In this document: one piece after another, positions 1 to 33,326 of the stretch | Layout of the letters: each line of letters starts with the position of its first letter | How positions within the stretch are numbered: position 1 is the stretch's first letter | IMG/VR virus record: IMGVR_UViG_2541047900_000007 | Length of the DNA stretch: 33,326 nt | Direction: 5' to 3' (one strand) | From: a virus | Taxonomy: Duplodnaviria > Heunggongvirae > Uroviricota > Caudoviricetes | Notes under the pieces: model-generated | Seen by the model: only the letters and a program-made list of their open reading frames with translations | Told to the model about the DNA's origin: nothing | Database searches by the model: none | Translations under genes and position numbers: made by a program

Positions 1-372
1 AGCCGCAGGCACTCCCGTTATCTGACTCCACGGGTGAGTGTGGCTGGCAGGCGCCTTGCCGGCTGCCAGGTCGTATGCAGCCTTGACCGCTTTTGGTGTG
101 GCGGCCAGCGTTTCAGAGGTGCTGTTGGTGGCACTGCTCAGTTGGGTGAACCCCTTAGCTGTCAGTGTCGCGTCCGGGTGGTTACGGGAACGTACGTGTT
201 CAGCCAGTGACTGTGCGGCTTCCTCCGTTTTCTTCTTCAGCCATTTCGTCCTGTTTGCCAGTTGCCGGGGGGCTCGATTTGATATCCCGTCTGCACCACC
301 CAGAACCGGATCTGATGTCTCCAGTTGATAGATATTTTCTTCCCACTTTTCTGTTTCATTCAGGTTTCCCAT
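1..372 (-). CDS. tail fiber protein, N-terminal part (starts at 372; gene runs off the window start)
   Basis: ATG at 372-370, two nt after the stop of the upstream gene; translation MGNLNETEKWEENIYQLETSDPVL...TAKGFTQLSSATNSTSETLAATPKAVKAAYDLA carries the conserved tail-fibre N-terminal motif; absent from ORF track because there is no stop inside the window. Confidence 0.65.
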   Translation of the reverse strand, partial: MGNLNETEKWEENIYQLETSDPVLGGADGISNRAPRQLANRTKWLKKKTEEAAQSLAEHVRSRNHPDATLTAKGFTQLSSATNSTSETLAATPKAVKAAYDLAAGKAPASHTHPWSQITGVPAA

Positions 373-374
373 AA

Positions 375-953
375 TCAACTGCTCCCGTGGTTATAACTGC
401 CATCATGGATGGCGGTATTGTTATAGCGAATGGCCACAGACTGATACTCCAGGCTGGCCAGATGGCAGCGGGCCGGTGCAAATGCAGCCAGCGTCTGACG
501 CAGCATCGCGGCCTGATCGTTAGTAATGGGCTGTTTCAGAATAACGCGATAAACTGCCCAGGCGGCTGCATCTCCATGAACAAACAGTCCGTTATAGCTG
601 CGATTGCCGTCGTAACTGAGACGACCTGTGCCTTCAATCAGATCCACTTCACCAAAGCCAAAACGGCGGATAACTTCCCGGATTGACCACGGCGTCCCTT
701 TATACCGGTGCAGTTCGATGGCTGCTTTTATAAGCATGCGGCGAACATCGTCCGATTCCGCCAGCTCCCAGCCATCGCCAGACAGTGAGAACTGCTCGCC
801 CAGCCATGGCAGCGCAGAACTGTCGACGATATCGACGAGAAAGACCATCAGTACGCTCAGGTCGATGTTATCCAGCCGTCCTGCCAGTCTTCCCAGCGTC
901 CTGAGACTGATATCACCCTCAAGCGGTGGCGGGAGTTGTAATGGCTCAGTCAT
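375..953 (-). CDS. baseplate/tail protein, P2 gpI-like (Mu gp48 position)
   Basis: 192-aa ORF overlapping the upstream J-like gene by 8 nt; position and size fit the wedge protein preceding the tail fiber. Confidence 0.6.
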   Translation of the reverse strand: MTEPLQLPPPLEGDISLRTLGRLAGRLDNIDLSVLMVFLVDIVDSSALPWLGEQFSLSGDGWELAESDDVRRMLIKAAIELHRYKGTPWSIREVIRRFGFGEVDLIEGTGRLSYDGNRSYNGLFVHGDAAAWAVYRVILKQPITNDQAAMLRQTLAAFAPARCHLASLEYQSVAIRYNNTAIHDGSYNHGSS

Positions 954-2049
954 CAGACACTCCAGTCATGTTAAGAGTGATTGCCGTACAGTTTGCCCAT
1001 TCGTTTTCTGCCACCACCCTCAGTGCCGGTGTCACCAGTTCAACCTGGTACACCCCGGAAACGGACAATGCACTGATAATCTGGCTGGGGACAATATCAC
1101 GCCCCAGCGTGGCGGCACGTGATGCCACCCAGTTCTGTATGGCGCTGTTAGCGGCATCTTTTACAGACCTGGCATCCTGATCACGATAGATCGTAATCCT
1201 GGCTTCAATGGTGTAATCCACCTTCACTGGTGTTTTAGCCCGCACTGTATCAGTGAGTGGCCTGACTTTCTCATCAGAGCAGAAACTCTCTACCAGCGTG
1301 AGAACACCGCCGTCCGGCAGACCGGTACTGAGCAGCGGATACAGATCTACGGTCCCGGGAACCGGGGAAAGCACAGCAACATCGACAATGTTGGGATGGG
1401 CCTGCATGGCATGAAAGCGGTATGCGCCACGGCTTCCGGCATTGGTGAATGACTCCGGGGCCAGCCTGATACGCTCCCGGAGCCTGTCATCGTCTTCCTG
1501 TTCTGAACCGCCGGAACTGGCCGTCAGATTGCTCACCAGCAGGTCGACGTTATCAATCTCATCGAGTAACTGACTGACCTGCGCAGGTTGCCAGCCGTTA
1601 CCAGCGGTACCGGGTTCGGTACAGGTGGACGTGACATTGACCAGCAGCAATCCGGCCTTCAGTACCACATTTGTATCGGTGGCAAAAATAACGCTGTCGG
1701 AAGCGCTGACGCGGGTGCCTGCCGGGATCAGCACATCAATGGCCAGTGCCTCATCTACGGAGAACTGGAGCGTGGTGGTGGCAGGCTGCGCGGCAAGACG
1801 GTATACACCAACCAGTTCACCGAGGTAATCAATCATCGGCTCACGGGCAAAGGCGACCAGATTCTGCTTTGCTGCCTCCTGTACCGCAACCCTGACCAGC
1901 ATTTCGCGATAGGCCCACAGATCAATCAGCAGACGTTCTGCCTGTGCCGGGTACAGCGTTTTGCCGGTATCCGCTTCATACTTCGCAATCATTTCTGCCG
2001 TGATTTTGTCGGCATCGCGTTCAATAAAATCGGGTTCTGTCAGCGCCAT
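946..2049 (-). CDS. baseplate J-like protein (Mu gp47 / P2 gpJ family)
   Basis: 367-aa ORF in the conserved V-W-J-I baseplate order; overlaps neighbours. Confidence 0.75.
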   Translation of the reverse strand: MALTEPDFIERDADKITAEMIAKYEADTGKTLYPAQAERLLIDLWAYREMLVRVAVQEAAKQNLVAFAREPMIDYLGELVGVYRLAAQPATTTLQFSVDEALAIDVLIPAGTRVSASDSVIFATDTNVVLKAGLLLVNVTSTCTEPGTAGNGWQPAQVSQLLDEIDNVDLLVSNLTASSGGSEQEDDDRLRERIRLAPESFTNAGSRGAYRFHAMQAHPNIVDVAVLSPVPGTVDLYPLLSTGLPDGGVLTLVESFCSDEKVRPLTDTVRAKTPVKVDYTIEARITIYRDQDARSVKDAANSAIQNWVASRAATLGRDIVPSQIISALSVSGVYQVELVTPALRVVAENEWANCTAITLNMTGVSDD

Positions 2050-2387
2050 AGCAGCTCCTGAGTCCGGGTCTGTCCGTCTGAGCCTTTCCAGCTCACCCGG
2101 AGCGTAAGATGTTCGCCGTCGACGGCGGGTTTAACTGACATAAGCTGGCAGCGGGGCTCCCAGCGCCGGATGGCATCGACGGATTCGCGCACCACATGCG
2201 GAATGGCCCGGTCTACAGGCCAGTCGATATAAAGATGCAGATTGCTGCCGAACTCCGGGCGATGCGGGTCGCTGCCGCGGGGAGTCCGCAGGATAATTTG
2301 AATCGCCTGCCGGATATCATCCAGCCCCCGGACAATTTCGCCGGGAGCCTGCAGGGCTGGTTGCCAGAATACTGAGGTCGTTTTCAT
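2040..2387 (-). CDS. baseplate protein W-like (GPW/gp25 family)
   Basis: 115-aa ORF directly upstream of the J-like gene, typical size and position of gpW. Confidence 0.65.
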   Translation of the reverse strand: MKTTSVFWQPALQAPGEIVRGLDDIRQAIQIILRTPRGSDPHRPEFGSNLHLYIDWPVDRAIPHVVRESVDAIRRWEPRCQLMSVKPAVDGEHLTLRVSWKGSDGQTRTQELLWR

Positions 2388-2418
2388 GGGGGCAGTATTG
2401 CCCCCGTGCGGGAACGCT

Positions 2419-2450
2419 GATATTAAAGGCGTTTAAGAAGCTCAGTGGGA
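2419..2450 (-). promoter_or_regulatory. candidate late promoter upstream of the W-like baseplate gene (class B motif)
   Basis: Plus strand GATATTAAAGGCGTTTAAGAAG; abuts the V-like gene stop; ATACTGCC element downstream on minus strand. Confidence 0.45.
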
Positions 2451-3038
2451 GTGGTGGCTGGAGTTTTCGCCATCAGACAGCATACTGCCCGTGGCATGGG
2501 CATTCCCTTTAATCTCGATATTGCCATGGATGGTCGCGGTAACACCTTTACCACCAGAACCCGCCATGCCTCCTTCGTAAATCAGCTTTCCCCTGACACG
2601 CAGATCTCCGGTAAGTTCGGTTTCCGGTGCGTCAATCGTGGCTTTCTGTGTTTTCAATACCACATCAGCACCACACTCAATGACAATATGCTCAATGCCG
2701 CCCCGGATGGTCAGAGTGTGCGTCTTCCGGTTGTAGCTGTACTCTGCACCATCAGCAAACCGGGTTCCCCGGATATTTTTGTCACTGAACGGTGGTTTAT
2801 CGACGTCTGAATACACCGCGCCCAGAATAACACCATCCTCGCCGTTGGCATCGAGCAGCACCTCAACCTGCTCCCCCACGTCAGGGAGCCAGTAATCTTT
2901 GTTATCCTGGGTATTACGCTGCAGCACGTTAAGCCAGTTTGTGCGCAGGTTATCGCATTCAGGCAGACGAACGCGGGCCTGAACCCTGTCGGCATCAACG
3001 GCACTGACCGTACCGACCTGACGAGTGACACCAGTCAT
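2442..3038 (-). CDS. baseplate assembly/spike protein V-like (Mu gp45)
   Basis: 198-aa ORF with Gly-rich, His-rich C-terminus (SSHHSH), overlaps the D-like gene by 4 nt. Confidence 0.65.
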   Translation of the reverse strand: MTGVTRQVGTVSAVDADRVQARVRLPECDNLRTNWLNVLQRNTQDNKDYWLPDVGEQVEVLLDANGEDGVILGAVYSDVDKPPFSDKNIRGTRFADGAEYSYNRKTHTLTIRGGIEHIVIECGADVVLKTQKATIDAPETELTGDLRVRGKLIYEGGMAGSGGKGVTATIHGNIEIKGNAHATGSMLSDGENSSHHSH

Positions 3039-4189
3039 TTTTTCTTCTCCTTAATCACCGTCGATGTACTGCCATCCGGGTGATAAACCGTGAGTTTCTG
3101 AGTTTTTTGTTTTTTCCCTCTTGTGACTGGCCCCCGTGCCACTTCCAGCTCTGTGGTGTAGCCGCTGTTACGGTCAAACGCATGGCGGGCAGTGGTTATG
3201 AGCCATGGCCCGGATAACTGCCCAAAACCCACCAGTTCAATTTTGTTGCCTGCTGTCAGTTGAGGTGTTCCCGTCAGCGTCAGGGAGCCGTTCTGCTGGT
3301 ATTCGTTATGTCTGGCCAGTGCTGAATCCGCTTTAATCCGGGCACTGTCCGGGTCGCTGACGCGGCTGTTAACTTTAAGTGAGTCAGCGCTGGTAACCTT
3401 ACCACCTTTGAGCTTTTTGTCGCTTTCACGGGTACCACCATCAGCTTCGTGGACGATCAGTTTTTTACTGCTGCTTTTCTGGTGTTTTACCTTTGCAGAT
3501 TTATAGACCCGGTTGATGGTGTCACGCAGGGAAAAGCGGGCCACATCCTGCGGTTTTAACTGCCTGACCGTCTCCTGACTGCGCAGTGTGGCCAGATGAG
3601 AAAAAATCAGCTGGTCACTGACCACTTTCACTGCATAACCATACTCGCTGGCCAGCCGGCGCAGAAAACCCACGTCGGTTTCAGCATACTGGGTCACCCG
3701 GTCGATTCTGATGGACTCAATGCTGCCCACCAGTTTCAGCCGGTGCTTTCTGGCAATCCGCCCCGCAACAGCTGCCAGCGTGGTGTTCTCAAAACCACGG
3801 CTGGATTTAGTCCGCAGAGCACTGTTAACCGAGGTGGCCACCCCACGGATAGAAACAACGGAAGCGGGCGAACTCACTTCGATCTCGTCTATAGAGAACG
3901 TACCGCAGGACAGCAGCTTCTCGCCCTGATAGCCCATTTTCAGCGTCAGCGTGTCACCCTTGCCCGGATACCACTTATCCAGCCAGCGGCCATCGGTGTC
4001 GTCCAGCTCCACCTCAATGGTATCGGACTCATTTTTGATGTTATCGCTCCAGGTCACACGGGTGACATAAGGCGCGATATCAGAGGTGATGTTTTTCTGC
4101 AGATACCACAGAGTGAACACCGGTGTCAGCACATCGCTGACGCCGGTTAACGCTGATGTGACTTGCGCAGTGCTGTTTATCTCAGCCAT
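3035..4189 (-). CDS. tail/baseplate hub protein, P2 gpD-like (Mu P/gp44 family)
   Basis: 384-aa ORF following tape measure/U/X genes; size and order fit late control gene D family. Confidence 0.7.
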   Translation of the reverse strand: MAEINSTAQVTSALTGVSDVLTPVFTLWYLQKNITSDIAPYVTRVTWSDNIKNESDTIEVELDDTDGRWLDKWYPGKGDTLTLKMGYQGEKLLSCGTFSIDEIEVSSPASVVSIRGVATSVNSALRTKSSRGFENTTLAAVAGRIARKHRLKLVGSIESIRIDRVTQYAETDVGFLRRLASEYGYAVKVVSDQLIFSHLATLRSQETVRQLKPQDVARFSLRDTINRVYKSAKVKHQKSSSKKLIVHEADGGTRESDKKLKGGKVTSADSLKVNSRVSDPDSARIKADSALARHNEYQQNGSLTLTGTPQLTAGNKIELVGFGQLSGPWLITTARHAFDRNSGYTTELEVARGPVTRGKKQKTQKLTVYHPDGSTSTVIKEKKK

Positions 4190-4392
4190 GGGGCAATATC
4201 CTCTTCTGTACGGGCTTCTTCAGTCTCAATCACCGGGATCAGTAACAACAGCCCGGAGGGCAGCACCGGCGTGATGGCCACGTGCGGATTGGCGGCAATA
4301 ATCCGGGGATAGCCCAGCGGGTCACCGTAGTACTGCCATGCCAGCGAATCCCAGCGCTCTCCGTCACGGGTAACATGTTCAAGAAACATCAC
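4177..4392 (-). CDS. tail protein X-like (small LysM-like tail protein)
   Basis: 71-aa ORF with RWDSLAWQYYG...AANP motif resembling P2 gpX; ATGA start/stop overlap with upstream gene. Confidence 0.55.
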   Translation of the reverse strand: MMFLEHVTRDGERWDSLAWQYYGDPLGYPRIIAANPHVAITPVLPSGLLLLIPVIETEEARTEEDIAPWLR

Positions 4393-5273
4393 ACACTCCT
4401 CGTCAGTATTCTGGCGGCCATTGCACTTAATCCCGGAGACATGCGGTTGAATGCTGTGCCGGCGGCGTTAAGCTGCCCGGAAACGGTATCCAGAGCACCT
4501 GCAATATTTCTTTTGTCCACACCACTCAGCGCAGACTGTGCCTGCTGTACATACGTGGCTGCTTCGCTGGCTGTTCTGGCCAGACTGATGGCATCGGGCA
4601 TGGATTCAGAGAGTGCGTTAAACGCCGGAACACTTTTCCCCAGAGCCCCGGAGATATTACCCAGTCCGCTCATCAGCCCCGGCACACGGGTCAGTGCGAC
4701 AACGGGGTTATCCTTCATTTTCTGTGTCACCCGAACGGCGCTGATAGTGGTCTGGAGTACAGACTGCGCCTGTTTCGCATAGTTGACGCCGTTGCGGATG
4801 AACTGCGCCACCCCTGAAGGTGAAGGAATGGCACCGGAGACCGCCCCGACACCCGGGAGCTTCGTGCGTATTGCCGGTGGTTGCAGAGGATTTTTCGGAT
4901 CACCGGTGTATTCCCGGAGAGACACGGTGGCACTGACAGCCAGCACGTTACCGGTGCTGTCTGTCTGCTCGCTGGTTGCGGTCACATCGGTAATCACGAA
5001 CCAGCCACGATAGTCACCGTTGCCGAAGACCAGCGCCAGTGCCTGATGGGCTTTCATGGCTGTTCGCAGTCTCGCCAGCTCCACATCGGGTACACAATAA
5101 TGCTGATGGAAAACCAGAGTTATCTGGATTTCGTCCAGCCTGTCGCCGACGAACTGCAGGCCAGGCTTACCCCCGATGCGGGCATGCTCCGCATAATCGA
5201 CGCCGAACGTGGCCTCGAAGCCGTCCCAGTAGGTAATCAGCTCAAACTCAATATCACCCAGTACGGCAAACAT
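4389..5273 (-). CDS. tail protein with gpU-like N-terminal domain (Mu N / DNA circulation protein family)
   Basis: 294-aa ORF immediately downstream of tape measure; N-terminal pattern IGGKPGLQFVGD...GWFVI resembles gpU/DNA-circulation N-domain. Confidence 0.5.
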   Translation of the reverse strand: MFAVLGDIEFELITYWDGFEATFGVDYAEHARIGGKPGLQFVGDRLDEIQITLVFHQHYCVPDVELARLRTAMKAHQALALVFGNGDYRGWFVITDVTATSEQTDSTGNVLAVSATVSLREYTGDPKNPLQPPAIRTKLPGVGAVSGAIPSPSGVAQFIRNGVNYAKQAQSVLQTTISAVRVTQKMKDNPVVALTRVPGLMSGLGNISGALGKSVPAFNALSESMPDAISLARTASEAATYVQQAQSALSGVDKRNIAGALDTVSGQLNAAGTAFNRMSPGLSAMAARILTRSV

Positions 5274-5899
5274 CAGCGGTACTCCTTACGTTGTTTCTGA
5301 GCCAGCAGACGCTCCAGCATTTTTTCCAGCTCATGCAGGCTCATATTCAGGGCGCCAGTCAGTCCGGCAGGCGCTGTGGTTTCCCTGCCATTGAGGAAAA
5401 ACTGAGGATTAAAGCTGACCTGGATACCACCAGACGTTCCACCGCCGGTTGCAGCTGCACCACGGCCTGAATATCCGGCAGCCAGGATTTCAGGCGAGGG
5501 GATACGGGGAACATCCGGTGTCATCTCATTTGCCAGACGTTGCCCTGGTAAAATCGATGCCCGGGTGGAGAGCGGAATAGCGGGCATGGAAGACAAACTA
5601 TTGATTACGGCTCCGATCGCATTTTTAGCAGACGACATAAACCCATTGATATCGGGCAACGGCATACTGAAGCGAACACCTGAAGTGTTATCCCGTATTT
5701 CTGGCCCCTGAATGCTCACGGGCATTTTGGGGAGCAGTTCACTGGCCATTCGCTGCCCGGCCAGAGCTGCAAGCGGAGTGGTCCGCTGCAGGCCAATGGC
5801 GGCCCCCTGCGCGATATTGTCACCAAAGCCCATAAACACGCGGCTCGGCGAATGAATGCCCAGCTTTTCGCTGAACCAGCCACTGATGCTGTCACCCAT
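5273..5899 (-). CDS. tape measure protein C-terminal fragment (frame stays open upstream to about 6148 but has no start codon before ATG 5899)
   Basis: Begins MGDSISGWF, the same peptide that ends each upstream tape-measure repeat unit; same frame as the ancestral tape measure after removing a 145-bp partial repeat. Confidence 0.5.
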   Translation of the reverse strand: MGDSISGWFSEKLGIHSPSRVFMGFGDNIAQGAAIGLQRTTPLAALAGQRMASELLPKMPVSIQGPEIRDNTSGVRFSMPLPDINGFMSSAKNAIGAVINSLSSMPAIPLSTRASILPGQRLANEMTPDVPRIPSPEILAAGYSGRGAAATGGGTSGGIQVSFNPQFFLNGRETTAPAGLTGALNMSLHELEKMLERLLAQKQRKEYR

Positions 5900-6555
5900 T
5901 CCGGTTACACTGGATTTGAGCGACTCCCATTTGTTTTTGATACCGTTAATCAGACCGTCGACAAGATGGCCACCGAAGTCGGTGAACTTTGCCGGCAGAT
6001 CAACACCAAGATATTTCAGCGCAGCTGCAAAGGCTTTATAGAGCAGACCTGCCGGCGACCAGTTAATCAGCAGCTTACCAGTTCCCGCGATACCGCCGTT
6101 AAAGGCTTCCTGAATGTCAGCCCAGCACTGTTTAAACCAGCTACTGATGGCCGAAATATTTCAGCGCAGCCGCAAAGGCTTTATAGAGCAGGCCTGCCGG
6201 CGACCAGTTAATCAGCAACTTACCAGTTCCCGCGATACCGCCGTTAAAGGCTTCCTGAATGTCAGCCCAGCACTGTTTAAACCAGCTACTGATGCTGTCA
6301 CCCATTCCGGTTACACTGGATTTGAGCGACCCCCATTTGTTTTTGATACCGTTAATCAGACCGTCGATAAGATGGCCACCGAAGTCGGTGAACTTTGCCG
6401 GCAGAGCAACGCCGAAATATTTCAGCGCAGCCGCAAAGGCTTTATAGAGCAGGCCTGCCGGCGACCAGTTAATCAGCAACTTACCAATTCCCACAATGCC
6501 GCCGTTAAAGGCTTCCTGAATGTCTGCCCAGCGCTGTTTAAACCAGCCACTGACT
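5873..6555. repeat. imperfect tandem repeat inside the tape measure gene: 261-bp units at 5889-6149 and 6295-6555 with a 145-bp partial unit at 6150-6294
   Basis: Direct alignment of plus-strand text; the same ~87-aa peptide (SWFKQ.WADIQEAFNGG...KYFG...GMGDSIS) recurs in the translation. Confidence 0.85.
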
Positions 6556-8369
6556 GCCCCCCAGTTGCGGTAGATAAGGTAAGCTGCTGCCGCGACAGCG
6601 GTGATAACGAGACCGATGGGATTCATCATCAGCGCACGTCCAATCCAGAGAACAGCACGTCCGGCGAGCATAATTCCGCGAACCAGCCCCCCGGAGAGCA
6701 CGCCACTCAGTGTTCTGGCTCCTTTGGCGACGGCGCTAAATCCGGTCACCAGCCAGCGGAGCTTACCGCCTTGCCCCAGTGCGAGCGACAGACGAAGCCA
6801 GTTGGCCCGAAGTAAAACAGCATTTTTCCAGACACTTACAAAGGGGGAAATAAGGAGATTCAGCCCCAGTTTGAGACCAACAGTCGCTATCTTAATCGCA
6901 AGGAGCGCACTGATGAGCTTAAAAGCCCCACTGACAAATTGCGGGTGAGTCGCTACCCAGTGTTTTGCCCCCTGAATGAGTGGAAGCAGTTCCTGAGTCA
7001 GAGAAATAAAAGATGGAGCTAATTGATCGCCCAGCGTAATTGCCAGATCACGACTGCTGACCATAAGTGCTTTAGTGGCTTCAAGGGGAGATTTCAGCCG
7101 CTGATCATAAGCACTGGCAAGCAAATCGTTATCCGCAGCCCTGAGAGCACCGGCACGGATCTCTCGATATCTGTCCATGTTGGCCAGCATCGGGCGGATA
7201 AATGCCATGACCTGCATATCCGCGAACATATCGCCCAGACCAAAGTTTTTCGCCAGAGCCTGAAGTGCCTCATCTCTTGCCGTATCATTCTTTATTTTCA
7301 TGGCTGATTTGAAGCCGGCCAGCGCTTCGGGGCTTTTGGCATTGAGGTAACGTTCTATAACACTCAACATCCCTTCAATCGGAGAGATCCCCGCAGCTTT
7401 ATAACTCGCAATAGATCCCTGCAAATCAATACCCAGATCAGCAAACTGTTTCTGAGTATCGCGGGCAAAAATTTTGGTAAGAAAGTTTTTAAAATTATTG
7501 GCTGCTTCGTCGGTGGAACCTGCACCGATTTTTGCTATCTGGAGACTGGCCCCGATTTCAGCAACAGCCTCTTTTCCACTGGCAATACCCGCCATCATTG
7601 GGGCCAGGGACTGCATCCACTTGACCTGATCCGGGATTTCAAATGACCCCTGGTCACCGGCATAAGCCATAATATTCTGAACGGCACCAAAATCTCTGGC
7701 CGCACCTTTCAGGGAGTTTTGCCAGACTGCGGCCACTTTTGCCCAGTCCTGAGCAGACGTGCGTGTTGCCGTTGCCGCGCGGGCAATATCCGGCATCAGA
7801 AAACCGATATCTGACACATTATCAATATTGTCGCTGATGAGTGAACCCACCGCCTCCTGCAGCTCATCCTGATACTGATTGTATTTAAGCGCCCAGCCTT
7901 TTATCTGTCCGGCAAGTGCATCCCGCGTTTTATTGTCATATTTTGCGGTGATCGACATATCAATCATTTTGTCCTGAAAAGACATGGACTGCTGAACGGC
8001 AGGGGAAACCGTATGATAAACAGTCTGTGCCATGCCATACGCTTCAATCCCCTGACCATACAGCGCCATGCGGTTAGCTTTCAGCGCATCACTGGTAGCG
8101 GATGCCGCTGACAGACGGCGCTGCTGGCGCTCAATTTGCTCCATGGTGCGGCTTACCCGCAGCAGCTCGCTGTTGAGATGCTGCATCCGGGAAGAACCCA
8201 GTTGACCATAACGTTCTGTTGCACGGGTTAAAGCGTTCTGACGTTCCTGCAGGCGGCGTGAGGTATCGCTCAGGGAATCAAGCGCACGGCGGGTACCGCT
8301 CATTGCAGAACGGAATGTGCTACCAATCATCCCGCCGATAACAACGCCGACTGAAAACTGTCCCGACAT
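6141..8369 (-). CDS. tail tape measure protein, N-terminal 742 aa (terminated by a frameshift at a repeat junction)
   Basis: Long ORF after the tail chaperone; GGAGGT ribosome-binding site before ATG 8369; coiled-coil and hydrophobic stretches typical of tape measure; ends HQ* exactly at the partial-repeat junction. Confidence 0.8.
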   Translation of the reverse strand: MSGQFSVGVVIGGMIGSTFRSAMSGTRRALDSLSDTSRRLQERQNALTRATERYGQLGSSRMQHLNSELLRVSRTMEQIERQQRRLSAASATSDALKANRMALYGQGIEAYGMAQTVYHTVSPAVQQSMSFQDKMIDMSITAKYDNKTRDALAGQIKGWALKYNQYQDELQEAVGSLISDNIDNVSDIGFLMPDIARAATATRTSAQDWAKVAAVWQNSLKGAARDFGAVQNIMAYAGDQGSFEIPDQVKWMQSLAPMMAGIASGKEAVAEIGASLQIAKIGAGSTDEAANNFKNFLTKIFARDTQKQFADLGIDLQGSIASYKAAGISPIEGMLSVIERYLNAKSPEALAGFKSAMKIKNDTARDEALQALAKNFGLGDMFADMQVMAFIRPMLANMDRYREIRAGALRAADNDLLASAYDQRLKSPLEATKALMVSSRDLAITLGDQLAPSFISLTQELLPLIQGAKHWVATHPQFVSGAFKLISALLAIKIATVGLKLGLNLLISPFVSVWKNAVLLRANWLRLSLALGQGGKLRWLVTGFSAVAKGARTLSGVLSGGLVRGIMLAGRAVLWIGRALMMNPIGLVITAVAAAAYLIYRNWGAVSGWFKQRWADIQEAFNGGIVGIGKLLINWSPAGLLYKAFAAALKYFGVALPAKFTDFGGHLIDGLINGIKNKWGSLKSSVTGMGDSISSWFKQCWADIQEAFNGGIAGTGKLLINWSPAGLLYKAFAAALKYFGHQ

Positions 8370-8444
8370 AGTGGTTAACCTCCGGGGAAGGTGAAAAGAC
8401 GTGAGGGGATAACGCAGAACAGCCGCTACTGGCGGCTGTCTGTA

Positions 8445-8862
8445 CTATGATTTGTCGCCGTACTCGCTTTTTATTTGCTCTTCAGCCTGCTCCAGCCACA
8501 TCTCCAGATCGTCAGTATCGAGGGCATCAATCTCCCCCGGCTGAAACCGGAACCATCTCGCCAGCAGCCCCTGCGCCTGCGTCAGCGCCCTGGTTGCTCT
8601 CACCCATCCCCGTGATGAGCTGAAATCGTTTCTGTAACTGCAGGTAATCAGCCAGATCCATATTGTCGAGATCTTCCGGGAGAAGACCAGTACTGCGGGC
8701 AATCAGCGGTTCGTCCCAGTCTGCCGGGTTTTTGCTGATTTTGCGCACCTGCTTCAGGTCTTTTACCGTCAGGCGTTTCAGTTCAACCAGCTCAATTCTG
8801 GTGCCTGCAGCAGTGGTGAAGGGATAAGACAATTTAAAAGTATCGGATGGGGTCTGTGACAT
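8445..8862 (-). CDS. predicted frameshift-extended chaperone (E+E'-like fusion; +1 or -2 shift near 8534-8540)
   Basis: Second ORF 8445-8702 overlaps the 3' end of the chaperone ORF in the +1 frame; G5 run CCGGGGGAG lies just before the chaperone stop; conserved chaperone/tape-measure frameshift arrangement. Confidence 0.4.
8527..8862 (-). CDS. tail assembly chaperone, P2 gpE-like
   Basis: 111-aa ORF between tube and tape measure genes; CAGGAG ribosome-binding site; gpE-like LTVKDLKQ...DLADYLQLQKRF pattern. Confidence 0.7.
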   Translation of the reverse strand: MSQTPSDTFKLSYPFTTAAGTRIELVELKRLTVKDLKQVRKISKNPADWDEPLIARSTGLLPEDLDNMDLADYLQLQKRFQLITGMGESNQGADAGAGAAGEMVPVSAGGD

Positions 8863-8913
8863 GATTGTGCTCCTGTGTAAGTTCAGGGCAGTATGTCGGG
8901 AGAAGCGCGTGAC

Positions 8914-8942
8914 GGATATTAAAGGAGATTAAGAAGAAGGGG
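8914..8942 (-). promoter_or_regulatory. candidate late promoter upstream of the tail chaperone/tape measure genes (class B motif)
   Basis: Plus strand GATATTAAAGGAGATTAAGAAG, near-identical to the site at 2419-2440; ATACTGCC element downstream on minus strand. Confidence 0.45.
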
Positions 8943-8952
8943 CCGGAGCCCC
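8939..8952 (-). terminator. weak hairpin downstream of the 93-aa ORF
   Basis: GGGGC-CGGA-GCCCC 8 nt after the stop at 8960, followed on minus strand by TTCTTCTTAATCTCC. Confidence 0.3.
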
Positions 8953-8959
8953 TGTGATG

Positions 8960-9241
8960 TCAGCAAGTGCGAAACCCCTTGCAGTTACGCAGGAAAGCGA
9001 TGAGAAGCGTCTTTCCCTCAGATTTGCCGATGCCGGAGAACCAGTGGTCGGGAGGCTCCCATGCTTCAATCAAATCCGCCAGTTTGCGGGCCTTTGAACG
9101 TGTGCAGTCAATCGGGTCATTGGTTTTACGGGTATTAAAAAGGGTTTCCACCCCCGGAATATCAAGGAGGGTAAACCACGTACCATTTGACATGCCCAGT
9201 GCCGCACATCGTCCTCCTTTATCCGTCAGTTCAACACTCAC
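8960..9241 (-). CDS. hypothetical protein between tube and chaperone genes
   Basis: 93-aa ORF starting 2 nt after the tube gene stop; followed by a hairpin at 8939-8952. Confidence 0.35.
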   Translation of the reverse strand: MSVELTDKGGRCAALGMSNGTWFTLLDIPGVETLFNTRKTNDPIDCTRSKARKLADLIEAWEPPDHWFSGIGKSEGKTLLIAFLRNCKGFRTC

Positions 9242-9243
9242 CG

Positions 9244-9765
9244 TCAGCCCCCGATATTGATACGGTAGTCAGTCAGTTGATCAACACCGCCGACCCGGAA
9301 GATGTTGGCCAGATAGTCCAGTTGCAGCAGCTCTTCACCATCCAGTACCTGTCTGATATACGTGCAGGTGAAGCTACTGGAGAACTCGGCGTTCTCGTGC
9401 TGTTTGAACGTCCCCAGCGGGTTCTTCTTGAACATAATCGTCAGGAAGGTGACCAGCGGGATTTCGTCAATCAGCCCCTGCGAGCTGTAGCGCTGGACGC
9501 TGGAACGACACTGCAGTGCCAGCGACCTGTACGGGTTCGCGGCAGACAGCATCGCATCGCGGTAAAAGCTGTTCCATTTGATTTCGCCTTCCAGTTTGTC
9601 AAAACCAGCCGGGAGTTCCACCTTACCCACCATCCCCAGCGCCTTGTGTTCCTGCATAATCATGGAGACATCGGGGAGTTTAACTTCCTCAGCCCGTCCC
9701 AGCAGGTTAGTACCATCCAGATAGATGTTGGCATTCGTGATGCGGTTTATCTCAATCTTTGACAT
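9244..9765 (-). CDS. tail tube protein (Mu M/gp40, P2 FII-like)
   Basis: 173-aa ORF immediately after the sheath gene. Confidence 0.8.
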   Translation of the reverse strand: MSKIEINRITNANIYLDGTNLLGRAEEVKLPDVSMIMQEHKALGMVGKVELPAGFDKLEGEIKWNSFYRDAMLSAANPYRSLALQCRSSVQRYSSQGLIDEIPLVTFLTIMFKKNPLGTFKQHENAEFSSSFTCTYIRQVLDGEELLQLDYLANIFRVGGVDQLTDYRINIGG

Positions 9766-11192
9766 CAGTTGCCCCCTTTCAGGGTTAACAGGTATTCCGA
9801 GGTGATCTCAGTCTCAAACGTCAGTCGCTCCAGCGGCGGTGGTGGCGTATATTTGTAGCTCAGCAACAGGTGCCCGGCGGCCAGCTCCGTCTCCGGATTG
9901 CGGGCCGGATCAAACCAGCAACGGAAGCCCAGTACCGCACCATCACCAGTCATTTTGCGACCGTAGGCGTTGACCGACTCCGTCAGTGCATCAATCAGCG
10001 CCTGAGTAATCGGCATGTCGATGTACTGCTGGCTGAAATAACGAATGGACTCGTTGATCACATCACCGGTGCGGCGAACGTTCTCAAAGTTACGCATATG
10101 GGTGACCGTTGGCCATGCTGCCGTCCGGTTACCCCACAGACGAAGGCCGCTGCCGTAACTGCTGAATACCGTGGTGATCCCCTGTTCGTTAAGCAGGTTC
10201 ACCTCACTCTGCGGGTCATCAATCATCGCGGACAGCTGGCGCTCCACGCCGGTGATCCCCAGAATCTCCTGATTGGAGGATGACCACCAGTAGCCCTTGT
10301 CCAGATCGACTCTGGCACGCAGACCTGCTGCACGCTGGCTGAGCGGCTCCAGACGCTCTGTGTTTGTCACCGGGTCATATACCTTCACATGCGGATAGCA
10401 CAGACGGACGCGGTCGGAGCTGGTATTGAAGTTGATGGTGCCTTCCGGGCCACGACCTGCCAGAGCCTGTGCAAAGGTGGTACCGACAGGCGCATCAATG
10501 TAGGTTACCGCGCCCAGCTTCTCTGCCATGGCGATAAGCTCAACTGCGACACTCTTCTGGGTGCAGAACACCGGCGCAATCAGAATTTTGGCGAAATAGC
10601 CGTACAGGTTGAAGCTGTCGTTAAGCAGCTTCATGCCAGTTCGGTTTCCGGCGCTATTCACCCCGCCGATGATGTCCGCCGCAGTCACCTTCGACGGGTC
10701 CGCGTACTCATAGCTCACCTTCACGCTGCCACCGGCCTCAATAGCCTTGCCCAGGTTCGTGAGCACACCCGCCTGCGCATCAACACGGTAGTCCGTGTTC
10801 GCCGTGTGGGTGGTGCTGCCTTCACTGTTTTTCACCACCACATTAGCGACAACCGGATGCGCCAGTCTGGCCTGCCCTGTCGATTTGTCAAAGGTAACCA
10901 CCTCATCCTCGATCGCCGTTTTATGTTTCGCCGGGTCGAGGACGTTAATGACCAGAACGGTACCTGCACCATGGTCATAAATCGCATCCAGCGCCTGCGG
11001 AATGGTAAAGCCGGTGAACTGGCTGCCAAATGCCGCTGCGTCTTTCTCAGACAGGCACTGTACCAGCGTATTGACATCCCCCATCGGGGCGGTACCAATC
11101 AGGCCAATAACGGCAGATTTCACCGTTTTAACCGGGCGGGCTCCGTTTTCCACCTCAATGGTTTCGGGACCATGCAGATAGTTAGCTGCCAT
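9765..11192 (-). CDS. contractile tail sheath protein (Mu L/gp39)
   Basis: 475-aa ORF with typical sheath N-terminus and position. Confidence 0.85.
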   Translation of the reverse strand: MAANYLHGPETIEVENGARPVKTVKSAVIGLIGTAPMGDVNTLVQCLSEKDAAAFGSQFTGFTIPQALDAIYDHGAGTVLVINVLDPAKHKTAIEDEVVTFDKSTGQARLAHPVVANVVVKNSEGSTTHTANTDYRVDAQAGVLTNLGKAIEAGGSVKVSYEYADPSKVTAADIIGGVNSAGNRTGMKLLNDSFNLYGYFAKILIAPVFCTQKSVAVELIAMAEKLGAVTYIDAPVGTTFAQALAGRGPEGTINFNTSSDRVRLCYPHVKVYDPVTNTERLEPLSQRAAGLRARVDLDKGYWWSSSNQEILGITGVERQLSAMIDDPQSEVNLLNEQGITTVFSSYGSGLRLWGNRTAAWPTVTHMRNFENVRRTGDVINESIRYFSQQYIDMPITQALIDALTESVNAYGRKMTGDGAVLGFRCWFDPARNPETELAAGHLLLSYKYTPPPPLERLTFETEITSEYLLTLKGGN

Positions 11193-11436
11193 GGGTGTCC
11201 TCCGTTTTCACTTCGCTGTCACTGCTGCTTCTGCGCTTTGGTGACTGCACAGCCGGTGTGCCGGCGGGTTTAGTCTCTTCAGGTACCGGCGTCAGATGTT
11301 TCAGCGCCACCAGTACCTTCACGTAGTCATGCTCCTCCGGCAGGGAAACCGTCTTCCCCGGCCAGAGCAGGATTTCGGTTCCGTCCGACAGCGTGACGCC
11401 GCTGGCCGGGCCGGAATAGCGGTATTCTTTCATCAC
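11182..11436 (-). CDS. hypothetical protein (Mu gp38 position)
   Basis: 84-aa ORF overlapping the sheath gene start by 11 nt. Confidence 0.45.
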   Translation of the reverse strand: MMKEYRYSGPASGVTLSDGTEILLWPGKTVSLPEEHDYVKVLVALKHLTPVPEETKPAGTPAVQSPKRRSSSDSEVKTEDTHGS

Positions 11437-11897
11437 TCGCTTTCCTCATAGTTCACTTCGGTTAACAGCGGGCCGGACGGTAAATCGCTGTCTTCGATAA
11501 AGACGCTTTCAGTCGCGAAGTCGAGGGCGTACTGCCACAGCCCCCTGACTTCACCGATAAACACCTCGCGGGTCAGCCAGATACGGCGGCGGCAGCCGGG
11601 CGGGGTGTGGCCACCGAGAATGCGGCGGACAGCATCCAGGACATTAATCGCCCCTTTTTTACCGTTGAGCTGGCGGAAGACCACCGTGACGCAGAGCTGG
11701 ATAGTCTGAGACTGGATCACCGCACCGGTATCATCCGGCCTGTCAAAGCGCGAACCGGCATAGCTCAACAGCAACGCGCCAACCGGATGGTTCAGGCGAT
11801 ATTCAGCCGGTTTCTCCGGGAAGTACTCCACCTGCAGTTGCGGCAGCTTCTCGCGTAACCGGGCCAGTACCGCATCAAGGACGGGCAGAACGTTCAT
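11433..11897 (-). CDS. head-tail connector-region protein, Mu gp37-like
   Basis: 154-aa ORF, ATGA-type overlap with downstream gene, conserved position. Confidence 0.55.
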   Translation of the reverse strand: MNVLPVLDAVLARLREKLPQLQVEYFPEKPAEYRLNHPVGALLLSYAGSRFDRPDDTGAVIQSQTIQLCVTVVFRQLNGKKGAINVLDAVRRILGGHTPPGCRRRIWLTREVFIGEVRGLWQYALDFATESVFIEDSDLPSGPLLTEVNYEESE

Positions 11898-12343
11898 CAG
11901 TATTTCTCCAGTAAACCGTCACGACCGCCGAAAGTGGCCGGGCGACTGCGTACACGAAACTCGCCAGGCTCAGGCACATCTTTCTGAGTGGACGGCAGCC
12001 CCAGCGTGAGCCTGTTATCACGTAACTCCCTGAGTTGCCGCAGCGCTTCTTTGTGGTCATCCTTCACCGTATCCGGGAGGTCACCTTCCGGGCGGCGGGC
12101 GTAGAGCCGGTAACGGACCAGCGTGATGGCAATGTCCCGCAGAACAGTCGGTATCTCTGCCAGTGGCAGGATATAGCGTCCGCGCAGATGGGCATCAATC
12201 AGCTCGTCGGCATAGCGGATACAGCTGTCCACCACACGGGTATTCACTGTTGCAGGCGAGTCGAAGTCCATCTCTTCACTGGTGAGCTCGATAAGCGTCC
12301 GCTCCGGCACCTGCGCAAGCAAATCCTCCAGGGTGCAGTACAT
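11897..12343 (-). CDS. Mu gp36-like protein
   Basis: Start moved to ATG 12343 (MYCTLEDLL...), 1 nt after the stop of the upstream gene; the longer ORF-track start would overlap that gene by 160 nt. Confidence 0.55.
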   Translation of the reverse strand: MYCTLEDLLAQVPERTLIELTSEEMDFDSPATVNTRVVDSCIRYADELIDAHLRGRYILPLAEIPTVLRDIAITLVRYRLYARRPEGDLPDTVKDDHKEALRQLRELRDNRLTLGLPSTQKDVPEPGEFRVRSRPATFGGRDGLLEKY

Positions 12344-12344
12344 G

Positions 12345-12683
12345 TCACACCCCGCGCAGGATACGAATGACGTCGCCTTCACCCCCGGCTTCATCAAGTG
12401 CAATACCACAGGATTTACCGTCGCCGGACTGCGGCACGGCTCTGGCCTGAGCATCTGACTGAACAGCCACACCACGGCTGACAGCGGCCCCGGCCTCGAC
12501 AGCAATAATGCCCAGAACGCTCACCGGCGTGCTGTCGCCGGTAACAGCATCCACTTCGGCAACCCCGAGCGCTGCGGCACCGGCTTTACAGGGGGTATTA
12601 TCTGCCCCGACAAAACGCTGCTGTGCCAGTGCTGCCCCTGCCGTTACGGTTGTGATCAGAATGACCTGCTGAGTGGTTCCCAT
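12345..12683 (-). CDS. small Ala/Gly-rich head protein (possible decoration/cement protein)
   Basis: 112-aa ORF directly downstream of the major capsid gene. Confidence 0.45.
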   Translation of the reverse strand: MGTTQQVILITTVTAGAALAQQRFVGADNTPCKAGAAALGVAEVDAVTGDSTPVSVLGIIAVEAGAAVSRGVAVQSDAQARAVPQSGDGKSCGIALDEAGGEGDVIRILRGV

Positions 12684-12692
12684 AACGCCTCC

Positions 12693-13646
12693 TTATTTAC
12701 TGATACCGGTAATGAGATACCCGGCATCGCCACCAACCACGGCGACTTTGTAGATATCGGTATAACGGCAGTACTTCACCTTGCCACCGGCTCCGTCGTA
12801 TTTGTCGGCAACAGGCATCCCCTTACGACGCAGGGTGTAGCCGAAGGACGGCTCGTTCTCGTCCGCGCTGTCCGCCCCCGGCTGCGGTTTGCCGACATAG
12901 TGCAGCATCAGATTGTCTCCCCAGATATCCGCCGGCACGCTGTTCTTATCCATTGCCGCTTTCATGGACGGCAGGGAGACCGGGGCACCGATGACGATCT
13001 CTTCGATCTGAAAGAGGTCCTGCAGGATTTCTGTGGTGATGCGCTTGCGTTCGTTGGCTCCGATAGCGGCCTGAATCGCCGGGTGGAACTTCAGCAGCGC
13101 CATCACGCCGGCCCCCATGGTCATCAGGTTAGGACGCAGCCCCGTGGCCGTACGGACCGCTTCCATACCGGCTTCAATCACCCCGATGGGGTCCCCCTTA
13201 CCACCGGCCCAGCGATCACTGGCTGTCAGTTTTTTGACGTGCCCGGTACGGTAGACCTTTTCATCCTGAGCCAGACGGGCAGCGATAAGTTCACGGCGCA
13301 GGTTCACGCCATTCGTGGCGCGACGGATGGCCTTGCTCTCTTCGTTAAACATGGACTCCGCCTGCTCGCGATAGTCCACCGGCGCAGCCAGATCGTGTTC
13401 ACCCAGCACCAGGTCCAGCGTGCCTGTTTTTTCACGGACCAGAACATTGCTGTCCGCCCCGACGGCACGCTCGGTGTCATATTCCACAAAGGCGGTTTTC
13501 CCGAAGGTCGGTACACGCACGCCTTCCTTGTCCGTCAGCACGACGGGGAAAATACGTTCGCCGATGAATGCGGCATTTTTATAGCCACGGGCGATACTGG
13601 TCAGTACCGGATCAACGACACGTTTACCTTTTAAGTAATCAGACAT
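12693..13646 (-). CDS. major capsid protein (Mu T/gp34-like)
   Basis: 317-aa ORF following the protease/scaffold gene. Confidence 0.7.
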   Translation of the reverse strand: MSDYLKGKRVVDPVLTSIARGYKNAAFIGERIFPVVLTDKEGVRVPTFGKTAFVEYDTERAVGADSNVLVREKTGTLDLVLGEHDLAAPVDYREQAESMFNEESKAIRRATNGVNLRRELIAARLAQDEKVYRTGHVKKLTASDRWAGGKGDPIGVIEAGMEAVRTATGLRPNLMTMGAGVMALLKFHPAIQAAIGANERKRITTEILQDLFQIEEIVIGAPVSLPSMKAAMDKNSVPADIWGDNLMLHYVGKPQPGADSADENEPSFGYTLRRKGMPVADKYDGAGGKVKYCRYTDIYKVAVVGGDAGYLITGISK

Positions 13647-13660
13647 GCTCTCTCCTTAAA

Positions 13661-14776
13661 TTACAGGCAGCGTGCGACAGCAGCCTCATAGCTGATGCCT
13701 TCTTTTTTGGACAGGGCCACTGCTTTCTGATGCAGGGCCAGACGCTCAGGATCGGCTTCCGCAAACTCTGCCACATCCACCTTCACCGTGTCGCCGACAC
13801 GCTCTTTTGTGGCCTGTTCGGCGAAATTCATCACCGGCTCCCCGTCGGAGAGCAATGAACGAAAGGCGGTGGCCAGCGGTGTGCGGCTTTCCCCCTCAGC
13901 AAACTCCACCGGCTTGTCGCCACCGGCGACGGCATCCAGCAGGGCAACCACCACGGAGGAGGCGCGGGGAGCCAGACGGCCCTCTGCGACCAGTTTTTCT
14001 GCAAAGGCCACATTGTCCTTATGCAGTTGCTCCTGTCTGACCTGTGCATCACGCGCATCGCGATCAGCAGCCTGCTGCTTCAGGCGGCGGTTCTCCTCCT
14101 GAAGGGCTTCAATCTCTTCTTTTGTCATCGATGATTCCTCGTTACTTGCGGAAGACGGCCCCGGGCCTGTCTCACTGAATTGTGCACCTGCTGCATCCTG
14201 CGACAGTGTGTCGCGGTACGCCTCTTCGCGCAGACTGTTGAGCTGCCATTCCGGCAGGACTTTTTCTGCCTCGTCCAGACTGAAGCGGGCGATCAGAAAA
14301 TCGCGCAGCTTTCCCCACAGGGAGGCATTCGTGATGGCCTGCCAGTCGGCGAACTCCACCACACCTTCTTCCTGCTCACTGAAGGACACCTGTTTCAGCC
14401 CCTTGACGGAAGGTGGCTGTGCCCCGAGAAAGCCCACATGGCGAAGGTAGAGCACGCCGGGCTTCGGATTGGACGGTGAATCCGGGAGGTAGAAAGAGGC
14501 GGACACTTTTTTGAATCGTCCGTCGGTGACCATCTCAGCAAACTGCGGGTCCAGCTGGGCAGGCTCTGCCATCAGATCGACGCCGCTGAGCGACAGGGCT
14601 TTCACCCAGCCCCACGCCGGGTCTTCCGTTCTGGGATGACCAATCACGAGTGGTGCTTCATGGACGGACGGGTCATAGGCTTTCACGCAGGCGGCAAGAT
14701 CGTCTGGCGTGAACGGCAGTTTTTTGCCGTGCATATCGGTATGAGTACCGGCTTTAAAAATGTGAATGGCTGACAT
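13661..14776 (-). CDS. head maturation protease/scaffold, Mu I-like (gp32)
   Basis: 371-aa ORF with acidic coiled-coil C-terminal half, preceded by a 210-bp intergenic region holding a conserved promoter-like motif. Confidence 0.7.
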   Translation of the reverse strand: MSAIHIFKAGTHTDMHGKKLPFTPDDLAACVKAYDPSVHEAPLVIGHPRTEDPAWGWVKALSLSGVDLMAEPAQLDPQFAEMVTDGRFKKVSASFYLPDSPSNPKPGVLYLRHVGFLGAQPPSVKGLKQVSFSEQEEGVVEFADWQAITNASLWGKLRDFLIARFSLDEAEKVLPEWQLNSLREEAYRDTLSQDAAGAQFSETGPGPSSASNEESSMTKEEIEALQEENRRLKQQAADRDARDAQVRQEQLHKDNVAFAEKLVAEGRLAPRASSVVVALLDAVAGGDKPVEFAEGESRTPLATAFRSLLSDGEPVMNFAEQATKERVGDTVKVDVAEFAEADPERLALHQKAVALSKKEGISYEAAVARCL

Positions 14777-14800
14777 TTTGCTGTCCCGCGTTATGTTGTC

Positions 14801-14862
14801 GGAGACAGTTTGTGAGAAATGCAGGCCCGGCGATTTTAATCTGCTTTAGAAAACATCAGGGG
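14801..14862 (-). promoter_or_regulatory. candidate late promoter upstream of the I-like head gene (class A motif)
   Basis: Minus strand reads TTAAAATC-N7-CCTGCATTTCTCA-N3-CTGTCTCC in the 210-bp G/I intergenic region. Confidence 0.5.
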
Positions 14863-14911
14863 AGAAGGACAGGGAAAGCAATGCGGTGAACCGGAGGCGG
14901 TTATAAAACAG

Positions 14912-14925
14912 AGGCTGTAAAGCCT
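14912..14925 (-). terminator. weak hairpin plus U-tract downstream of the G-like gene
   Basis: Minus strand AGGCT-TTAC-AGCCT followed by CTGTTTTATAA; 5-bp stem only. Confidence 0.3.
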
Positions 14926-14990
14926 TTATAAAGGTAATACAGCCCCTCATTCGCTGGCAATGATAAATCACCCGCCTGAAGAGAGAAAAC

Positions 14991-15449
14991 TCAGCGACGG
15001 GCCGCTGATTCAAGATGGCGGACAATGGTATCGAGGATGGGGATTACCACTTCAGGCTGTAGTTCTCCATCCCCCGTCACCGGCAGGAACGGGCGGGCCG
15101 GAAGTTCAACAGACTCATTACGCCCCGTTTTACCCCCGAACTGGTGAATGGCACCGTAAACAACGTTGGTCCCCACAACAGCCTGCCGGTCGTCATGGTC
15201 GGTTGATACTGACCCCATCAGACGCCCGGTATCCTGCAGTGTCTGCCCGTCACGTTCTTCCGCTGCCAGCGAGGGGATCCACCCCGGACGCCCCTCATCA
15301 AGAAAGTTAAACTGTGTTTCCGCCAGCAGGGTTCCGGCGATTTTGCGCATCGCGGGCTCCAGGTCTGTGGCAGCAAGATCCAGCGCACGGAGGCTCCGGC
15401 GCAGGGATTTATCGTTAATGGTGATACTGACCAGGTTATCGGAAGCCAT
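14991..15449 (-). CDS. virion morphogenesis protein, Mu G-like (gp31)
   Basis: 152-aa ORF after the F-like gene. Confidence 0.7.
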   Translation of the reverse strand: MASDNLVSITINDKSLRRSLRALDLAATDLEPAMRKIAGTLLAETQFNFLDEGRPGWIPSLAAEERDGQTLQDTGRLMGSVSTDHDDRQAVVGTNVVYGAIHQFGGKTGRNESVELPARPFLPVTGDGELQPEVVIPILDTIVRHLESAARR

Positions 15450-15451
15450 TG

Positions 15452-16273
15452 TTATCCTCTCAGTTCCTGTTGTGCCAGTGGCTGAAGCGTACCCTGATAG
15501 CGGGCCAGGTCGGGACGGTATGCTGCCCCCGGTGCATAAGACCAGCCGACGTCGGTGGTCACCTTCGTGGTGCCGGTATTAAAGGTGGCCACGTTCCGCA
15601 TTTCGCCGGTTTTCTCTGAGACCAGTTTCAGTTCCTGGCCCATGGCAGAGCCGGAGCTGATAACCTTCAGGCCACGGGCACGGACATCCGCCGCACTCAG
15701 GGCAATCACACTACAGCGGCAGCGCCAGCCGTTCGGCGGGTAAAATGCCTGCCAGAACGGGTCATCCCAGCGCAGCACCAGACCATGCAGCGCCAGATGG
15801 CTCCTGCGGGTATGGCTGTCGTTGATGCCGGTATACATCCAGTACGGCCTGTCGTCGACGTTTTCCATCTGTTCCGCCCAACGACCGGCGCTGTAGAGTA
15901 CGGACATATTGGTGCGAAAGATGGTATCGAGCCGCCACGGACTGCCCTGCTGAATGGTGACCGGCTTACCCGTTACCGGGTCAGTCGTGTCACGTGGTCC
16001 CCACCATCCCTTACGCTTCAGCACCGGCTCCAGCTCCTGCCGGAACCAGCGATCGGTTTTTCCTTCATCGACAGCCTGCTGCAGTGCCCCGCGAATATCT
16101 TCCAGGATATCCAGGCGGGTCACTTTAGCAACGGTAAAGGCGCGGGCATGGGCCTCCTGCCACATTTCTTCCCAGTCCCAGGTAATCTGATACCCTTTGG
16201 ACTTCAGGTAACTGACTGCCCGCTTCGGGGGAAGCGTCATGCAGTACGCCAGTTCAGCCGTTGTCACGCTCAT
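15452..16273 (-). CDS. head morphogenesis protein, Mu F-like (gp30)
   Basis: Contains RRSHLALHG...PPNGWRCRC motif; ORF-track start is TTG at 16300, ATG at 16273 preferred (GGGGA upstream); overlaps portal end. Confidence 0.7.
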   Translation of the reverse strand: MSVTTAELAYCMTLPPKRAVSYLKSKGYQITWDWEEMWQEAHARAFTVAKVTRLDILEDIRGALQQAVDEGKTDRWFRQELEPVLKRKGWWGPRDTTDPVTGKPVTIQQGSPWRLDTIFRTNMSVLYSAGRWAEQMENVDDRPYWMYTGINDSHTRRSHLALHGLVLRWDDPFWQAFYPPNGWRCRCSVIALSAADVRARGLKVISSGSAMGQELKLVSEKTGEMRNVATFNTGTTKVTTDVGWSYAPGAAYRPDLARYQGTLQPLAQQELRG

Positions 16274-17750
16274 GCAGACGTCCCCGGATATTTGCCACAA
16301 AGAGAATACGGGCCAGCCGTTCCTGCAGATCGTCCGTGTTCATCTGAGGGTAGAGCTCCGCCAGTTCGCCCAGCAGCTCAGTCGGGTTAACCCCGTTTTC
16401 GACCCGCTTAAACAGAGGTGCCAGGACGGGTTCCAGCGTGCCATTTAACACACCTCCGTTCATCAGAATGTCCAGCGCGTCGTCAAGCTGCTGCTGAGCC
16501 TGAATATCGGCATCAATCGCCTCGGCAAATGACAGCGGCAGCATGTTATTCTGGCGTTCCGACGGTGATGTCTCGTCAATATCGCCGTCCTGCAGTTGGT
16601 ACTCACGCTTAAAGTATTGCGGGGTCAGACGCAGACCCGCCCGGGTGAGTTTTTCGTCGCGGGTGGCGCGGGTGTCATCAATGGTCTCCTGTTCCCACAT
16701 GGCCCAGACCGGACACGGCACATCGCCGAAGTTCAGGGTGACCACCGTTCTGATAACCTGATTCACTGCTGCCTGAATGATGTCCGCATCCGCATCGCGG
16801 ATATCAGCCGTTACCTCCAGCCCGGCCTGTGCAGAGGCCTTGTTACTGTTCGCTTCCGTGGTCTGATTCTGACCAAGTAATGCAATGGAGATCTCACTGC
16901 GTGACAGTGTGATCAGCTCGCGGAATACCTCGCTGCTGTCCGCCTTACCATCCGCGGCTTTGAGTTCGATGCTGCTGTCATCGGGGATGGTGGCCACCGC
17001 GTCCTCCACCATCTGCTCCATGGAGTCCAGCAGTTTTTCAATCTCTGCATCATTTGCACCCCTCGGGTGCTTACCGATCACCCACGGGGAGCCAAACTTT
17101 TCGGCAAAGCGGAGCCAGAATTTCATCCCGCCTTTCTTGAAGGCGACCGGCCAGAAGCACATGGACAGGTCCGGGAAACCGTAAGGATTGTCATACGAGG
17201 CATCCTGTGCCGGCACCACGAATTTTGACGGTGACAGCAGCTCACCCTCCACACCCGCATCACGCGCCCGGAAGCGCAGGCAGTTGTCCGTATCAAACTG
17301 AAACCACTCAGGCGGTTTGCCGACAATATCCGTCACTGCCCACGCCCTGACCGAACGGCCCCACATGATTTCACAGGGCTGATACCCGTAGAGCACGGCA
17401 TCACTCATCTCACCGATGATGCGGGACAGATCCAGATCGTCGAGCATGTCGCGGATGAAACGGAAGACCCGGGCAGAAGCGTGACCGCGCTCCAGTCCAC
17501 GCTCCAGTGATTTGAGCGCTGCTTTACGTCTGCGGATACAGCCCCCAACCAGCGGGTCGGTGCGCAGTTCGCGGTAGATACGGATATCCCGTCCCTGAGC
17601 CTTGAGAATGGGATCAGGATTGGGCAGATACATGCCCAGTCCGTAAAAGTCGATCGCGCGGCTGCGGGAGGCAATCTGCGCGGTCAGTGATTTCTGAGGC
17701 TCAGAAAAAGCAACAAATTCATCGGGTGAAACCCAGATACCCCTCGCCAT
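16254..17750 (-). CDS. portal protein (Mu gp29-like)
   Basis: 498-aa ORF directly downstream of the large terminase with 1-nt overlap. Confidence 0.8.
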   Translation of the reverse strand: MARGIWVSPDEFVAFSEPQKSLTAQIASRSRAIDFYGLGMYLPNPDPILKAQGRDIRIYRELRTDPLVGGCIRRRKAALKSLERGLERGHASARVFRFIRDMLDDLDLSRIIGEMSDAVLYGYQPCEIMWGRSVRAWAVTDIVGKPPEWFQFDTDNCLRFRARDAGVEGELLSPSKFVVPAQDASYDNPYGFPDLSMCFWPVAFKKGGMKFWLRFAEKFGSPWVIGKHPRGANDAEIEKLLDSMEQMVEDAVATIPDDSSIELKAADGKADSSEVFRELITLSRSEISIALLGQNQTTEANSNKASAQAGLEVTADIRDADADIIQAAVNQVIRTVVTLNFGDVPCPVWAMWEQETIDDTRATRDEKLTRAGLRLTPQYFKREYQLQDGDIDETSPSERQNNMLPLSFAEAIDADIQAQQQLDDALDILMNGGVLNGTLEPVLAPLFKRVENGVNPTELLGELAELYPQMNTDDLQERLARILFVANIRGRLHERDNG

Positions 17751-19345
17751 CAGAATCCCTCCAGCATACGGGCCGCCTGACGACGACGGCGTGAGCTTGC
17801 CTTCACCGGCCCTTTGTTAATTTCACGGCTGGCGAAATACGCCAGCGCCAGTGCGATGGCTGAATCCCCGTGGCGTTTACCACCGTCAGCCTTTGCTTTT
17901 GAGCGTTGCTCCGGTACGCGGGGGACACCGTTCACCACCTGAACGGCCCGCAGGTCATCCAGTGTGTCTTCATCCTTTGGTAAGTCCACCAGGTTACCGT
18001 CTTCCAGTGCAGCTTTGACCGGAGGCATATGCTCCCGGTACCAGCCTTCGGTTGGCATCACCTGCTGAACCCGGCCGGAGCCGTAGCGCTGCATGGCGTA
18101 TTCAGCCAGATAGGCACCATTACCACGGGCATCAAACGCTGCACCCAGCAGACCGGGCAGGCCATCCATCAGATACCAGGTGATTTGCTCCTGCTGTCTG
18201 AACGGCACGTTACGCAGCTCCAGTACGAATGGCACGCGTCGTACCAGGTTCTTCTCCTGCAGCAGGGGATAGTCCACCGACAAATCACCGCTACGGCCAA
18301 AGTCGCGCCCCAGGAAAGAGCGGGCATCAGTGGGGAGTGCCTCCAGCAAGGGTTTCAGATACTCATCAAGCCAGTCCTGCGTCTCGCGGAAGCGAACCTC
18401 ATCAGACAGCAGTTCATAACCTTCCTTGCAGGTCAGACGCAATACCGGCGTATCAGCGGACATGCGGGACTCTATCAGGGCACGGGACAGCCAGGCACCG
18501 CCACCGTTGGCCGGAATACAGTCAAGCTCTTCGGATGCGCCGGCACCGTAGAATTTGTACACCGATGCCATCCAGGCCTGCTCGGATGCCTCCGACCATT
18601 CCTTCCCGGTGCGCAGACAGACGCGCCGGAACAGCCCCTCAGATACGGCTTCCCGGAAAGTGATGCGATGTATGCTGCCTCCCTGACGTCCGGCACGGAT
18701 ATCCCCGATAAGCGTATTGAACGGATTGTCGTCACCGTCATGGGTGGAGATAACGCGTACCTTTCCCCCCCAGATAAGCATCGCCAGCGCCGCTTTCAGC
18801 AGTTCGTCCAGTTGCTCATGGAACGCCGCTTCGTCGATAACAATAATACCCTGACGGCCACGCAGGTTAGACGGGCGGCTGGAGAGCGCAACAATACGAA
18901 AGCCGGAGTCAGGAAATTTGATGGTGTAAGTCCTGATGTGTTTGTCGTCGTCGTCCTCTTCCCAGAATCCTTCTTCAATTTCACTGGCCGCATAGTTGAA
19001 TGCCCGTGCCCACATCGCACACGCCTGAATGTATTCGACGGTCATGTCCTGGTTATAAGCGATGTAATACACATTCATCCCGCCTGCTGGCGCAGAAGAG
19101 GCGGCGGTCAGTACGTTATCGGATGCCTCAGCCCATGTAATACCGGTACGACGGCTCTTTTCTATCACCTTAAGCGGAGAGGTGTCTGCCACCCAGCGCT
19201 GCTGGTAAGGCAACAGAACGGGAGGAGCATCCAGCGCCGAGGTATCAGGCAAAACGGGAGCAAGGTTATTCCTCCCGTCCATGGGACTCATCCCTTCGGG
19301 GCCACCGCCAGCGGCGTTTAAAATCACTCCGGATGATTTTGTCAT
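17750..19345 (-). CDS. terminase large subunit (Mu gp28-like)
   Basis: 531-aa ORF between gp27-like and portal genes. Confidence 0.8.
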   Translation of the reverse strand: MTKSSGVILNAAGGGPEGMSPMDGRNNLAPVLPDTSALDAPPVLLPYQQRWVADTSPLKVIEKSRRTGITWAEASDNVLTAASSAPAGGMNVYYIAYNQDMTVEYIQACAMWARAFNYAASEIEEGFWEEDDDDKHIRTYTIKFPDSGFRIVALSSRPSNLRGRQGIIVIDEAAFHEQLDELLKAALAMLIWGGKVRVISTHDGDDNPFNTLIGDIRAGRQGGSIHRITFREAVSEGLFRRVCLRTGKEWSEASEQAWMASVYKFYGAGASEELDCIPANGGGAWLSRALIESRMSADTPVLRLTCKEGYELLSDEVRFRETQDWLDEYLKPLLEALPTDARSFLGRDFGRSGDLSVDYPLLQEKNLVRRVPFVLELRNVPFRQQEQITWYLMDGLPGLLGAAFDARGNGAYLAEYAMQRYGSGRVQQVMPTEGWYREHMPPVKAALEDGNLVDLPKDEDTLDDLRAVQVVNGVPRVPEQRSKAKADGGKRHGDSAIALALAYFASREINKGPVKASSRRRRQAARMLEGF

Positions 19346-19887
19346 GTGGCAATCCCCAGAATCTCGCGACGAAGCGCCTGTACTGCGTCGCTTGACAGTC
19401 CCCCCTTACGGGCAATTTTCTCGGCGTTGCTGGCTGCCTGCTGCGCTCTGGCCCGTACTTCAGACTGGAACTTTTTGAGGTTGACGGACGCGCGGGACAG
19501 CGTAGCCACATTCTTCGCCACCTTCGACAGCAGGGCCACGCGTTCTTTAGGATCGACTTCGCCTTCTTCCGCCTCCTGCAACTGGACAATACTCTCGAAC
19601 AGCTCGGTCTGAATAAGGGCTATCACAGCCTCCGAACGCGCATCCTGATCGTCTGCTGCGCCTTCGGTCAGCATGCGGGCCGCTTCTGTTGCCGCACGGA
19701 TAGCACCATAGCGGCGCTCAATCTTCTGTCCATAGCGATGGATAGCGGATTTGCTGATGACGTACCCCCGCTCACGCAGCAGGGACTCCAGCTCGTTATA
19801 CCCGCTGAAGCCGGATTCAGTCAGCGCCCGTTCAAGCCAGCGGCGCACATCTTCCGGCAGCTTTTCTATTGTGCTGCGTCTGGCCAT
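19342..19887 (-). CDS. Mu gp27-like protein (putative terminase small subunit)
   Basis: 181-aa ORF, N-terminus MARRSTIEKLPEDVRRWLERAL...SKSAIHRYG; 4-nt overlap with terminase large subunit. Confidence 0.6.
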   Translation of the reverse strand: MARRSTIEKLPEDVRRWLERALTESGFSGYNELESLLRERGYVISKSAIHRYGQKIERRYGAIRAATEAARMLTEGAADDQDARSEAVIALIQTELFESIVQLQEAEEGEVDPKERVALLSKVAKNVATLSRASVNLKKFQSEVRARAQQAASNAEKIARKGGLSSDAVQALRREILGIAT

Positions 19888-20198
19888 TATTCACTCCAGT
19901 ACTTTTCCGGGCGGGCAATACCCGGACCACATTCCACGGTGTATTCCACCAGGTCTACGCCGAGGCGGGTCAGGTCAGCAAACCAGTCGCCAGAAGGTTT
20001 TTTCTCCAGATCAACCATTTTACGGTCAGCCAGATAATCCAGTTCGCGGCGCAGTTCCAGCGGTGTGGTGTCCGGGTAGATGGCACGGGACACATCCAGC
20101 AGCAGCGTCTCGCTGGCGGTGTAAGGGCGGGTCTTGTTCAGGGCAACCAGCAGACTCCAGCGCAGGGATTCGCGGCGTACCCGGGTAATATCGACCAT
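19887..20198 (-). CDS. hypothetical protein (Mu gp26 position)
   Basis: 103-aa ORF between lysis cassette and packaging genes. Confidence 0.45.
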   Translation of the reverse strand: MVDITRVRRESLRWSLLVALNKTRPYTASETLLLDVSRAIYPDTTPLELRRELDYLADRKMVDLEKKPSGDWFADLTRLGVDLVEYTVECGPGIARPEKYWSE

Positions 20199-20524
20199 TA
20201 TTGACCTCCGGTATTGCGGTACTGCTGTACCACTTCCAGTTTGTTATAAAGCGCGTCCAGTTTGGCCTCAATGACTGTCTGGCCACGGATATAATCCTCT
20301 CGACGGACATAATTCAGCGGTAAATCCGCTTTAAATCGCATAAATTCTTTTTCCAGCTCGCCCCAGTTGGAGGCGGATTGTTGCAGGGCCTGTTCAAGGG
20401 AGGCGAATCGTGCCGCCTGGCGTTCTTCTGTTTTACTGAACAACCATTTGGCGAGCCCTCCCACAAACCCCATGAAGGTGAGCAGAAAACTCACCACCGT
20501 CCAGAATTCAACCTGCAGTGTCAT
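20198..20524 (-). CDS. small membrane protein of the lysis cassette (possible lysis regulator)
   Basis: 108-aa ORF with one N-terminal hydrophobic helix, ATGA overlap with the spanin gene. Confidence 0.45.
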   Translation of the reverse strand: MTLQVEFWTVVSFLLTFMGFVGGLAKWLFSKTEERQAARFASLEQALQQSASNWGELEKEFMRFKADLPLNYVRREDYIRGQTVIEAKLDALYNKLEVVQQYRNTGGQ

Positions 20525-21176
20525 TTCTGTAATCCTTCCCGTTCATCCAGTAACGCGTTTATCTGGTTCCGCCAGCGACGACATTGTCCTGCGTTGTCGA
20601 TGATGTTGGCGAGAACGTCACGCTGGGAGACACCCGAATCGCGTAACCGGGTGTCAGTGGTTTCAGGTTGCCCGGTCGCTGTGCCAGAGCGGGTGCCAGC
20701 GGCGGCAACTGAGTCTGAATGACCGGTGTCGACGGATGCGTTGTCATATCCGAGTGCGGCGTTGTACTGGCGCACGAAACCGCGAGTAAACACGCACTCA
20801 ATGGGATGGCTCTTACCTTTTTCATCAATCCAGCGCTGTGTGACATCGTTAATTTGCCCCTGTAGTTGTTTATTCCGGCTCTCCAGTTGAGCAATCTGCT
20901 CAAGATAACCGGCTTCAGCCCGCTGCCCGGCGGCCACCTGCTCCTGATACCGTCTGGCCCAGGCCCGCAGCGCAGCATTCTCAAGCGTTGCCTGCTCCGT
21001 TTTGTACGCGTCAAATGCTGACTGCAACTGACTGAGCGCGGTATCACCGTCACGCTTTGCAGAGTCATGACCACTTCTGTATCCCATGGCATACAGGCCG
21101 ACCAGAAAGGCATTGATAAGAATGGCCAGCAGAATGCCGCGCCACGGCAGCTTTTTAACCAGATGCCACACAACTG
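20521..21176 (-). CDS. i-spanin (Rz-like inner-membrane spanin)
   Basis: N-terminal transmembrane helix (ILLAILINAFLVGLYAMGY) then coiled-coil periplasmic domain; start set to GTG 21176 preceded by GGGAGG; ORF-track version starts further upstream inside the endolysin gene. Confidence 0.6.
20559..20825 (-). CDS. o-spanin (Rz1-like lipoprotein) embedded in the +1 frame of the i-spanin gene
   Basis: MKKVRAIPLSACLLAVSC signal/lipobox-like N-terminus followed by a Pro-rich 88-aa product, wholly inside the i-spanin ORF. Confidence 0.55.
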   Translation of the reverse strand: MKKVRAIPLSACLLAVSCASTTPHSDMTTHPSTPVIQTQLPPLAPALAQRPGNLKPLTPGYAIRVSPSVTFSPTSSTTQDNVVAGGTR

Positions 21177-21895
21177 CTGCCTCCCCATGTGAGATATCGC
21201 GGTGCCAGTTCGCGCAGGATGCGCTGCGGATAATGGCGGTTCTCCCGCCAGCTGGCCGCATTGCGTCCGGCATTCACCGTGGCGACATGTCCGAACCAGC
21301 GGGTGCTGTCCAGACCTTTCTGTGATGCAAGCCGCCTGTCCCGTTGTACCCAGCCCAGACCACCGTTATAGCCCGACAGTGTCATGGCCATACGCTCGCA
21401 GTCACTGGCGGCGCTGACACGCTGCCACAGCCAGCGGTCATAGCTGACCAGCGCCCGGATAGCCCATGCCGGATTAAACGGCTCACGACTGCTCAGCATC
21501 GGTATCAACTGGCTTATCCAGTCGGCAGTGGCAGGCATGAACTGCGCCAGTCCCTGAGCGCCAGCCGGCGAGATCGCATCAGGTCGCCAGCCGCTTTCCT
21601 GATGCAGTTGCGCGGCGAAATCGGCCACCGGCGCAGACAGTCCCCATTCAAGCCGGGCATTACGGATCACATCATCGCGATACTGCAGCGCAGCCTGCGG
21701 AGGTTGTGCTGCGCATGCCTGGCTAAAAAAGCCGCCACACCAGAGCAACATTGCGACAAAGAATACCCATGCCATATGAACCAGAAAGGTCCCGGCGCGG
21801 ACTGACAGGCGTTCGGTTCTGATGAAGACCCGAAAGGCTTCGAAAGCCAGTTTCAGGGACATGCATACAATCCAGGTGATCTGCGGCCAGTTCAT
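21155..21895 (-). CDS. endolysin, lytic transglycosylase (SLT domain) with N-terminal membrane segment (possible signal-anchor-release type)
   Basis: SLT-like motif ESGWRPDAISPAGAQGLAQFMP; hydrophobic N-terminus; starts 2 nt after the holin-like gene stop. Confidence 0.7.
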   Translation of the reverse strand: MNWPQITWIVCMSLKLAFEAFRVFIRTERLSVRAGTFLVHMAWVFFVAMLLWCGGFFSQACAAQPPQAALQYRDDVIRNARLEWGLSAPVADFAAQLHQESGWRPDAISPAGAQGLAQFMPATADWISQLIPMLSSREPFNPAWAIRALVSYDRWLWQRVSAASDCERMAMTLSGYNGGLGWVQRDRRLASQKGLDSTRWFGHVATVNAGRNAASWRENRHYPQRILRELAPRYLTWGGSSCVASG

Positions 21896-21897
21896 GA

Positions 21898-22248
21898 TTA
21901 AAGCCCCATCGCAACAGCCAGGCAGACCGCTGCAACAATCAGTGCACGGCGGATTAACGCAGCAGAAAACACCAGGTGAAGGCCGGTCTGTACCGGGAAA
22001 CGCCCTTCAGCCATCAGCCTGTCGTCATGTTTCAGGTACTGACCGGGACGGGCTTTGGGGAAGAGCGAACGGTCAAGCCAGTAACCCAGCACTGCTGCCA
22101 GCGTGATGAGTGCCAGCTTGTAGATCACAACAGGCAGCTGCTGTGGTGAGACCAGAGCGATGGCGCCCAGCAACAGCACTGAGGTCAGCAGCCAGCCGCT
22201 GAGGCGAGGTTTTTTAACAGGGGGAATGAATTTTTTCAGGTTTTTCAT
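21898..22248 (-). CDS. holin-like membrane protein
   Basis: Start moved to ATG 22248 (MKNLKKF...) preceded by AGGAGA; three hydrophobic segments; first gene of lysis cassette. Confidence 0.5.
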   Translation of the reverse strand: MKNLKKFIPPVKKPRLSGWLLTSVLLLGAIALVSPQQLPVVIYKLALITLAAVLGYWLDRSLFPKARPGQYLKHDDRLMAEGRFPVQTGLHLVFSAALIRRALIVAAVCLAVAMGL

Positions 22249-22267
22249 GTGTGTCTCCTTATCTGGT

Positions 22268-22327
22268 GGAGACAGCATCACAAATACAGGGCGCGAAGGA
22301 TTTTAAAGCGCGTTAAGAGAGCCGGGG
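22268..22327 (-). promoter_or_regulatory. candidate late promoter upstream of the lysis operon (class A motif)
   Basis: Minus strand reads TTAAAATC-N7-CCTGTATTTGTGA-N3-CTGTCTCC; same architecture and spacing as the site upstream of the I-like gene. Confidence 0.5.
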
Positions 22328-22378
22328 ATACGGGATGTGCAGGATAAACGATGAATTATTCACAGAGGAGAATACGAT

Positions 22379-22855
22379 ATGACGCACACACTGAATCCGG
22401 TCATCACTGTCACTGTGTCCGGTCCTGTGGGCAGCGGTAAAAGTTACGTACTGGCGCGGATAGAAGAGATGGTGAAACAGGAACTCGGAAACAGCGTCAT
22501 TGTCGATGCTGCTGACGTGGAGAATGAGCGCCGTATGAATGGCGAAGATCTGACGACCTGGCAGAAGCCACGGGGTGGCACAGTGATCAGGCTGGAGGAA
22601 TACACGGGACAGGGCCTGTTGTCATACGGCGAGGAGCGTATCTGTCGGACGAATGAGCTGCTGGATGTTATATGCCCCACGGGCCGGCAACCCTGGATAC
22701 TGCCCGATGCACTGCATGCCACCATTGCGGCACTGATGACAGTTTACGATCAGGAGCTGCTCATGAAGGAGTTACGTAAACTCACCGGTCAGCCAACAGA
22801 ATGTTGTTCGTCTCCGAAGTACGGCAAACAGGAAAACGCCCCGGATAATCCTTAA
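22379..22855 (+). CDS. small P-loop NTPase-like protein (Walker A GPVGSGKS), function unknown
   Basis: 158-aa ORF with GAGGAG ribosome-binding site; divergent from the lysis operon and convergent with the repressor-linked cassette. Confidence 0.55.
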   Translation: MTHTLNPVITVTVSGPVGSGKSYVLARIEEMVKQELGNSVIVDAADVENERRMNGEDLTTWQKPRGGTVIRLEEYTGQGLLSYGEERICRTNELLDVICPTGRQPWILPDALHATIAALMTVYDQELLMKELRKLTGQPTECCSSPKYGKQENAPDNP

Positions 22856-22874
22856 GATACCTCCTGAACAGAAA

Positions 22875-22890
22875 CAGCCCTGAAGGGCTG
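22875..22890 (-). terminator. putative intrinsic terminator of the leftward repressor-linked operon
   Basis: GC-rich hairpin CAGCCC-TGAA-GGGCTG three nt downstream of the stop at 22893, followed on the minus strand by TTTCTGTT. Confidence 0.4.
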
Positions 22891-22892
22891 CA

Positions 22893-23480
22893 CTAAAAAA
22901 AGAAGTGTATTATTGCCCAAACAGCTATAACGATGATTCCCAGCCCAAGAGCCGATTCTAACTTATCTTTGGCAGTCATTTTTACTGTTGTAGCGGGCGC
23001 AGGTAAGTCTTGCTGCTGTGGATTTTCTGTTAGTTGTTTACGAGAAGAAACATCGCCCCTGTTAGTTTGCTTCATGTTGATTACAGATGCGTTATGGGCA
23101 TTATCAGCAGCAATTGACTGAAGTTTTACAAAAGTTTTTGAATCTGTTTTAGCCAGAAGTAACCTATTTCCCGTAAACATTGCCTTAAAAGTGATAGTTT
23201 TTTTCGTCTTGTCCGCCGCACCAAGCAAACCTCCAATGACCAACCCTGCACCACCAAAGATTAATCCACCAAGCAAACCTGCGCCTGCCGCCTTACCTAT
23301 ACGGCTTTCCTCTTCACTATCCGCAAGTTCAATCGATAAAAGCTCTTCTTTCAGATTTAATACAATATTTTCAGGAAAGCCTTGTTTTGGTTTTTTGGCA
23401 AACACGATGGTACCGAACCCCATGCTTGCCCACCCTTTAGGAAAACTTCCTGCGATAACCTGAATCCCTGCCATGTTCAT
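22893..23480 (-). CDS. membrane protein with glycine-zipper segment and C-terminal anchor, function unknown
   Basis: GKAAGAGLLGGLIFGGAGLVIGGLLGAA glycine-zipper and C-terminal LGLGIIVIAVWAIIHFFF; ORF-track start is GTG 23483, ATG 23480 or 23474 more likely (AAGGTG upstream). Confidence 0.5.
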   Translation of the reverse strand: MNMAGIQVIAGSFPKGWASMGFGTIVFAKKPKQGFPENIVLNLKEELLSIELADSEEESRIGKAAGAGLLGGLIFGGAGLVIGGLLGAADKTKKTITFKAMFTGNRLLLAKTDSKTFVKLQSIAADNAHNASVINMKQTNRGDVSSRKQLTENPQQQDLPAPATTVKMTAKDKLESALGLGIIVIAVWAIIHFFF

Positions 23481-23564
23481 CACCTTTTACATTAAAATTT
23501 CAGAACGCAGCATGATGCCGCCTTTGTCTTTTTTCTGATCCCATGGTAATTCAGCTGTTATTTT

Positions 23565-24551
23565 CTATTTAAGAATAAAACGGTATTTACTGTCAGGAGT
23601 GCTTTGCTGATCAAGTAGCAGTGAACGACATGGAGCAGTCAAAACCCGAGCATAACTACCATCAGGGCTTATGTTAATGTAACAAACCTTGCCCTTAACA
23701 CTATAATTTTCGGGGACGGATGCCTTTGCTGATACAGTAAATTTAAGGGTATGCCAGCCCGTTTTTTGCTTGTAGCTTGAAACCGAATGGAAATCATCTG
23801 AGTACTTATTTAACCCTGGAAACATGCTGCGCAGTGCGGGGATGGAATCTTCTATTATTTTATCGTTGGTTTTAATGTTAAAAACGCTGGTTTCAGTAGA
23901 AGCTACTGCTTTGGCATTTCCCCATTTACCAGCGAACACAATCATTCCCACGAAAAATATTGCTACAAGAACTAACACTCCCCCCAACACTACTACATGA
24001 GGCTTCCGGCTTCTGGTTGGTACAGTTGCGACTGATTTTGCACCGCTTTCCGATGGAGGTGATAGAGTTTTACTCTCATCACGAATATTCAGCAGATCAT
24101 CAAAATAACCAAACACAGCCTGCAACTGCTCTTTGTCTAGGCCTTTAAGATGGGTTGTACCGAAATGCTTCAGACAGTATCTGTCACGGTCAAGACGATA
24201 CCCAGGGTCAGTAAGCGCCATTATTTTGCTGACCAGAAGATTACAGTCCTTCATATTCTGGATCTGTTGTGCATATCTCTGAAGGATCTCAACCGCACCA
24301 TGATAATCAGCCGCAGTCATTTCATTAACTGTTTTGGTATTAAGTTTCGTGTGGATCGTCATCCATAGCTCGCGCTTACTTTCCCCCAGATCAACCAATT
24401 CATCCATCAATCTGTGTAAATCGCGTTTTTGCAGCAACGAAATTGGTTGCTGGGCCGAAGGAAGTATGTCAGCAGAATAGTTATGAATGGTAACATCACC
24501 GCTGACAACGTTACCCACATCCCCGTTAACTGTTTGCTTCTCTTTACTCAT
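23565..24551 (-). CDS. bitopic membrane protein (cytoplasmic N-domain, one transmembrane helix, C-terminal domain with two Cys), function unknown
   Basis: 328-aa ORF; ATGA overlap with the repressor gene; central helix VVVLGGVLVLVAIFFVGMIVFAG. Confidence 0.55.
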   Translation of the reverse strand: MSKEKQTVNGDVGNVVSGDVTIHNYSADILPSAQQPISLLQKRDLHRLMDELVDLGESKRELWMTIHTKLNTKTVNEMTAADYHGAVEILQRYAQQIQNMKDCNLLVSKIMALTDPGYRLDRDRYCLKHFGTTHLKGLDKEQLQAVFGYFDDLLNIRDESKTLSPPSESGAKSVATVPTRSRKPHVVVLGGVLVLVAIFFVGMIVFAGKWGNAKAVASTETSVFNIKTNDKIIEDSIPALRSMFPGLNKYSDDFHSVSSYKQKTGWHTLKFTVSAKASVPENYSVKGKVCYINISPDGSYARVLTAPCRSLLLDQQSTPDSKYRFILK

Positions 24552-25009
24552 CTTCTCTTGGTATTTTTGTTCATTATTCCACCTGTTCCTATGGTTACGT
24601 TACCTTTGATAACATTCCCCAGAACATCTCCATGAATAACCTGTTCCGCCCGTTCTCTGGAGGAGCCAGTAGTCAAGGCCGACAAAACTGAACCTTTGAC
24701 CTGTAATGGTGCCTGCCGGTAGTGCTGCAGTAACTCCATTTCATCACGTGATAAAGTTATACCTGATGACTCCCCGGTAAGAATGAACTGTACATTGGCC
24801 CCAATTCTTGCAAAGGCTGCAAGTAACTCACCTCCGGGAACAGCAACCCCTCGTTCATATTTCCCCCACATTTCTCTTGAAACGCCACAAAGGGCTGCTA
24901 CTTCAGCCTGCTTGAGTGATAACCGCGAACGCTCAGCTTTGAACCGCGACGCGCAAAGAGAATCAAAATTCACATAAACCTCATTGACAATGAGAACAAT
25001 AGTTCTCAT
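24548..25009 (-). CDS. XRE-family helix-turn-helix repressor (candidate immunity repressor); true start probably internal (GTG near 24973)
   Basis: HTH pattern LKQAEVAALCGVSREMWGKYERG; divergent from Ner-like gene; ORF-track ATG 25009 sits inside the predicted early promoter -10. Confidence 0.65.
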   Translation of the reverse strand: MRTIVLIVNEVYVNFDSLCASRFKAERSRLSLKQAEVAALCGVSREMWGKYERGVAVPGGELLAAFARIGANVQFILTGESSGITLSRDEMELLQHYRQAPLQVKGSVLSALTTGSSRERAEQVIHGDVLGNVIKGNVTIGTGGIMNKNTKRR

Positions 25010-25012
25010 AAT
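24984..25012 (+). promoter_or_regulatory. candidate early promoter TTGACA-N17-CATAAT with palindromic operator ATGAGAAC-aata-GTTCTCAT in the spacer
   Basis: Read directly: -35 at 24984-24989, inverted repeat 24990-25009, -10 at 25007-25012; about 47 nt upstream of the Ner-like ATG with AAGGAG ribosome-binding site. Confidence 0.5.
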
Positions 25013-25059
25013 CTATCACATATAAAACAAACATCATTGCATCAACAAAGGAGACAACA

Positions 25060-25248
25060 ATGACTTCCGAACAAGTTAAAAATCTCTTCCGTCAGCGTGG
25101 TATCACGTTTACCCGCTGGGCCGAAGAACACGGCTACAGCCGCAATGAGGTCTATCGTGTTCTCAATGGACAGACCAAAGCTCGTTACGGCAAAGCCCAT
25201 GAAATTGCCGTAAAACTGGGATTAAAACCCACGTCAAATGCGGCATAA
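25060..25248 (+). CDS. ner: Ner-like DNA-binding protein (Cro analogue)
   Basis: 62-aa ORF, pattern FTRWAEEHGYSRNEVYRVLNG...IAVKLGLKP; first gene of rightward early operon. Confidence 0.6.
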   Translation: MTSEQVKNLFRQRGITFTRWAEEHGYSRNEVYRVLNGQTKARYGKAHEIAVKLGLKPTSNAA

Positions 25249-25300
25249 ATTTTCCACATATGCAACAGGTTATCACATATTGCAAAAATGGAAATGTGAC

Positions 25301-25609
25301 ATGAGTAAAGTAAATATTTCCAGTTCTGGGACCCGCATCCTACGTGTACTCAAAGCTCTACGCGGTCATGCTCTGAACGGTGTTTCTAACGGTGAACTGG
25401 CATCAGCCCTGGGGGAGTCCCCGGCGAATATCAATCGAGCACTTAATACCCTTATTGAAGAGGGACTGGCCATGAAATTAGAGAACGGACGTTTCGCACC
25501 GGGAATCCAGTTACTACAGATCGCCATGGCTCACAGTCACGAGATGGCGCGTGCACAGGATCGTATTAACGAAATCAACCAACGAGTTATTTCAGGTAGT
25601 CGTTTGTAA
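25301..25609 (+). CDS. winged-helix transcriptional regulator-like protein
   Basis: Start set to ATG 25301 (MSKVNISSSGTRILRVLKAL...); HTH-like segment GVSNGELASALGESPANINRALNTLIEEGL. Confidence 0.45.
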   Translation: MSKVNISSSGTRILRVLKALRGHALNGVSNGELASALGESPANINRALNTLIEEGLAMKLENGRFAPGIQLLQIAMAHSHEMARAQDRINEINQRVISGSRL

Positions 25610-25619
25610 GGAGTAATCA

Positions 25620-26534
25620 ATGGGACGCACCAAATCACCCGTTAACACTGAACTGAATGTTGAGGTTCCGCTGTCAGATAACATCAATGTCAATTTGAAC
25701 GCTATGACACAGCATCGCATGGAAATTATGCAGCAGTTTGGTGATGGACTGCCTTATGAACGTGATCGCATTGTTCACGAAGCACGTTTTTATATGGCGC
25801 AGAGTGCTGAATCTATGCTGGAAGCGGGTAAGCGGCTGATCATCTTAAAAGAAAATGAGCCACACGGTGATTTTACAAACATTTTAGAAAATGAACTCGG
25901 ACTTGCACCACAAGTTGCTCGCCGCATGATGCAAGCCAGTATGAAGTTTTTGGGAGAAGGTGATGAGCCAACAAAACGCTCAACGTTGAGCGTTTTGGGG
26001 AAAGCCAAACTGTACGACCTGATGGTTCTGGATAATGAAGAACTTGATGAATTGGCCGACGGCGGCACAGTTGCCGGCCTGACGCTTGACGACGTTGATC
26101 GCATGTCAGTACGTGAATTGCGTCAGGCCCTGCGCGAAGCGCGCGAAACCAACGCAGCACAACAGCGCGTACTCGCTGACAAAAATGAAAAAATAGACTC
26201 ACTCTCCACCAGACTGGAGAAGAAATCCCGTATTCAGCCGCCTGAGCCTGATGAAGAGGTTAAGAAGCTGCGGGCGGAAGTGACAGCATTAGCGGTTGAG
26301 GCGGAATCTGCTATCGCCGTTCGACTGTCCAGCGCTTTTGAGACGCTGTGCGCATATTGTGCTGAAAACATGATTGATACCCCCAGAGACTTCATGGCAG
26401 GCCTGGTCTGTCAACTGGAAAGCACAGCGCGTAGCCTGCGCTCCACATTTGACCTGCCGGATGAGCCAACAGGCAATGCCGCGCCTTCATGGCTGACTGA
26501 GCCGACGCCACAGATTAACGGGCTGGAGGCATAA
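25620..26534 (+). CDS. conserved hypothetical early protein (acidic, coiled-coil)
   Basis: 304-aa ORF directly upstream of the transposase gene. Confidence 0.55.
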   Translation: MGRTKSPVNTELNVEVPLSDNINVNLNAMTQHRMEIMQQFGDGLPYERDRIVHEARFYMAQSAESMLEAGKRLIILKENEPHGDFTNILENELGLAPQVARRMMQASMKFLGEGDEPTKRSTLSVLGKAKLYDLMVLDNEELDELADGGTVAGLTLDDVDRMSVRELRQALREARETNAAQQRVLADKNEKIDSLSTRLEKKSRIQPPEPDEEVKKLRAEVTALAVEAESAIAVRLSSAFETLCAYCAENMIDTPRDFMAGLVCQLESTARSLRSTFDLPDEPTGNAAPSWLTEPTPQINGLEA

Positions 26535-26537
26535 CCA

Positions 26538-28307
26538 ATGAATGCTGCCCTGACTGAACGACTGGTTTATGTCGCCCGCGCGGCACGTGACGCGGGGCAT
26601 GGTAAACGCGGTGCAATATACGACGCTGCCTGTGCTGAACTTGGCATGTCCCGCGCCACTCTGCTGCGCAGGCTGAAGGAGGTCTCTGTGACTGATAAAC
26701 GCAAAAAACGCGCTGATGCCGGACGCAGCGCCCTGACCCGCGACGAAGCCGCGCTGATATCTGCCACACTGCGTGAGGCCACCCGCAAGAACGGTAAGCG
26801 CCTCTATTCCATCGCAGATGCAGTGGAAACCCTGCGGGCTAACGGCTTTATCACCGCAGGCAGAACAGATGAAACCACCGGTGAGTTTTTCCCGTTGTCT
26901 GAAGATGCCATCAGCCGTGCTCTGCGTAACTATGGCCTGCACCCGGAACAACTGGATGCTCCTGCACCGCATACCGAAGTGGCCAGTCTGCACCCCAATC
27001 ATGTCTGGCAGATTGACGCCTCACTCTGCACGCTTTACTACCTGAGCAATGGACATAAAGGGCTGCAGGTGATGGACAGCGCGAAGTTCTACAAGAACAA
27101 GCCCGCTAACCTTGCCCGTATCGCCAGTGACCGCGTGTGGAGTTACGAGATTACCGACCATGCCAGCGGCTGGATTTACGTTGAGTATGTGACGGGCGCG
27201 GAATCAGGTGAGAACCTGTGTTCTGTGCTTATCAACGCCATGCAGGAGCGTGGCGGCGCAGACGTGCTGCACGGCGTGCCAAAAATACTCTATCTCGACC
27301 CCGGCTCGGCAAACACCGCGGGTATGACGAAAAACATGTGCCGCTCACTGGGCATCGACCTGATAGCGCACAAGCCGCATAACGCCCGCGCCACCGGACA
27401 GGTGGAAAAGGCGCGAGACATTATCGAACGCAAGCTGGAGCCGGGTCTGAAGTTCCGGCCGGTTCACAGTCTGGAAGAACTCAACGCGCTGGCCGCGAAA
27501 TGGCGCAGCCACTTTAACGCCACGGCTGTTCACAGCCGCCACGGTAAAACCCGCACGGATATCTGGCTGAAGATTACTGCTGAGCAGCTGAAAAAAGCGC
27601 CTTCCGTTGAGGTATGTCATGAACTGGCTGTGGCGGCACCAGAACTCCGCAAAGTCACGCCAAAACTTCGTGTCTCGTTCCGGGGCACTGAATTTGACGT
27701 ATCAACGGTACCGGGCGTACTGGTTGGTGAAAAACTGATGATTACCCGTAACCCATGGCGCAGCGATGTGGCACAGGTGGTTCTGACCGGTGAGGACGGC
27801 CACGAGACGTTCTTCCTGGTCGAAGAGGTCAGAAAGAACGAGTTTGGCTTTGCTGAAGGCGCGGCGGTATTTGGCGAAAGTTACAAAGCCCTGCCGGAAA
27901 CCCCGGCACAGATGGCGGCAAAAGAAACCGAAGCGCTGGTTACCGGTACAGACAACGCCGCAGATGCAGCCGCCGCACGCAAGGCGAAGGCGCTGCCGTT
28001 CGGCGGGCGGCTTGACCCGTATAAACATATCGACGACACCACACTTCCGGCCTATATGCCGAAGCGTGGTCAGGCCTCTGACGTACGCGGGCCGCGCACT
28101 GAACAACGTCCCATGACTCATGTGGAGGCCGCGAAAGCCCTGCGCGATAAGTTCAGCGCCGACGGCCTTACCTGGACGCCGGAACATTACCGCCAGTTAA
28201 CGGCACAGTACCCGGACGGCGTACCGGAAGCCGCACTGGATGAAGTCATGGCCACGCTGACCACACCGGCCAGCAGCAGTGTTATCAGCATTGTTAACGG
28301 CAACTGA
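26538..28307 (+). CDS. DDE transposase, MuA-like (transposable-phage transposase A)
   Basis: 589-aa ORF with N-terminal HTH and integrase-core-like region (HVWQIDASL...LYLDPGSANT); followed by an AAA+ B-like gene; GGAGG ribosome-binding site. Confidence 0.8.
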   Translation: MNAALTERLVYVARAARDAGHGKRGAIYDAACAELGMSRATLLRRLKEVSVTDKRKKRADAGRSALTRDEAALISATLREATRKNGKRLYSIADAVETLRANGFITAGRTDETTGEFFPLSEDAISRALRNYGLHPEQLDAPAPHTEVASLHPNHVWQIDASLCTLYYLSNGHKGLQVMDSAKFYKNKPANLARIASDRVWSYEITDHASGWIYVEYVTGAESGENLCSVLINAMQERGGADVLHGVPKILYLDPGSANTAGMTKNMCRSLGIDLIAHKPHNARATGQVEKARDIIERKLEPGLKFRPVHSLEELNALAAKWRSHFNATAVHSRHGKTRTDIWLKITAEQLKKAPSVEVCHELAVAAPELRKVTPKLRVSFRGTEFDVSTVPGVLVGEKLMITRNPWRSDVAQVVLTGEDGHETFFLVEEVRKNEFGFAEGAAVFGESYKALPETPAQMAAKETEALVTGTDNAADAAAARKAKALPFGGRLDPYKHIDDTTLPAYMPKRGQASDVRGPRTEQRPMTHVEAAKALRDKFSADGLTWTPEHYRQLTAQYPDGVPEAALDEVMATLTTPASSSVISIVNGN

Positions 28308-28317
28308 GGAGGGAAAC

Positions 28318-29484
28318 ATGCTGGTACTGAAGCAGCAACTGAAAGAGGCCCGTATTCCACAGGCGGTGGTGGCGAGAGCTGTCGATGTTTCTGAGGCCAC
28401 GCTGGCCCAGATTGTGAATCATAACGCGTGGCCCCGCACCAGCCCCGGAGAAGTGCGCCGGCGTCTTGCGTCCTGGCTGGAAAGTCAGGGGATTGATACA
28501 ACGAAGAGTTTTGATGCTGTACAGGGCGCGGCCACGCCCCGTACAGCGGGTACCACAGATAAAACGAGCCTCAGTGAGGAAGAGAATATGTTACTCAAAA
28601 AACAGGTGTTATTTCCAGCAACCAAAAAAGCGTTTGGTCTTTTCCGTGACCCGTTCGCCGACGAAGCCATGCAGGGTTCTGATGATGTGTTCACCACCCC
28701 GGACATTCGCTACGTGCGTGAGGCGTTGTACCAGACAGCCCGTCATGGTGGGTTTATGGCCGTCATCGGTGAGTCCGGTGCGGGTAAATCCACGCTGCGC
28801 CGCGACCTGACTGAACGTATCAACCGCGAGAATGCGCCGGTAATTGTTATCGAGCCATACATCATCGCTATGGAAGACAACGATGTGAAAGGGAAAACCC
28901 TGAAGGCAGCAGCGATTGCCGAAGCCATTATCAGTACCATCGCACCACTGGAAAGCATCAGACGCAGTCAGGACGCCCGCTTTCGCCAGTTGCATCGCGT
29001 CCTGAAAGACAGCAGCCAGGCGGGGTTCAGCCACGTTCTGGTGATTGAGGAGGCCCACAGTCTGCCCATTCCGACACTGAAACACCTCAAACGCTTTTTT
29101 GAGCTGGAGTCCGGTTTCAAAAAACTGCTGTCCATCGTGCTGATTGGCCAGCCGGAACTGGCGACAAAACTGTCTGAACGCAATATGGAAGTCCGTGAAG
29201 TCGTTCAGCGCTGTGAGGTGGTCGAACTTCTGCCTCTGGACAATAACCTTGAAGAATTTCTGACGTTCAAACTGCAACGGGCCGGTAAACAACTGACGGA
29301 CATTATGGACGCCAGCGCAGTGGATGCCATACGTGCCCGCCTGAGCAATCCGGGAAGTCATCGTAAAAATATGGTCAGCCTGCTGTATCCGCTGGCCGTC
29401 AGTAACCTGGTGATAGCCGCCATGAATCTGGCCGCTGAAATCGGGGTTCCACAGGTCAATGCTGACGTTGTCAAAGGGGTTTAA
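28318..29484 (+). CDS. DNA transposition AAA+ ATPase, MuB-like
   Basis: Walker A GESGAGKST and Walker B-like VLVIEEAH; N-terminal HTH; start at ATG 28318 after GGAGGG, 10 nt past the transposase stop. Confidence 0.75.
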   Translation: MLVLKQQLKEARIPQAVVARAVDVSEATLAQIVNHNAWPRTSPGEVRRRLASWLESQGIDTTKSFDAVQGAATPRTAGTTDKTSLSEEENMLLKKQVLFPATKKAFGLFRDPFADEAMQGSDDVFTTPDIRYVREALYQTARHGGFMAVIGESGAGKSTLRRDLTERINRENAPVIVIEPYIIAMEDNDVKGKTLKAAAIAEAIISTIAPLESIRRSQDARFRQLHRVLKDSSQAGFSHVLVIEEAHSLPIPTLKHLKRFFELESGFKKLLSIVLIGQPELATKLSERNMEVREVVQRCEVVELLPLDNNLEEFLTFKLQRAGKQLTDIMDASAVDAIRARLSNPGSHRKNMVSLLYPLAVSNLVIAAMNLAAEIGVPQVNADVVKGV

Positions 29485-29486
29485 TA

Positions 29487-29756
29487 ATGAAATCCACCAC
29501 AGTTATCAGCCAGCAGATTAACAAAGTGCAGTCAGCCATTATGGCACTTAAGGCGACGAATACGGATATACAGAGCATCACCATCAGGGGCCATAAACCT
29601 GTCATCCGAGTTTCCCGGAGTGCGCATTGCATACACATGCTTGAACAGGGGAAAGCCAGTTATCTGTATACCGGTCATGACCACAGGGGTCATTTCCGTC
29701 AGGGCGTTTTCGAACTGCACGGCTGTCGCGTCGTGTGGCCGGAATCTTTGTGGTAA
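29487..29756 (+). CDS. hypothetical early protein
   Basis: 89-aa ORF starting 2 nt after the B-like gene stop. Confidence 0.45.
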   Translation: MKSTTVISQQINKVQSAIMALKATNTDIQSITIRGHKPVIRVSRSAHCIHMLEQGKASYLYTGHDHRGHFRQGVFELHGCRVVWPESLW

Positions 29757-29783
29757 TCAGCACAACCGGAGAAATCATAAAAT

Positions 29784-30314
29784 ATGGCAAAAAGTACAAA
29801 AGGGGCAAAACGTATCAAGTCCGCAGCGGCACTCTGGGTACCGGGGACACGCGAAGAGGTCATTGAGGGCATCAGACTGCTCGGTGACGCACAACGTGAA
29901 CTGGTCAGGGCTGAAACAGAAATGAATGACGCCATTGGCGATATCACCGCACGTTATGCCCCGCTCACCGAGAGCCTGAAAAAACGCATGGCCGAACTGC
30001 AGTCCGGTATTCAGACATGGTGTGAGGCACACCGTGATGAACTGACCGGCAACGGGAAGGTGAAGTTCGCTAACCTCACCACCGGCGAGGTGCAGTGGCG
30101 AAACCGTCCGCCATCAGTCAGTATCCGTGGGGCGGATAATGTTATTGAATTACTGAGACGTCTGGGGCTTGAGCGCTTTATTCGTGTAAAAGAGGAAATA
30201 AATAAAGACGCTATCCTGAATGAAAAAGAGGCCGTGAAAAATATTCCCGGTATTTCCATTAAAAGCGACATTGAGGATTTTTCAATAATTCCTTTTGAGC
30301 AGGATGTGCAGTAA
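29784..30314 (+). CDS. gam: host-nuclease inhibitor Gam (Mu Gam family)
   Basis: 176-aa ORF, GGAGAA ribosome-binding site; sequence pattern and position after A/B match Mu Gam. Confidence 0.8.
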   Translation: MAKSTKGAKRIKSAAALWVPGTREEVIEGIRLLGDAQRELVRAETEMNDAIGDITARYAPLTESLKKRMAELQSGIQTWCEAHRDELTGNGKVKFANLTTGEVQWRNRPPSVSIRGADNVIELLRRLGLERFIRVKEEINKDAILNEKEAVKNIPGISIKSDIEDFSIIPFEQDVQ

Positions 30315-30411
30315 ACACACCACGTTAATTATTTAATAAAAACATTTTCTTTTTTATTCCAGCGTCAGCGCCGTGGGCTTCTGCACGCCGGAAACAGAGG
30401 AGAATTAAATT

Positions 30412-30606
30412 ATGATATTTAAATGTATTCAGTGCGAGAGGGATATAACAGCCCTGCGTTTTCACAGCGCCATCGCCGTGATGTCCGGTAAATACCACAT
30501 CCCTGCGGTACGCGTCACCCTGGTCTGCCCGTACTGCAGCCAGCATTTTTCGGCGGACGTGCCCGTCATGGAATTCTCCCGCCCTGACAGGGAGGACGCG
30601 CAATGA
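30412..30606 (+). CDS. small zinc-ribbon protein (CxxC...CxxC)
   Basis: 64-aa ORF with CIQC and CPYC pairs; GAGGAG ribosome-binding site. Confidence 0.45.
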   Translation: MIFKCIQCERDITALRFHSAIAVMSGKYHIPAVRVTLVCPYCSQHFSADVPVMEFSRPDREDAQ

Positions 30607-30875
30607 TTACCCCACAGGAAGCACGACAGCGCACCCGAACCCTTGTTGAACACTATGTCAACGAGTGTGAATGCCGCAACCTCACCGATGTGAAGCACGT
30701 CCTGACGGCACTAATCAGTATGGCCGCTCAGGCCATTGTGGCGACCAACGGAAAGGCGGCTGCCCTGCAGGTACTGGTGAACACACTCACCCACACGGCA
30801 GAGCATGAGGTGCCGTACCGGATGGAAACCACTGCAGAAGGCGGCCTGCACATCACCGTCAGCCGGAAGCACTGA
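30603..30875 (+). CDS. hypothetical early protein
   Basis: 90-aa ORF, ATGA overlap with upstream ORF. Confidence 0.45.
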   Translation: MITPQEARQRTRTLVEHYVNECECRNLTDVKHVLTALISMAAQAIVATNGKAAALQVLVNTLTHTAEHEVPYRMETTAEGGLHITVSRKH

Positions 30876-30884
30876 GGGCGCGGC

Positions 30885-31181
30885 ATGACACGGAACACCA
30901 TACTCACCCGCACCGCCCTCTACCGTCTGGCCCTGCAGCGTTTCGGGCCGGACGCACAGGCCCTGAAACTGACAGAAGAGGCCGCTGAACTGGCGGCCAG
31001 TGCTGCCCGCAATCTGAACGGACAGGGCAGCGAAAGTGACCTCGCGGCAGAGCTGGCAGACGTGGAAATCATGACAGAGCAATTGCGCCTTCAGGGGATG
31101 GACCGGCTGATTGACTTCCACAAACAGAAAAAACTGGAACGTCTGGCTGCACGACTGGGCGTGATTTACACGAACGAGTAA
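30885..31181 (+). CDS. MazG-like nucleotide pyrophosphohydrolase domain protein (tentative)
   Basis: 98-aa ORF with EEAAELAASAAR and ELADVEIMTEQL helices resembling the MazG-type EExxE / ExxD motif pair. Confidence 0.4.
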   Translation: MTRNTILTRTALYRLALQRFGPDAQALKLTEEAAELAASAARNLNGQGSESDLAAELADVEIMTEQLRLQGMDRLIDFHKQKKLERLAARLGVIYTNE

Positions 31182-31195
31182 CCGGGAGGCATTCA

Positions 31196-31411
31196 ATGGC
31201 TGACATACTCAGGGAAATCACCGCATGGACACTGATTCTTACTGGCCTGGCGACATGCCTCAGTGCGGGGGCAGCCCTGGCTGCCCTGCTGATGCACATA
31301 ACAACACAGTGGTTATGGGAAAAGCTTAAAGCAGCATACAGCCTGAAAGAGCTGTCCGACGCTGTCCGGGCATGGAAACGGCAGAAAAATACCGGAGATA
31401 CAGAACAATGA
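31196..31411 (+). CDS. small membrane protein
   Basis: 71-aa ORF with one hydrophobic helix (WTLILTGLATCLSAGAALAALL). Confidence 0.4.
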   Translation: MADILREITAWTLILTGLATCLSAGAALAALLMHITTQWLWEKLKAAYSLKELSDAVRAWKRQKNTGDTEQ

Positions 31412-32091
31412 CAGACCAGAATAAACACATTGAGAAACTGAAAAAGTTGCTGGCGCTGGCCGCATCCGGCAACCCGCACGAGGCCGCTCTGGCACTGCGC
31501 CGAGCCCGTAAACTGATGGATGTTCACGGCATCACACATTCCGACATTGCTATGAGTGATATTGATGAAACCATCAGTCATTACTGGCCGACAGGCAGTC
31601 TCCGTCCACCGCGCTACATGCTGGGCCTGATGAACATCATCCGCGAGGCATTTGGTGTTAACTCCATCATTCACCCCGGCACGCATCCGTCTGTGGGGTT
31701 CTACGGTAACCGGGAACGAGCGGCACTGGCTGCATACACCTGGGAAGTGCTGGTCCGCCAACTGAAAAAGGCGCGTCAGCAGTATATCAGCGCACAGAAC
31801 AAAAGAATAAAAAACGCCACCCGTACCAGCCGTGGAAACCAGTTTGCTGAAGGCTGGGTACTGGCCGTTATCAGTGAAATACAGTCCTTTGCCCTGACCG
31901 ATGATGAGCGTGAACTGATGCAACAGTGGCTGGAACATAAATACCCGCAAACGCAAACCACCAGGGCGCGTAAACCGGGAAGAAGCCGCAATGGCGACGC
32001 CTCGCGCTATGCGGGGTTTCGTGAAGGGCAGAACGTCAGACTGCACCGCCCGGTCAGTGGGCAGGAACAACAGAAACTGGAGGCCAGATGA
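31408..32091 (+). CDS. conserved prophage early protein (DUF2786-like N-terminus)
   Basis: Start set to ATG 31408 (MTDQNKHIEKLKKLLALA...), overlapping the upstream stop as ATGA, GGAGA upstream. Confidence 0.5.
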   Translation: MTDQNKHIEKLKKLLALAASGNPHEAALALRRARKLMDVHGITHSDIAMSDIDETISHYWPTGSLRPPRYMLGLMNIIREAFGVNSIIHPGTHPSVGFYGNRERAALAAYTWEVLVRQLKKARQQYISAQNKRIKNATRTSRGNQFAEGWVLAVISEIQSFALTDDERELMQQWLEHKYPQTQTTRARKPGRSRNGDASRYAGFREGQNVRLHRPVSGQEQQKLEAR

Positions 32092-32318
32092 TTACGCTAT
32101 CAGGTAACAGCCGGAAATTAAAAGCCTGCCGAATATCTGCCAGATACCTTTTTGCCCGCGCCTTTTTTAAGAACGTCAGGCCGGGGATCACAATTGGTGT
32201 TATTGCCGGACGCGAACAGGTTGAAAAATACATGTCAGGTGCATGGTGGAATAACGACCCTGTCATTGCTGCCCGTAATATTCATATCGAATGGGGAGGT
32301 ATTCAGAATGACTACTGA
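32088..32318 (+). CDS. hypothetical protein
   Basis: 76-aa ORF, ATGA overlap with upstream gene. Confidence 0.35.
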   Translation: MITLSGNSRKLKACRISARYLFARAFFKNVRPGITIGVIAGREQVEKYMSGAWWNNDPVIAARNIHIEWGGIQNDY

Positions 32319-32514
32319 AACCATTGTCTGTTTTCTTTTCTGGTATATGTACGCAGGATCATGCAGCGCAAGACTTCATCGTTCCCTGGGCTATGGCAGG
32401 CACTACGACACCGCGCATTACATCCTGTACATGACCGCCGTCATGTTGTTCTGGCCAGTCACCCTGCCAGCTGCAACCGACATTGTTGCCGACAGACTGA
32501 AAAAAAGGAGATGA
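32308..32514 (+). CDS. small membrane protein
   Basis: Start set to ATG 32308 (MTTETIVCFLFWYMYAG...), GGGGAGG upstream; two hydrophobic segments. Confidence 0.4.
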   Translation: MTTETIVCFLFWYMYAGSCSARLHRSLGYGRHYDTAHYILYMTAVMLFWPVTLPAATDIVADRLKKRR

Positions 32515-32515
32515 T

Positions 32516-32965
32516 ATGCAGAAAAAACGCCTGATACAGCTTATCCATATTGCCCGTAATGAACTGGGTATGGATGAAGACACCTACCGCCAGATGTTAC
32601 AGGGGCTGACCGGTAAAGCCTCAACCAAAGGAATGGATACCACACAACTAAACTGCGTGCTGGAATCCATGAAAAAGAAAGGCTTTCGCGTTAAACCAGC
32701 CAGAAAAGCCAGCTCCGGTTTACCGCTGGATAACCATCCGCAGTCCAGGAAAATTCGTGCGCTATGGCTTGAAATGGCTGCTGCCGGCATTGTTCGTGAC
32801 CGTTCAGAAAATGCATTAGCGAGGTGGATCAAGCGGGAAACGGGCATCAGCGCCCTGCGCTGGCTCAGTACTGAACAGGCAAGCAGTGTTATTGAGAAAC
32901 TGAAGAAGTGGCAGCGCAGAGCTGCGGGAGTCAAACATGAGCGACCTGAATCAGTTTCGAAGTAA
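32516..32965 (+). CDS. gemA: GemA-like protein (Mu gp16 family)
   Basis: 149-aa ORF immediately upstream of the Mor-like gene, as in Mu. Confidence 0.65.
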   Translation: MQKKRLIQLIHIARNELGMDEDTYRQMLQGLTGKASTKGMDTTQLNCVLESMKKKGFRVKPARKASSGLPLDNHPQSRKIRALWLEMAAAGIVRDRSENALARWIKRETGISALRWLSTEQASSVIEKLKKWQRRAAGVKHERPESVSK

Positions 32966-33326
32966 GGGGCCGGAACTCCTGGTGGAACTGGCACAGCATA
33001 CCTCTGAGACCGTTCGCGAGATTATTGATATTGAGCCCGAAGTTGCCGACCAGATTGGTCAGGCCGTCGCGAACCGAATGATGCAGGTCTGGGGCGGGCA
33101 AAACGTTTATTTCCCGATGGGCATGGTATGGAAGGTCAGTCAGCGCGACCGGGAAATCTTCAGGGAGTTTAACGGACGCAACCACCACGAACTGGCCCGC
33201 AAATTTGGTGTTTCGCTTCAGTGGGTCTACAGCGTGGTTAAGCGGGTAAGAAAAGAAGAACTGGATCGGATGCAGGGCAAGCTATTTGCTGATGAACCCG
33301 ATGCAGATACGGAGAAAAAAGAGTAA
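32937..33326 (+). CDS. mor: Mor-like middle-operon transcription activator (Mor/C family)
   Basis: 129-aa ORF with WGGQNVYFP and FNGRNHHELARKFGVSLQWVY motifs characteristic of the Mor/C family; stop is the last codon of the window. Confidence 0.7.
   Translation: MSDLNQFRSKGPELLVELAQHTSETVREIIDIEPEVADQIGQAVANRMMQVWGGQNVYFPMGMVWKVSQRDREIFREFNGRNHHELARKFGVSLQWVYSVVKRVRKEELDRMQGKLFADEPDADTEKKE

Follow-up and report, generated by a model that had tools for sequence, protein, structure and literature searches.

Divergent early and late gene blocks in a 33-kb stretch of Escherichia coli prophage DNA, very probably of BcepMu type

Here, we report that a 33,326-nucleotide stretch of viral DNA (IMG/VR record IMGVR_UViG_2541047900_000007; hereafter the window, meaning the whole stretch analysed) almost certainly represents about 89% of a single BcepMu-type transposable Escherichia coli prophage of about 37.4 kb. 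Its early and late genes diverge from a central control region, an arrangement that is real, but ordinary for the BcepMu type. The kind of prophage is already known, and near-identical sequences are public in phage PhiKM and in at least 147 complete E. coli genomes. The window stops short of both ends, lacking the distal tail-fibre/invertase segment on the left and 162 bp on the right.

Gene content and strand layout

Twenty-nine successive tail, head and lysis genes occupy the minus strand (positions 1-22248, from the 5′ part of the tail-fibre gene to the holin gene), and 16 successive genes occupy the plus strand (25060-33326), running from an HTH regulator through the transposase, Gam and GemA to the Mor stop codon at 33326 (Table 1). 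The ORF map and the RefSeq annotation of near-identical prophages thus agree with the initial annotation, which had put lysis, head and tail genes on the minus strand and early genes on the plus strand, with Mor ending at the right edge and the tail fibre continuing leftward. To the left of the window, a RefSeq-annotated near-identical prophage carries the remainder of the fibre gene together with a tail-fibre segment that can invert and an invertase resembling Gin (77% identity to Mu Gin). Four genes lie between the two blocks, at 22379-22855 (+), 22893-23483 (-), 23565-24551 (-) and 24548-25009 (-, repressor). Both blocks had been described as diverging from an immunity region at 22.3-25.1 kb; they do diverge, but the divergence point proper is a 50-bp gap (25010-25059), and the late operon, which has a promoter region of its own, begins about 2.7 kb to the left of this gap; a terminator-like hairpin and one plus-strand gene lie in between. 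Base composition changes at the same place as gene strand: AT skew ranges from about -0.15 to +0.05 across most of the first 21 kb and from +0.12 to +0.23 beyond, and GC content is 41-45% at 23-26 kb versus 54-60% elsewhere in the window.

Table 1. Features of the window, with positions counted from its first nucleotide
Feature	Position	Strand	Basis
Tail-fibre gene, 5′ part (124 codons), P2 H-like	1-372	-	Translation; RefSeq tail fiber protein at L004 5307-6539
P2-type baseplate/tail genes I, J, W, V, D, X, U	375-5273	-	46-63% identity to BcepMu gp51-gp45, collinear; RefSeq names
I	375-953	-	P2-type baseplate/tail
J	946-2049	-	P2-type baseplate/tail
W	2040-2387	-	P2-type baseplate/tail
V	2442-3038	-	P2-type baseplate/tail
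D	3035-4189	-	P2-type baseplate/tail
X	4177-4392	-	P2-type baseplate/tail
U	4389-5273	-	P2-type baseplate/tail
Tape-measure gene, split into ORFs 5273-5899 and 6141-8369	5273-8369	-	ORF map, homology
Tail assembly protein	8527-8862	-	
Small ORF	8960-9241	-	
Tail tube	9244-9765	-	67% identity to BcepMu gp40
Tail sheath	9765-11192	-	76% identity to BcepMu gp39
Head-completion/neck genes, homologues of gp38, gp37, gp36, gp35	within 11182-14776	-	42-53% identity to BcepMu gp38-gp32, collinear
Major head protein	12693-13646	-	Same identity range, collinear
Protease/scaffold	13661-14776	-	Same identity range, collinear
Late-promoter motif, second copy, TAAAGCAGATTAAAAT ... CCTGCATTT	14817-14848	-	Upstream of protease gene
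Conserved palindromic element GGGGCTGTATTACCTTTATAAAGGCTTTACAGCCTC	14911-14946	-	G-I intergenic gap, prophage midpoint
Mu-type head-assembly/packaging genes	14991-20198	-	45-67% identity to BcepMu gp31-gp26; 23-49% to Mu G, F, gp29, gp28, gp27
G	14991-15449	-	Mu-type head assembly
F	15452-16273	-	Mu-type head assembly
Portal	16254-17750	-	Mu-type head assembly
TerL	17750-19291/19345	-	Packaging
TerS	19342-19887	-	Packaging
gp26 homologue	19887-20198	-	Packaging
Lysis cassette	20198-22248	-	32-61% identity to BcepMu gp25-gp21; RefSeq names
Membrane protein	20198-20524	-	Lysis cassette
Rz-like lipoprotein	20521-21171	-	Lysis cassette
SLT transglycosylase endolysin	21155-21895	-	Lysis cassette
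Holin	21898-22248	-	Lysis cassette
Late-promoter motif, first copy, TAACGCGCTTTAAAAT ... CCTGTATTT	22282-22315	-	Upstream of holin gene; start of late region
Cargo gene, 158-aa P-loop protein, convergent with repressor operon	22379-22855	+	Weak AAA_30 match, no other Pfam; phrog_3787 (function unknown)
Terminator-like hairpin between convergent genes, at end of repressor operon	22874-22891	-	Sequence
Two cargo genes downstream of repressor, predicted membrane proteins (196 aa, 328 aa)	22893-24551	-	Hydrophobic segments
Repressor, XRE-type HTH, BcepMu gp17 (cI-like) homologue	24548-25009	-	39% identity to gp17; HTH_31 and HTH_3
Early promoter candidate TTGACA-17-CATAAT	24984-25012	+	11/12 sigma-70 match
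Perfect palindrome ATGAGAACAATAGTTCTCAT, candidate operator	24990-25009		Fills spacer of early promoter candidate
62-aa XRE-type HTH, first early gene, Cro/Ner position	25060-25248	+	BcepMu gp16 homologue; HTH_31
Winged-helix regulator	25301-25609	+	BcepMu gp12 homologue
DUF3102 protein, BcepMu gp10 homologue	25620-26534	+	41% identity; PF11300
DDE transposase, rve catalytic core, BcepMu gp09 homologue	26538-28307	+	68% identity over 581 of 589 aa; phrog_310 transposase
AAA+ (AAA_22/ExeA-like) transposition ATPase, BcepMu gp08 homologue	28318-29484	+	59% identity; AAA_22 3.8e-20; phrog_296 DNA transposition protein
Semi-essential early genes, including small ORFs	29487-32514	+	Pfam
Gam	29784-30314	+	62% identical to Mu Gam
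DUF2786/DUF7168 protein	31408-32091	+	Pfam
GemA	32516-32965	+	Pfam GemA 8e-41; 44% identity to BcepMu gp02
Mor, last early gene	32937-33326	+	Pfam Mor 1e-43; 54% identity to BcepMu gp01

The late region combines Mu-type head and packaging genes with a P2-type contractile tail: TerL, portal, F and G match both Mu and BcepMu, and sheath, tube, U, X, D, V, W, J and I match BcepMu genes annotated as P2 FI, FII, U, X, D, V, W, J and I. The tape-measure gene is whole (1070 aa) in E. coli strain C 237-04 and is split in the window because of a 116-bp gap in a 261-bp tandem-repeat region; the window's copy is possibly defective, or a repeat may have been collapsed during assembly. Among the cargo genes, the one at 22379-22855 has no homologue among BcepMu proteins, and the 196-aa and 328-aa proteins had no Pfam or PADLOC match and belong to PHROG families of unknown function, their gene pair being part of an exchangeable low-GC immunity module that is replaced in PhiKM and in Klebsiella phage KP12.

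In the transposase, Pfam finds rve only (BcepMu gp09 is annotated as Tn552/IS1604-like); assignment as a MuA homologue was ruled out, there being no match to Mu A. The gene directly downstream encodes the ExeA-like ATPase, the predicted functional counterpart of MuB. The first early gene, previously called ner, encodes an XRE/HTH_31 protein homologous to gp16 and without similarity to Mu Ner, so that it is a Ner by position only. One Mor/C-family gene is present in the whole prophage, and Mu Mor and Mu C both match it.

Control region and proposed working of the element

The motif TAAmGCnnwTTAAAAk occurs exactly twice in the window, before the holin and protease genes, and likewise in BcepMu; a 16-mer of the same class as the copy before the protease gene stands at the same position in KP12 and BcepMu. 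The motif was defined from the same sequences as those tested, its independent evidence being its recurrence in BcepMu alone. The 16-nt core of the midpoint palindrome is identical in BcepMu, and the element is located at 0.504 of the prophage's length and 0.51 of that of BcepMu; it could be either a terminator-like hairpin or the analogue of a gyrase site, or combine the two. The assignments of promoter, operator and Mor box are consensus matches together with this motif, and they suggest that the candidate early promoter and operator of Table 1 are those used and that Mor drives both motif-bearing late promoters; the hairpin at 22874-22891 would end the repressor operon.

We propose that the central control region holds the repressor gene, read leftward, and an early promoter that points rightward and carries a palindromic operator within its spacer. 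The early operon would run from this promoter to the right end of the element; it encodes two HTH regulators and the DUF3102 protein, then the rve-type DDE transposase and the AAA+ target-DNA ATPase, and finally Gam, small genes, GemA and Mor. As the element's only Mor/C-family activator, Mor would then act in trans on two motif-sharing promoters of the other strand, one before the lysis-packaging block and the other before the protease-capsid-tail block, both blocks being read leftward to the other end of the element. Insertion takes place by transposition, with TG...CA ends that bear paired 9-10-bp repeats and with duplication of 6 bp of the target.

Prophage ends, conservation and alternative readings

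Ends and target duplications were taken from near-identical prophages (99.4-99.99%), not from the window's own contig, and the ends were defined by two-genome comparison. The termini have the form TG...CA (TGATGCGCC...TCTAATCA) and lie outside the window, 3,794 bp to the left of position 1 and 162 bp to the right of position 33326 in the closest genome. A search with the true 21-nt ends (≤3 mismatches) found no end-like sequence in the window, bearing out the initial annotation's view that neither phage end lies within it. The same unit of about 37.4 kb with fixed TG...CA ends is found at different sites in complete E. coli genomes, and perfect target duplications flank it at four of five sites: CTCAGG (irp2), ATGTGC (lom), TAGAAT (yqcC-syd) and CCCAGG (gspL). 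These are 6 bp long, and not of the expected 5 bp, the length of the Mu duplication. In 2238 genomes, the irp2 site is empty and its two flanks join without a break around one CTCAGG, at 100% identity. The copy in the closest genome, that of strain C 237-04, has no target duplication, which we therefore ascribe to a flanking rearrangement of that copy. At both ends, the terminal 45 nt are similar to those of the matching BcepMu end and contain two GmGATAwwT repeats at a spacing of 23 bp, which align with both BcepMu ends. This is one prophage, whose whole unit moves as a single piece and whose ends lie outside the window.

The BcepMu record divides its genes between the strands, with 1-16 (Mor through the transposase to an HTH gene) opposite to 17-52 (repressor, lysis, head and tail). 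Of the 49 window ORFs, 37 have a BcepMu homologue, with gene order and relative orientation preserved throughout (among them Mor, GemA, the ATPase, the transposase, gp10, gp12, gp16, repressor gp17, and holin through tail protein I). The likeness to BcepMu-type phages named in the initial annotation is confirmed by this strand map. The same arrangement is found in BcepMu, KP12, PhiKM, complete E. coli genomes and 80 of 80 related IMG/VR contigs (69-100% transposase identity; late genes counted where detected). In these 80 relatives, TerL (63/63), TerS (63/63), endolysin (61/61), holin (62/62), portal (57/57) and repressor (21/21) lie on the strand opposite to the transposase, and ATPase (79/79), GemA (74/74) and Mor (74/74) lie on its strand, downstream of it. 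In at least 273 closed E. coli genomes, 80% or more of window positions 1-25000 is found at a single locus, and at least 147 contain 80% or more of 22000-33326, with order and strands unchanged. The divergent layout is neither due to chance nor peculiar to the window's contig.

The window could in principle hold two prophages, or a prophage and a remnant, lying head to head with a junction at 22.3-24.5 kb, the lysis, head and tail genes coming from one and the transposition module from the other. The 22.3-25.3-kb stretch is distinct and of lower GC content, has no BcepMu homologues apart from the repressor and is replaced in PhiKM and KP12. Such a junction is nonetheless extremely improbable: a phage end at 22.3-24.5 kb, which the initial annotation had named as the sign of two adjacent prophages, was sought and not found, nor was any end-like sequence elsewhere in the window; one TG...CA end pair and a single 6-bp duplication bound the whole 37.4-kb unit at four independent sites; the empty site is exact; neither a transposase nor an integrase is encoded in the late block; and the same juxtaposition is present in BcepMu, which was isolated as a phage, and in all 80 relatives. 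The one-prophage reading stands. We give next to no credence to a recent inversion or assembly error peculiar to the window's contig, in a phage otherwise of Mu's unidirectional order, since closed E. coli genomes keep order and strands across both junctions (at least 273 and at least 147), one genome matches 22000-33326 as a single 100% piece, and the arrangement is invariant down to 69% transposase identity and shared by BcepMu. In its favour are the assembly-like defect elsewhere, at the 116-bp gap in the tape-measure repeats, and a DNA invertase encoded just outside the window.

It is also very unlikely that the prophage is a true Mu relative (Muvirus) with a flipped early region, to which the transposition and regulatory proteins of Mu would apply directly. 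Gam and the invertase are close to their Mu counterparts (62% and, to Gin, 77% identical), and GemA, Mor, TerL (49%), F (48%), portal and G are homologous to theirs; against this, blastp and tblastn detected no similarity to Mu A, B, c or Ner at E below 0.1, the transposase has the rve core as its only Pfam match, the tail is P2-type, there is one Mor/C gene rather than two, and the duplication is 6 bp, not 5. A BcepMu-type prophage remains by far the better description.

Comparison with known phages

Mu shares with the prophage a transposable lifestyle, TG...CA ends, Gam, GemA, Mor, head-assembly genes, a Gin-type invertase and a G-I intergenic gap at the genome centre. Its early, middle and late operons run in one direction from the left end, as previously stated (only c, gp15 and the G(-) tail-fibre copies lie on the other strand in NC_000929), whereas those of the prophage diverge. 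Activation in Mu has two steps, Mor then C, in contrast to the single Mor/C gene here, and Mu has Mu-type tail genes, which match the prophage's tail in a weak hit to J alone. The initial annotation described the late region as inverted relative to the early region; the opposite strands are as described, but the tail-fibre/invertase end corresponds to the right end of Mu, and judged by phage ends it is therefore the early block that is flipped. Burkholderia phage KS10 is a transposable myovirus whose first ~17 kb appears inverted relative to Mu, with a D3112-like transposase, no TG...CA ends and no flanking direct repeats (PMC2628397); it belongs to a lineage different from that of the prophage.

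Escherichia phage PhiKM (PQ738613), filed by NCBI under Bcepmuvirus, is 99% identical to the window, and PhiKM and the prophages of E. coli C 237-04, AVS0225, CE10 and others represent what is essentially one element, with 98.6-99.99% nucleotide identity in the late and early regions and the gene order of the window. The immunity module of PhiKM differs, a Dam methylase being among its genes; other sequence stands in place of window 22844-25007, identity over 25008-26424 drops to 82%, and the record is circularly permuted. In the CE10 copy there are internal stops and an IS3 insertion. Klebsiella 'phage KP12 clone KP12_2' (OM835952) has the same layout and gene set, with 84-89% nucleotide identity over structural and transposition genes, but an immunity region and part of the early accessory genes unlike those of the window. 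Its annotation cross-references Salmonella Typhi CT18 gene STY1594, and SalMu, an S. Typhi prophage, is a named BcepMu relative (PMC3417384).

BcepMu (NC_005882) has a divergent layout identical to that of the window, the collinear ORFs being 31-76% identical at the protein level. It likewise has an rve transposase, an ExeA-like ATPase, a single Mor ending the early operon, a Mu-type head, a P2-type tail, TG...CA ends whose paired terminal repeats are similar, both late-promoter motifs and the central palindrome core, and it reportedly makes a 6-bp target duplication. The two differ in their immunity cargo genes, in several early genes (Mu-type Gam and DUF2786 in the prophage; HU, DUF3164 and a pyrophosphatase in BcepMu) and at the tail-fibre end, where the E. 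coli element has the Gin-like invertase and invertible segment and BcepMu an acyltransferase. Bcepmuvirus in the strict ICTV sense implies a genome-wide nucleotide identity of about 70% with the type species; megablast with the whole window gave no nucleotide-level match to BcepMu, and this, taken with the protein identities, makes a value under 70% probable. The prophage belongs to the BcepMu-like group, but not clearly to the genus. BcepMu-like rve phages with TG...CA ends, which are typical of the group, have been described (PMC2628397), and BcepMu genes 1-16, on the strand opposite to the late genes, were reportedly induced as one block (PMC3417384).

Gene blocks and the immunity region

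Twenty-nine consecutive genes occupy the minus strand of the window, from the 5' part of the tail-fibre gene to the holin gene, and 16 consecutive genes occupy the plus strand from 25060 to Mor, with the Mor stop codon ending the window (six-frame ORF list and RefSeq annotation of near-identical prophages). Between the blocks are four further genes. AT skew is clearly positive from ~21 kb on (window composition scan), GC content is 41 to 45% at 23 to 26 kb versus 54 to 60% in the rest of the window, and this shift in base composition coincides with the strand switch. The ORF strands and the composition shift therefore bear out the divergent layout of the initial annotation, in which late genes on the minus strand and early genes on the plus strand flank an immunity region. 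That observation is confirmed, and its interpretation is supported with minor corrections. One concerns the first early gene, for which ner is a tempting label; its product is an XRE-type helix-turn-helix (HTH) protein (HTH_31) outside the Ner family (Pfam and PHROGs).

Features of the window (positions in nucleotides)
Feature	Position	Strand	Remark
Tail-fibre gene, 5' part	1-372	-	leftmost of the 29 genes
Tape-measure gene	5273-8369	-	two ORFs; break ~5899-6141
Late motif, copy 2	14848-14817	-	before protease gene
Central palindrome	14911-14946	-	G-I intergenic gap
Holin gene	21898-22248	-	rightmost of the 29 genes
Late motif, copy 1	22315-22282	-	before holin gene
Immunity/cargo module	~22316-25300		exchangeable
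Segment replaced in KP12	22316-25299		different genes there
158-aa P-loop protein	22379-22855	+	between blocks
Segment replaced in PhiKM	22844-25007		Dam methylase there
Terminator-like hairpin	22891-22874		after repressor operon
196-aa predicted membrane protein	22893-23483	-	between blocks
328-aa predicted membrane protein	23565-24551	-	between blocks
XRE-type repressor	24548-25009	-	between blocks
Sigma-70 promoter match	24984-25012	+	directed into early operon
Divergence point	25010-25059		50-bp gap

The low-GC stretch is an exchangeable immunity/cargo module (41 to 45% GC), in which the two membrane-protein genes are co-oriented with the repressor gene and the P-loop gene is convergent. 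Parts of it are replaced in Escherichia phage PhiKM (PQ738613) and in the Klebsiella "phage KP12 clone KP12_2" (OM835952). No credible defence-system match was found in PADLOC for the four immunity-region proteins, the repressor alone giving generic HTH matches, and the cargo proteins matched no Pfam or PADLOC family; they are therefore candidates for superinfection exclusion or defence.

In the window, the tape-measure gene falls into two ORFs: compared with the copy in Escherichia coli C 237-04 (otherwise 99.99% identical), 116 bp are absent from a 261-bp tandem-repeat region (~5900 to 6600), which shifts the frame. Either the assembly collapsed the repeat, or this copy is genuinely defective.

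Two public records have oddities of their own. OM835952 is filed under Vequintavirinae, yet its sequence is that of a transposable prophage of the BcepMu type, and the DNA probably came from the host in a phage preparation. The sequence of the PhiKM record is circularly permuted: the two phage ends meet at ~20.2 to 20.7 kb, in a stretch where one ORF bears the label "Fe2+ ABC transporter permease."

Prophage ends and orientation

The ends were set to the base by comparing two E. coli loci: the AVS0225 copy splits irp2, and the CE10 copy splits the Ail/Lom gene of another prophage, a lambdoid one. The prophage reads 5'-TGATGCGCCGCGCGATAAATG ... CATTTATCTCAAGTCTAATCA-3' and is 37,442 bp long in AVS0225 (locus L004, 2069-39510). 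Target duplications were CTCAGG (AVS0225, irp2), ATGTGC (CE10, Ail/Lom gene), TAGAAT (AH20I049, yqcC-syd intergenic), and CCCAGG (M9682-C1, gspL), i.e., 6 bp at four sites instead of the 5 bp initially expected. In 2,238 E. coli genomes, a 400-nt query joining the irp2 flanks through one CTCAGG matched without interruption at 100% identity, so the insertion was precise and duplicated 6 bp. A literature search gave no usable value for the target duplication size of BcepMu (Burkholderia phage; NC_005882).

As the initial annotation had stated, neither phage end is in the window: both true 21-nt termini were absent at up to 3 mismatches. The same search found no end at 22.3 to 24.5 kb, where one would have indicated two adjacent prophages. 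Read in C 237-04, the left end falls 3,794 bp and the right end 162 bp outside the window. At each end, the terminal 45 nt align with the corresponding BcepMu end and contain two GmGATAwwT repeats at a spacing of 23 bp; the KS10 paper (PMC2628397) gives TG...CA termini as characteristic of the rve phages related to BcepMu. The exact ends and the 6-bp duplication rule offer a practical means of delimiting such prophages.

C 237-04, the genome closest to the window (99.94 to 99.99% identity), has the same ends and no duplication at its site (glycoside-hydrolase pseudogene/dgcM). Because the ends are intact but the 6-bp duplication is absent, this suggests a later rearrangement beside the prophage, a transposition-associated deletion or inversion. 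One flank of this copy (locus L007, NZ_CP109921.1 2604500-2648500) is a truncated glycoside-hydrolase gene beside gadBC, and the other lies upstream of dgcM. Insertion inactivates irp2 (yersiniabactin synthetase HMWP2) in AVS0225, gspL (type II secretion) in M9682-C1, and lom (Ail/Lom) of the lambdoid prophage in CE10. The CE10 copy itself is therefore decaying, because an IS3-family element has inserted into its early region (locus L005, 39222-40399) and internal stop codons interrupt several late genes (gpW, TerS, and a small ORF).

A Gin-like invertase, 77% identical to Gin of Escherichia phage Mu (NC_000929), is encoded at the tail-fibre end, 78 bp from the prophage end. This end corresponds to the Mu right end, and the early block is therefore the part flipped in place. 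The late region had been described as inverted relative to Mu; the divergence is real, but the flipped part is the early block. In Mu, the repressor and transposase genes adjoin the other end, whereas here Mor adjoins it and the control region is ~8.5 kb inside. Left of the window to the prophage end, the AVS0225 locus (L004, 2147-6167) contains alternative genes for tail fibres and their assembly, lying in both orientations, together with the Gin-like recombinase; this is a host-range switch like the Mu G segment. The arrangement of the tail-fibre segment varies between strains.

Proposed early and late control, and the central palindrome

The true divergence point is the gap between the repressor gene and the early operon. 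The promoter match there (TTGACA-17-CATAAT) scores 11/12, and a perfect palindrome, ATGAGAACAATAGTTCTCAT, fills its spacer and overlaps the repressor start codon, making it a candidate operator. The window contains one perfect copy only; a 2-mismatch match inside the transposase gene is at chance level. The repressor stop overlaps the start of the first of the two membrane-protein genes that follow it, and the terminator-like hairpin comes next. Peroxide stress is reported to have induced BcepMu genes 1 to 16 jointly, as one block (PMC3417384), which fits a single early transcription unit.

The late region begins beyond this hairpin and one plus-strand gene. Only two copies of a motif, TAAmGCnnwTTAAAAk with CCTGnATTT after it, are present in the window. 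The motif occurs at the same two places in KP12, and the identical 16-mer TAAAGCCGATTAAAAG stands at both corresponding positions of BcepMu, with no copy elsewhere in that genome. A third late promoter before the tail genes was considered and rejected, as no third motif copy was found at up to 1 mismatch. The whole prophage has a single Mor/C-family gene. The motif is probably a Mor-dependent late-promoter element. Its two conserved positions and the single Mor/C gene lead us to infer a two-step cascade: the early operon ends in Mor, and Mor would switch on two late promoters on the opposite strand (the lysis block and the protease-capsid block), with the motif as candidate Mor binding site for all late genes. 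Such a cascade would stand in for the Mor-then-C relay of Mu.

The palindrome in the G-I gap shares a 16-nt core, TTTATAAAGGCTTTAC, with BcepMu without a mismatch, although the flanks do not align. It lies at 0.504 of element length here and 0.51 in BcepMu, within 1% of the midpoint in both, and the annotated strong gyrase site of Mu occupies the corresponding central position. The Mu site helps bring the two ends together. The G-I palindrome may be its counterpart, in which case flipping of the early block in place would explain why the palindrome has stayed central. The palindrome also has the fold of a terminator-like hairpin, with a T-rich run after it. That the late motif and this palindrome are both undescribed working parts of the BcepMu family, as Mor site and gyrase-site counterpart, respectively, seems to us rather unlikely. 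Through these two conserved noncoding elements, late-gene control and end synapsis in the family could become easy to approach by experiment.

Prevalence and comparison with BcepMu and Mu

IMG/VR was scanned with an alignment of three transposases; 547 contigs encode a relative, and the best 80 (69 to 100% identity) were analysed. In these 80, all detected late and immunity genes were upstream of the transposase gene on the opposite strand (TerL and TerS, 63/63 copies each; holin, 62/62; endolysin, 61/61; portal, 57/57; repressor, 21/21), and all detected early genes were downstream on the same strand (ATPase, 79/79; GemA and Mor, 74/74 each). At least 80% of positions 1-25000 was found in one place in at least 273 complete E. 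coli genomes, and at least 80% of positions 22000-33326 in at least 147; 643 to 664 of 5,426 complete genomes had at least a partial match. Bcepmuvirus-assigned prophages are routinely reported from E. coli and gut isolates in the literature. The window thus holds an ordinary BcepMu-type transposable prophage, of a kind that a sizeable minority of the E. coli sequenced carry. The divergent layout is already known: both it and near-identical sequences are public, and our analysis adds little beyond confirming a routine member of a known phage group.

Megablast against phage records matched PhiKM at 96 to 99% identity and the KP12 clone at ~86 to 88%, and gave no match to BcepMu; NCBI taxonomy nevertheless files PhiKM under Bcepmuvirus, and strict genus placement is uncertain. 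With blastp, 37/49 window ORFs had BcepMu homologues, exactly collinear and on the same relative strands (transposase, 68% identity; ATPase, 59%; Mor, 54%; sheath, 76%; TerL, 63%). BcepMu genes 1 to 16 lie on one strand (Mor, GemA, ..., an ExeA-like protein, transposase, gp10, gp12, ..., HTH gp16), and genes 17 to 52 on the opposite strand (cI-like repressor, lysis, head, and P2-like tail). This map and the collinear ORFs substantiate the BcepMu-type arrangement that the initial annotation had proposed. Pfam detected only the rve core in the transposase, AAA_22 in the ATPase, and Phage_Mu_Gam, GemA, and Mor; a sequence search of the transposase and ATPase against solved structures gave only marginal, uninformative matches (E, about 0.004 to 0.007).

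Mu matched only 10 of the 49 ORFs by blastp (Gam at 62%, GemA, Mor, TerS, TerL, portal, F, G, gp36, and a weak J), and nothing similar to Mu c, Ner, A, or B was found by blastp or tblastn (E below 0.1). The earlier statement that all Mu operons read the same way holds apart from c, gp15, and the G(-) copies, which have the opposite orientation. BcepMu differs from the E. coli prophage in its immunity cargo, in several accessory early genes, and in lacking the invertible tail-fibre segment (PMC2628397). Every feature that could be tested places the element in the BcepMu-like group, and the element lacks the features that define Mu proper.

Follow-up and report, generated by a model that had tools for sequence, protein, structure and literature searches.

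The best-described promoters of the kind considered here are those of phage Mu. At the Mor-dependent promoter Pm, the Mor box is made up of two 5-bp inverted repeats around a G/C-rich 6-bp spacer and spans −51 to −36; a −10 hexamer is present, with neither a −35 hexamer nor an extended −10 (PMC4390567, PMC4287176). The four Mu late promoters each combine a −10 with an imperfect 16-bp dyad, centred at −43.5, and lack a usable −35 (PMC2582627). A 22-base motif found twice among the tail genes of the prophage analysed here is best read as an activator-binding box built like that of Pm, and would thus be a further example of a switch type already known, not a class of its own. It is very probable that the two motif sites are phage-activator-dependent promoters, two of four that split the late (lysis, head, and tail) genes into transcription units. 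A sequence-only reading of this DNA had proposed late promoters for tail genes, a view that the architecture of the sites, the presence of an activator gene, and deep conservation now make very likely to be correct.

The window, that is, the whole stretch of 33,326 nucleotides that was analysed, is a BcepMu-like transposable prophage of E. coli. Over its left 12 kb it shares 98.8% identity with Escherichia phage PhiKM, of the genus Bcepmuvirus, and 87% with a record named Klebsiella phage KP12. The lysis, head, and tail genes lie on the minus strand, between about 22.3 and 0.4 kb. The early genes, which occupy the plus strand from about 25 kb, encode the transposase, a B-like protein, gam, gemA and, last, an activator of the Mor/C family. 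The minus-strand genes of most concern here are a gp25/W-like baseplate wedge gene (2040–2387, ATG at 2387; Pfam GPW_gp25, 4.8e-12), preceded by a baseplate V-like ORF (2442–3038), and a tail assembly chaperone gene (8527–8862, ATG at 8862; Pfam Phage_TAC_7, 5.5e-21), preceded by a 93-aa ORF (8960–9241). Farther upstream on the same strand are the head protease/scaffold gene I (ATG at 14776) and the holin gene (ATG at 22248; Pfam Holin_2-3, 7.6e-42). The prophage family is a common one, which adds to the interest of the result: the V–W segment is found in 636 of 5,426 complete E. coli genomes, ST131 strains among them, and relatives are known from Klebsiella, Salmonella, Pectobacterium, Photorhabdus, Burkholderia, Ralstonia, Pseudomonas, and Pasteurella.

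The repeated motif, GATATTAAAGG(C/A)G(T/A)TTAAGAAG, is recovered by pattern search on the plus strand at 2419–2440, exactly where it had first been noticed. The second copy is equally real but had been placed one nucleotide too low, at 8914–8935; its actual position is 8915–8936. Both copies lie upstream of the starts of minus-strand tail genes, as the earlier reading held, with the end of the box 31 nt from the ATG of W and 52 nt from that of the chaperone gene, and each is followed on the minus strand by ATACTGCC, exactly 20 nt downstream at both sites. The pattern GATATTAAAGGMGWTTAAGAAG has just two matches in the window, both on the plus strand, even when three mismatches are allowed; with the same tolerance, 100 dinucleotide-preserving shuffles yielded none. 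A repeat finder independently returned the same pair of sites (family D4, 91% identity). The composite GGCAGTAT-N20-GATATTAAAGG, which reads box-N20-ATACTGCC on the opposite strand, likewise has exactly two matches, 2391–2429 and 8887–8925, with identical spacing. Both sites fall in minus-strand intergenic gaps, at 2388–2441 between the V-like and W-like ORFs and at 8863–8959 between the 93-aa ORF and the tail chaperone gene. Because the two copies agree in the box (20/22) and in ATACTGCC (8/8), while the spacer that intervenes matches at only 4 of 19 positions, two separate blocks must be under constraint. The low spacer identity between box and hexamer also rules out a duplication relic as the origin of the pair.

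The anatomy of the sites becomes apparent when they are read on the minus strand. The W site then runs CTT-CTTAAACGCCTTTAAT-ATC, 19 nt, AATACT, GCCCCC, ATG. It contains a 16-bp dyad box, CTTAA-ACGCCT-TTAAT (2422–2437), in which two 5-bp inverted repeats flank a G/C-rich 6-bp spacer, and whose predicted position is −50 to −35. The putative −10 hexamer, AATACT (2394–2399), follows the dyad by 22 bp and is not accompanied by a −35 hexamer. The chaperone site reads CTT-CTTAATCTCCTTTAAT-ATC, 19 nt, CATACT, GCCCTGA, and a 21-nt leader with AGGAG before the ATG. Here the 16-bp dyad box, CTTAA-TCTCCT-TTAAT, located by pattern search and by comparison with relatives, is at 8918–8933 and the hexamer CATACT at 8890–8895; transcription is predicted to start near 8883, giving an mRNA leader of about 21 nt with a candidate Shine-Dalgarno sequence, AGGAG, at 8870–8874. 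The center of the dyad would lie at −42.5 if transcription begins 7 nt after the hexamer and at −43.5 if it begins 8 nt after it. A sigma-70 scan detects no −35/−10 pair at the W or chaperone site, and an extended −10 is absent as well: the bases before the hexamers are GC at W and GA at the chaperone site, not TG. For comparison, Mu Pm, as read from the Mu genome, is AGTAA-AGCCGG-TTAAT, 22 nt, TATCCT, so that its layout and spacing are the same as those of the prophage sites; the half-sites of the prophage match those of Pm at 4/5 and 5/5 positions.

A relaxed pattern, TTAA-N6-TTAAWATC, adds two minus-strand intergenic sites, at 22299–22316 upstream of the holin gene and at 14832–14849 upstream of gene I. 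The former belongs to a putative promoter at 22274–22320 (TCTCTTAACGCGCTTTAAAATC, 19 nt, GATGCT), detected with both the relaxed pattern and a weight matrix, and the latter to one at 14807–14853 (TTTTCTAAAGCAGATTAAAATC, 19 nt, CAAACT), the top matrix hit at 28.2 bits. The spacing to GATGCT and CAAACT is that observed at the W and chaperone sites, so that the distance from dyad to hexamer is 22 bp at all four. Starts are predicted at about 22267 for the holin promoter and 14800 for that of gene I. All are intergenic, on the minus strand, and co-oriented with the holin, gene I, chaperone, and W genes that they precede. The matrix was trained solely on non-enterobacterial sites, from Burkholderia, Ralstonia, Pseudomonas, and Pasteurella, and it ranks the four window sites first to fourth, at 20.5–28.2 bits. 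Below them come the near-palindromic box at the holin (lys) site read on its other strand (14.6 bits) and then a hit of 10.9 bits. In 30 mononucleotide shuffles the best score averaged 9.0, and one of the 30 reached 20.8. Two candidates for a fifth site, at 29467–29488 and 20317–20338, lie inside ORFs, are not followed by a proper hexamer, and were set aside as chance matches.

The gene that ends the early operon (32937–33326, plus strand) encodes a transcription activator of the Mor/C family, matching Pfam PF08765 (Mor) at 1.3e-43 over positions 1–107 of 107. Members of this family were recognized by a length of about 100–150 aa, a β-strand linker, and a C-terminal helix-turn-helix. The prophage protein, of 129 aa, is 30% identical to Mu Mor and 37% identical to Mu C over the aligned parts. 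Its linker, GGQNVYFPMG, aligns with GGGQVYIPRG of Mor (GGxxVYxPxG), and FNGRNHHELARKFGVS aligns with the helix-turn-helix of both Mor and C; the matches in the PDB are likewise Mor (1rr7, 9l0y) and C (9l0x, 9vw8). It is the sole Mor/C homologue in the window, just as each relative has a single one. By analogy with Mu, we infer that this protein binds the four boxes.

Conservation was assessed in seven complete or near-complete relatives (KP12, BcepMu, phiE255, Ralstonia YO107_2, Pseudomonas Komp_PAO1_1, Pasteurella AFS-2018a, and the Salmonella STM4196-4219 remnant) and in 80 genome loci retrieved by means of a W-protein alignment; the figures given here are for 89 loci. Of the distinct regions upstream of W, 77 of 82 contain the box, as do 52 of 59 upstream of the chaperone gene. 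A hexamer with A at its second and T at its sixth position follows at the fixed offset at 75 of the 77 W sites and 50 of the 52 chaperone sites. The mean information content per position is 1.2–1.3 bits in the box, where the TAA and TTAA positions approach 2 bits, 0.3–0.5 bits in the spacer, and about 1.0 bit in the hexamer. In each complete relative, four strong sites followed by a proper hexamer occupy the same four places in the gene order and share the orientation of the late genes. BcepMu and phiE255 are an exception, with three strong sites and a degenerate chaperone box (TTAA-N6-CTGA). Since the box is degenerate in these two phages and absent upstream of the chaperone gene in the Salmonella remnant, the chaperone promoter is evidently not universal. 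Homologues of the gene I site are present in KP12, BcepMu, phiE255, and the Ralstonia, Komp, and Pasteurella phages, and in the Pasteurella relative the box is a perfect palindrome, TTTAAAGCGCTTTAAA. Variants with TTTCG or TTTAG as the second half-site are found in Lysobacter. Occurrence at homologous positions in relatives had been set beforehand as a test, and the motif is indeed kept at such positions in Enterobacterales, Burkholderiales, Pseudomonas, and Pasteurella; the promoter reading is therefore supported.

It might be argued that the box is a real regulatory site but one that is bound by another phage regulator or by a host nucleoid protein, or that it serves as a repressor operator. 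The A/T-rich ends of the box do resemble many nucleoid-protein sites. Nevertheless, the layout is that of the experimentally defined Mor box at Mu Pm, down to the 22-bp distance to the −10 (PMC4287176). A Mor homologue is encoded in every box-bearing genome that was fetched in full, and even the Salmonella remnant has retained its Mor gene together with two boxes. Fixed spacing to a −10 that lacks a −35 is, moreover, a hallmark of an activator site and not of a repressor operator. Recognition of the box by something other than the Mor/C-family protein thus seems very unlikely.

Another reading would make the motif a terminator or RNA-level element, such as a U-rich terminator tail or an RNA processing site, that marks the ends of tail operons and has no promoter function. 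The chaperone site lends this idea some substance. A terminator scan finds there, at 8938–8953 on the minus strand, a G+C-rich hairpin, AGGGGCTCCGGCCCCT, followed directly by a T-run, TCTTCTTAAT (folding energy −12.8 kcal/mol, z −3.4). This element, read from 8953 to 8938, has the form of an intrinsic terminator, and termination is predicted; it precedes the chaperone box, and its T-rich tail extends into the left half of the dyad. A hairpin and T-run ahead of the chaperone box are also found in KP12 and in the Ralstonia, BcepMu, Photorhabdus, and Pseudomonas relatives, and the −10 regions, too, are accompanied by hairpins. At the W site, however, there is no hairpin upstream of the box, the stop codon of V being 1 nt away, and at some Pseudomonas and Pasteurella sites the box is kept without an adjacent terminator. 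As RNA, the dyad would give an A/U-rich stem without a loop, and hence no stable hairpin. Rfam, searched at gathering thresholds, has no match anywhere in the window. Finally, a terminator has no use for a hexamer with conserved A2 and T6 at a fixed distance. A purely RNA-level function for the motif is hardly credible, and activator-dependent promoters remain the preferred reading.

The sequence-only reading had assigned the W and chaperone sites to a "class B" that shares its core with a "class A", and had suggested that the two are subfamilies of late promoters with possibly different timing or strength. Class A evidently corresponds to the holin (22299–22320) and gene I (14832–14853) sites. 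The shared core is borne out, since all four sites consist of TTAA-N6-TTAA, 23 nt, and a NANNNT hexamer. With one architecture at all four sites and a single Mor/C homologue, the idea of two subfamilies lacks support.

There is some reason to pair the W and chaperone sites. Their boxes agree at 20 of 22 positions, as against 13–15 for the other pairs in the window. They have ATACTGCC in common, while the lys and gene I sites share CTGTCTCC after the hexamer. TTAATAT is found at W in Enterobacterales, Burkholderia, and Ralstonia, where lys and I have TTAAAAG. A precedent for differential action within one set of promoters can be found in Mu, where the action of C at Pmom differs from that at the remaining late promoters (PMC4461284). 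Yet class A itself is loose (the lys and I boxes agree at 15 of 22 positions), and the pairing dissolves outside the immediate relatives. In Pseudomonas Komp_PAO1_1 the W and chaperone boxes are identical 22-mers from which each of the other two differs at one position, and in Pasteurella AFS-2018a nearly the same box is present at all four promoters. Pectobacterium has a chaperone box of the TTTAAAATC type and, at W, a box with TTTAATATT. Because these two Pectobacterium boxes differ in the way that the classes do, the W–chaperone pairing is specific to the E. coli/Klebsiella clade. Some of the features that define class B also have other identities: its CTTCTT flank at the chaperone site is the tail of the intrinsic terminator at 8938–8953, and ATACTGCC covers the −10 hexamer and the beginning of the discriminator, besides being one arm of a hairpin considered below. 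Functionally distinct classes are therefore unlikely, given one activator gene and one geometry across the four promoters. We conclude that the four sites belong to a single promoter family that varies from site to site, with class B as a close pair within it. A difference in strength among the promoters is possible, judging by the hexamers: (A/C)ATACT at the class B sites matches TATAAT at 4 of 6 positions, and GATGCT and CAAACT match it at 3 of 6.

The simplest model for the late region is a two-tier cascade in which the early operon would give rise to one Mor-like activator, which would then turn on the four late promoters directly. The Mor/C-family protein, made at the end of the early operon, would bind the dyad at about −50 to −35 and replace the missing −35 contact, recruiting host sigma-70 RNA polymerase as Mor does at Mu Pm. 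On the minus strand, the parts of each promoter would be the dyad (NTTAA and TTAAN around a G/C-rich hexanucleotide), an unconstrained spacer of 22 bp, and a weak −10, NANNNT, with no −35. The 8915–8936 site would restart transcription just past the intrinsic terminator located behind the sheath and tube genes and the 93-aa ORF. This promoter, for which the chaperone gene is the first gene downstream, would produce a normal leadered mRNA for the chaperone, tape-measure, and baseplate-hub genes. The 2419–2440 site would be an internal promoter that boosts expression of W, J, I, and the fibre genes. The sites had been taken to head two tail operons; this description suits the chaperone site, which follows a terminator, but not the W site, which is an internal promoter with no terminator before it.

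Start-site maps are available for an uninduced lysogen of a related prophage. The dRNA-seq tables for B. cenocepacia J2315, which carries BcepMu, list no start sites at the predicted late promoters (PMC4603805, supplement 3). Because this is what is expected of activator-dependent promoters, the missing start sites are uninformative. The full texts searched on BcepMu, Mor, and promoters, a set without the BcepMu genome paper (PubMed 15184022), contain no description of these promoters, and the motif may have been described earlier. If the promoter reading is correct, the rule NTTAA-N6-TTAAN, 22 bp, −10 would allow simple annotation of late transcription units in these prophages, and the sites would supply naturally varying Mor boxes for studies of the activation complexes of Mor and C, which were solved recently.

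A further feature of the W promoter is its proximity to the start codon. In the window the ATG of W lies 6 nt after the −10 hexamer and is not preceded by a Shine-Dalgarno sequence. The W ATG is 34–37 nt past the second TTAA, and hence 6–8 nt past the hexamer, in every one of the 77 relatives with a conserved box. A Shine-Dalgarno-like sequence is absent from 72 of the 77 W sites and present at 50 of the 52 chaperone sites, where the length of the leader is variable. It is thus likely, though not certain, that the W mRNA is leaderless, with a 5′ end at about 2387 and a start at or within 1–2 nt of the AUG. The usual 7-nt distance from hexamer to start, together with the preference for a purine, would place +1 on the A of the AUG. 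The exact numbering of Mu Pm, with its dyad at −51 to −36, would shift +1 one base downstream, onto the U. In 20 of the 77 relatives the ATG is 7–8 nt, not 6 nt, after the hexamer, and a leader of 1–2 nt may remain.

The same region of the W site contains an inverted repeat, GGGGGCA-ATAC-TGCCCCC (2388–2405, minus strand), with the hexamer in the loop and a 3′ arm that ends at the start codon. The corresponding RNA is predicted to fold with −15.1 kcal/mol (z −3.0). The center of the hexamer is in a hairpin loop at 65 of 77 distinct W sites (mean minimum free energy −10.1 kcal/mol), compared with 16 of 52 chaperone sites (−2.1). The W stems vary with lineage and yet stay complementary: GGGGGC/GCCCCC, GGGAC/GTCCC, GAGGGC/GCCCTC, CCCTG/CAGGG, and GCGGC/GCCGC are all observed. 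A single consensus structure for the W hairpin was considered and rejected, since the stem register shifts by 1–2 nt between lineages; for the same reason each site was folded individually and compared with shuffles, in place of a count of covarying pairs.

At the chaperone promoter a different pairing is predicted. UGCCCUG (8884–8890), which comprises the last base of the hexamer and the discriminator and lies upstream of the predicted start, may pair with the Shine-Dalgarno region, CAGGAGCA (8868–8875), forming a structure that spans 8868–8890 on the minus strand (fold z −3.25). Among distinct chaperone sites, 34 of 38 show pairing of the Shine-Dalgarno region with the 13 nt of hexamer and discriminator, with a mean ddG of −7.9 versus −3.5 for shuffled arms. 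The complementary arms are again lineage-specific, for example AAACTCCTTAATG/CATTAAGGAGTTT in Pasteurella and CTGCTCCTGAA/TTCAGGAGCAG in a Dickeya oryzae locus. Similar pairings are seen elsewhere in the window, GTCTCC/GGAGAC at the lys site and one with z −4.2 at the I site; these were read by eye, as the automatic choice of start codon was misled by ATG or GTG inside the hexamers.

Because the 5′ arms lie upstream of the predicted start, the hairpins could form only in RNA that reads through from farther upstream. Folding thus suggests a further role for the promoter sequence, which we put forward tentatively and with more doubt than confidence. The −10 and discriminator may act as a hairpin arm in read-through RNA only, such that the first gene of each late unit would be translated from the RNA of its own promoter and would be silent in read-through transcripts. 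The other arm would be the Shine-Dalgarno region at the chaperone promoter and at lys and I of the enteric and Pasteurella phages. At W, the hairpin would end at the AUG, without a Shine-Dalgarno sequence, and the RNA from the gene's own promoter would be leaderless. Such an arrangement, if it exists, would give inherent protection to a phage whose random insertions fall in transcribed host DNA, and a leaderless W mRNA combined with promoter-embedded hairpins would link the choice of transcription start to translation.

Two described cases provide points of comparison for these predictions. In IS10/Tn10 and other insertion sequences, the ribosome-binding site can pair with a complementary stretch that precedes the point where the element's own transcription begins, and only RNA that reads in from outside forms the inhibitory hairpin; such fold-back inhibition, which protects IS10 from outside transcription, was reportedly described by Davis, Simons and Kleckner in 1985. 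The predicted pairing of the chaperone hexamer and discriminator with the Shine-Dalgarno region has the same layout. Unlike the IS10 case, it concerns internal promoters of a phage late region rather than the end of an insertion sequence, and it is a prediction from folding and from complementary arms that vary with lineage. The cI message of phage λ transcribed from PRM is a leaderless phage mRNA. W resembles it in having its start codon where transcription should begin and in the absence of a Shine-Dalgarno sequence, the W start being a prediction that allows for a leader of 1–2 nt in 20 of 77 relatives.

The closest comparison is with Mu. In both phages the early operon ends with a gene for an activator of the Mor/C family, adjacent to gemA, and at Mu Pm, as at the chaperone site of the prophage, the box overlaps or abuts a terminator belonging to the transcript before it. 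The Pm box and the BcepMu gene I box, CGTAAAGCCGATTAAA, agree at 13 of 16 positions. The prophage activator is only about 30% identical to Mor. The Pm box scores less than 12 bits with the matrix of the prophage family, the resemblance being one of layout and half-sites rather than near-identity. Among the Mu late promoters, two are at the same places in the gene order as those of the prophage, before the lysis genes and before gene I, and the −10 regions are similar to the point that CAAACTG is found both at Mu PI and in the prophage, with TAGACTGCC at Mu Plys and ATACTGCC as the prophage counterpart. The remaining two differ: in Mu the tail promoter PP precedes gene P and the fourth serves mom, whereas in the prophage the chaperone and gp25-like genes are served and there is no mom promoter. 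The boxes that respond to C in Mu have TTAT-N6-ATAA, with ATAA 24 nt from the hexamer, in place of TTAA at 23 nt in the prophage. A further difference would be one of regulatory depth. In Mu, Mor acts at a single middle promoter to produce C, which in turn activates the late genes, giving three tiers; the prophage apparently manages with two.

The mechanical ORF call for the holin gene (21898-22281, minus strand) begins at a GTG at 22281 that falls within the lys promoter (22274-22320, minus strand). The true start is almost certainly the ATG at 22248, which lies 7 nt past the Shine-Dalgarno sequence AAGGAG and is also the start annotated in the close Escherichia phage relative PhiKM, where the gene is 351 nt long. 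Within 22253-22273 on the minus strand, the six bases immediately 3' of the lys promoter hexamer, GTCTCC, are complementary to the holin Shine-Dalgarno region AAGGAGAC, and this pairing is common to the KP12 record. The Pasteurella phage has a longer counterpart, with 15 bp of stem (z -7.4) linking the -10 region to the Shine-Dalgarno sequence ahead of its first lysis gene.

The KP12 record itself (OM835952.1, "Klebsiella phage KP12 clone KP12_2") is classified in Vequintavirinae. Its content is that of a BcepMu-like transposable prophage, with transposase, gemA and Mor, and the sequence probably comes from a prophage of the host, not from the lytic phage.

The tape-measure gene of the window spans 5273-8369 on the minus strand and is read as two ORFs, 6141-8369 and 5273-5899. 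It contains a direct repeat of 279 nt (5874-6152 and 6280-6558; 93% identity, separation 406 nt), which corresponds to a duplication of approximately residues 598-695 of the KP12 homologue. A sequencing gap in PhiKM coincides with the location of this repeat. The 279-nt duplication shifts the reading frame, and the split ORFs reflect either disruption of the gene or an error in assembly.

Salmonella Infantis SARB27 carries, in the STM4196-4219 region (12063-16470 of L007, the Salmonella sequence compared), a remnant of this phage family that has no head genes. The remnant retains the Mor gene (STM4219) and the tail genes, as well as the W promoter and the box on the lys side. A gtrABC O-antigen glucosylation operon together with a small hypothetical ORF has been inserted between baseplate gene V and the W promoter. 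The box of the chaperone promoter is missing, and the terminator hairpin of that site is still present.

The stretch that separates gene G from the gene I promoter holds, at 14900-14950 on the minus strand, a long imperfect palindrome, GGGGCTGTATTACCTTTATAAAGGCTTTACAGCCTC, followed by CTGTTTTAT. The palindrome folds with an energy of -19.6 kcal/mol (z -5.4), and its core TTTATAAAGGCTTTAC recurs in BcepMu, phiE255 and Ralstonia phage YO107_2. The lysis/terminase/portal unit probably has its terminator here.

The start of head gene I in phages of Burkholderia and Ralstonia is arranged like that of W, with a G/C-rich inverted repeat around the hexamer: CGCCC-GATGAT-GGGCG in BcepMu (L003, 18808-18852) and GCCGCC-CAACAT-GGCGGC in the Ralstonia phage (L004, 18063-18125). 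The distance from hexamer to annotated gene I ATG is 6-7 nt in these phages, and their gene I mRNA may be leaderless too, in contrast to the predicted leader of about 24 nt for gene I of the E. coli phage.

Follow-up and report, generated by a model that had tools for sequence, protein, structure and literature searches.

The frameshift that splits the tape measure gene of this Escherichia coli prophage is, judging from sequence comparison and simulated assembly, an artifact of short-read assembly and not a mutation, a reading that we hold at a probability of about 0.9. Most likely the strain has an intact tape measure gene with three 87-aa units, corresponding to the 1070-aa allele WP_021551891.1, and more than three units are possible, since any number of middle units would give the same assembly graph. 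The support comes from the identity of all retained bases to the three-unit allele of other strains, the exact repeat within that allele, the exact reproduction of the window (the whole 33,326-nt stretch of DNA that was analyzed) at a k-mer length of 77, a junction seen in no other assembly searched, and the draft status of the source. The original prediction had offered a genuine lesion in a defective prophage, a repeat-associated assembly error, and a recent repeat expansion of the tail-length ruler as three options, and it is the second of these that the k = 77 signature, the unique junction, and the draft source favor.

The element is a Mu-like transposable prophage of E. coli. It carries Mu-type head genes (portal, Mu F), P2-type tail genes, and an early region with an rve transposase (26538-28307) and an AAA+ protein (28279-29484), and thereby resembles the BcepMu-like transposable prophages of Enterobacteria (Bcepmuvirus, PhiKM), which have the same Mu-type head, P2-type tail, rve transposase, and AAA+ partner. 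Among phage records, Escherichia phage PhiKM (genus Bcepmuvirus) is the closest, with 96.7% DNA identity over the tape measure region. As in BcepMu-like prophages, insertion sites vary between strains, and no difference from that group bears on the finding. The AVS0225 prophage (L001 27356-32824) adjoins a truncated irp2 (yersiniabactin synthetase), as if inserted there, and in the window's genome the prophage adjoins a PAS/GGDEF gene (L003 21815-22229); on these flanking sequences, the differing insertion sites would fit a transposable phage.

That the affected gene encodes the tape measure protein, as originally proposed, is borne out both by its domain content and by its neighbors. Its 742-aa product matches PF10145 (PhageMin_Tail) over residues 159 to 340 with 74.6 bits against a cut-off of 33.2 (Pfam), and the gene lies between the tail chaperone and the gpU/X/D genes. 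The tail assembly chaperone (PF10109; 8527..8862, minus strand) is directly upstream, a context that itself argues for this identity, and the sheath and tube genes are also upstream; a gpU-like tail protein (PF06995; 4389..5273, minus strand) is directly downstream, as are, further on, PF05489 and PF05954. The gene order is that of the P2/Mu type (sheath, tube, chaperone, tape measure, gpU, gpX, gpD, baseplate V/W/J/I), and the protein is like P2 gpT and Mu gp42 (PF10145) in domain, in length (∼900 to 1070 aa), and in gene order. Nothing essential differs from the P2/Mu tape measures, with the family member found here having one to three tandem 87-aa units. We note that a second open reading frame (8702..8445, minus strand) overlaps the chaperone frame (8862..8527) in a different frame and bridges the interval up to the tape measure gene, a pairing with the layout expected for a putative gpE/E' frameshift pair.

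As assembled, the tape measure gene is in two parts on the minus strand. The 5' part (8369..6141) consists of 742 codons followed by a TAG at 6143-6141, according to the open reading frame list (6141..8369, 742 aa) and its translation, and its product ends in KYFGHQ. The 3' part (5273..6160) lies in another frame owing to 116 missing nucleotides; this frame is open from 6160 to 5273, with TGA at 6163-6161 as the in-frame stop upstream and ATG at 5899 as its first start. The stop codon falls three codons past the junction described below. A 208-aa gene (5899..5273, listed as 5273..5899) was called separately in the source record, and this piece has no Pfam match and no domain of its own. The position of the TAG and the extent and first ATG of the downstream frame are thus as first reported.

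The lesion lies within a tandem array whose layout, two 261-bp units flanking a 145-bp partial unit, also matches what was originally described. In the direction of the gene, all on the minus strand, the array begins with unit A (6295..6555; 261 nt, 87 aa), continues with partial unit B (6150..6294; 145 nt), and ends with unit C (5889..6149; 261 nt). It measures 667 nt as assembled, against 783 nt for three whole units. At 6011-6294 a repeat finder (TRF) detects an array of period 145 with 97% matches. Units A and C match at 243 of 261 positions, and B matches A at 136 of 145 and C at 139 of 145. A feature absent from the original prediction is that B is a chimera: its positions 1 to 76 are identical to C and positions 70 to 145 to A, and by type it is C-like at positions 1 to 69 and A-like at positions 77 to 145. 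The junction (6149..6150, minus strand) reads TTCGGC followed directly by CATCAG, and the deposited sequence has no Ns there.

Comparison with related prophages, which had been suggested as a check, was run against 5,426 complete E. coli genomes, of which 638 matched the region. All homologues examined are single open reading frames of 896, 983, or 1070 aa, corresponding to alleles with one, two, or three units. The best matches, at 3056 bp, are 145 bp shorter than the query. The single frame of roughly 980 aa expected without the partial unit exists as the two-unit allele of AVS0225, which has one 983-aa frame and from which the window's gene differs only by a 145-nt insertion, the 756 other aligned bases being identical. 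One-unit alleles of 896 aa and three-unit alleles of 1070 aa (WP_021551891.1) occur in other genomes. A possible four-unit allele in AVS0575, which gave two matches to the chimera signature, was ruled out, its gene being 3213 bp and hence three units long. In AR_0015 (NZ_CP024862.1, L005 926-4138) an intact 1070-aa frame is annotated as two partial pseudogenes, apparently because the repeats misled the annotation.

Against the three-unit alleles of C237-04 and AR_0015, the window is identical at 1528 of 1528 retained bases and lacks 116 nt in one clean gap, which the alignment places at positions 146 to 261 of the middle unit. That middle unit is itself a chimera, with positions 1 to 76 from C and 77 to 261 from A, such as unequal crossing-over between A and C would give. 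Many complete genomes contain the 145-nt piece B, with 100% identity, at the beginning of this middle unit, and a chimera-specific 47-mer is found exactly in 60 of the 5,426. The window is therefore best described, from these alignments, as the three-unit allele minus 116 nt and not as a two-unit gene with a new partial unit. For the proposal of a recent repeat expansion this means that one part stands, in that an expanded three-unit allele does exist in the population, and the other does not, as the window carries that allele shortened by 116 nt.

The three-unit allele contains an exact 268-nt stretch repeated at a period of 261 nt, which we call R, and it is longer than the k-mer or read. 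The window retains a single full copy of R (6219..6486, minus strand; from position 70 of A to position 76 of B), and the second copy is reduced to its two 76-nt ends (6225-6150 and 6149-6074). Partial unit B is covered by unique 77-mers and corresponds to unitig U2, and the first base of C starts the first unique 77-mer of unitig U3. The breakpoints are precisely placed. To the left of the junction, the sequence continues for exactly 76 nt beyond the last position that distinguishes the middle unit from A; to its right, exactly 76 nt precede the first position that distinguishes C from the middle unit. When a de Bruijn graph of the three-unit allele was simulated, with R used once and U2 and U3 butt-joined, the window was reproduced exactly at K = 77 and at no other K from 15 to 199. 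A single parameter thus explains two independent end points; of the ∼307,000 deletions possible in the array, we estimate that only ∼131 would be compatible with a model of this kind at any K between 20 and 150. A value of K = 96 was rejected for the junction, where it does not reproduce the window, though it fits a neighboring contig end.

The junction also appears to be confined to this assembly. A junction-spanning 44-mer, able to seed only across the junction, had no match in the 5,426 complete E. coli genomes, and a junction 42-mer gave no exact hit in three further collections (viral, metagenome, and species-representative), in which a native control 42-mer matched 10 viral and 17 metagenome loci. 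The halves of a 91-nt junction query sit 116 nt apart in the genomes listed. Among complete genomes and product records the lesion is not common to related strains, and the exact 742-aa product is on record in one contig only, scaffold KE701760.1 of GCA_000460455.1, which is a draft. The same scaffold contains an 802-N gap in the 336-bp tandem repeats of the tail fiber gene (L003 18372-19173 of the source scaffold), beginning 2 nt beyond window position 1 and ∼6 kb from the tape measure array. If the fiber array is like that of AVS0225, the contig end at this gap (L001 23257) falls where the last unique 96-mer ends. A literature search on the strain and its assembly method returned no paper mentioning GCA_000460455 or KE701760.

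We propose that the exact 268-nt repeat at 261-nt spacing exceeded the span of the short reads or k-mers and would have given an assembly graph running from U1 to R, U2, R again, and U3. The assembler, or a gap-closing step, may then have placed R once and written U2 and U3 end to end without Ns. The loss would equal R minus its two 76-nt overlaps, or 116 nt, and with that loss the frame shifts. We infer from these patterns both that the junction lacks read support and that a program step of this kind lies behind the join. Several observations count against the artifact. A pure de Bruijn walk cannot yield an out-of-register junction, so that one must assume a separate step, of scaffolding or patching, in which nodes were joined without Ns. 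The boundary at 6150/6149 is that of a 77-mer whereas that at the neighboring contig end is that of a 96-mer, implying two lengths in one assembly, and the assembly used Ns at the fiber gap but none at 6150/6149. As a guess, reads of 101 nt with 25-nt seed anchors would also give the value of 76.

Repeat collapse and mis-joining in k-mer graph assemblies are well matched by the window, which shares with them an exact repeat longer than k, breakpoints at unique-k-mer boundaries for one k, a junction absent from the independent assemblies searched, and a nearby repeat failure in a gapped draft. It differs from the usual collapse, which loses whole units in frame or leaves Ns, in leaving a partial unit and no Ns, and so mimics a frameshift mutation. 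The same array is involved in two other public records. In the PhiKM record (PQ738613.1, L002 3032-5897) the tape measure gene is labeled "disrupted by sequencing gap" at this repeat, and the same 208-aa downstream piece is called as a gene. In the IMG/VR contig IMGVR_UViG_2740892433_000005 (L011 3287-5236) the array restarts from its beginning after a single "n" (∼4353), comprises ∼7.5 units, and splits the gene into 929 and 532 aa, as if two contig ends that overlap had been joined across a gap of 1 N. That the array breaks other public assemblies supports the artifact.

The best surviving alternative, which we nonetheless consider quite unlikely, is that a three-unit allele very recently underwent a genuine deletion of 116 bp in its middle unit, which would truncate the tape measure protein at 742 aa, abolish tails, and leave the prophage defective. 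The parent allele is real and common, prophage genes do decay, and the lack of Ns at the junction is what a real deletion would show. At each end point, however, the nearest base that discriminates the copies is exactly 76 nt away, a placement that no biological mechanism predicts, and the deletion falls wholly within the sole stretch beyond the resolution of short reads. In E. coli, spontaneous deletions usually have their ends at short direct repeats, and those in tandem arrays usually take out whole units. The junction has 0 nt of microhomology, which led us to reject slippage between short direct repeats; a two-jump route through GGC and CATC is possible, adds nothing, and is less economical. 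The lesion is in no other genome searched, and it is the only one in the prophage: over 23.4 kb, the window and the AVS0225 prophage differ by 6 mismatches and no other indel, with no other sign of decay. The suggestion that the gene is split because the prophage is defective is not supported. Were the junction real, it would represent a homology-independent deletion in an otherwise intact transposable prophage, yielding a tail-less defective element at its first inactivating step.

Less probable still is a genuine 145-bp partial tandem duplication into the two-unit, 983-aa allele, that is, a recent out-of-frame expansion of the ruler. The comparison with AVS0225, in which a 145-nt insertion is the sole difference, and the period-145 array reported by TRF both speak for such an event, but the period-145 copies are only 97% alike and the inserted piece, being a C/A chimera, is no simple copy of any 145-nt stretch of the two-unit allele; on these two grounds a simple tandem duplication was rejected. 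The identity of the insert to the start of an existing three-unit middle unit offers a simpler origin, and the 76/76 symmetry again stands against it. Least probable of all, and effectively refuted already by the absence of conservation, is a functional two-frame arrangement by programmed +1 frameshifting or the production of two proteins from the ruler gene: the stop soon after the junction and the long open downstream frame would suit it, but the arrangement occurs only in this assembly among homologues that are otherwise single frames, no slippery motif was seen at GGC CAT CAG TAG, and the 208-aa piece is without a domain of its own.

The artifact has had consequences in public data, where it gave two gene calls (742 and 208 aa) and where the prophage would be scored as defective. 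A repeat node that is butt-joined without Ns looks exactly like a frameshift mutation and calls for caution. The question asked here, whether an indel in a repeat has its two ends at an equal distance of k − 1 from the nearest copy-specific base, is usable elsewhere and could flag similar false pseudogenes.

With the junction read as an assembly artifact, the apparent frameshift is, on sequence grounds, very probably not a real feature, and the Mu-like prophage is an ordinary one. Lambda gpH length reportedly sets tail length. Tails extend by ∼0.15 nm per residue, and by this textbook figure, which is not derived from the phage studied here, each 87-aa unit would add ∼13 nm of tail. The window's family is like the lambda gpH type in varying tape measure length through repeats, with in-frame one-, two-, and three-unit alleles in near-identical prophages, and tandem repeats have been described as contributing to tape measure protein length (PMC13585406, citing Katsura & Hendrix 1984). 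The variation in copy number of the 87-aa unit, among prophages that are otherwise ∼99.97% identical, is real, and the underlying biology is known in kind: a ruler protein that carries one, two, or three copies of an 87-aa unit across the prophages of E. coli.

Follow-up and report, generated by a model that had tools for sequence, protein, structure and literature searches.

The window, meaning the whole 33,326-nucleotide stretch of viral DNA analyzed here (IMGVR_UViG_2541047900_000007), carries on its minus strand a series of tail genes. A sheath gene (11192-9765) is followed by a tail tube gene (9765-9244; Pfam PF04985 Phage_tube, E = 2.9e-53), an ORF of 93 aa (9241-8960), two overlapping ORFs, and a tape-measure gene directly downstream of them (8369-6141; Pfam PF10145). 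The first ORF of the pair, ORF1 (8862-8527, minus strand), encodes 111 aa in what is called frame 0 and resembles the short form of the gpE or Mu gp41 type of tail chaperone. ORF1 matches Pfam PF10109 Phage_TAC_7 (E = 5.5e-21; score 74.8 against a cut-off of 25) and the tail protein family phrog_166 (E = 2.8e-32), and its RefSeq name is 'phage tail assembly protein'; searches of solved structures and NCBIfam gave no match. ORF2 (8702-8445, minus strand) shares 176 nt with ORF1 and is offset from it by +1, equivalently -2, as (8862-8702) mod 3 = 1. Positions in ORF1 are given below as nt counted from its ATG, with nt 1 at 8862 and the window coordinate equal to 8863 - nt. The tape-measure gene is represented by its N-terminal 742 codons, with the frame broken in the window, which is 116 nt shorter here than the intact 1070-aa E. 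coli copy.

The slot between the tube and tape-measure genes is the same in the records of phages PhiKM and KP12 and in E. coli RefSeq records. An earlier reading of the window, made from the sequence alone, had described a gpE-like tail chaperone encoded by this ORF pair; the PF10109 match and the gene slot support that identity, and the coordinates, overlap and offset given there hold. Escherichia phage PhiKM, a member of Bcepmuvirus, matches the region with 99.7% identity, and the locus is present in 637 of 5,426 complete E. coli genomes (about 12%). PhiKM is annotated with the short form only, and a long form likewise lacks annotation in KP12 and, in RefSeq, in all 637 of these E. coli genomes. 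As part of the whole explanation developed below, and at its level of confidence, the gene pair is probably the tail-assembly chaperone of a BcepMu-like E. coli prophage with a Mu/P2-type tail.

About 110 relatives were compared in all. The close set derives from 79 viral-contig loci, of which 54 are unique; two with frame-breaking indels (L078 and L083) were removed, leaving 52 for codon counts. The diverse set consists of 61 loci from species-representative genomes, plus annotated phages, and ranges over Enterobacterales, Betaproteobacteria, Pseudomonas phages, and metagenome-assembled genomes. The extension frame is +1 in 65 of 68 diverse loci, -1 in one, and fused in frame in two, in a sample that is biased towards +1-type relatives because the query of the locus search was the extension alignment itself. 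The arrangement of ORF1 and ORF2 is not due to chance, since the same +1 offset recurs in these 65 loci and the second-frame peptide is strongly conserved. The recurrence of the offset also upholds the claim that a fusion of the two frames needs a +1 or -2 slip rather than the common -1.

The +1-frame extension that would follow the shift predicted below occupies 8621-8445 on the minus strand, with 58 codons (8621-8448) and a TAG stop (8447-8445), and reads SSSRGWVRATRALTQAQGLLARWFRFQPGEIDALDTDDLEMWLEQAEEQIKSEYGDKS. Relatives retain throughout a +1-frame peptide of the form ...L-x-x-A-x-x-L-L-A-[RK]-W-F-[RH]-F-Q-P-[GST]-E-I.... The extension matches phrog_8286, a 54-residue PHROGs family (E = 2.7e-34), and weakly matches PF06528 Phage_P2_GpE (18.4 bits, under the family cut-off of 23). 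When 18 predicted fusions were combined in a profile, hhalign aligned it with P2 E+E' over 125 columns (probability 94.2%, E = 1.1e-7), and the P2 E' residues that follow the P2 slip site align with RGWVRATRALT...ARWFRFQPGEI of the window's +1 frame by both hhalign and MAFFT. A frameshift fusion that produces a long chaperone is very likely on these sequence comparisons, given that 65/68 relatives keep the +1 geometry and that the extension shares homology with P2 E'.

Substitution patterns among the close relatives indicate where the second frame comes under selection. Per-site entropy moves from frame-0 to +1-frame third positions at about nt 244. At nt 241-253 frame 0 is still the better conserved, with a Thr residue encoded by all four synonymous ACN codons, and the +1-frame residues vary there. 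From nt ~289 onward the frame-0 third positions have zero entropy and the +1-frame third positions vary, with synonymous changes in Gly (GGN), Leu (CTN), Ala (GCN), and Arg (AGA/CGG/AGG/CGC) codons. The +1 frame is conserved and evolves as coding sequence from about nt 254 on, and it thereby passes the check set in the sequence-only reading, that relatives keep the second frame as coding. The G5 run near the ORF1 stop, where the earlier reading had placed the slip, lies 70 nt or more downstream of the point at which selection on the +1 frame begins.

Translation in the -1 frame was also considered and rejected; although relatives keep this frame open for 18-68 codons beyond the stop, substitutions in it follow a non-coding pattern. 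No in-phase slippery heptamer of the P2 type is present within the overlap. Two heptamers, TTTAAAT and AAACCCG, sit upstream of the overlap, the latter out of phase. Relatives of the -1 type do show clear heptamers, namely G_GGA_AAC in an Aquifex metagenome-assembled genome and A_AAG_GGA in a Pasteurella phage.

The position of a shift is bounded at each locus by stop codons, and the permitted interval is defined as the stretch from the last stop of the extension frame to the stop of the 0 frame. These intervals overlap only from 69 to about 52 nt upstream of the codon for the conserved Trp of the extension, which corresponds to ORF1 nt 239-256. The upper bounds come from loci in which the 0-frame stop lies upstream of the Trp codon, by 55 nt in L138, by 40 nt in Bise and L135, and by 25 nt in the Symbiopectobacterium/Arsenophonus group. 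The lower bounds come from L085, L130, L137, and L145, where the +1 frame does not open until 69 nt before the Trp codon. The same four loci, together with L086, which has another residue in place of the Trp, have just three codons of open +1 frame ahead of a homologous Phe codon, and the 0-frame stop follows that Phe codon by ten codons in Bise and L135 and by nine in L134 and L143. If the slip site is positionally conserved, the stops in the two frames place it at ORF1 nt ~239-256.

The predicted +1 shift site in this interval is CGA_UUU_C (8628-8622, minus strand), consisting of CGA at 8628-8626, the Phe80 codon TTT at 8625-8623, and C at 8622. It lies about 29 codons upstream of the G5 run and 31 codons before the 0-frame stop. 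All seven bases, third positions included, are invariant in 52/52 close relatives. Among 62 unique diverse loci of the +1 type, 61 contain exactly one in-phase TTT_C in the permitted interval, at the homologous Phe; the following codon always begins with C although its residue varies (Gln, His, Leu, Arg), and the preceding codon varies (CGA, CGG, CAC, GCN, AAA, GTG, ACG). The exception, L138, has CTT_C at the Phe position, where prfB-like re-pairing onto UUC could occur, as well as a CGG_GGG_C of the Mu type that precedes its stop by two codons. In L146, a Trinickia relative, the sequence is ACG_TTT_TTT_CAA and the geometry is +1. In bacteria, UUU_Ynn has been documented as prone to +1 shifts (PMC5009743); examples of UUU_Y sites are those of E. 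coli argI and of Yersinia YopN-TyeA, where it is thought to be used, and the influenza cassette UCC_UUU_CGU (PMC5009743).

At this site tRNA-Phe re-pairs perfectly from UUU to UUC. With a slip downstream of the Phe codon, the +1 frame would be unread at that point and nothing would keep TTT_C constant. A slip upstream of it is disfavored because only three codons are available in several lineages and these contain no consistent shifty motif; the candidates AAA_C, ACC_C, GTA_C, GAG_C, and GGC_C in the three codons before UUU were rejected for want of consistent re-pairing across lineages.

The constancy of TTT_C stands out against the codon usage of the same genes. The Phe codon at the F80 site is TTT in 61/61 loci, compared with 65 TTT and 59 TTC at the other Phe codons of the same N-domains; in the flanking genes TTT makes up 46% of Phe codons overall and 0-26% in GC-rich loci. 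The base after the F80-site codon is C in 61/61, compared with 16% of flanking Phe codons, and the preceding Arg codon is CGA in 49/50, compared with 14% of flanking Arg codons. Over 15 lineages with less than 60% identity, the naive probability of such conservation of TTT_C is about 1e-18, a value that is inflated by shared ancestry. Neighboring synonymous sites clearly had time to vary. TTT_C is held against both synonymous drift and codon bias.

A search for stimulators around the site found none. No SD-like element was found upstream of UUU_C, and no consensus RNA structure was found downstream, where RNAalifold gives -3.1 kcal/mol with no covariation and folds of single sequences differ from one relative to the next. 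In the 0 frame, the A-site codon that follows UUU varies (CAG, CAA, CAT, CTG, CGG, CGC, CGT) and is usually the common CAG. The rare CGA on the 5' side may contribute, for example through weak E-site pairing. Natural in-frame fusions from a search of 5.8 billion proteins were tried as markers of the junction and set aside: because their junctions are scattered over G3, A5, G4, and G5 runs and they come mostly from automatic assemblies, they resemble homopolymer indels and say nothing about where the translational slip occurs.

Several other sources of a long product have to be weighed against the UUU_C site. The one named in the sequence-only reading is the G5 run at 8538-8534 (minus strand; context GCC GGG GGA GAT TGA), just before the ORF1 stop, which is indeed the sole homopolymer of at least five bases in the overlap; two G4 runs are also present there (8611-8608 and 8571-8568). 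The run is in phase, in the window, for perfect re-pairing in either mode, with tRNA-Gly moving +1 from GGG 8538-8536 to 8537-8535 or -2 from GGA 8535-8533 to GGG 8537-8535, and the product would be ...VPVSAG(G)EIDALD.... The verified -2 site of Mu is likewise a G5 run near the chaperone stop, and frame-fusing one-base deletions at the run recur in databases (L078, L125, P0003-P0005, P0008, and P0009), although the scatter of database fusions over other runs is what indel errors or mutations would give. Comparison across relatives counts against a slip here. The 0 frame ends at a TAG (nt 313), 12 nt upstream of the run, in 29/52 unique close relatives, and it also ends upstream in many distant ones; the change that creates this TAG, GTT CCG GTT to GTT TAG ATT, is synonymous in the +1 frame (TTC to TTT, CGG to AGA). 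The run is nonetheless retained in 24 of these 29 close relatives, in which 0-frame ribosomes can never reach it, and so is held as part of the +1-frame codons CCG GGG GAG (Pro-Gly-Glu). It is absent at that position in the distant relatives L079, L081, L084, L085, and L087, and G runs of at least five bases occur in the permitted interval of only 7/62 diverse loci, at four different positions. The +1-frame residues upstream of the run (QAQGLLARWFRFQP) evolve as coding and are homologous to P2 E'. On these alignments the G5 run is not the conserved slip site, and a slip there as the source of the long form is quite improbable; a minor extra slip on the run may occur in this particular phage, which is not what selection maintains. 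It is scarcely more probable that the slip site is not positionally conserved at all, with different lineages using G5, C4, T6, or UUU_C and the window possibly using the G4 run 8571-8568 in GCA GGG GCT (8574-8566, minus strand), the equivalent of the verified Mu -2 site. This run lies just upstream of +1-frame LLARWF, as the Mu CGG_GGG_C lies just upstream of EWLRC. Lineage-specific candidates do exist, among them G5 runs at the Mu-equivalent position in the betaproteobacterial L085, L137, and L145, the CGG_GGG_C of L138, and a CCC_C in Bise, and the chaperone family changes its shift type over evolution, with -1, -2, and +1 all occurring. However, the +1 frame is already selected upstream of this G4 run (Gly-Trp at nt 254-259, a conserved Leu at nt 278, and Gln-Ala-Gln with synonymous GCN variation), and the residues there align with P2 E'. 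The fourth G is replaced in 9/52 close relatives, L084 has no run at this place, and the 0-frame stops 25-55 nt upstream of the Trp codon in several relatives exclude the site family-wide.

The strongest competitor to the UUU_C site, though still unlikely, is the GGG codon in ACG GGG ATG (8613-8605, minus strand; G4 run 8611-8608), which lies inside the permitted interval four codons after the Phe. A +1 move of tRNA-Gly from GGG to GGA, or an imperfect -2 move, would give the product ...FQLITG|WVRAT.... Synonymous variation in the close family flips exactly there, with Thr ACN free before the codon and the four +1-frame Gly GGN codons used after it; the codon is GGG in 51/52 close relatives, and frame 0 there changes among Leu, Met, and Val. 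The -1 heptamers of the Aquifex genome and the Pasteurella phage fall at about the same position, which is also compatible with the P2 alignment. Beyond the close family, however, GGG is not conserved (AGC in L084 and L124; GGC in L081, L103, L114, and L126), and no equivalent precedes the conserved Trp in L085, L130, L137, and L145. Re-pairing in most close relatives would be GGG to GGC, with a wobble mismatch, and a slip here leaves the invariance of TTT_C and CGA unexplained. The least probable account dispenses with frameshifting and takes the second frame as a separate small gene of 52 aa starting at GTG 8603. RefSeq annotates a 52-aa 'GpE family phage tail protein' in one degraded copy, the PHROGs family has a comparable 54 residues, and the window does contain the GTG, but only 11/50 close relatives share it. 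No +1-frame start codon is conserved among diverse loci, any one position being common to 13/60 at most, and in eight loci the 30 codons upstream of the conserved Trp contain neither ATG nor GTG nor TTG; fusion by frameshifting is thus the sensible reading, as in P2, Mu, and lambda. The homologous products of P2 and Mu are experimentally established fusions, which leaves a separate gene highly improbable.

The whole explanation by which the long form arises through a +1 slip on CGA_UUU_C is considered probable from the comparison of sequences. Most ribosomes would read ORF1 to its stop and release the 111-aa short form. In a minority, the P-site peptidyl-tRNA-Phe would slip +1 from UUU (8625-8623) to the overlapping UUC (8624-8622), and the shifted ribosomes would continue in the second frame from AGC as far as the TAG at 8447-8445. 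We infer that the slip falls on UUU_C itself and that it is +1 rather than -2. The predicted long form would comprise ORF1 residues 1-80 followed by the 58 residues SSSRGWVRATRALTQAQGLLARWFRFQPGEIDALDTDDLEMWLEQAEEQIKSEYGDKS, 138 aa in all, with the junction ...KRF|SSSR.... By analogy with lambda G/GT and P2 E/E+E' (PMC5009743), the N-domain common to both forms would bind the tape-measure protein, and recruitment of the tube protein would fall to the extension. The efficiency of frameshifting, itself presumed, would set the ratio of the short to the long form.

Neither lambda nor P2 can do without the long chaperone form. A rule that takes the homopolymer nearest to the stop would miss the junction by about 29 codons in the downstream direction and give an incorrect protein. 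If the explanation is true, UUU_C provides a clean natural example of a selected +1 shift that needs no stop codon or obvious stimulator across distant hosts, and the invariant CGA on its 5' side offers a handle on E-site effects. With -1, -2, and +1 shifts at or near one junction in one family, the two-product ratio would be what is conserved, not the recoding mechanism. The wider proposal is given slightly better than even chances: that a large Mu/P2-type chaperone clade uses a deeply conserved, stimulator-less programmed +1 shift on CGA_UUU_C, that the chaperone family has switched between -1, -2, and +1 recoding with the junction kept, and that the UUU_Y 'error' site is here in natural, selected use for setting a protein ratio and absent from annotation. 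The clade includes prophages carried by about 12% of complete E. coli genomes, together with relatives from Enterobacterales, Betaproteobacteria, and Pseudomonas phages. The result is useful for annotation and as an experimental system and is not a new principle.

Tailed phages use -1, -2, and +1 shifts for the chaperone gene pair (review PMC5009743). The shift had been called an atypical mechanism in the sequence-only reading; this is right in that it is unusual compared with -1, and the Mu -2 and Listeria phage +1 shifts are precedents. Chaperone shifts of the +1/-2 kind are already known, and what is new is a conserved UUU_C as the predicted +1 site in the tail-chaperone family. The other UUU_Y sites (argI, YopN-TyeA, influenza PA-X) likewise consist of an in-phase UUU followed by a pyrimidine, so that tRNA-Phe can re-pair perfectly on UUC, and need no adjacent stop codon (PMC5009743). 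They represent an error site, a fusion of type III secretion regulators, and a eukaryotic virus gene, whereas the site described here would set the ratio of two tail-chaperone forms, is preceded by a conserved rare CGA, and has no evident slow A-site codon. The Listeria phage PSA type, known from tail and capsid genes, is similar in that a programmed +1 shift yields a C-terminally extended phage structural or assembly protein (PMC5009743). It differs in that the Listeria site is CCC_UGA, a Pro codon next to a stop at the ORF end, and the site here is internal and uses a Phe codon.

The P2 gpE/gpE+E' pair belongs to the same PF10109 N-domain family and occupies the same slot, between the tube (FII) and tape-measure (T) genes. 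Its verified -1 site, GGT_TTT_TTG (T_TTT_TTG), places a T-run containing a Phe codon at about the position of F80; MAFFT aligns the P2 slip-site Phe with F80, and hhalign places the two 3-4 residues apart, next to a gap. Both the P2 and the UUU_C sites lie about nine residues before a P-x-x-L motif, and P2 has no downstream RNA structure either (PMC3091744). The mechanisms differ, since P2 uses a -1 tandem-slippage heptamer and the extension here lies in the +1 frame, with a tetranucleotide, UUU_C, that would involve re-pairing of a single tRNA only.

The Mu gp41/Mu_56 pair shares the Pfam family, the gene slot, the +1/-2 frame relation, and a G5 run near the chaperone stop. In its GenBank record, Mu carries a "verified -2 translational frameshift" annotated on CGG_GGG_CGA, which precedes the gp41 stop by eight codons (the record cites Xu et al. 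2004, PMID 15469818). A +1-frame stop five codons upstream leaves the G run of Mu as the only place for the shift, and the Mu extension begins right at W-L-R. Here, by contrast, selection on the extension frame reaches about 24 codons further upstream, and in most relatives the G5 run cannot be reached in the 0 frame. Because three betaproteobacterial relatives carry a G5 run at the Mu-equivalent position, lineages may differ in their shift sites. Mu is the only experimentally verified +1/-2 relative, and it shifts at a G5 run just before W-L-R.

The chaperone family encompasses three shift types, -1, -2, and +1. The -1 members use canonical heptamers, such as A_AAG_GGA, G_GGA_AAC, and the T_TTT_TTG of P2, with Pasteurella phage AFS-2018a (L088) and an Aquifex MAG (L148) among the loci compared. 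Mu (L004) shifts by -2 on CGG_GGG_C, whereas the clade studied here is predicted to shift by +1. The predicted +1 site, UUU_C (TTT at 8625-8623 followed by C at 8622, minus strand), is directly preceded by the rare arginine codon CGA (8626-8628), which is unchanged in all 52 close relatives. In the diverse relatives (related loci L084-L149), CGA accounts for 49 of the 50 arginine codons at this position, in comparison with a 14% share of the arginine codons in flanking genes. The conserved CGA may influence the +1 shift as E-site context.

The sequence-only reading had placed the slip on a G5 run (8538-8534), which is not the conserved shift site. An in-phase G5 run, GGG_GGA or GGG_GGC, is present in three of the four betaproteobacterial relatives (L085, L137, and L145, but not L130), where it precedes the conserved Trp codon of the extension by ∼22 nt, the position equivalent to the verified -2 site of Mu. 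Such runs might serve as a second or alternative shift site in some lineages. CUU_C and a Mu-like G5 run occur together in L138, a Gallionellaceae MAG. In the Trinickia locus (L146), C follows a T6 run resembling that of P2, yet the geometry is +1.

Genomes and assemblies also contain 'hard-wired' fusions in which both frames form a single ORF (loci L078, L099, and L125; database proteins P0001-P0011). The 1-nt deletions that create them are spread over various homopolymers, the most common being G5 to G4 at the run proposed by the sequence-only reading; in L099, a locus from a complete Apirhabdus genome, the deletion lies 4-5 codons upstream of UUU_C. Either indel errors or mutations of prophages in decay probably account for these fusions, and the G5 run acts as an indel hotspot at the DNA level.

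In intact prophage copies in RefSeq, the extension is without any annotation. In a degraded copy of the prophage (L150; E. coli E300010, NZ_CM128601.1 2583480-2583638), RefSeq lists a separate 'GpE family phage tail protein' (WP_001202894.1) that corresponds to the final 52 codons of the +1 frame.

A conserved 93-aa ORF (8960-9241, minus strand) separates the tube gene from the chaperone gene and matches phrog_1239 (E = 5e-48) and, weakly and under the cut-off, DUF7739; PhiKM, KP12, and the RefSeq copies from E. coli carry this ORF, in contrast with the P2 and Mu layouts, which lack it. The reading frame of the tape-measure gene (5273-8369) is broken and split into ORFs of 742 and 208 aa. Relative to the intact 1070-aa copy of E. 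coli 510016, 116 nt are absent at the junction 6149/6150, within an internal repeat set with a repeat of ∼260 nt (tandem repeat 6011-6294). A sequencing gap interrupts the PhiKM record at this point, so the loss could be a genuine deletion, rendering the prophage defective, or a repeat collapsed in assembly.

Follow-up and report, generated by a model that had tools for sequence, protein, structure and literature searches.

The two minus-strand sites described here are, in our analysis, two of four late promoters of a BcepMu-type prophage, and the explanation that best accounts for the data, to which we give a probability of about 0.7, is that these are Mor-dependent late promoters with a translational lock. 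The sites were found in a stretch of 33,326 nucleotides, which we refer to as the window. An original prediction, made from the letters of the sequence, had recognized two sites, upstream of the lysis cassette and of the gene equivalent to I of phage Mu, and had likened them to the activator-dependent late promoters of Mu.

In the proposed mechanism, each site would be a sigma-70 promoter with a usable -10 hexamer (nAnACT), no -35 element and an 18-bp dyad centred at about -42.5. A multimer of a single Mor/C-family protein would bind this dyad and recruit RNA polymerase, in the manner of Mor at Mu Pm and of C at the late promoters of Mu, giving a two-tier cascade that would run from the early operon to Mor and from Mor to four late operons, with no separate C gene. 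In read-through RNA, the segment from -14 to -1 would pair with the SD/AUG region of the first gene of the operon (holin, I-like and tail genes) and hide the ribosome site, while RNA started at the Mor-dependent +1 would come without this 5' arm and would be translatable. For gpW, a leaderless AUG would lie at +1, and read-through RNA would carry a GC hairpin ahead of the AUG and no SD. Read-through might come, for example, from the repressor-side operon aimed at the holin gene, and the resulting RNA would be locked.

Probable late promoter sites and their parts

The window, of 33.3 kb, shares 99.99% identity with a prophage of Escherichia coli O2:K2:H1 strain C 237-04, 99% with Escherichia phage PhiKM, a member of Bcepmuvirus by classification, and about 85% with Klebsiella phage KP12, and its genes stand in the same order as in Burkholderia phage BcepMu. 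Judged by its sequence, it is a Bcepmuvirus, a Mu-like (BcepMu-type) transposable prophage of E. coli. Prophages of this type were found in 642 of 5,426 complete E. coli genomes, and in other enterobacteria relatives of the prophage bear virulence cargo. The early operon runs on the plus strand from about 25.2 kb to Mor at 32937-33326 and contains HTH genes, an rve-type transposase, an ExeA-family ATPase, Gam, GemA and Mor. The minus strand carries the late genes, which run from the holin gene (ATG 22248) to the tail genes, and also an operon with an HTH repressor-like gene, which extends from 25009 to 22893 and is oriented toward the holin gene.

The observation of a repeated motif at two sites was confirmed in part. 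Its outer boxes were recovered with zero mismatches and a common spacing, TTAAAATC-N23-CTGTCTCC, at 14801-14839 and 22268-22306 on the minus strand, and these are the only exact copies in the window. Both lie, as had been noted, in intergenic gaps, immediately upstream of the holin gene and of the 371-aa head gene equivalent to I (ATG 14776). When up to three mismatches were allowed, three sites were found, a count attained by none of 100 dinucleotide shuffles; the third site, with three mismatches, is at 2388-2426 on the minus strand. The motif had also been given an inner block, CCTGYATTTSTSA, flanked by 7 nt and 3 nt with identical spacing in both sites. The block is indeed present in both, but its flanks measure 6 nt and 4 nt at 14813-14825 and 8 nt and 2 nt at 22278-22290, so that it is shifted by 2 nt. 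We rejected it as a motif: its register differs between the sites, the window shows no enrichment for it (7 matches at up to two mismatches vs 4.7 expected), and in relatives it falls in the least conserved part of the region, with almost no information content.

The motif is better divided in another way. As we read the sequence, TTAAAATC is the right, promoter-proximal half of an 18-bp activator dyad together with its flank, CTGTCTCC is the segment from -8 to -1 of the core promoter, made up of the last two bases of the -10 hexamer and the discriminator, and the middle block is a non-conserved spacer. The number of sites also has to be revised from two to four, the further ones being at about 8884-8934 and about 2388-2438 on the minus strand.

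The four sites precede the holin gene (22248), the I-equivalent head gene (14776), the tail-assembly/tape-measure genes (8862) and the gene for the baseplate protein gpW (2387), and they have a common architecture, in which the dyad yTAA-N6-TTAA is followed by 23 variable nt, the -10 hexamer nAnACT and a C-rich discriminator. A composite pattern of these elements (TAA-N6-TTAA-N-A, 21 nt, nAnnnT) matched five times in the window, as compared to 0.014 matches expected per window, and four or more matches were obtained in none of 500 simulations. Four of the matches are on the minus strand (22315, 14848, 8931 and 2435), all in gaps before operon-first genes, and the fifth is the palindromic dyad of the holin site read on the plus strand. 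With this pattern, no dyad sites were found outside the four late promoters anywhere in the window, the early control region included. At all four sites the centre of the dyad is at -42.5 from the predicted +1, all +1 positions being predictions from the -10 register. The -35 windows (AATCCT, AATCGC, TATCCG and TATCAG) are poor matches to TTGACA, and a sigma-70 consensus scan of the minus strand at three of the four sites returned no full -35/-10 promoter.

The predicted parts of each promoter are as follows, all on the minus strand. At the holin promoter, P_hol, the activator dyad TCTTAAcgcgctTTAAAA occupies 22301-22318, with its core TTAA-N6-TTAA at 22303-22316 and its centre at -42.5, and is present in 43 of 43 distinct relatives; TTAAAATC, at 22299-22306, covers its right half plus flank. 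The -10 hexamer GATGCT (22274-22279) is preceded by TGt and has no -35 partner, the discriminator GTCTCC (22268-22273) leads to a predicted +1 at A22267, and hardly any variation is seen at A(-11), C(-8), T(-7) and G(-6). The dyad of P_I, TTCTAAagcagaTTAAAA, is at 14834-14851 (core CTAA-N6-TTAA, 14836-14849), and its geometry is kept in all 39 distinct relatives. Its -10 hexamer, CAAACT (14807-14812), is the same as the one that the annotated Mu PI feature has in its -10 register in our own alignment, and it is followed by the discriminator GTCTCC (14801-14806) and a predicted +1 at G14800. Between the G-like gene and P_I there is a terminator-like hairpin, AGGCTTTACAGCCT, and then a T-run (14912-14925). 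The dyad of P_tail, TCTTAAtctcctTTAATA (8917-8934), was found in 39 of 40 distinct relatives and adjoins the T-tract of an intrinsic terminator (8938-8953), which runs into the dyad; the -10 hexamer CATACT is at 8890-8895, the discriminator is GCCCTG and the predicted +1 is A8883. For P_W, 45 of 48 distinct relatives fit the dyad TCTTAAacgcctTTAATA (2421-2438), the other three having a spacer that is 1 nt longer, and the -10 hexamer is AATACT (2394-2399).

Conservation and the candidate activator

For comparison with relatives, the regions upstream of the holin, I-like, tail-assembly and gpW genes were aligned from 160 related loci from viral contigs, with portal identity of 71-100% and baseplate-J identity of 69-100%. 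Conservation across related phages, which the original prediction had proposed as a check, was borne out for the promoter geometry: when sequences were anchored on the dyad, A and T were present at the expected positions -11 and -7 in 166 of 170 distinct promoter sequences. The conserved elements are the dyad, with the consensus TTnyTAA-N6-TTAAnAnC, the hexamer nAnACT followed by G, and a 6-nt C-rich stretch; the 21 nt from the dyad flank to the hexamer are constant in length and variable in sequence. Several bases are near-invariant although they lie outside the selection filter, namely T at -52/-51, A at -34, C at -32, A at -9, C at -8 and G at -6. In all four promoter families, A at -34, downstream of the dyad, is found in 100% and C at -32 in 72-95% of sequences. 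This conservation parallels what is reported for Mu, in which the bases just downstream of the dyad are required for function (PMC2582627).

The same dyad is found in the same four gaps of Burkholderia phage BcepMu (CTAAagccgaTTAA, GTAAagccgaTTAA, TTAAtctgcgCTGA and TTAGccggctTTAA), at the same distance of 29 nt to T(-7), with the -10 hexamers CAAGAT, GATGAT, GACAAT and CAACAT. Gene I of BcepMu probably also starts at +2, at the third ATG, which aligns with the N-terminus of the window protein. At P_W, the gpW ATG (2387) directly follows the 6-nt discriminator, so that its A coincides with the predicted +1. A distance of 7 nt from T(-7) to this ATG is shared by the window, BcepMu and 41 of 45 distinct relatives. 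Upstream of this ATG there is no SD (the sequence there is GCCCCC) and no other in-frame start. The position of the ATG at the predicted +1 therefore implies that the gpW mRNA is leaderless, a prediction from the sequence, and it also gives independent support for the promoter register.

The candidate activator is the product of the Mor/C-family gene at 32937-33326 on the plus strand (Pfam Mor, E=1.3e-43), the last gene of both the early operon and the prophage. The protein is equally similar to Mu C and Mu Mor, with PDB matches to 9l0x (Mu C, E=3.5e-9) and 1rr7 (Mu Mor, E=3.8e-9). A C-like activator had been expected just past Mor. What follows Mor in the 100%-identical E. coli chromosome is approximately 160 bp, a truncated host gene and gadC, and a tblastn search of 49.5 kb of prophage and flanks at E<=10, with this Mor and Mu C as queries, matched the Mor gene only. 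Similarly, BcepMu has a single Mor/C gene, gp01, at the extreme end of its genome. A C gene beyond Mor is ruled out by these three observations (Mor as the last phage gene, the sole tblastn match and the single BcepMu homologue), and the arrangement of Mu, with a second family member downstream of Mor, is not the one found here. As the only Mor/C homologue, encoded by the last gene of the phage, Mor is the likely activator of the four late promoters. We think it likely that Mor, bound to the dyad, activates sigma-70 RNA polymerase at the four promoters, with starts at 22267, 14800, 8883 and 2387. The literature searched contained no transcription start site, Mor-binding or translation measurements for this phage group.

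The interpretation given to the two sites by the original prediction is thus supported in part. The parallel with Mu Plys and PI stands, with the same dyad type, the same distance to the -10, no -35 and a Mor/C-family gene in the phage, and the sites are very probably activator-dependent late promoters analogous to these two. The C gene, the parsing of the motif and the number of sites do not stand, nor does the label "Class A", as no such class name exists.

Predicted hairpins at the translation starts and competing explanations

A hairpin is predicted at each of the four promoters in RNA that reads through from upstream, again on the minus strand. At P_hol (22244-22284), the 5' arm at 22268-22284 corresponds to -17 to -1, and the 3' arm at 22244-22258 covers the holin SD GGAG (22255-22258) and AUG (22246-22248). 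At P_I (14781-14808), CTGTC.CCG pairs with CGGGACAG, and the 3' arm (14781-14789) is the weak SD region, 5 nt before ATG 14776. At P_tail (8858-8897), pairing of 8884-8897 with 8858-8875 covers the SD AGGAG (8870-8874) and the ATG (8860-8862) of the tail-assembly gene (8527-8862). The P_W hairpin, GGGGGCA-atac-TGCCCCC (2385-2408), encloses the -10 hexamer and extends as far as the start codon of gpW. With the predicted +1 as reference, the 5' arm ends at -1 for holin and tail, at about +3 for I and before the AUG for gpW.

Predicted read-through folds had energies of -14.2 (holin), -10.7 (I), -12.1 (tail) and -15.8 kcal/mol (gpW), with the SD and/or AUG paired in each, and z-scores of -3.3, -2.3, -3.3 and -3.4, respectively (0 of 200 shuffles for holin and tail). 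For RNA beginning at the predicted +1, the corresponding values were -0.5 (holin), -5.9 (I) and -1.4 kcal/mol (tail); as modelled, such RNA is essentially unstructured for holin and tail and weakly structured for I. A hairpin that hides the SD and/or AUG in longer transcripts, as in regulation of the T4 gene e type, is therefore present here in silico only. Searching the whole window against Rfam 15 at the gathering score gave 0 matches.

The strongest single test, based on modelled structure, is the ranking of gene starts. When a 48-nt window was folded at each of the 48 annotated gene starts of the prophage, the four promoter-proximal starts took ranks 1-4, with z-scores of -4.2, -4.0, -3.6 and -2.6, the next best being -1.6; the chance of this ranking is 1/194,580. 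The same screen gave a partial replication in BcepMu, where these starts ranked 2, 4, 7 and 8 of 47. In Mu, the first genes after PI, Pm and Plys took ranks 1-3 of 28, and mom was fourth.

Pairing of the segment from -14 to -1 with the leader was also examined in the relatives, where the duplexes had mean energies of -13.8, -11.8 and -10.7 kcal/mol, as compared to -7.4, -7.0 and -5.4 kcal/mol with shuffled arms, and were 5-6 kcal/mol stabler than shuffled arms or a spacer control. Complementarity is kept across lineages whose arms are wholly different (TATTCCCT/AGGGAATA, CTGTCCTCAG/CTGAGGACAG and GATACT/AGTATC), and the loop ranges in length from 9 to 14 nt. About 90% of the cells in the stem alignments were paired, vs 33-55% in slid controls, with few double compensatory changes. 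For the I stem, 90.7% of cells were paired (45-55% when slid), three pairs showed double changes, and the covariation score was 0.253 vs 0.217, a value attained by 11 of 500 shuffles; the holin stem had no double compensatory change. Substitutions in the stems were mostly C-to-U transitions that preserve a G-U pair. On its own, covariation in these alignments lends the stems weak support. Complementarity of the type CTCC/GGAG could partly reflect independent constraints on the discriminator and the SD.

Overall, we regard it as about an even question whether the modelled hairpins and the leaderless gpW make translation of the first gene depend on its own promoter. A wider rule, to which we would give slightly less than even odds, is that Mor/C-dependent promoters are built into RNA structure or placed with a leaderless AUG at +1, so that only activator-initiated transcripts would be translatable; it would apply to all four Bcepmuvirus operons and apparently to Mu Pm, Plys and PI. 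Two further observations concern the setting of the repeats. At P_W and three BcepMu promoters, the inverted repeat brackets the -10 instead of pairing with the SD, and terminators are already present upstream of P_I and P_tail, where there would be less need for a lock.

The bracketing of the -10 at these four promoters, which hiding an SD would not need, and the weak covariation statistics both favour a reading in which the promoters are as described but the repeats act on DNA, by melting or extrusion, or serve as RNA-processing or stability elements of the upstream 3' end. We think this rather unlikely. The substitutions that dominate the stems are compatible with G-T/G-U pairs and fit RNA over DNA, for holin, I and tail the SD and/or AUG falls within the 3' arm in lineages whose arm sequences are wholly different, the loop is not of fixed length, and the upstream 3' ends have separate terminators. 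It is less probable still that the real -10 is TAAAAT within TTAAAATC, with a start about 7 nt downstream (near 22292 and 14825), in which case every late transcript would contain the CTGTCTCC/SD hairpin, which would either throttle translation or need a Com-like opener. The window has good -10 matches in TAAAAT and TAATAT, the hairpins are stable, and the Mu mom leader, opened by Com and fourth in the structure ranking, offers a precedent. However, at the would-be -7, 87% of distinct I-promoter relatives have G (TAAAAG, TAACAG) and some tail promoters have C (TAATAC), the dyad to which the box belongs has an equally conserved left half 6 bp away, and a second hexamer with invariant A(-11) and T(-7) stands at a fixed distance of 23 nt downstream in 166 of 170 sequences. 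In addition, gpW would receive a 30-nt leader without an SD, and no Com-like gene is annotated in the 100%-identical chromosome. TTAAAATC was rejected as a -10 hexamer on two of these grounds, namely a G or C at -7 in most relatives and its place as half of the dyad.

Binding of the dyad by some other regulator, such as the phage repressor, IHF or another early protein, is in our view very unlikely. The TTAA half-site does differ from the TTAT/ATAA of Mu, and binding by Mor is itself a prediction, but the pattern occurs at the four late sites only and not in the early control region, and its spacing and position copy those of Mu C and Mor sites (PMC4287176). Moreover, Mor/C is the only family encoded in the genome that is known to act from about -43 at promoters without a -35. 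An IHF site or a repressor operator was rejected, the dyad showing by inspection no fit to the IHF consensus WATCAANNNNTTR and having no copy in the early control region. That the likeness of the two sites arose by chance is scarcely credible. Single 8-mers are not rare in the window (CTGTCTCC alone has 2 copies vs 0.84 expected, a count attained in 21 of 100 shuffles), but the joint pattern never attains the observed count in shuffles, and four sites of one architecture are kept as far as Burkholderia BcepMu. The data on conservation thus speak against a TAAAAT hexamer, another regulator and chance alike, and all three are disfavoured.

Relation to Mu and other known systems

Mu Pm and the four Mu late promoters have a -10 without a -35 and an imperfect dyad of about 16 bp at -43.5, which is bound by Mor or C (PMC4287176, PMC2582627, PMC4461284), and in the structures of Mor and C the tetramers touch sigma region 4, the alpha C-terminal domain and the beta flap (bioRxiv 10.1101/2025.05.02.651988). 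When we aligned the annotated Mu late promoters, they consisted of TTAT-N6-ATAA, 24 nt and a -10 of TAGACT, CAAACT, TATCCT or TAAGAT, with the dyad centre at -43.5. The prophage sites likewise have a -10 without a usable -35 and a Mor/C-family activator encoded by the same phage, and their dyad is at -42.5 vs -43.5 in Mu, an offset of 1 bp that lies within the error of the predicted start site. Because the dyad, the spacing, the -10 and the lack of a -35 match the Mu late promoters, the four sites have the architecture of Mor/C-dependent promoters, their dependence on the activator being predicted. By these sequence features, they are new members of the Mor/C-dependent class in a genus with none described in the literature searched, in which we also found no account of Mor sites of other Mu-like phages or of a Mu read-through hairpin.

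In both phages, a 4-bp/N6/4-bp dyad near -43 is followed after approximately 23-24 nt by a -10 of the nAnACT/TAGACT type, there is no -35, and four promoters head the lysis, head and tail operons of a phage with a Mor/C-family activator. In contrast to the TTAT/ATAA half-sites of Mu, those of the prophage are yTAA/TTAA; the dyad is 1 bp nearer to the -10, and the bases after it are A-rich (AAnC) where Mu has CCCC. The prophage has no mom and has separate promoters for the tail-chaperone/tape-measure and the gpW baseplate operons, and its activator is the only Mor/C protein of the phage. Mu Pm, whose dyad is at -43.5 (PMC4287176), resembles the prophage in having the activator gene at the end of the early operon and a -10 without a -35; for the -10/+1 register of Pm we used this published value, as the register is not assignable from the sequence alone. 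Transcription start sites have been mapped for Mu Pm, Plys and PI (PMID 2522923). At Pm, an upstream terminator also abuts or overlaps the activator site, as the T-tract enters the dyad at P_tail (PMC4287176). Mu Mor drives only C, whereas the prophage has no middle operon and no C, and its Mor homologue would drive the late operons directly. The prophage is a variant in three respects: its proposed two-tier cascade has one activator only, its half-site is TTAA, and hairpins are predicted within its promoters, together with a leaderless gpW.

These results give a regulatory map with one activator, four promoters, predicted start sites and one predicted leaderless gene. They also provide a predicted 18-bp operator for a Mor/C protein of non-Mu specificity, which is useful now that structures of the Mor and C activation complexes exist. 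If the lock is real and common to Mu, it would explain why holin and structural genes stay silent despite transcription from upstream. If the wider rule is true, it would be an undescribed form of insulation, with which transposable prophages that insert at random could tolerate read-through coming from host genes or from the repressor operon.

Among known systems, the Mu mom leader resembles the prophage in that an RNA hairpin covers the place where translation of a late gene starts, and it was found by the same structure screen (fourth of 28). In contrast, its hairpin is in the native transcript and is opened by Com, a protein with no annotated homologue in the 100%-identical chromosome. In the case of T4 genes e, soc, 49 and I-TevI, longer transcripts hide the SD/AUG, and a late promoter lies within the DNA of the 5' arm, so that late transcripts come without the arm (PMC3014915). 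As predicted here, upstream transcripts of gene e that contain both arms sequester the SD/AUG, and a lysis gene is guarded from premature expression (PMC3014915). The two differ in that the prophage would use a sigma-70 promoter with a class-II-type activator, as opposed to the gp55 late promoters of T4, and in that the feature is found at all late operons of a temperate transposable phage, with one operon leaderless. If the lock is real, the gene e mechanism would extend to temperate phages. Fold-back inhibition in IS10 and IS50 follows a similar logic. The ribosome site of externally initiated transposase transcripts is paired with sequence upstream of it, and the promoter of the element itself starts within the structure; in this way, a randomly inserting element guards a dangerous gene from outside transcription. 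The structures of IS10 and IS50 are at the ends of the elements and guard the transposase, whereas those of the prophage are internal and would guard the late operons.

Structured gene starts in Mu and BcepMu

When translation starts were compared by a folding z-score in phage Mu (28 middle and late genes sampled; L162, Mu 8800-11200, and L165, Mu 16500-36717), the three most structured start windows were those of gp18, lys and I. These are the first genes after Pm, the Mor-dependent middle promoter, and the late promoters Plys and PI, respectively, and the 5' arm of each structure overlapped the -10/discriminator of the corresponding promoter. The mom hairpin, known to be Com-dependent, ranked fourth in the same sample.

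In Burkholderia phage BcepMu (L164), the highest structure score among all gene starts in a 40-nt window test was that of gp20. At ~11230-11266, a 10-bp hairpin (GGATGACTCC/GGAGTCATCC) covers the SD of this gene, which adjoins the BcepMu holin promoter on its upstream side. The annotated start of gp32, the equivalent of Mu I (L164 18850-18864), falls within the predicted -10 hexamer GATGAT. This start is probably misannotated: in alignment, the N-terminus of the window protein corresponds to the third ATG of gp32 (18862), which lies at ~+2, so that gp32 may be a leaderless gene.

The gene divergent from P_hol

A 158-aa gene on the plus strand (22379-22855) points away from P_hol, the predicted holin promoter. 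Its product has a weak P-loop/AAA_30 match and is labeled elsewhere as an 'ABC transporter ATPase'. The gene is limited to a subgroup of relatives, and a terminator hairpin occupies the same place in the others. The holin-site dyad is palindromic, and its plus-strand reading also satisfied the fixed-distance rule, that is, the constant spacing from dyad to -10 hexamer (here CAGGAT). It is thus conceivable from the motif that this dyad serves as a bidirectional Mor site.

State and surroundings of the prophage

At window position 6149/6150, 116 nt are missing relative to the otherwise identical E. coli chromosome (L001 12535-12650). The gap lies in a repetitive stretch of the tape-measure gene and splits this 1070-aa minus-strand gene into ORFs 6141-8369 and 5273-5899. 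The prophage copy in the window is thus either defective or misassembled at the repeat. Some genomes carry two to three prophage copies. Outside the window (L001 1-2670 and 39830-42130), smrA/dgcM border the prophage at one end, whereas a truncated glycoside-hydrolase-10 gene and gadC/gadB lie at the other. These two sides are not known to be adjacent in E. coli K-12, which would point to a rearrangement or deletion linked to this transposable prophage.

The terminator abutting P_tail

The intrinsic terminator of the head/tail-tube operon (8938-8953, minus strand) directly abuts the dyad of P_tail, the predicted tail-operon promoter (8917-8934, minus strand), such that the T-tract of the terminator forms the left flank of the dyad. 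This contact resembles the arrangement in Mu, where the early terminator lies within the annotated Pm region.

Follow-up and report, generated by a model that had tools for sequence, protein, structure and literature searches.

The window, a stretch of 33,326 nucleotides (IMG/VR virus record IMGVR_UViG_2541047900_000007), is a BcepMu-like (Bcepmuvirus) transposable prophage of E. coli. Genes for tail, head, terminase, and lysis functions are oriented leftward from ~22.2 kb, and a rightward set (Ner-like, IclR-like, DUF3102, transposase, and ExeA-like) begins at 25.06 kb. Many E. coli chromosomes match the region at 99.9% identity, and Escherichia phage PhiKM (Bcepmuvirus) is ~98.5% identical to the window over the shared arms. 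A small P-loop ORF lies divergent from the holin gene (start 22248, - strand) and faces three genes of the - strand (22893-25009), the last of which encodes an HTH repressor. The features of this locus are as follows.

22249-22378 (no strand): divergent intergenic region of 130 bp, common to the holin gene and the P-loop ORF
22365-22370 (+): Shine-Dalgarno sequence GAGGAG, read from the sequence, 8 nt 5' of the ATG and kept in related loci
22379-22855 (+): P-loop ORF, ATG-initiated, 158 aa plus stop
22379-22606 (+): N module, a mini P-loop domain (residues 1-76), the sole part conserved across the wider family
22421-22444 (+): Walker A motif GPVGSGKS (residues 15-22), with G20 and K21 invariant
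22496-22516 (+): VIVDAAD (residues 40-46) in strand 2, proposed as a putative Walker B in an initial annotation of the locus
22526-22531 (+): acid-base pair E50-R51 in the loop after strand 2
22580-22600 (+): strand 3, TVIRLEE (residues 68-74), a hydrophobic run ending in E74
22628-22798 (+): Z module (residues 84-140), three predicted helices (…WILPDALHATIAALMTVYDQELLMKELRKL…)
22834-22844 (no strand): recombination breakpoint (codons 152-156), where homology to PhiKM and to the 247-aa alleles ends
22844-25007 (-): swapped immunity cassette of low GC (41-44%), three co-oriented genes and a terminator
22874-22891 (-): terminator-like hairpin that ends the cassette operon, 19 nt beyond the stop of the P-loop ORF
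22893-23483 (-): 196-aa membrane protein, no family match
23565-24551 (-): Flk_N-like protein of 328 aa, apparently membrane-anchored, whose N-terminus matches NF007987 (flagellar regulator Flk, E=2.9e-12)
24548-25009 (-): HTH repressor

The window protein (WP_000149906.1 in RefSeq, with the product name 'ABC transporter ATPase') is mildly acidic (pI 5.0) and soluble and has no membrane segment. Its residues 1-157 match positions 1-157 of the 242-position profile of PHROG 3787, a family with no function assigned (E=2.1e-107, 359 bits). The gene is carried by 571 of 5426 complete E. coli genomes and is chromosomal in every case. The initial annotation had called the protein an orphan, a term that does not suit a member of a syntenic and widespread phage family. 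In the literature, PHROG 3787 is unmentioned and nothing useful was found on E. coli BcepMu-like prophages. A scan of genome contigs gave only a Citrobacter braakii locus among the matches listed, which mostly reflect the Walker A pattern.

The gene had been described as pointing at the repressor cassette from a position without counterpart in Mu. Both statements hold, the element being BcepMu-like and not Mu-like. No homologue of the P-loop gene is detectable in BcepMu itself, and tblastn against 50,697 phage records found PhiKM only. The interval between repressor and holin in BcepMu is organised differently from that of the window and contains gp18-gp20, all on the holin strand. The gene is syntenic solely in enterobacterial BcepMu-like relatives. 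E. coli prophages with three or more different cassettes have it adjacent to the holin gene, as do PhiKM and a more distant BcepMu-like viral contig (L013). In those prophages and in L013 it starts 131 bp from the holin gene and is always divergent from it.

The intergenic region (22249-22378) is identical in PhiKM and conserved in prophages with different immunity cassettes. As prophages with different repressors retain this promoter region, the P-loop gene is probably expressed independently of the immunity repressor. A sigma-70 promoter scan upstream of the ORF found no + strand consensus, a repeat search found no operator-like repeats common to this region and the early promoter region, and Rfam gave zero matches over 21500-25500. 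The best sigma-70-like promoter of the region (TTGACA-17-CATAAT, 11/12) is at 24984-25012, directed at the Ner-like gene and overlapping the start codon of the repressor gene, which is divergently oriented. This segment is the probable early promoter and operator region.

Homology between the window and PhiKM (blastn) stops at 22843, in codon 155 of the P-loop ORF, and restarts at 25008. Among E. coli genomes, 435 align only to ORF nt 456-466, which is the signature of the long allele, and ~135 span the window-type junction at 95% identity or more. At the junction the GC content falls from ~55% to 41-44%. This breakpoint, the long-allele matches, and the GC drop mark 22844-25007 as an exchanged cassette. 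In PhiKM, the same interval encodes the third module of the P-loop protein, a 71-aa product, and a Dam methylase. The PhiKM counterpart (XRL29432.1, a hypothetical protein of 242 aa) is also encoded next to the holin gene and belongs to the same PHROG. It is 92% identical to the window protein over 157 residues, but the window allele lacks its last ~85-90 residues (the third module), the other cassette starting in codon 155. Since homology ends inside codons 152-156, the last ~4 codons and the stop are supplied by the cassette. The commonest E. coli clusters encode 247 aa and include the third helical module. The 158-aa form is thus a minority allele, C-terminally shortened by exchange of the adjacent cassette, a point overlooked in the initial annotation, which on the whole is partly supported. 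The shortened gene marks the left edge of an exchangeable immunity region in BcepMu-like prophages.

The Ner-like, IclR-like, and DUF3102 genes (window 25008-26424, aligned with L001 5282-6698) are only 82% identical to PhiKM and are flanked by sequence of ~98% identity. The exchangeable region therefore begins at the 3' end of the P-loop gene and stops shortly ahead of the transposase gene. Within the cassette, the 328-aa and 196-aa proteins may be superinfection-exclusion genes, by analogy with BcepMu gp17-gp18. A functional link between the P-loop protein and the Dam methylase, which is encoded 3' of the gene in PhiKM, was considered and rejected: the methylase is absent from the window, and other alleles have opposite-strand genes between the methylase and the P-loop gene.

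An exhaustive HMMER profile search of 1.84 billion representative proteins identified 66 relatives. Beyond the close E. coli alleles, these share positions 1-75 only, and the shared part is almost always at the N-terminus (protein lengths 70-364 aa). A second search brought in many further stand-alone forms (70-90 aa), along with some proteins of 119-136 aa. The order of elements in this N module is strand 1, Walker A, helix 1, strand 2, a loop with E50/R51 and W61, and strand 3 ending in E74. Conservation was counted over 66 non-redundant homologues, with identity as low as ~30%. G20 and K21 are present in all 66, G15 and S/T22 in 64 each, G37 in 60, I28 in 58, E50 in 57, R or K at position 51 in 50, and W61 in 45; some relatives have an altered loop (GAESSGKN). 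With G20 and K21 invariant and G15 and S/T22 nearly so in such diverged homologues, the Walker A motif is no chance occurrence. The earlier claim of a genuine small protein of 158 aa with a clean Walker A is therefore borne out by the ORF, its ribosome-binding site, these invariant residues, and the dN/dS values given below. Its Walker B assignment fares worse. Within VIVDAAD, D43 is found in only 20 of the 66 homologues (position 46 is D or E in 51), and E74 is conserved instead (55 of 61 non-gap). Because E74 is conserved and ends a hydrophobic strand (IFKLEE or VFVLSE in relatives), it is the better candidate for a Walker-B-like acid.

What follows the N module is variable. The Z module recurs at the extreme C-terminus of the otherwise different proteins P0034 and P0036, and it is found without the N module in P0067 and P0069. 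Other relatives have unrelated helical segments past residue 75, with no Pfam match. An E. coli allele of 141 aa is divergent past residue ~134, and the two-module N+Z form arises naturally elsewhere, at 141 aa in E. coli and at 155 aa in a relative. Stand-alone proteins consist of the N module alone. Examples are a 71-aa protein from a Yersinia mollaretii prophage, a 71-aa protein from an Acinetobacter pittii prophage, and A0A516MII4 of BFVD, all with the same invariant G, GK[ST], E-R, and terminal Glu. They occur in lambdoid, P22-like, and other phages, not in transposable ones. The frequency of such forms (70-90 aa) shows that the N module can do without a C-terminal partner. In one further protein (P0087; L019 1919-2398), a PG_binding_1 domain (E=4.7e-15) is fused ahead of the mini P-loop module; as its only source is a single 2.9-kb contig, misassembly or a frameshift may have produced the fusion.

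Comparison with a diverged allele gives dN/dS values of 0.15 (codons 1-75) and 0.30 (codons 76-133), and between the window allele and PhiKM the value is 0.35. On these values (0.15-0.35), the P-loop ORF is a real accessory gene under purifying selection. An antisense ORF of 93 aa (22444-22725, - strand) was discarded, since the substitutions follow the pattern of the + frame. Frameshifted copies abound in databases and assemblies, which fits dispensability. Together with the loss of strand 3 in an allele of 182 aa, they weigh against an essential role.

That 182-aa allele (P0028/P0030; L005/L006 6001-6549) has in-frame deletions of residues 51-86 and 96-124, so that strand 3 and E74 are gone and the frame into the third module is intact. 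The deletion ends fall at short repeats (E-R / E-R and ELL / ELL). The N module can therefore be crippled while the frame persists.

A rival reading takes the window copy as a decaying remnant, a non-functional truncation that arose by cassette recombination and hitch-hikes in the prophage. The breakpoint inside the ORF, the loss of the C-terminal ~90 residues of the common allele, the many frameshifted or shortened E. coli copies, and the internal deletions of the 182-aa allele all agree with this. However, three 158-aa clusters (P0001, P0006, and P0008) that are mutually 83-97% identical all end in ...PDNP, and the largest contains 369 sequences. As such distinct lineages share the terminus, the short allele has persisted and diverged and is no fresh accident. 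The low dN/dS values include comparisons with the window allele itself, the N+Z architecture arises independently in the 141-aa and 155-aa forms, and N modules that stand alone are common. Decay is thus an unlikely explanation.

Every context examined for relatives with the N module is a phage. In a Yersinia prophage, the mini P-loop gene begins where a LysC-like lysis gene stops, 5' of HNH and terminase genes. In an Acinetobacter prophage, a P22-like metagenome contig, and one more temperate-phage contig, it lies between HNH and small terminase genes. Among unrelated temperate phages, the stand-alone gene is just 3' of the HNH endonuclease gene in three loci (L009, L010, and L015) and just 5' of it in a fourth (L008), and in all four it is shortly upstream of the small terminase gene. 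In prophage-like loci, one of them from an NCBI genome assembly, it is at the end of the early-left operon beside the excisionase and integrase genes. In larger phage contigs it is near TubZ-like, DNA ligase, or Acb2/Tad1-like genes. No single partner gene recurs across the contexts examined. These neighbourhoods are typical positions of accessory genes.

Some of these positions suggest a lysis or late-gene factor, acting for example in holin/endolysin timing or at the start of packaging, under control of a bidirectional late promoter region in common with the holin gene. The constant divergence from the holin gene across the conserved 130 bp, the Yersinia homologue that begins at the LysC-like gene stop, the several stand-alone homologues between HNH endonuclease and small terminase genes, and the fusion to a peptidoglycan-binding domain are in keeping with such a role. 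Yet other homologues are in early-left operons by the integrase gene or in large phages near DNA ligase or TubZ genes, the protein is mildly acidic without a membrane segment, and the fusion is known from one 2.9-kb contig. Moreover, in lambdoid phages the stretch that separates the lysis or nin genes from the terminase genes is a hotspot for morons in general. A role in lysis or late functions is thus as unlikely as decay.

The window protein was modelled with AlphaFold2 from an alignment of 36 sequences (mean pLDDT 62.6; 70-79 in the structured parts). The prediction has a strand (residues 8-13), a helix (21-39), a strand (41-43), a low-confidence loop, and a strand (69-74), followed in the C-terminal half by helices at 83-98, 110-122, and 125-136. 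A model of the 247-aa allele from a shallow alignment (pLDDT 52) was left out of the fold search. Foldseek found no significant match for the window protein model in the PDB, and among viral models the sole significant match was the 72-aa family member A0A516MII4 (BFVD, E=1e-4). Sequence searches of Pfam, NCBIfam, PADLOC, and PDB gave sub-threshold matches only, limited to strand 1, Walker A, and helix 1. The best PADLOC-DB match (E=0.007) covers only the Walker A segment, so that membership in a defence system is not indicated.

The family profile, searched against the PDB, matches many P-loop NTPases over the β1/Walker A/α1 segment. The sole longer match is 9jix, 'De Novo Designed ATPase PL2x4_2', which aligns over positions 8-76 (E=2e-4); another match is 6c2u, a 'phosphate-loop protein' (E=3e-3). 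Both are artificial, and the likeness reflects the generic P-loop consensus and is silent on function or descent. Among the closest known systems are P-loop NTPases of the kinase/GTPase class, such as thymidylate kinase, pantothenate kinase, and dethiobiotin synthetase. Because matches are confined to the Walker A region apart from the alignment with a designed minimal ATPase, the N module is a stripped-down P-loop unit outside any characterised NTPase family.

Of the P-loop kinase-like fold proposed in the initial annotation, the AlphaFold2 model shows the strand, Walker A loop, and helix, with only three strands present. The more specific idea of a compact P-loop nucleotide or polynucleotide kinase, phosphorylating a small molecule or a nucleic acid end, is very unlikely. 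Bit scores are 12.9 for guanylate kinase (cut-off 263) and 12.5 for uridine kinase (cut-off 180), and phmmer against the PDB gives E>=0.18 only. A confident homology to a housekeeping kinase, which had been named as grounds for giving up the earlier account, was thus looked for and none was found. For kinase lid or acceptor regions, there are no conserved residues past position 75 except in the exchangeable helical modules, and the N module does not form a core parallel sheet of at least five strands.

An ABC-transporter or KAP-type ATPase subunit, as implied by the RefSeq product names 'ABC transporter ATPase' and 'KAP family NTPase', is refuted at the level of sequence, since PF00005 reaches 13.6 bits against a cut-off of 25 (residues 4-49 only) and KAP_NTPase (PF07693) 14.6 against 20 (residues 4-43 only), both covering just the Walker A segment, and since the 158-aa protein has no ABC signature, Q-loop, H-loop, or transporter partner genes. 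The initial annotation was thus right to consider it too small for an AAA+ or ABC ATPase. Alleles of the gene are variously named 'ABC transporter ATPase', 'KAP family NTPase', 'P-loop NTPase fold protein', and 'hypothetical protein'; the first two names are not supported, similarity in the Walker A region alone lying beneath both.

The best overall explanation is a selected modular P-loop accessory protein, which would serve as a nucleotide- or phosphate-binding switch or adaptor with exchangeable target modules. We give this reading a probability of roughly 40%. The identity and architecture of the window protein as described above are held with high confidence. The mechanism, a switch that binds a phosphate ligand and contacts variable targets through its helical modules, is a tentative proposal. 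The mini domain would correspond to the first three strands of the kinase/GTPase-class P-loop fold. It would keep the phosphate-binding loop and one strand-terminal acid and lack the hallmarks of kinases and ABC ATPases. The N module would bind a nucleotide (most likely) or another phosphate ligand and act as a small switch or oligomerisation unit, its sheet possibly completed by self-association or by a partner. Contact with variable targets, of the host or of the phage, would fall to the exchangeable helical modules. The role would then be a dispensable accessory function in host interaction or counter-defence, not that of a metabolic enzyme. Three-strand P-loop units are not known to bind NTP unaided in nature, the loop is altered in some relatives, and the 182-aa allele has lost strand 3 and E74, all of which weigh against this reading.

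A bolder form of this reading, which we consider quite unlikely, takes the N module of ~70 residues as an autonomous natural 'half P-loop', binding its ligand alone or as an oligomer and used phage-wide as a tool of host interference or counter-defence. Such a unit might sequester a nucleotide signal or act as a decoy for a host P-loop NTPase. If so, no natural P-loop protein family would be smaller, and this one is absent from Pfam and NCBIfam.

About one in ten complete E. coli genomes carry the gene under the misleading name "ABC transporter ATPase". The protein is already in databases as a hypothetical protein or PHROG member, and its presence in this prophage is unsurprising. What is new is a phage-wide mini P-loop domain of ~75 residues, undescribed in Pfam and NCBIfam, with an invariant phosphate-binding loop and three strands only. 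Also new are the spread of this module, its modular partners, and the cassette-truncated nature of the window copy. Should the domain prove to bind nucleotides, it would offer a natural parallel to the minimal P-loop units from protein-evolution work and might represent a new accessory function of temperate phages.

On the holin side of the divergent region, an inverted repeat (GTCTCC-N9-GGAGAC, 22253-22273, in the - strand holin mRNA) overlaps the holin Shine-Dalgarno sequence. Its stems are preserved in two diverged prophages (L003 and L005) and the loops vary. Because of this overlap, the leader hairpin could sequester the ribosome-binding site of the holin gene.

What the first reader, a model, noticed from the sequence alone, without database searches (positions are those of the whole stretch)
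24480..24660. A 15-aa Gly/Val-rich motif is shared by the repressor C-terminus and the N-terminus of the adjacent membrane protein
The repressor ends ...HGDVLGNVIKGNVTIGTGG and the next protein begins MSKEKQTVNGDVGNVVSGDVTIHNY: both carry GDV-GNV-x-x-G-x-VTI. The underlying DNA is similar but not identical, so this is a diverged duplication straddling the gene junction. It could be a shared interaction or oligomerisation tag linking the regulator to the membrane protein, or a remnant of gene fusion or fission.
Basis: seen in the sequence. Interest (0 to 1): 0.5.

Follow-up and report, generated by a model that had tools for sequence, protein, structure and literature searches.

The report
Repressor and membrane partner share tag
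In a Mu-like prophage, the lysogeny repressor ends with the same ~20-residue Gly/Asn/Val-rich strand motif that starts the membrane protein encoded right after it, and across dozens of related phages the two copies change together, which suggests a self-recognising tag, resembling amyloid-signalling motifs, that couples the repressor to a membrane-anchored partner.

Summary
Repressor residues 120-140 (RAEQVIHGDVLGNVIKGNVTI) match partner residues 3-22 (KEKQTVNGDV-GNVVSGDVTI). One of 2000 shuffles scores as high, and the window holds no third copy.

It is not a recent DNA duplication: nucleotide identity is 60%, and 7 of 11 identical residues use different codons. The motif is the best-conserved segment of both proteins.

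In 20 of 70 non-redundant related loci, the repressor tail and the downstream protein's head carry the same motif, although the motif differs between phages (NRVAGRDY, GQFxxxxIINxx, GVVQIGSVGG and others). No cognate-versus-shuffled permutation out of 20000 matched the observed score.

The partner is N-in, with a cytoplasmic Flk/ORF6C-like helical domain, one TM helix and a periplasmic domain. Natural single-chain proteins exist as HTH–motif–ORF6C fusions.

Best reading: a homotypic beta-strand association tag holds together a split repressor, made of a DNA-binding half and a membrane-anchored regulatory half. The gene layout, motif length and N/G/Q/V/I-rich composition are those used to define amyloid-signalling motif pairs (HET-s/NWD2, BASS, Bab/Agp). 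The protein families are different, and amyloid behaviour is untested.

I found no paper describing this. It is a new variant of a known kind, and direct binding is still unproven.

The parts
24548..25009 (-). XRE-type HTH repressor of the Mu-like prophage (153-aa ORF). The real start is probably the GTG at 24973, giving 141 aa.
   Evidence: Pfam HTH_31 scores 30.5 bits and HTH_3 23 bits, both at or above cutoff. It also hits NCBIfam RstR-like and PHROG repressor families. It is divergent from the ner-like/DUF3102/transposase early operon. Most homologues start at MNFDSL.
24590..24652 (-). Repressor copy of the motif, residues 120-140: RAEQVIHGDVLGNVIKGNVTI.
   Evidence: Alignment and shuffles. 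It is the most conserved segment of the repressor family (0.88, against 0.61 for the HTH) and is shared by three different HTH types. AF2 gives a low-confidence beta-hairpin at E120-126/E129-135.
24551..24589 (-). Basic C-terminal end after the motif (GTGGIMNKNTKRR).
   Evidence: Sequence. 19 of 20 echo-type repressors have at least 2 K/R in their last 6 residues, against 26 of 50 others. A gatekeeper or capping role is inferred, not tested.
24548..24551 (-). ATGA overlap of the repressor stop and the partner start (translational coupling, one operon).
   Evidence: RefSeq calls the same two CDS.
23565..24551 (-). Partner gene: a 328-aa bitopic membrane protein (phrog_10002).
   Evidence: Its 24 homologues are all from Enterobacterales prophage-like contexts.
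24486..24545 (-). Partner copy of the motif, residues 3-22: KEKQTVNGDVGNVVSGDVTI.
   Evidence: Residues G10, G13, N14, V15, V16, S17, G18, V20 and I22 are invariant in 18 homologues down to 44% identity. This is the most conserved segment of the protein (0.90). In the AF2 monomer, residues 1-30 have pLDDT below 50 and no secondary structure.
24072..24446 (-). Cytoplasmic helical domain, residues 36-160 (Flk_N / ORF6C-like plus a GemA-N-like segment).
23931..23996 (-). Single transmembrane helix, residues 186-207. The N-terminus is cytoplasmic (RSRK precedes the helix).
   Evidence: Hydropathy 3.05; AF2 helix 189-207.
23568..23891 (-). Periplasmic alpha/beta domain, residues 221-328, with two invariant cysteines (C290, C308).
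   Evidence: AF2 pLDDT above 90. Invariant columns. No significant structural neighbour.
24984..25012 (+). Early promoter-like site TTGACA-17-CATAAT, with the perfect palindrome ATGAGAAC-aata-GTTCTCAT (24990-25009) in its spacer: a candidate operator.
   Evidence: That this is the repressor's operator is inferred.
22874..23483 (-). Third gene of the same operon (196 aa, glycine-zipper plus C-terminal TM, phrog_12025), followed by a terminator-like hairpin (22874-22891).
   Evidence: This gene is not conserved next to the pair in other loci, so it is probably not part of the tag system.

Best explanation
The shared ~20-residue motif is a homotypic, beta-strand-forming association tag. It joins the prophage's DNA-binding repressor (HTH-linker-motif-basic end) to the product of the next, translationally coupled gene. 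That partner has the matching motif at its cytoplasmic N-terminus, followed by a Flk/ORF6C-like helical domain, a TM anchor and a periplasmic domain.

Together they behave as a split version of single-chain HTH-motif-ORF6C repressor-like proteins. The gene was broken at a self-associating element, each half kept a copy, and the copies pair in mixed oligomers.

Shown here: the motif is real, it sits at the two termini, it is the most constrained part of both proteins, its identity changes from phage to phage but stays matched within a phage, and fused forms exist.

Inferred: the two copies bind each other. The membrane partner would then recruit, sequester or modulate the repressor, possibly passing an envelope signal sensed by the periplasmic domain to the lysis-lysogeny switch. 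The variety of motif types would keep co-resident prophages insulated from one another. Whether the assembly is a small beta-zipper oligomer or a templated cross-beta (amyloid-like) polymer is open.
For: In-window significance and uniqueness. The similarity is at protein level, not DNA level. The motif is the most conserved segment in both families, and it stays the same while the HTH domain is exchanged.

Co-variation was tested on 71 non-redundant repressor/downstream pairs from genomes, viral contigs and metagenomes. The cognate mean score is 31.5 against 20.5 for non-cognate pairs, 19 cognate heads are the best of all heads, and 0 of 20000 permutations reach the observed sum. Twenty clear echo pairs span more than 10 motif types. 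Examples are SISVSGKGNRVAGRDFNENKK | STGGQNRVAGRDFNENK, QSFAGDVHGGQFSTGTINNY | QQFLSAIHGGQFGQVINNY, and QHNTGSGVVQIGSVGGNAG | QHNGGERSIQIGNVTGNVI.

Echo segments have a median length of 19.5 aa. They end a median of 6.5 aa from the repressor C-terminus and start a median of 5.5 aa into the partner. They are enriched in N (2.9x), H, G, Q, I and V, and depleted in L, P, C and W.

Rosetta-stone fusions support a functional link: phrog_17822, P0171 with Pfam HTH_3 + ORF6C, and 16 of 146 top representatives. 14 of 20 echo partners have TM anchors. The partner's topology places its motif in the cytoplasm. 15 of 23 echo loci share the Mu-like early region. A second, helical kind of tail/head echo exists in other loci, matching 4 of 8 heads against 0 of 89 background heads, so mimicry of the repressor end by the partner start is a general rule.
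Against: There is no direct evidence of binding. No multimer prediction could be run, and the AF2 monomers give the motifs low confidence. Fine-scale co-variation within one motif type is weak (P about 0.04, 9 pairs). Tail and head are about 100 bp apart, so they are inherited together. Repeated fission-with-duplication events, plus independent constraint on each copy (each protein self-oligomerising), could mimic co-evolution. Most related loci (50 of 70) show no echo. The biological output (induction, immunity or exclusion) is unknown.
Confidence: 0.62

Rival explanations
1. Amyloid signalling proper with a cell-death output, as in Bab/Agp or HET-S/NWD2. The repressor and partner would form a prophage-encoded abortive-infection or exclusion device, in which templated cross-beta assembly activates the membrane protein as a membrane-damaging effector.
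For: The layout matches the rule used to define BASS/FASS pairs: C-terminus of the upstream product equals N-terminus of the downstream product, in collinear, overlapping genes. Composition and length are typical. Some related pairs carry a G-phi-Q-phi-G core like RHIM/BASS3. Many partners are small proteins with 1-2 TM segments. An amyloid Abi system exists in E. coli prophage hotspots. The position downstream of the repressor is the classical site of exclusion genes (own knowledge: lambda rexAB).
Against: There is no NLR/STAND, TPR-PIN, Bell/HeLo/Bab-like domain and no PADLOC hit for the partner. No Pfam amyloid-motif family matches. The motif-bearing 'effector' position is occupied by a DNA-binding repressor. 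Fused soluble HTH-motif-ORF6C forms and soluble partners exist, which fits a regulatory complex better than a pore-former. The partner's closest characterised homologue, Flk, is a regulatory membrane-anchored protein.
Confidence: 0.15
2. A neutral or nearly neutral scar. The echo is left over from a tandem duplication or gene fission at the junction and has no present role in linking the two proteins. Each copy, if constrained at all, serves only its own protein (for example self-oligomerisation).
For: Fused single-chain forms exist, so fission or fusion did occur. Echoes occur with both beta-type and helical junction elements, as expected if any junction element gets duplicated. Within-type co-variation is weak.
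Against: The two copies are the most conserved segments of their proteins, while synonymous sites have diverged (60% nt identity). The echo persists in more than 10 motif types that can no longer be aligned with each other. Two co-translated proteins carrying the same self-associating element would cross-associate unless selected not to, yet similarity is retained.
Confidence: 0.12
3. Both motifs bind a common third party (a host protease, chaperone, membrane component, or another phage protein) rather than each other. One example would be a shared degron giving coordinated turnover.
For: Mu repressor activity is controlled through its C-terminal tail and ClpXP (own knowledge). Both motifs sit at free termini, are low-confidence in AF2 and are flanked by charged residues.
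Against: Motif types differ radically between phages of the same host group (Enterobacterales carry at least three types) but match within each phage. A conserved host target would hold the motif constant. No third copy or obvious third partner exists in the window.
Confidence: 0.07
4. Chance resemblance of two low-complexity Gly/Val-rich stretches.
For: Short, compositionally biased segments can align by chance. One of 2000 shuffles reached the score.
Against: The pattern is replicated in 20 independent pairs with different motifs, and 0 of 20000 permutations match. The positions are specifically terminal. Both copies are strongly conserved.
Confidence: 0.01

Closest known systems
Amyloid signalling motif pairs: fungal HET-S/NWD2, bacterial BASS1-10 (Bell/NLR), E. 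coli Bab/Agp BASS11 (bioRxiv 10.1101/2020.01.06.895854; 10.1101/2024.11.07.622273)
   Same: A short (~20 aa) motif sits at the C-terminus of one protein and the N-terminus of the protein encoded by the adjacent, collinear, often overlapping gene. The motif is N/G/Q/V/I-rich, varies between systems and matches within a pair. It lies in a flexible region outside the folded domains. Some related repressor pairs have a RHIM/BASS3-like G-phi-Q-phi-G core.
   Different: The carriers here are a phage lysogeny repressor (HTH) and an Flk/ORF6C-like membrane-anchored protein, not a cell-death effector and an NLR/TPR sensor. There is no sequence match to known motif families. Fused single-chain forms exist. 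Amyloid or prion behaviour is untested. The likely output is regulation of lysogeny rather than cell death.
Flk (Fluke/RflH), flagellar type III secretion switch regulator of Salmonella/E. coli (PMC13344023)
   Same: The partner's cytoplasmic domain is homologous to the N-terminal domain of Flk (NF007987, E 2.9e-12; Pfam Flk_N). Both are cytoplasm-facing proteins held at the inner membrane by a TM helix near the C-terminus, and Flk acts by binding another protein (FlhA_C).
   Different: The score is far below the equivalog cutoff. The context is a prophage, not the chromosomal flk locus. The window protein has an extra ~110-aa periplasmic domain and the N-terminal motif. No flagellar link is known.
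Single-chain HTH-motif-ORF6C proteins (phrog_17822; e.g. P0171) and ORF6C-domain phage regulators/antirepressors (Pfam PF10552)
   Same: They have the same HTH type, the same kind of G/N-rich motif and the same helical domain, but in one polypeptide. ORF6C is a module of phage regulatory and antirepressor-type proteins.
   Different: In the window the protein is split into two genes, each half carries a copy of the motif, and the second half is membrane-anchored. The window partner itself does not reach the ORF6C Pfam threshold; the link runs through aligned relatives.
Repressor inactivation by sequestration or aggregation: antirepressor Qtip of vibriophage VP882 (bioRxiv 10.1101/2019.12.16.877910, title seen; mechanism from own knowledge), and membrane anti-sigma/sigma pairs (own knowledge)
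   Same: A small partner protein controls a transcription factor by physically capturing it. Anti-sigma genes are co-transcribed with their target and are membrane-anchored, with an extracytoplasmic sensor domain.
   Different: There is no sequence relationship. In those systems the partner does not carry a copy of its target's own terminal motif.
Phage Mu repressor c and its regulatory C-terminal tail (own knowledge)
   Same: It is the repressor of a transposable phage, divergent from ner and the transposase, with no LexA-type cleavage domain, and its C-terminal tail governs its activity and stability.
   Different: Mu c has a different DNA-binding fold and tail, and Mu has no downstream partner gene with a matching head.

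Membership tests
Amyloid signalling motif pair (FASS/BASS) | The two motif-bearing proteins are encoded by adjacent, collinear genes with a very short or negative spacer. | tested here: met
   There is a 4-nt ATGA overlap. In related loci the offset is -1 to +38 nt. The criterion is as stated.
Amyloid signalling motif pair (FASS/BASS) | The motif lies at the C-terminus of the upstream product and the N-terminus of the downstream product, with at least 15 conserved residues. | tested here: met
   Repressor 120-140 of 153 aligns with partner 3-22. The median echo is 19.5 aa, ends 6.5 aa from the C-terminus and starts 5.5 aa from the N-terminus.
Amyloid signalling motif pair (FASS/BASS) | N/Q/G plus beta-branched hydrophobic composition, with few prolines. 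| tested here: met
   Enrichment is N 2.9x, G 2.2x, Q 2.0x, I and V 1.4-1.5x. Depletion is L 0.14x and P 0.22x.
Amyloid signalling motif pair (FASS/BASS) | Predicted extended (beta) conformation outside the globular domains. | tested here: inconclusive
   The repressor tail is modelled as a beta-hairpin, but at pLDDT about 36. The partner's residues 1-30 have no secondary structure and pLDDT below 50.
Amyloid signalling motif pair (FASS/BASS) | Sequence match to a described motif family (HET-s, RHIM, PP, sigma, BASS). | tested here: not met
   No Pfam hit for tails or heads even at E up to 10. BASS profiles were not available. Only a G-phi-Q-phi-G core resemblance was seen, in L035/L094/L102/L121.
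Amyloid signalling motif pair (FASS/BASS) | The carriers are an immune sensor (NLR/STAND, TPR-PIN) and a cell-death effector (HeLo/Bell/Bab, TIR and others). | tested here: not met
   The carriers are an HTH repressor and an Flk/ORF6C-like membrane protein. The partner has no PADLOC hit.
Amyloid signalling motif pair (FASS/BASS) | The peptides form amyloid fibrils, and one motif templates the other (prion-like foci). | not testable with these tools
   This needs ThT/EM/ssNMR and GFP-foci assays, as done.
Flk / Flk_N (PF27202, NF007987) | Homology of the cytoplasmic N-terminal domain. | tested here: met
   NF007987 matches residues 19-147 at E 2.9e-12 and 46.6 bits. The precomputed PF27202 hit is weak.
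Flk / Flk_N (PF27202, NF007987) | Full-length equivalence to Flk (curated cutoff 353 bits) and a role in the flagellar export switch. | tested here: not met
   The score is 46.6 bits against a cutoff of 353. The gene is in a prophage operon behind a repressor.
ORF6C domain (PF10552) | A Pfam hit above the gathering score. | tested here: inconclusive
   The window protein has no hit. Aligned relatives do: the L038-type scores 26.4 bits against a cutoff of 22, and the precomputed PF10552 is on P0132, P0171 and P0182. A joint profile finds both groups.
Transposable-phage (Mu-like) lysogeny repressor, XRE type | An HTH DNA-binding domain, divergent from the ner/transposase early operon, with an operator-like palindrome in the early promoter. 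| tested here: met
   HTH_31 and HTH_3 score at or above cutoff. Gene order. Promoter with an 11/12 match and an 8+8 palindrome. Operator function is inferred.
LexA/CI-type self-cleaving repressor | A C-terminal S24 peptidase domain. | tested here: not met
   No Peptidase_S24 hit. Only a few distant homologues carry PF00717.

The most novel reading that the evidence does not exclude
A prion-like (cross-beta templating) switch controls lysogeny. The membrane-anchored partner, on an envelope signal sensed by its periplasmic domain, would cluster its N-terminal motifs and nucleate an amyloid-type assembly. That assembly would recruit the matching tail of the repressor and pull it off the operator in an all-or-none, self-propagating way. 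The many motif types would act as private channels that keep co-resident Mu-like prophages from cross-inducing. This would extend amyloid signalling from immune cell death to a viral lysis-lysogeny decision.
Probability: 0.18. Interest if true: 0.9.

Novelty: new variant of a known kind. Interest (0 to 1): 0.7.

Why it matters
How Mu-like (transposable) prophages with non-cleavable XRE repressors sense when to induce is poorly understood. A matched, phage-specific tag that ties the repressor to a co-translated membrane protein with a periplasmic domain gives a concrete, testable route from the cell envelope to the lysogeny switch.

It also shows that the 'same motif at the end of one protein and the start of its neighbour' rule, so far tied to amyloid-based immune cell-death systems, operates in a different setting: transcriptional repressors of phages in Proteobacteria. 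Natural fused forms show how such pairs can arise by gene fission at a self-associating element.

The set of at least 10 orthogonal motif pairs could also serve as a toolkit of short, specific protein-association tags. The homology of the partner's domain to Flk hints that this flagellar regulator may derive from, or share ancestry with, a phage module.

Tried and rejected
- Pfam, PADLOC and NCBIfam scans for a known amyloid motif, defence system or named family covering the motif found nothing.
- A recent DNA duplication or gene conversion is rejected: nucleotide identity is 60% and synonymous sites have diverged.
- A third motif copy, such as a separate antirepressor in the prophage, was searched for and none exists in the window.
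- An RNA or recoding explanation (frameshift fusing the two ORFs) was considered and rejected. The similarity is at protein level, the repeats are direct, and gene spacing varies among related loci.
- The within-type co-variation test (NRVAGRDY type, 9 pairs) was only weakly positive, P about 0.04.
- tblastn of the partner against isolated phage genomes found only 4 partial, low-identity matches, so no characterised phage carries this protein.
- Literature searches for amyloid, BASS or prion-like motifs together with phage repressors, for ORF6C with antirepressors, and for BcepMu-type repressors found no description of this pairing.
- One apparent echo pair (L039) was discarded as an artefact of a repeated or out-of-frame stretch.
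- A complex prediction of the two proteins could not be run, because the structure tool takes single chains only.
Full report
**What is in the window.** Positions 22.8-25.0 kb on the minus strand hold a three-gene operon. The first gene is an XRE-type HTH protein (24548..25009, 153-aa ORF). The second is a 328-aa protein (23565..24551) whose ATG overlaps the first gene's TGA (ATGA). The third is a 196-aa protein (22893..23483), followed by a terminator-like hairpin.

Divergently, on the plus strand, lie a ner-like gene, a second HTH gene, a DUF3102 gene, a DDE (rve) transposase and an ExeA-like gene. Gam, gp16/GemA-like and Mor-family genes lie further on. Lysis and myovirus structural genes fill the other arm. 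This is a Mu-like (BcepMu-type) transposable prophage of E. coli. The 1.9-kb stretch is 100% identical in about 100 complete E. coli genomes, and the window differs from the IAI39 copy by scattered SNPs from about 6 kb onward.

The HTH protein is taken to be the lysogeny repressor, for three reasons:
- It hits Pfam HTH_31 and HTH_3 at or above threshold, plus repressor families in PHROGs and NCBIfam.
- It faces the early operon.
- An early promoter-like site (TTGACA-17-CATAAT, 24984-25012) carries a perfect 8+8 palindrome in its spacer.

It has no S24 peptidase domain.

**Check of the observation.** The best local alignment between the two whole proteins is repressor 120-140 RAEQVIHGDVLGNVIKGNVTI against partner 3-22 KEKQTVNGDV-GNVVSGDVTI. 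It scores 55, the shuffle mean is 30 +/- 4.4, and 1 of 2000 shuffles reaches it. Of 617 six-frame segments in the window, each motif's best non-self match is the other motif (53/54), and the next best scores 33. At the DNA level the two stretches are 60% identical, and 7 of the 11 identical residues use different codons. This is therefore an old similarity maintained at protein level, not a recent duplication or gene conversion.

**Conservation.** In 18 partner homologues, down to 44% identity, the N-terminal motif is the most conserved part of the protein. The mean fraction of the commonest residue is 0.90, against 0.81 for the helical domain, 0.70 for the periplasmic domain and 0.4-0.6 for linkers and the TM segment. 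G10, G13, N14, V15, V16, S17, G18, V20 and I22 are invariant.

In 15 repressors with this tail, the motif scores 0.88 against 0.61 for the HTH domain. Three clearly different HTH domains carry the same tail.

Repressor homologues have several unrelated tail types. I fetched 184 related loci from genomes, viral contigs and metagenomes and extracted, by a fixed rule, the repressor ORF and the ORF starting just after it. The downstream protein's head mirrors the repressor's tail, type by type:

| Locus | Repressor tail | Partner head |
|---|---|---|
| Izhakiella (L016) | SISVSGKGNRVAGRDFNENKK | STGGQNRVAGRDFNENK |
| L086 | KDVKIGGKGHRFALGDYHEN | RKIEITGQEHRIALGDYYEH |
| Pectobacterium (L007) | QIFNGDISGQFAGNQIIN | QEFNGTAQGQFSSRDIIN |
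| L076 | KQIFNGNIDGQVSAENIYNIG | EQHFNHTVGQVAANNIYNIY |
| L106 | QSFAGDVHGGQFSTGTINNY | QQFLSAIHGGQFGQVINNY |
| L094 | QHNTGSGVVQIGSVGGNAG | QHNGGERSIQIGNVTGNVI |
| L169 | KNAAGRDINNY | RNLAGRDINNY |

On 71 pairs made non-redundant at 60% identity, cognate tail/head scores average 31.5 against 20.5 for non-cognate pairs (99th percentile 43). 19 tails have their own head as the best of all 71, and no permutation out of 20000 reaches the observed sum. One pair (L039) is an artefact, and 20 pairs are clear echoes.

Within a single type (NRVAGRDY, 9 pairs) co-variation is only weakly significant, at P about 0.04. The strong signal is therefore between types.

Echo segments have a median length of 19.5 aa. 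They end a median of 6.5 aa from the repressor's C-terminus and begin a median of 5.5 aa into the partner. They are enriched in N, H, G, Q, I and V and strongly depleted in L, P, C and W. 19 of 20 echo repressors end in a K/R-rich stub, against 26 of 50 others. 15 of 23 echo loci have the same Mu-like early region upstream, and others have larger divergent transposase-sized ORFs.

**What the partner is.** AF2, using an 18-sequence alignment, gives the following:
- residues 1-30: unstructured, pLDDT below 50
- residues 35-160: a confident all-helical domain, pLDDT above 90
- a low-confidence linker
- residues 189-207: a TM helix
- residues 221-328: a confident alpha/beta domain

Basic residues precede the TM helix, and the C-terminal domain has two invariant cysteines. 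The topology is therefore N-in/C-out, and the motif faces the cytoplasm where the repressor is.

Partners in other loci differ in their middle part: an Flk/ORF6C-like domain, a zinc ribbon, or other domains. All keep the matching head, and 14 of 20 have one or two TM segments. The partner has no PADLOC hit.

**Fused forms.** PHROG family 17822 matches the repressor's HTH with its positions 10-88 and an ORF6C-type partner with its positions 107-264. P0171 (Pfam HTH_3 + ORF6C) reads HTH - VVSINRSTNVIGIVNGGTVNQIKT - ORF6C/GemA-like in one chain. A profile of the partner domain finds 1053 cluster representatives in 1.84 billion proteins. Of the 146 newly returned proteins among the 150 best hits, 16 carry the repressor-type HTH at the N-terminus, followed by one G/N-rich motif (for example ...NIVGNNNNVAGRDIFIN...) and the helical domain. 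The two-gene arrangement is thus a split form of a one-gene architecture, or the reverse, with the junction element present on both halves.

A second kind of echo supports this. Repressors ending in a helix (...NVVELIRRVA) are followed by partners that begin with a similar helix (KKQKLVSLVRE...). A strict pattern matches 4 of 8 such heads and 0 of 89 background heads.

**Interpretation.** The pattern is hypervariable between phages, matched within a phage, terminal, under the strongest constraint in both proteins, and replaceable by a covalent link. That is what is expected of a self-recognising association element. The composition points to beta-strand pairing (V/I/N/G/Q-rich, L- and P-poor), and AF2 draws the repressor tail as a hairpin, though at low confidence.

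I therefore conclude, at about 0.6 confidence, that the tail and head pair with each other and assemble a repressor-partner complex at the inner membrane. The partner would be the regulatory half of a split repressor. The variety of motifs would insulate related prophages from one another. What the complex does is inferred, not shown: sequestration and induction on an envelope signal, stabilisation of immunity, or control of an exclusion function.

**Comparison with known systems.** The gene layout and motif properties are those used to discover amyloid signalling motifs: a C-terminal motif on one protein, an N-terminal motif on the product of the adjacent collinear and often overlapping gene, at least 15 residues, N/Q/G-rich. 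An experimentally proven example, Bab/Agp, exists in E. coli prophage defence islands. Four related repressor pairs even carry a G-phi-Q-phi-G core like RHIM/BASS3.

Membership is not established, however. No known motif family matches. The carrier domains are a repressor and an Flk/ORF6C-like protein rather than a cell-death effector and an NLR-type sensor. Fibril formation cannot be tested here. The helical echoes show that tail/head mimicry in this family is broader than amyloid-type motifs.

Rival readings are set out with their evidence in the rivals section: an Abi-type amyloid device, a neutral fission scar, a shared third-party ligand, and chance.

**Novelty.** Searches of the held literature for amyloid, BASS or prion-like motifs with phage repressors, for ORF6C with antirepressors, and for BcepMu-type repressors found no description of this pairing. 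This includes the BASS papers, the Bab/Agp preprint and a 2026 review. I rate it a new variant of a known kind: the matched-terminal-motif principle applied to a phage lysogeny repressor and a membrane partner.

Noticed in passing
window 24971-25012: The annotated repressor start (ATG 25009, MRTIVLIV...) lies inside the early promoter-like site TTGACA-17-CATAAT (24984-25012) and its perfect palindrome ATGAGAAC-aata-GTTCTCAT (24990-25009). The real start is probably the GTG at 24973, preceded by GAGG, which gives a 141-aa protein starting MNFDSL like most homologues.
   Followed up: partly
window 22874-23483 (-): The third gene of the repressor operon encodes a 196-aa protein with a glycine-zipper stretch (GKAAGAGLLGGLIFGGAGLVIGGLLGAA) and a C-terminal TM segment (phrog_12025, no known function). 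A terminator-like hairpin follows it. It is not conserved next to the pair in a Serratia relative (L005).
   Followed up: partly
window 22379-22855 (+): A convergent 158-aa ORF with a P-loop (GPVGSGKS) is annotated 'ABC transporter ATPase' in RefSeq but is far too short for one. It has only faint PADLOC (SngB, mad8) and NCBIfam hits. It may be a small NTPase moron between the immunity operon and the lysis genes.
   Followed up: no
loci L038, L120, L171, L174 (also L041, L115): There is a second, helical kind of echo. Repressors ending ...NVVELIRRVA / ...RIIRLVRAA are followed by soluble ORF6C-type partners that begin MEDKKQKLVSLVREA / ...KSKIVRLVREA. These partners then carry a G-rich motif (VRIDGSHNIVGDGNTVIH) that the repressor lacks.
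   Followed up: partly
loci L035, L094/L149, L102, L121: The tail/head pairs in these Mu-like loci have a G-phi-Q-phi-G core (GAIQIGSIG|GAVQMGNVAG, GVVQIGSVGG|RSIQIGNVTG, GGVQVGYVGG|GGVQVGKVDG, PTIQVGASVTG|GVVQVGGSVHG). This is the signature described for RHIM, fungal PP and BASS3 amyloid motifs.
   Followed up: partly
loci L010-L014 (Lonsdalea), L020-L026 (Pseudomonas): Repressors with a different helical C-terminal domain (...LKLVINH/R) are followed by ~160-177-aa proteins that start MDRRDNELQEL / MRSDDELVAKL. These carry an internal G-rich strand motif (ITISVGGDNPGSIHVGSVVNIN; LIIKIKGDHGNINLG), sometimes a zinc ribbon, and TM segments. Whether their heads echo the repressor ends is unclear.
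   Followed up: no
proteins P0045, P0046, P0049, P0052, P0053, P0056 against the window repressor (alignment A5): Repressors with a clearly different HTH domain (MQLSIGERLKEERERLGLSQLAFGELGGVKK...) carry the same linker and tail as the window repressor. The immunity (DNA-binding) module and the tail module recombine independently.
   Followed up: partly
partner residues 19-147 (window 24111-24497): The partner's domain is significantly similar to the chromosomal flagellar regulator Flk (E 2.9e-12). This suggests that Flk and this prophage protein family share ancestry, and raises the possibility that Flk derives from a phage module.
   Followed up: partly
NC_011750.1 2002172-2035497 (L191) against the window: The IAI39 copy of this prophage has three genes flagged as pseudogenes with internal stops: DUF3486 (terminase small subunit-like), a small tail gene, and a GPW/gp25 baseplate gene. 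The window is a close but not identical relative, with SNPs throughout and no ungapped correspondence in the first ~6 kb. I did not check whether the window copy is intact.
   Followed up: no
window 23565-24551, residue 306: The window's partner differs from the cluster representative P0001 at one residue (VLTAPCRS against VLPAPCRS), in the periplasmic domain next to the conserved cysteine C308.
   Followed up: no

What the first reader, a model, noticed from the sequence alone, without database searches (positions are those of the whole stretch)
24984..25023. Near-consensus early promoter with a palindromic operator, lying inside the annotated repressor start
TTGACA (24984-24989), 17 nt, CATAAT (25007-25012) faces the Ner-like gene. 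A perfect 8-bp inverted repeat ATGAGAAC-aata-GTTCTCAT (24990-25009) fills the spacer. The longest repressor ORF would start at ATG 25009 inside the -10, leaving only 50 bp for two divergent promoters, so the repressor more likely starts at an internal GTG near 24973. The palindrome is a strong operator candidate for the bistable switch.
Basis: seen in the sequence. Interest (0 to 1): 0.55.

Follow-up and report, generated by a model that had tools for sequence, protein, structure and literature searches.

The report
Prophage early promoter with repressor operator
This is the main "lytic genes on" promoter of a Mu-like E. coli prophage, with the repressor's binding palindrome between its two promoter boxes; it is an ordinary phage switch, but the database start of the repressor gene is 12 codons too long.

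Summary
TTGACA (24984-89), a 17-nt spacer and CATAAT (25007-12) form the only 11/12 or better sigma-70 match in the 33-kb window. The perfect repeat ATGAGAAC-aata-GTTCTCAT (24990-25009) fills the spacer.

The window is a BcepMu/B3-like transposable prophage of E. coli.

1. **Promoter.** The -35/17/-10 frame upstream of the first early gene is conserved everywhere.
2. **Operator.** The spacer nearly always holds a palindrome. Its arms (core GAGAAC-N4-GTTCTC here) follow the repressor's recognition helix, not the Ner-like protein. The 4-bp centre varies freely. Homology with heteroimmune relatives starts at 25007/8, the first bases of the -10.
3. **Start codon.** The repressor starts at GTG 24973, with GAGG 5 nt upstream. 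Homologues start there with ATG, GTG or TTG, and eight relatives have a stop codon inside the supposed extension.

Only one operator was found. The repressor's own promoter is unresolved. This is a well-supported but ordinary member of a known kind of switch. Nothing here was tested by experiment.

The parts
24984..24989 (+). Pe -35 hexamer TTGACA
   Evidence: The TTG and its distance to the -10 are conserved in all five E. coli immunity types and in most of the 80 related loci.
24990..25009 (.). Operator palindrome ATGAGAAC-aata-GTTCTCAT. The conserved core is GAGAAC (24992-97), N4 (24998-25001), GTTCTC (25002-07). It is a single site.
   Evidence: unique in the window; the arms are conserved from E. 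coli to Pseudomonas wherever the helix is GVSRE[M/I]W..YERG, the centre is variable and A/T-rich, and L019 has a symmetric double change (GCGAAC/GTTCGC).
25007..25012 (+). Pe -10 hexamer CATAAT. Its CAT is the annotated ATG of the repressor read on the other strand. Homology with heteroimmune prophages begins at 25007/25008.
25018..25020 (+). Predicted Pe transcription start (A25018 or A25020, 6-8 nt after the -10), inside a conserved CAC(A/G) motif.
   Evidence: Inferred from spacing rules. The CAC motif at this distance recurs in relatives. Not measured.
24971..24973 (-). Proposed true start codon (GTG) of the repressor.
   Evidence: homologues start here as M, and the codon is GTG, ATG or TTG across loci. 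RefSeq uses this start in strain 510016 (WP_032143028.1, 141 aa).
24979..24982 (-). Shine-Dalgarno-like GAGG, 5 nt upstream of GTG 24973.
   Evidence: GAGG, GGGG, GGTG or GGAG sits at the same place in relatives. There is no purine-rich run upstream of ATG 25009.
24548..24973 (-). Repressor gene as re-delimited (141 aa). It has an XRE-type 5-helix HTH (residues 3-66), two further helices (76-102) and a low-confidence tail.
   Evidence: HTH_31/HTH_3; P22 C2, E 9e-5; model; best PDB match is P22 c2 bound to operator, rmsd 1.5 A over 64 residues.
24974..25009 (-). 12-codon 'extension' of the annotated ORF (MRTIVLIVNEVY). It is not coding: it is the promoter and operator read on the opposite strand.
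   Evidence: in L010-L017 the equivalent frame reads (I)M*TLVLIVN, with TGA directly after the ATG or TTG. L018 has a stop directly before its ATG.
25060..25248 (+). First early gene (Ner-like small HTH protein, 62 aa), followed by an IclR-type wHTH gene (25301-25609), a DUF3102 gene (25620-26534) and a transposase gene (26538-28307).
   Evidence: phrog_925. SD AAGGAG at 25048-25053.
25010..25018 (-). Candidate extended -10 (TGaTAGATT) for a repressor promoter overlapping Pe. This is a hypothesis only.
   Evidence: TGnTAGATT is conserved in all five E. coli immunity types, with only n varying. No canonical minus-strand promoter was found. It would be analogous to pC2 of B3/Fc02 (PMC9936078).

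Best explanation
The segment is the early (lytic) promoter Pe of a BcepMu/B3-like transposable prophage of E. coli, together with the single operator of its XRE-type (P22 C2/434-like) immunity repressor.

RNA polymerase with sigma-70 would use TTGACA (24984-89) and CATAAT (25007-12). Transcription would start near 25018-25020 and read through the Ner-like gene into the transposase operon.

One repressor dimer would bind the symmetric site GAGAAC-N4-GTTCTC (24992-25007). That site fills the 17-bp spacer and overlaps the first base of the -10, so a bound repressor would exclude the polymerase and keep the prophage silent.

The repressor itself is 141 aa and starts at GTG 24973, behind a GAGG ribosome-binding site. 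The annotated 153-aa form arises because the -10 hexamer CATAAT reads ATG on the other strand, and this particular operator happens to contain no stop codon in that frame.

The operator plus the N-terminal DNA-binding domain form the exchangeable immunity-specificity module. The -10, the leader and ner are shared between heteroimmune phages.

Shown here: the sequence features, their conservation, the co-variation with the repressor, and the closed reading frame in relatives. Inferred: binding, dimer stoichiometry, the transcription start and repression.
For: **Promoter**
- It is the only sigma-70 match of 11/12 or better in the window.
- The same frame is found in 5 heteroimmune E. coli prophages, where the alignment is invariant from the -10 rightwards and conserves the TTG of the -35.
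- It is also found in 70 of 81 loci and in BcepMu and Ps59.
- In the B3-like phage Fc02, transcripts starting at ner burst out within 10 min of inactivating a temperature-sensitive repressor (PMC9936078).

**Operator**
- Of 60 distinct promoter regions, 70% have at least 6 of 8 symmetric pairs in the spacer, against 8.5% after shuffling the spacer. For at least 7 pairs the figures are 45% against 1.3%.
- The arms track the recognition helix:
  - GVSRE[M/I]W..YERG pairs with GAGAAC/GTTCTC, from E. coli to Pseudomonas and Azonexus.
  - GVSRETW pairs with GAGATC/GATCTC.
  - G[IV][KQ]RETWSRYE pairs with GTGATC/GATCAC.
  - GVKKLAQLNYEKG pairs with GGTATTC/GAATACC.
  - GVRKQAQLNYEKG pairs with GGTACTC/GAGTACC.
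- The centre 4 bp vary and are A/T-rich. L019 carries a symmetric double change.
- Ner is 100% identical in L003 and L004, which have different palindromes. The GAGAAC class also occurs upstream of a non-Ner early gene that looks ribbon-helix-helix-like on sequence inspection only.
- Homology with about 450 heteroimmune E. coli genomes begins at 25007/8.
- The repressor's N-terminal domain matches P22 c2 bound to its operator.

**Start codon**
- (alignment of homologues, GTG/ATG/TTG at the site, SD-like run, stops in the extension).
- (RefSeq itself uses this start in a strain where 25009 is T>C).
Against: - There is no experimental datum for this phage: no transcription start site, no binding assay, no N-terminal sequence.
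- The operator and the DNA-binding domain lie within about 100 bp of each other. Part of their co-variation could therefore reflect linkage within one recombination module rather than recognition. The arguments that go beyond linkage are the maintained symmetry, the conserved arms with a free centre, and the fixed register relative to the -35 and -10.
- Only one site was found, so no cooperative multi-operator arrangement is visible. This leaves open how a sharp switch would be achieved.
- The repressor's own promoter was not found as a canonical sigma-70 site.
- The 12-codon extension is open in this phage and in a few relatives (P0005, P0016), so a minor longer isoform cannot be formally excluded.
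Confidence: 0.82

Rival explanations
1. The annotated ATG 25009 is the real start. The 153-aa protein would be made, for example, from a transcript that starts further upstream (antisense through ner), and the promoter-like boxes would be incidental coding sequence.
For: The ORF is open from 25009 in this phage and in P0005 and P0016. RefSeq annotates it so in more than 100 genomes. In the B3-like phage Fc02 the repressor is transcribed in the lysogen from a distal promoter running antisense through ner (PMC9936078), so such an mRNA would contain 25009.
Against: Stop codons interrupt the extension in L010-L017, and a stop directly precedes the start in L018. Most homologues start at the V13 position, with ATG, GTG or TTG. 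There is no SD before 25009, whereas GAGG sits 5 nt before 24973. The 'residues' MRT..LIVN are conserved only because they spell the operator arm and the -35. A natural T25009C variant exists.
Confidence: 0.05
2. The palindrome is the site of the Ner-like (Cro-like) protein or of another shared regulator, not of the repressor. Alternatively both proteins share it, as in lambda.
For: In lambdoid phages CI and Cro share their operators. The palindrome lies in the promoter of the ner gene, so autoregulation would be plausible.
Against: L003 and L004 encode identical Ner proteins but carry unrelated palindromes. Window Ner is 87% identical to theirs, yet the palindrome differs again. The GAGAAC class is also found in front of a non-Ner early gene in L019. 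Sequences conserved together with ner lie to the right of the -10 (TATCACATAT, CATCATTGCATCA) and are better candidates for a Ner site.
Confidence: 0.06
3. The inverted repeat acts as an RNA hairpin in the 5' leader of the repressor mRNA (affecting stability or translation) rather than as a protein-binding DNA site.
For: On the minus strand it folds into an 8-bp stem (MFE of the 61-nt stretch -14.1 kcal/mol, z = -2.2). The symmetric double change in L019 would also preserve a stem.
Against: The arm sequence, not just the pairing, is conserved across genera for a given recognition helix. Asymmetric arms are tolerated (GAGAAC/GTTCAC in L010-17). The register is fixed relative to the -35 and -10, not relative to the repressor start codon, whose distance from the -35 varies between about 8 and 17 nt. 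Whether the region is transcribed on the minus strand at all is unknown.
Confidence: 0.04
4. Chance: an A/T-rich intergenic stretch that happens to look like a promoter with a palindrome.
For: An 8-bp inverted repeat with a 4-nt gap is expected about 0.5 times per window by chance, and a second one exists at 25975.
Against: Promoter matches of 11/12 or better are expected only 0.2 times per window, and this one sits exactly at the divergent junction. The architecture recurs in dozens of independent loci.
Confidence: 0.01

Closest known systems
P22 C2 and 434 repressor N-terminal domains with their symmetric operators
   Same: Five-helix XRE-type HTH. P22 C2 is the best sequence match in the PDB (E 9e-5) and the best fold match (3jxb, rmsd 1.5 A over 64 residues, 30% identity). 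The operator consists of two conserved arms around a variable, A/T-rich 4-bp centre that is presumably not contacted, and it overlaps the lytic promoter.
   Different: There is a single operator rather than a tripartite OR/OL with cooperative binding. There is no S24 peptidase or RecA-cleavable C-terminal domain; the model shows two extra helices and a low-confidence tail instead. The host element is a transposable, not a lambdoid, phage.
pE/pC2 regulatory region of B3-like Pseudomonas transposable phages (B3, Fc02, Ps59)
   Same: The repressor is divergent from ner, followed by early genes and the transposase. The intergenic region is short, with an early promoter in front of ner that is derepressed when the repressor is inactivated (PMC9936078). 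The repressor is 36% identical to the Ps59 repressor, and ner DNA is about 70% identical to B3. Ps59 shows the same TTGACA, palindrome and -10 layout.
   Different: The operator sequence differs (GGTGC..GCACC in Ps59). Fc02 has a distal pC1 promoter and extra genes (gene 10, olg1/olg2) between ner and the IclR-type gene, which this phage lacks. The papers I could read do not describe an operator for the B3 group.
BcepMu (Bcepmuvirus) gp17/gp16 region
   Same: Overall genome type: the relative PhiKM is classified as Bcepmuvirus. gp17, annotated as a cro/cI-type regulator, is 38% identical. The layout is the same: TTGACA-ggtaatcaaacgcatacc-ATACTT with a GGTA..TACC palindrome. A membrane-protein gene follows the repressor.
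   Different: The operator class and recognition helix differ, and the host is Burkholderia.
Phage Mu Pe / O1-O3 / Ner switch
   Same: The logic is the same: the repressor gene is divergent from Pe, ner is the first early gene, and the transposase genes lie downstream.
   Different: The Mu c repressor has a MuA-like winged-helix domain and binds three extended operators with IHF. Here the repressor is an XRE HTH with one short palindrome. Neither the Mu repressor nor the Mu Ner Pfam families are hit.

Membership tests
Sigma-70 promoter | -35 TTGACA-like box, 16-18 bp spacer, -10 TATAAT-like box with A2 and T6 | tested here: met
   TTGACA/17/CATAAT, 11 of 12. Unique at this stringency in the window.
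Sigma-70 promoter | A transcript 5' end 6-8 nt downstream of the -10 | not testable with these tools
   No transcriptome data were available. A literature search for TSS data on EC958 found nothing.
CI/C2-type (XRE HTH) phage immunity repressor with symmetric operator | HTH_3/HTH_31 DNA-binding domain with the 434/P22 C2 fold | tested here: met
   Pfam HTH_31 at 30.5 bits (cut-off 27) and HTH_3. P22 C2 is the top hit by sequence and by fold.
CI/C2-type (XRE HTH) phage immunity repressor with symmetric operator | A two-fold symmetric operator overlapping the lytic promoter, specific to the repressor type | tested here: met
   The palindrome sits in the spacer and co-varies with the recognition helix, not with Ner. 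Binding itself was not tested.
Lambda-type tripartite switch | Several adjacent operators with cooperative binding, shared by repressor and Cro | tested here: not met
   There is one site only, allowing up to 3 mismatches. The near-matches at 27210 and inside ner are also present in heteroimmune relatives, so they are explained by coding. Ner does not co-vary with the palindrome.
LexA/CI S24 self-cleaving repressors | C-terminal peptidase S24 domain (PF00717) | tested here: not met
   No PF00717 hit. The model shows two helices and a low-confidence tail. Only a few distant homologues (P0068, P0069, P0078) carry PF00717.
Mu c repressor / Mu operators | MuA-like winged-helix N-terminal domain | tested here: not met
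   The Pfam scan gives only HTH_31 and HTH_3.
Mu Ner / Nlp family (for the downstream gene called 'Ner-like') | A match to a Ner/Nlp family profile | tested here: not met
   The Pfam scan of the 62-aa protein gives only a sub-threshold HTH_31 hit (24.2 bits against a cut-off of 27). It belongs to phrog_925, 'HTH DNA binding protein'. 'Ner-like' rests on gene position and on annotations in B3-like phages.
BcepMu/B3-like transposable phage immunity region | Repressor divergent from ner, then regulator, DUF3102 and DDE transposase genes; repressor homologous to BcepMu gp17 and B3-group repressors | tested here: met

The most novel reading that the evidence does not exclude
The whole BcepMu/B3-like group may run its lysis-lysogeny decision through one repressor dimer on one operator. 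That operator is embedded in the spacer of a fixed promoter scaffold (TTGACA-17-CATAAT), which may also be bidirectional, with the repressor's own extended -10 (TGnTAGATT) overlapping the Pe -10. One bound dimer would then shut both promoters.

Immunity would be swapped by recombination exactly at the -10 and between the two domains of the repressor. That would make these phages a natural library of at least 10 orthogonal repressor-operator pairs on one scaffold.
Probability: 0.3. Interest if true: 0.45.

Novelty: new member of a known kind. Interest (0 to 1): 0.3.

Why it matters
**Annotation.** The repressor of a prophage present in about 125 complete E. coli genomes is annotated 12 codons too long (WP_001259268.1). 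A heteroimmune relative is annotated right across the ner start (WP_224154089.1). The cause is general: a CATAAT -10 reads as ATG on the other strand, and the operator contains no stop codon.

**Biology.** The result gives a concrete, testable operator (GAGAAC-N4-GTTCTC) and promoter for a widespread but unstudied family of transposable prophages in pathogenic E. coli (ST131, CE10, IAI39).

**Specificity.** The comparison yields a table of recognition-helix and half-site pairs. For example, Ser to Lys/Gln goes with GAG to GTG, and Met/Ile to Thr goes with AAC to ATC. This could guide specificity studies or the design of synthetic parts.

It does not change how phage switches are understood.

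Tried and rejected
1. **Second operator inside the transposase gene.** GAGAACCTGTGTTCTG (27210-25) has one mismatch, but it is identical in the heteroimmune EC958 phage. It is coding sequence or chance.

2. **Imperfect copy inside ner.** ATGAGGTC-tatcgt-GTTCTCAA (25145-66) is also present in heteroimmune L003 and L004 and absent from L010 and L011, which share the operator. It is explained by the codons for NEVYRVLN.

3. **Canonical leftward promoter for the repressor.** No minus-strand hit at 9/12 or better lies anywhere to the right of the repressor gene up to 28400. Manual inspection of TTGATG, TTGTTG and TTATAT combinations gave nothing convincing. Only TGnTAGATT is conserved.

4. **-10-like hexamers at the operator centre on the minus strand.** TATTGT here and TATAAT in L018 and L032 are not conserved across the class.

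5. **RNA hairpin reading**. Weaker than the operator reading; see the rival explanations.

6. **Literature.** I found no description of an operator for BcepMu/B3-like repressors and no TSS data for these E. coli prophages in the searchable library. Braid 2004, Summer 2004 and Salmon 2000 were not readable here.

7. **Natural variant T25009C**. A single case, not informative on its own.

Full report
**What the window is.** The 33-kb window is a transposable prophage of E. coli. The 1.3 kb around the finding is 100% identical to the chromosomes of CE10, IAI39 and many other strains, at different chromosomal positions. A relative, phage PhiKM, is classified as Bcepmuvirus. Around the finding, a 153-aa XRE-type HTH ORF lies on the minus strand (24548-25009). 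It is divergent from a rightward operon:
- a 62-aa Ner-like HTH protein (25060-25248);
- an IclR-type winged-helix protein (25301-25609);
- a DUF3102 protein (25620-26534);
- a DDE transposase (26538-28307).

The HTH protein is 36-38% identical to the cro/cI-type regulator gp17 of BcepMu and to the repressor of the B3-like phage Ps59.

**The observation.**
- TTGACA/17/CATAAT is the only promoter-like hit in 24400-25700.
- It is the only match of 11/12 or better on either strand of the whole window, where shuffles give 0.2 on average.
- The 20-bp palindrome is unique in the window even with 3 mismatches.
- A perfect 8-bp repeat with a 4-nt gap is not rare in itself: 2 are observed against 0.49 expected. 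The case rests on placement and conservation.
- RefSeq does annotate the repressor from ATG 25009.

**Heteroimmune E. coli relatives.** A search with the repressor plus the intergenic region finds about 125 genomes with this immunity type. About 450 further genomes match only from window position 25007/25008 rightwards, at about 93% identity. The homology break is therefore at the first bases of the -10.

Four such relatives were read and aligned. From the -10 through the leader to the ner ATG they are nearly invariant, and the TTG of a -35 box is kept at the same distance. The spacer is entirely different in each, and it is clearly palindromic in three of the four:
- EC958: GCTCATAATTATGAGC;
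- OkiPb01694: GTtGAAAATTTTCtAC;
- AR0349: ATaCACAttTGTGcAT;
- CD306: only GGTG...CACC, which is weak.

Their repressors are unrelated HTH proteins that start 8-17 nt to the left of the -35. In CD306, RefSeq has extended the repressor ORF across the ner start, which is the same kind of artefact as in the window.

**Relatives of the same repressor in other species.** An alignment of homologues was used to fetch 80 loci from species-representative genomes.

In 70 of 81 regions, a promoter scoring at least 9/12 lies just upstream of the repressor on the opposite strand. After removing duplicates, 60 distinct regions remain. Of these, 70% have at least 6 of 8 symmetric pairs in the spacer, against 8.5% when the spacer is shuffled and scored in the same way. 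For at least 7 pairs the figures are 45% against 1.3%.

The arms follow the recognition helix:

| Recognition helix | Operator arms | Loci |
|---|---|---|
| GVSRE[M/I]W[G/S][K/R]YERG | GAGAAC-N4-GTTCTC | window; Pectobacterium, Brenneria, Lonsdalea, Serratia L9, Izhakiella, several Pseudomonas, Azonexus, Methylocaldum |
| GVSRETWGKYERG | GAGATC/GATCTC | L012 |
| G[IV][KQ]RETWSRYE[SA]G | GTGATC/GATCAC | L009, L021, L022, L027, L030 |
| GVKKLAQLNYEKG | GGTATTC/GAATACC | L051, L060-62 |
| GVRKQAQLNYEKG | GGTACTC/GAGTACC | L055, L059 |

Within the GAGAAC class:
- The 4-bp centre is free but A/T-rich (aata, taaa, tata, tttg, taga, caaa, ttaa).
- L019 carries a symmetric double change (GCGAAC/GTTCGC).

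BcepMu and Ps59 show the same layout with their own palindromes.

**Whose site is it?** The Ner-like protein is 100% identical in EC958 and CD306, which have unrelated spacers, and it is 87% identical to the window's. The GAGAAC class also precedes a different first early gene in L019, one that looks ribbon-helix-helix-like on sequence inspection only. The palindrome therefore goes with the repressor, not with Ner.

One caveat applies. The operator and the DNA-binding domain are within about 100 bp of each other, so linkage alone would produce some co-variation. Three observations go beyond linkage:
- the maintained two-fold symmetry;
- conserved arms with a free centre across genera whose flanks have diverged;
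- the fixed register relative to the -35 and -10.

The repressor's N-terminal domain is closest, by sequence and by predicted fold, to P22 C2 bound to its operator. P22 C2 likewise recognises two arms around a central 4 bp that it does not contact (from established knowledge of the P22 system).

**The start codon.**
- Most homologues begin MNFDSLCA..., exactly at V13 of the annotated protein.
- At the DNA level, the codon at that position is GTG in most loci, ATG in L018, L019, L023 and L028, and TTG in L029. It is always preceded by a GAGG, GGGG, GGTG or GGAG run; in the window this is GAGG at 24982-24979, 5 nt upstream.
- In L010-L017, the frame upstream reads (I)M*TLVLIVN: a TGA follows the ATG or TTG that lies in the -10. 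In L018, a stop directly precedes the ATG.
- The apparently conserved 'residues' MRT...LIVN of the extension are the operator arm and the -35 read backwards.
- In strain 510016, a T25009C change removes the ATG, and RefSeq then starts the protein at the GTG (141 aa).
- No SD-like sequence precedes 25009.

The repressor is therefore 24548-24973, and the intergenic region is 86 bp rather than 50 bp.

**How it probably works.** Pe would start transcription at about 25018-25020. This is inferred: a CAC(A/G) motif recurs at that distance in relatives. It would drive ner and the transposition genes. A repressor dimer on 24992-25007 would occupy the whole spacer and the edge of the -10, and so exclude RNA polymerase. 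This step is also inferred.

The nearest experimental support comes from the B3-like phage Fc02. There, strand-specific RNA-seq shows transcripts starting at ner within 10 min of inactivating a temperature-sensitive repressor (PMC9936078).

Only one operator exists. Near-matches in the transposase gene and inside ner are also present in heteroimmune phages, so they are explained by coding.

**What remains open.** The repressor's own promoter was not found as a canonical site. The best candidate is an extended -10, TGaTAGATT (25018 to 25010, minus strand). It overlaps the Pe -10 and is conserved in all five E. coli immunity types, with only the n position varying. It would start transcription inside the operator, so the repressor would also repress itself. 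In Fc02, a proximal pC2 promoter overlapping pE and a distal pC1 promoter running antisense through ner are both reported (PMC9936078), and either could apply here. How the repressor is inactivated is also unknown. It has no S24 peptidase domain, and its C-terminal 35 residues are modelled with low confidence.

**Comparison and verdict.** This is a regular member of a known kind: an XRE/C2-like immunity repressor whose symmetric operator overlaps the lytic promoter, in a B3/BcepMu-like transposable phage. It differs from lambda, P22 and 434 in having a single operator and no self-cleaving domain. It differs from Mu in repressor fold and operator type. I found no published description of the operator for this group in the searchable library, so the specific site and the helix-to-half-site table are new details rather than a new principle. 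The practical result is a corrected start codon. Interest is modest.

Noticed in passing
window 25013-25023 and 25270-25280: The 11-mer (C/T)TATCACATAT occurs twice in the same orientation. One copy lies directly after the Pe -10, covering the predicted start. The other lies in the 52-bp gap between ner and the IclR-type gene. The second copy is invariant in five heteroimmune E. coli relatives while its flanks vary. By chance, two copies are not rare (24 of 100 shuffles). It may be the site of a shared regulator such as Ner, or an RNA element.
   Followed up: partly
window 25032-25044: The leader element CATCATTGCATCA (CATCWTTGCATCA) upstream of the ner SD is exact in the E. coli, Serratia and Pseudomonas loci that carry a Ner-type first gene, although the surrounding leader has diverged. 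Its function is unknown. Possibilities include a Ner site, the -35 of a leftward promoter (TTGATG on the minus strand) or an mRNA element.
   Followed up: partly
window 24548-24973 (repressor), compared with P0003-P0042: The repressor is a domain mosaic. Identity in the N-terminal HTH (annotated residues 13-82) and in the C-terminal part (83-153) is uncoupled. Examples are P0003 at 53% and 93%, P0021 at 41% and 71%, and P0008 at 79% and 39%. DNA-binding specificity and the C-terminal function appear to be exchanged independently.
   Followed up: partly
window 24548-24551, 24590-24655 and 24480-24551: The repressor stop overlaps the start of the next gene (ATGA). That gene (23565-24551, 328 aa) belongs to phrog_10002 and sits in the same position as BcepMu gp18, a membrane protein. 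The repressor's C-terminal tail RAEQVIHGDVLGNVIKGNVTI resembles the N-terminus of this next protein, KEKQTVNGDVGNVVSGDVTI (52% over 21 aa). This may be a shared interaction or degradation motif, or a remnant of duplication.
   Followed up: no
L004 1115-1573 (E. coli CD306, WP_224154089.1): The RefSeq repressor CDS of a heteroimmune relative runs through its own promoter and 20 nt into the ner gene. The likely true start is the ATG at about L004 1453. This is the same over-extension artefact as in the window.
   Followed up: partly
L012, L019, L051, L055, L059-L062: In some relatives the first early gene after the same promoter-operator frame is not Ner-like. It is a protein of about 65 aa with an LPLRLSPEER..IEAMA motif, which looks ribbon-helix-helix-like on sequence inspection only. 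It comes with its own conserved leader, CACGGAnACTTAGCAGATCACAATATACCACT. The lytic regulator module is therefore also exchangeable.
   Followed up: no
window 25975-25994: This is the only other perfect 8-bp inverted repeat with a 4-nt gap in the window: AACGCTCA-acgt-TGAGCGTT, inside the DUF3102 gene. It was not examined further.
   Followed up: no
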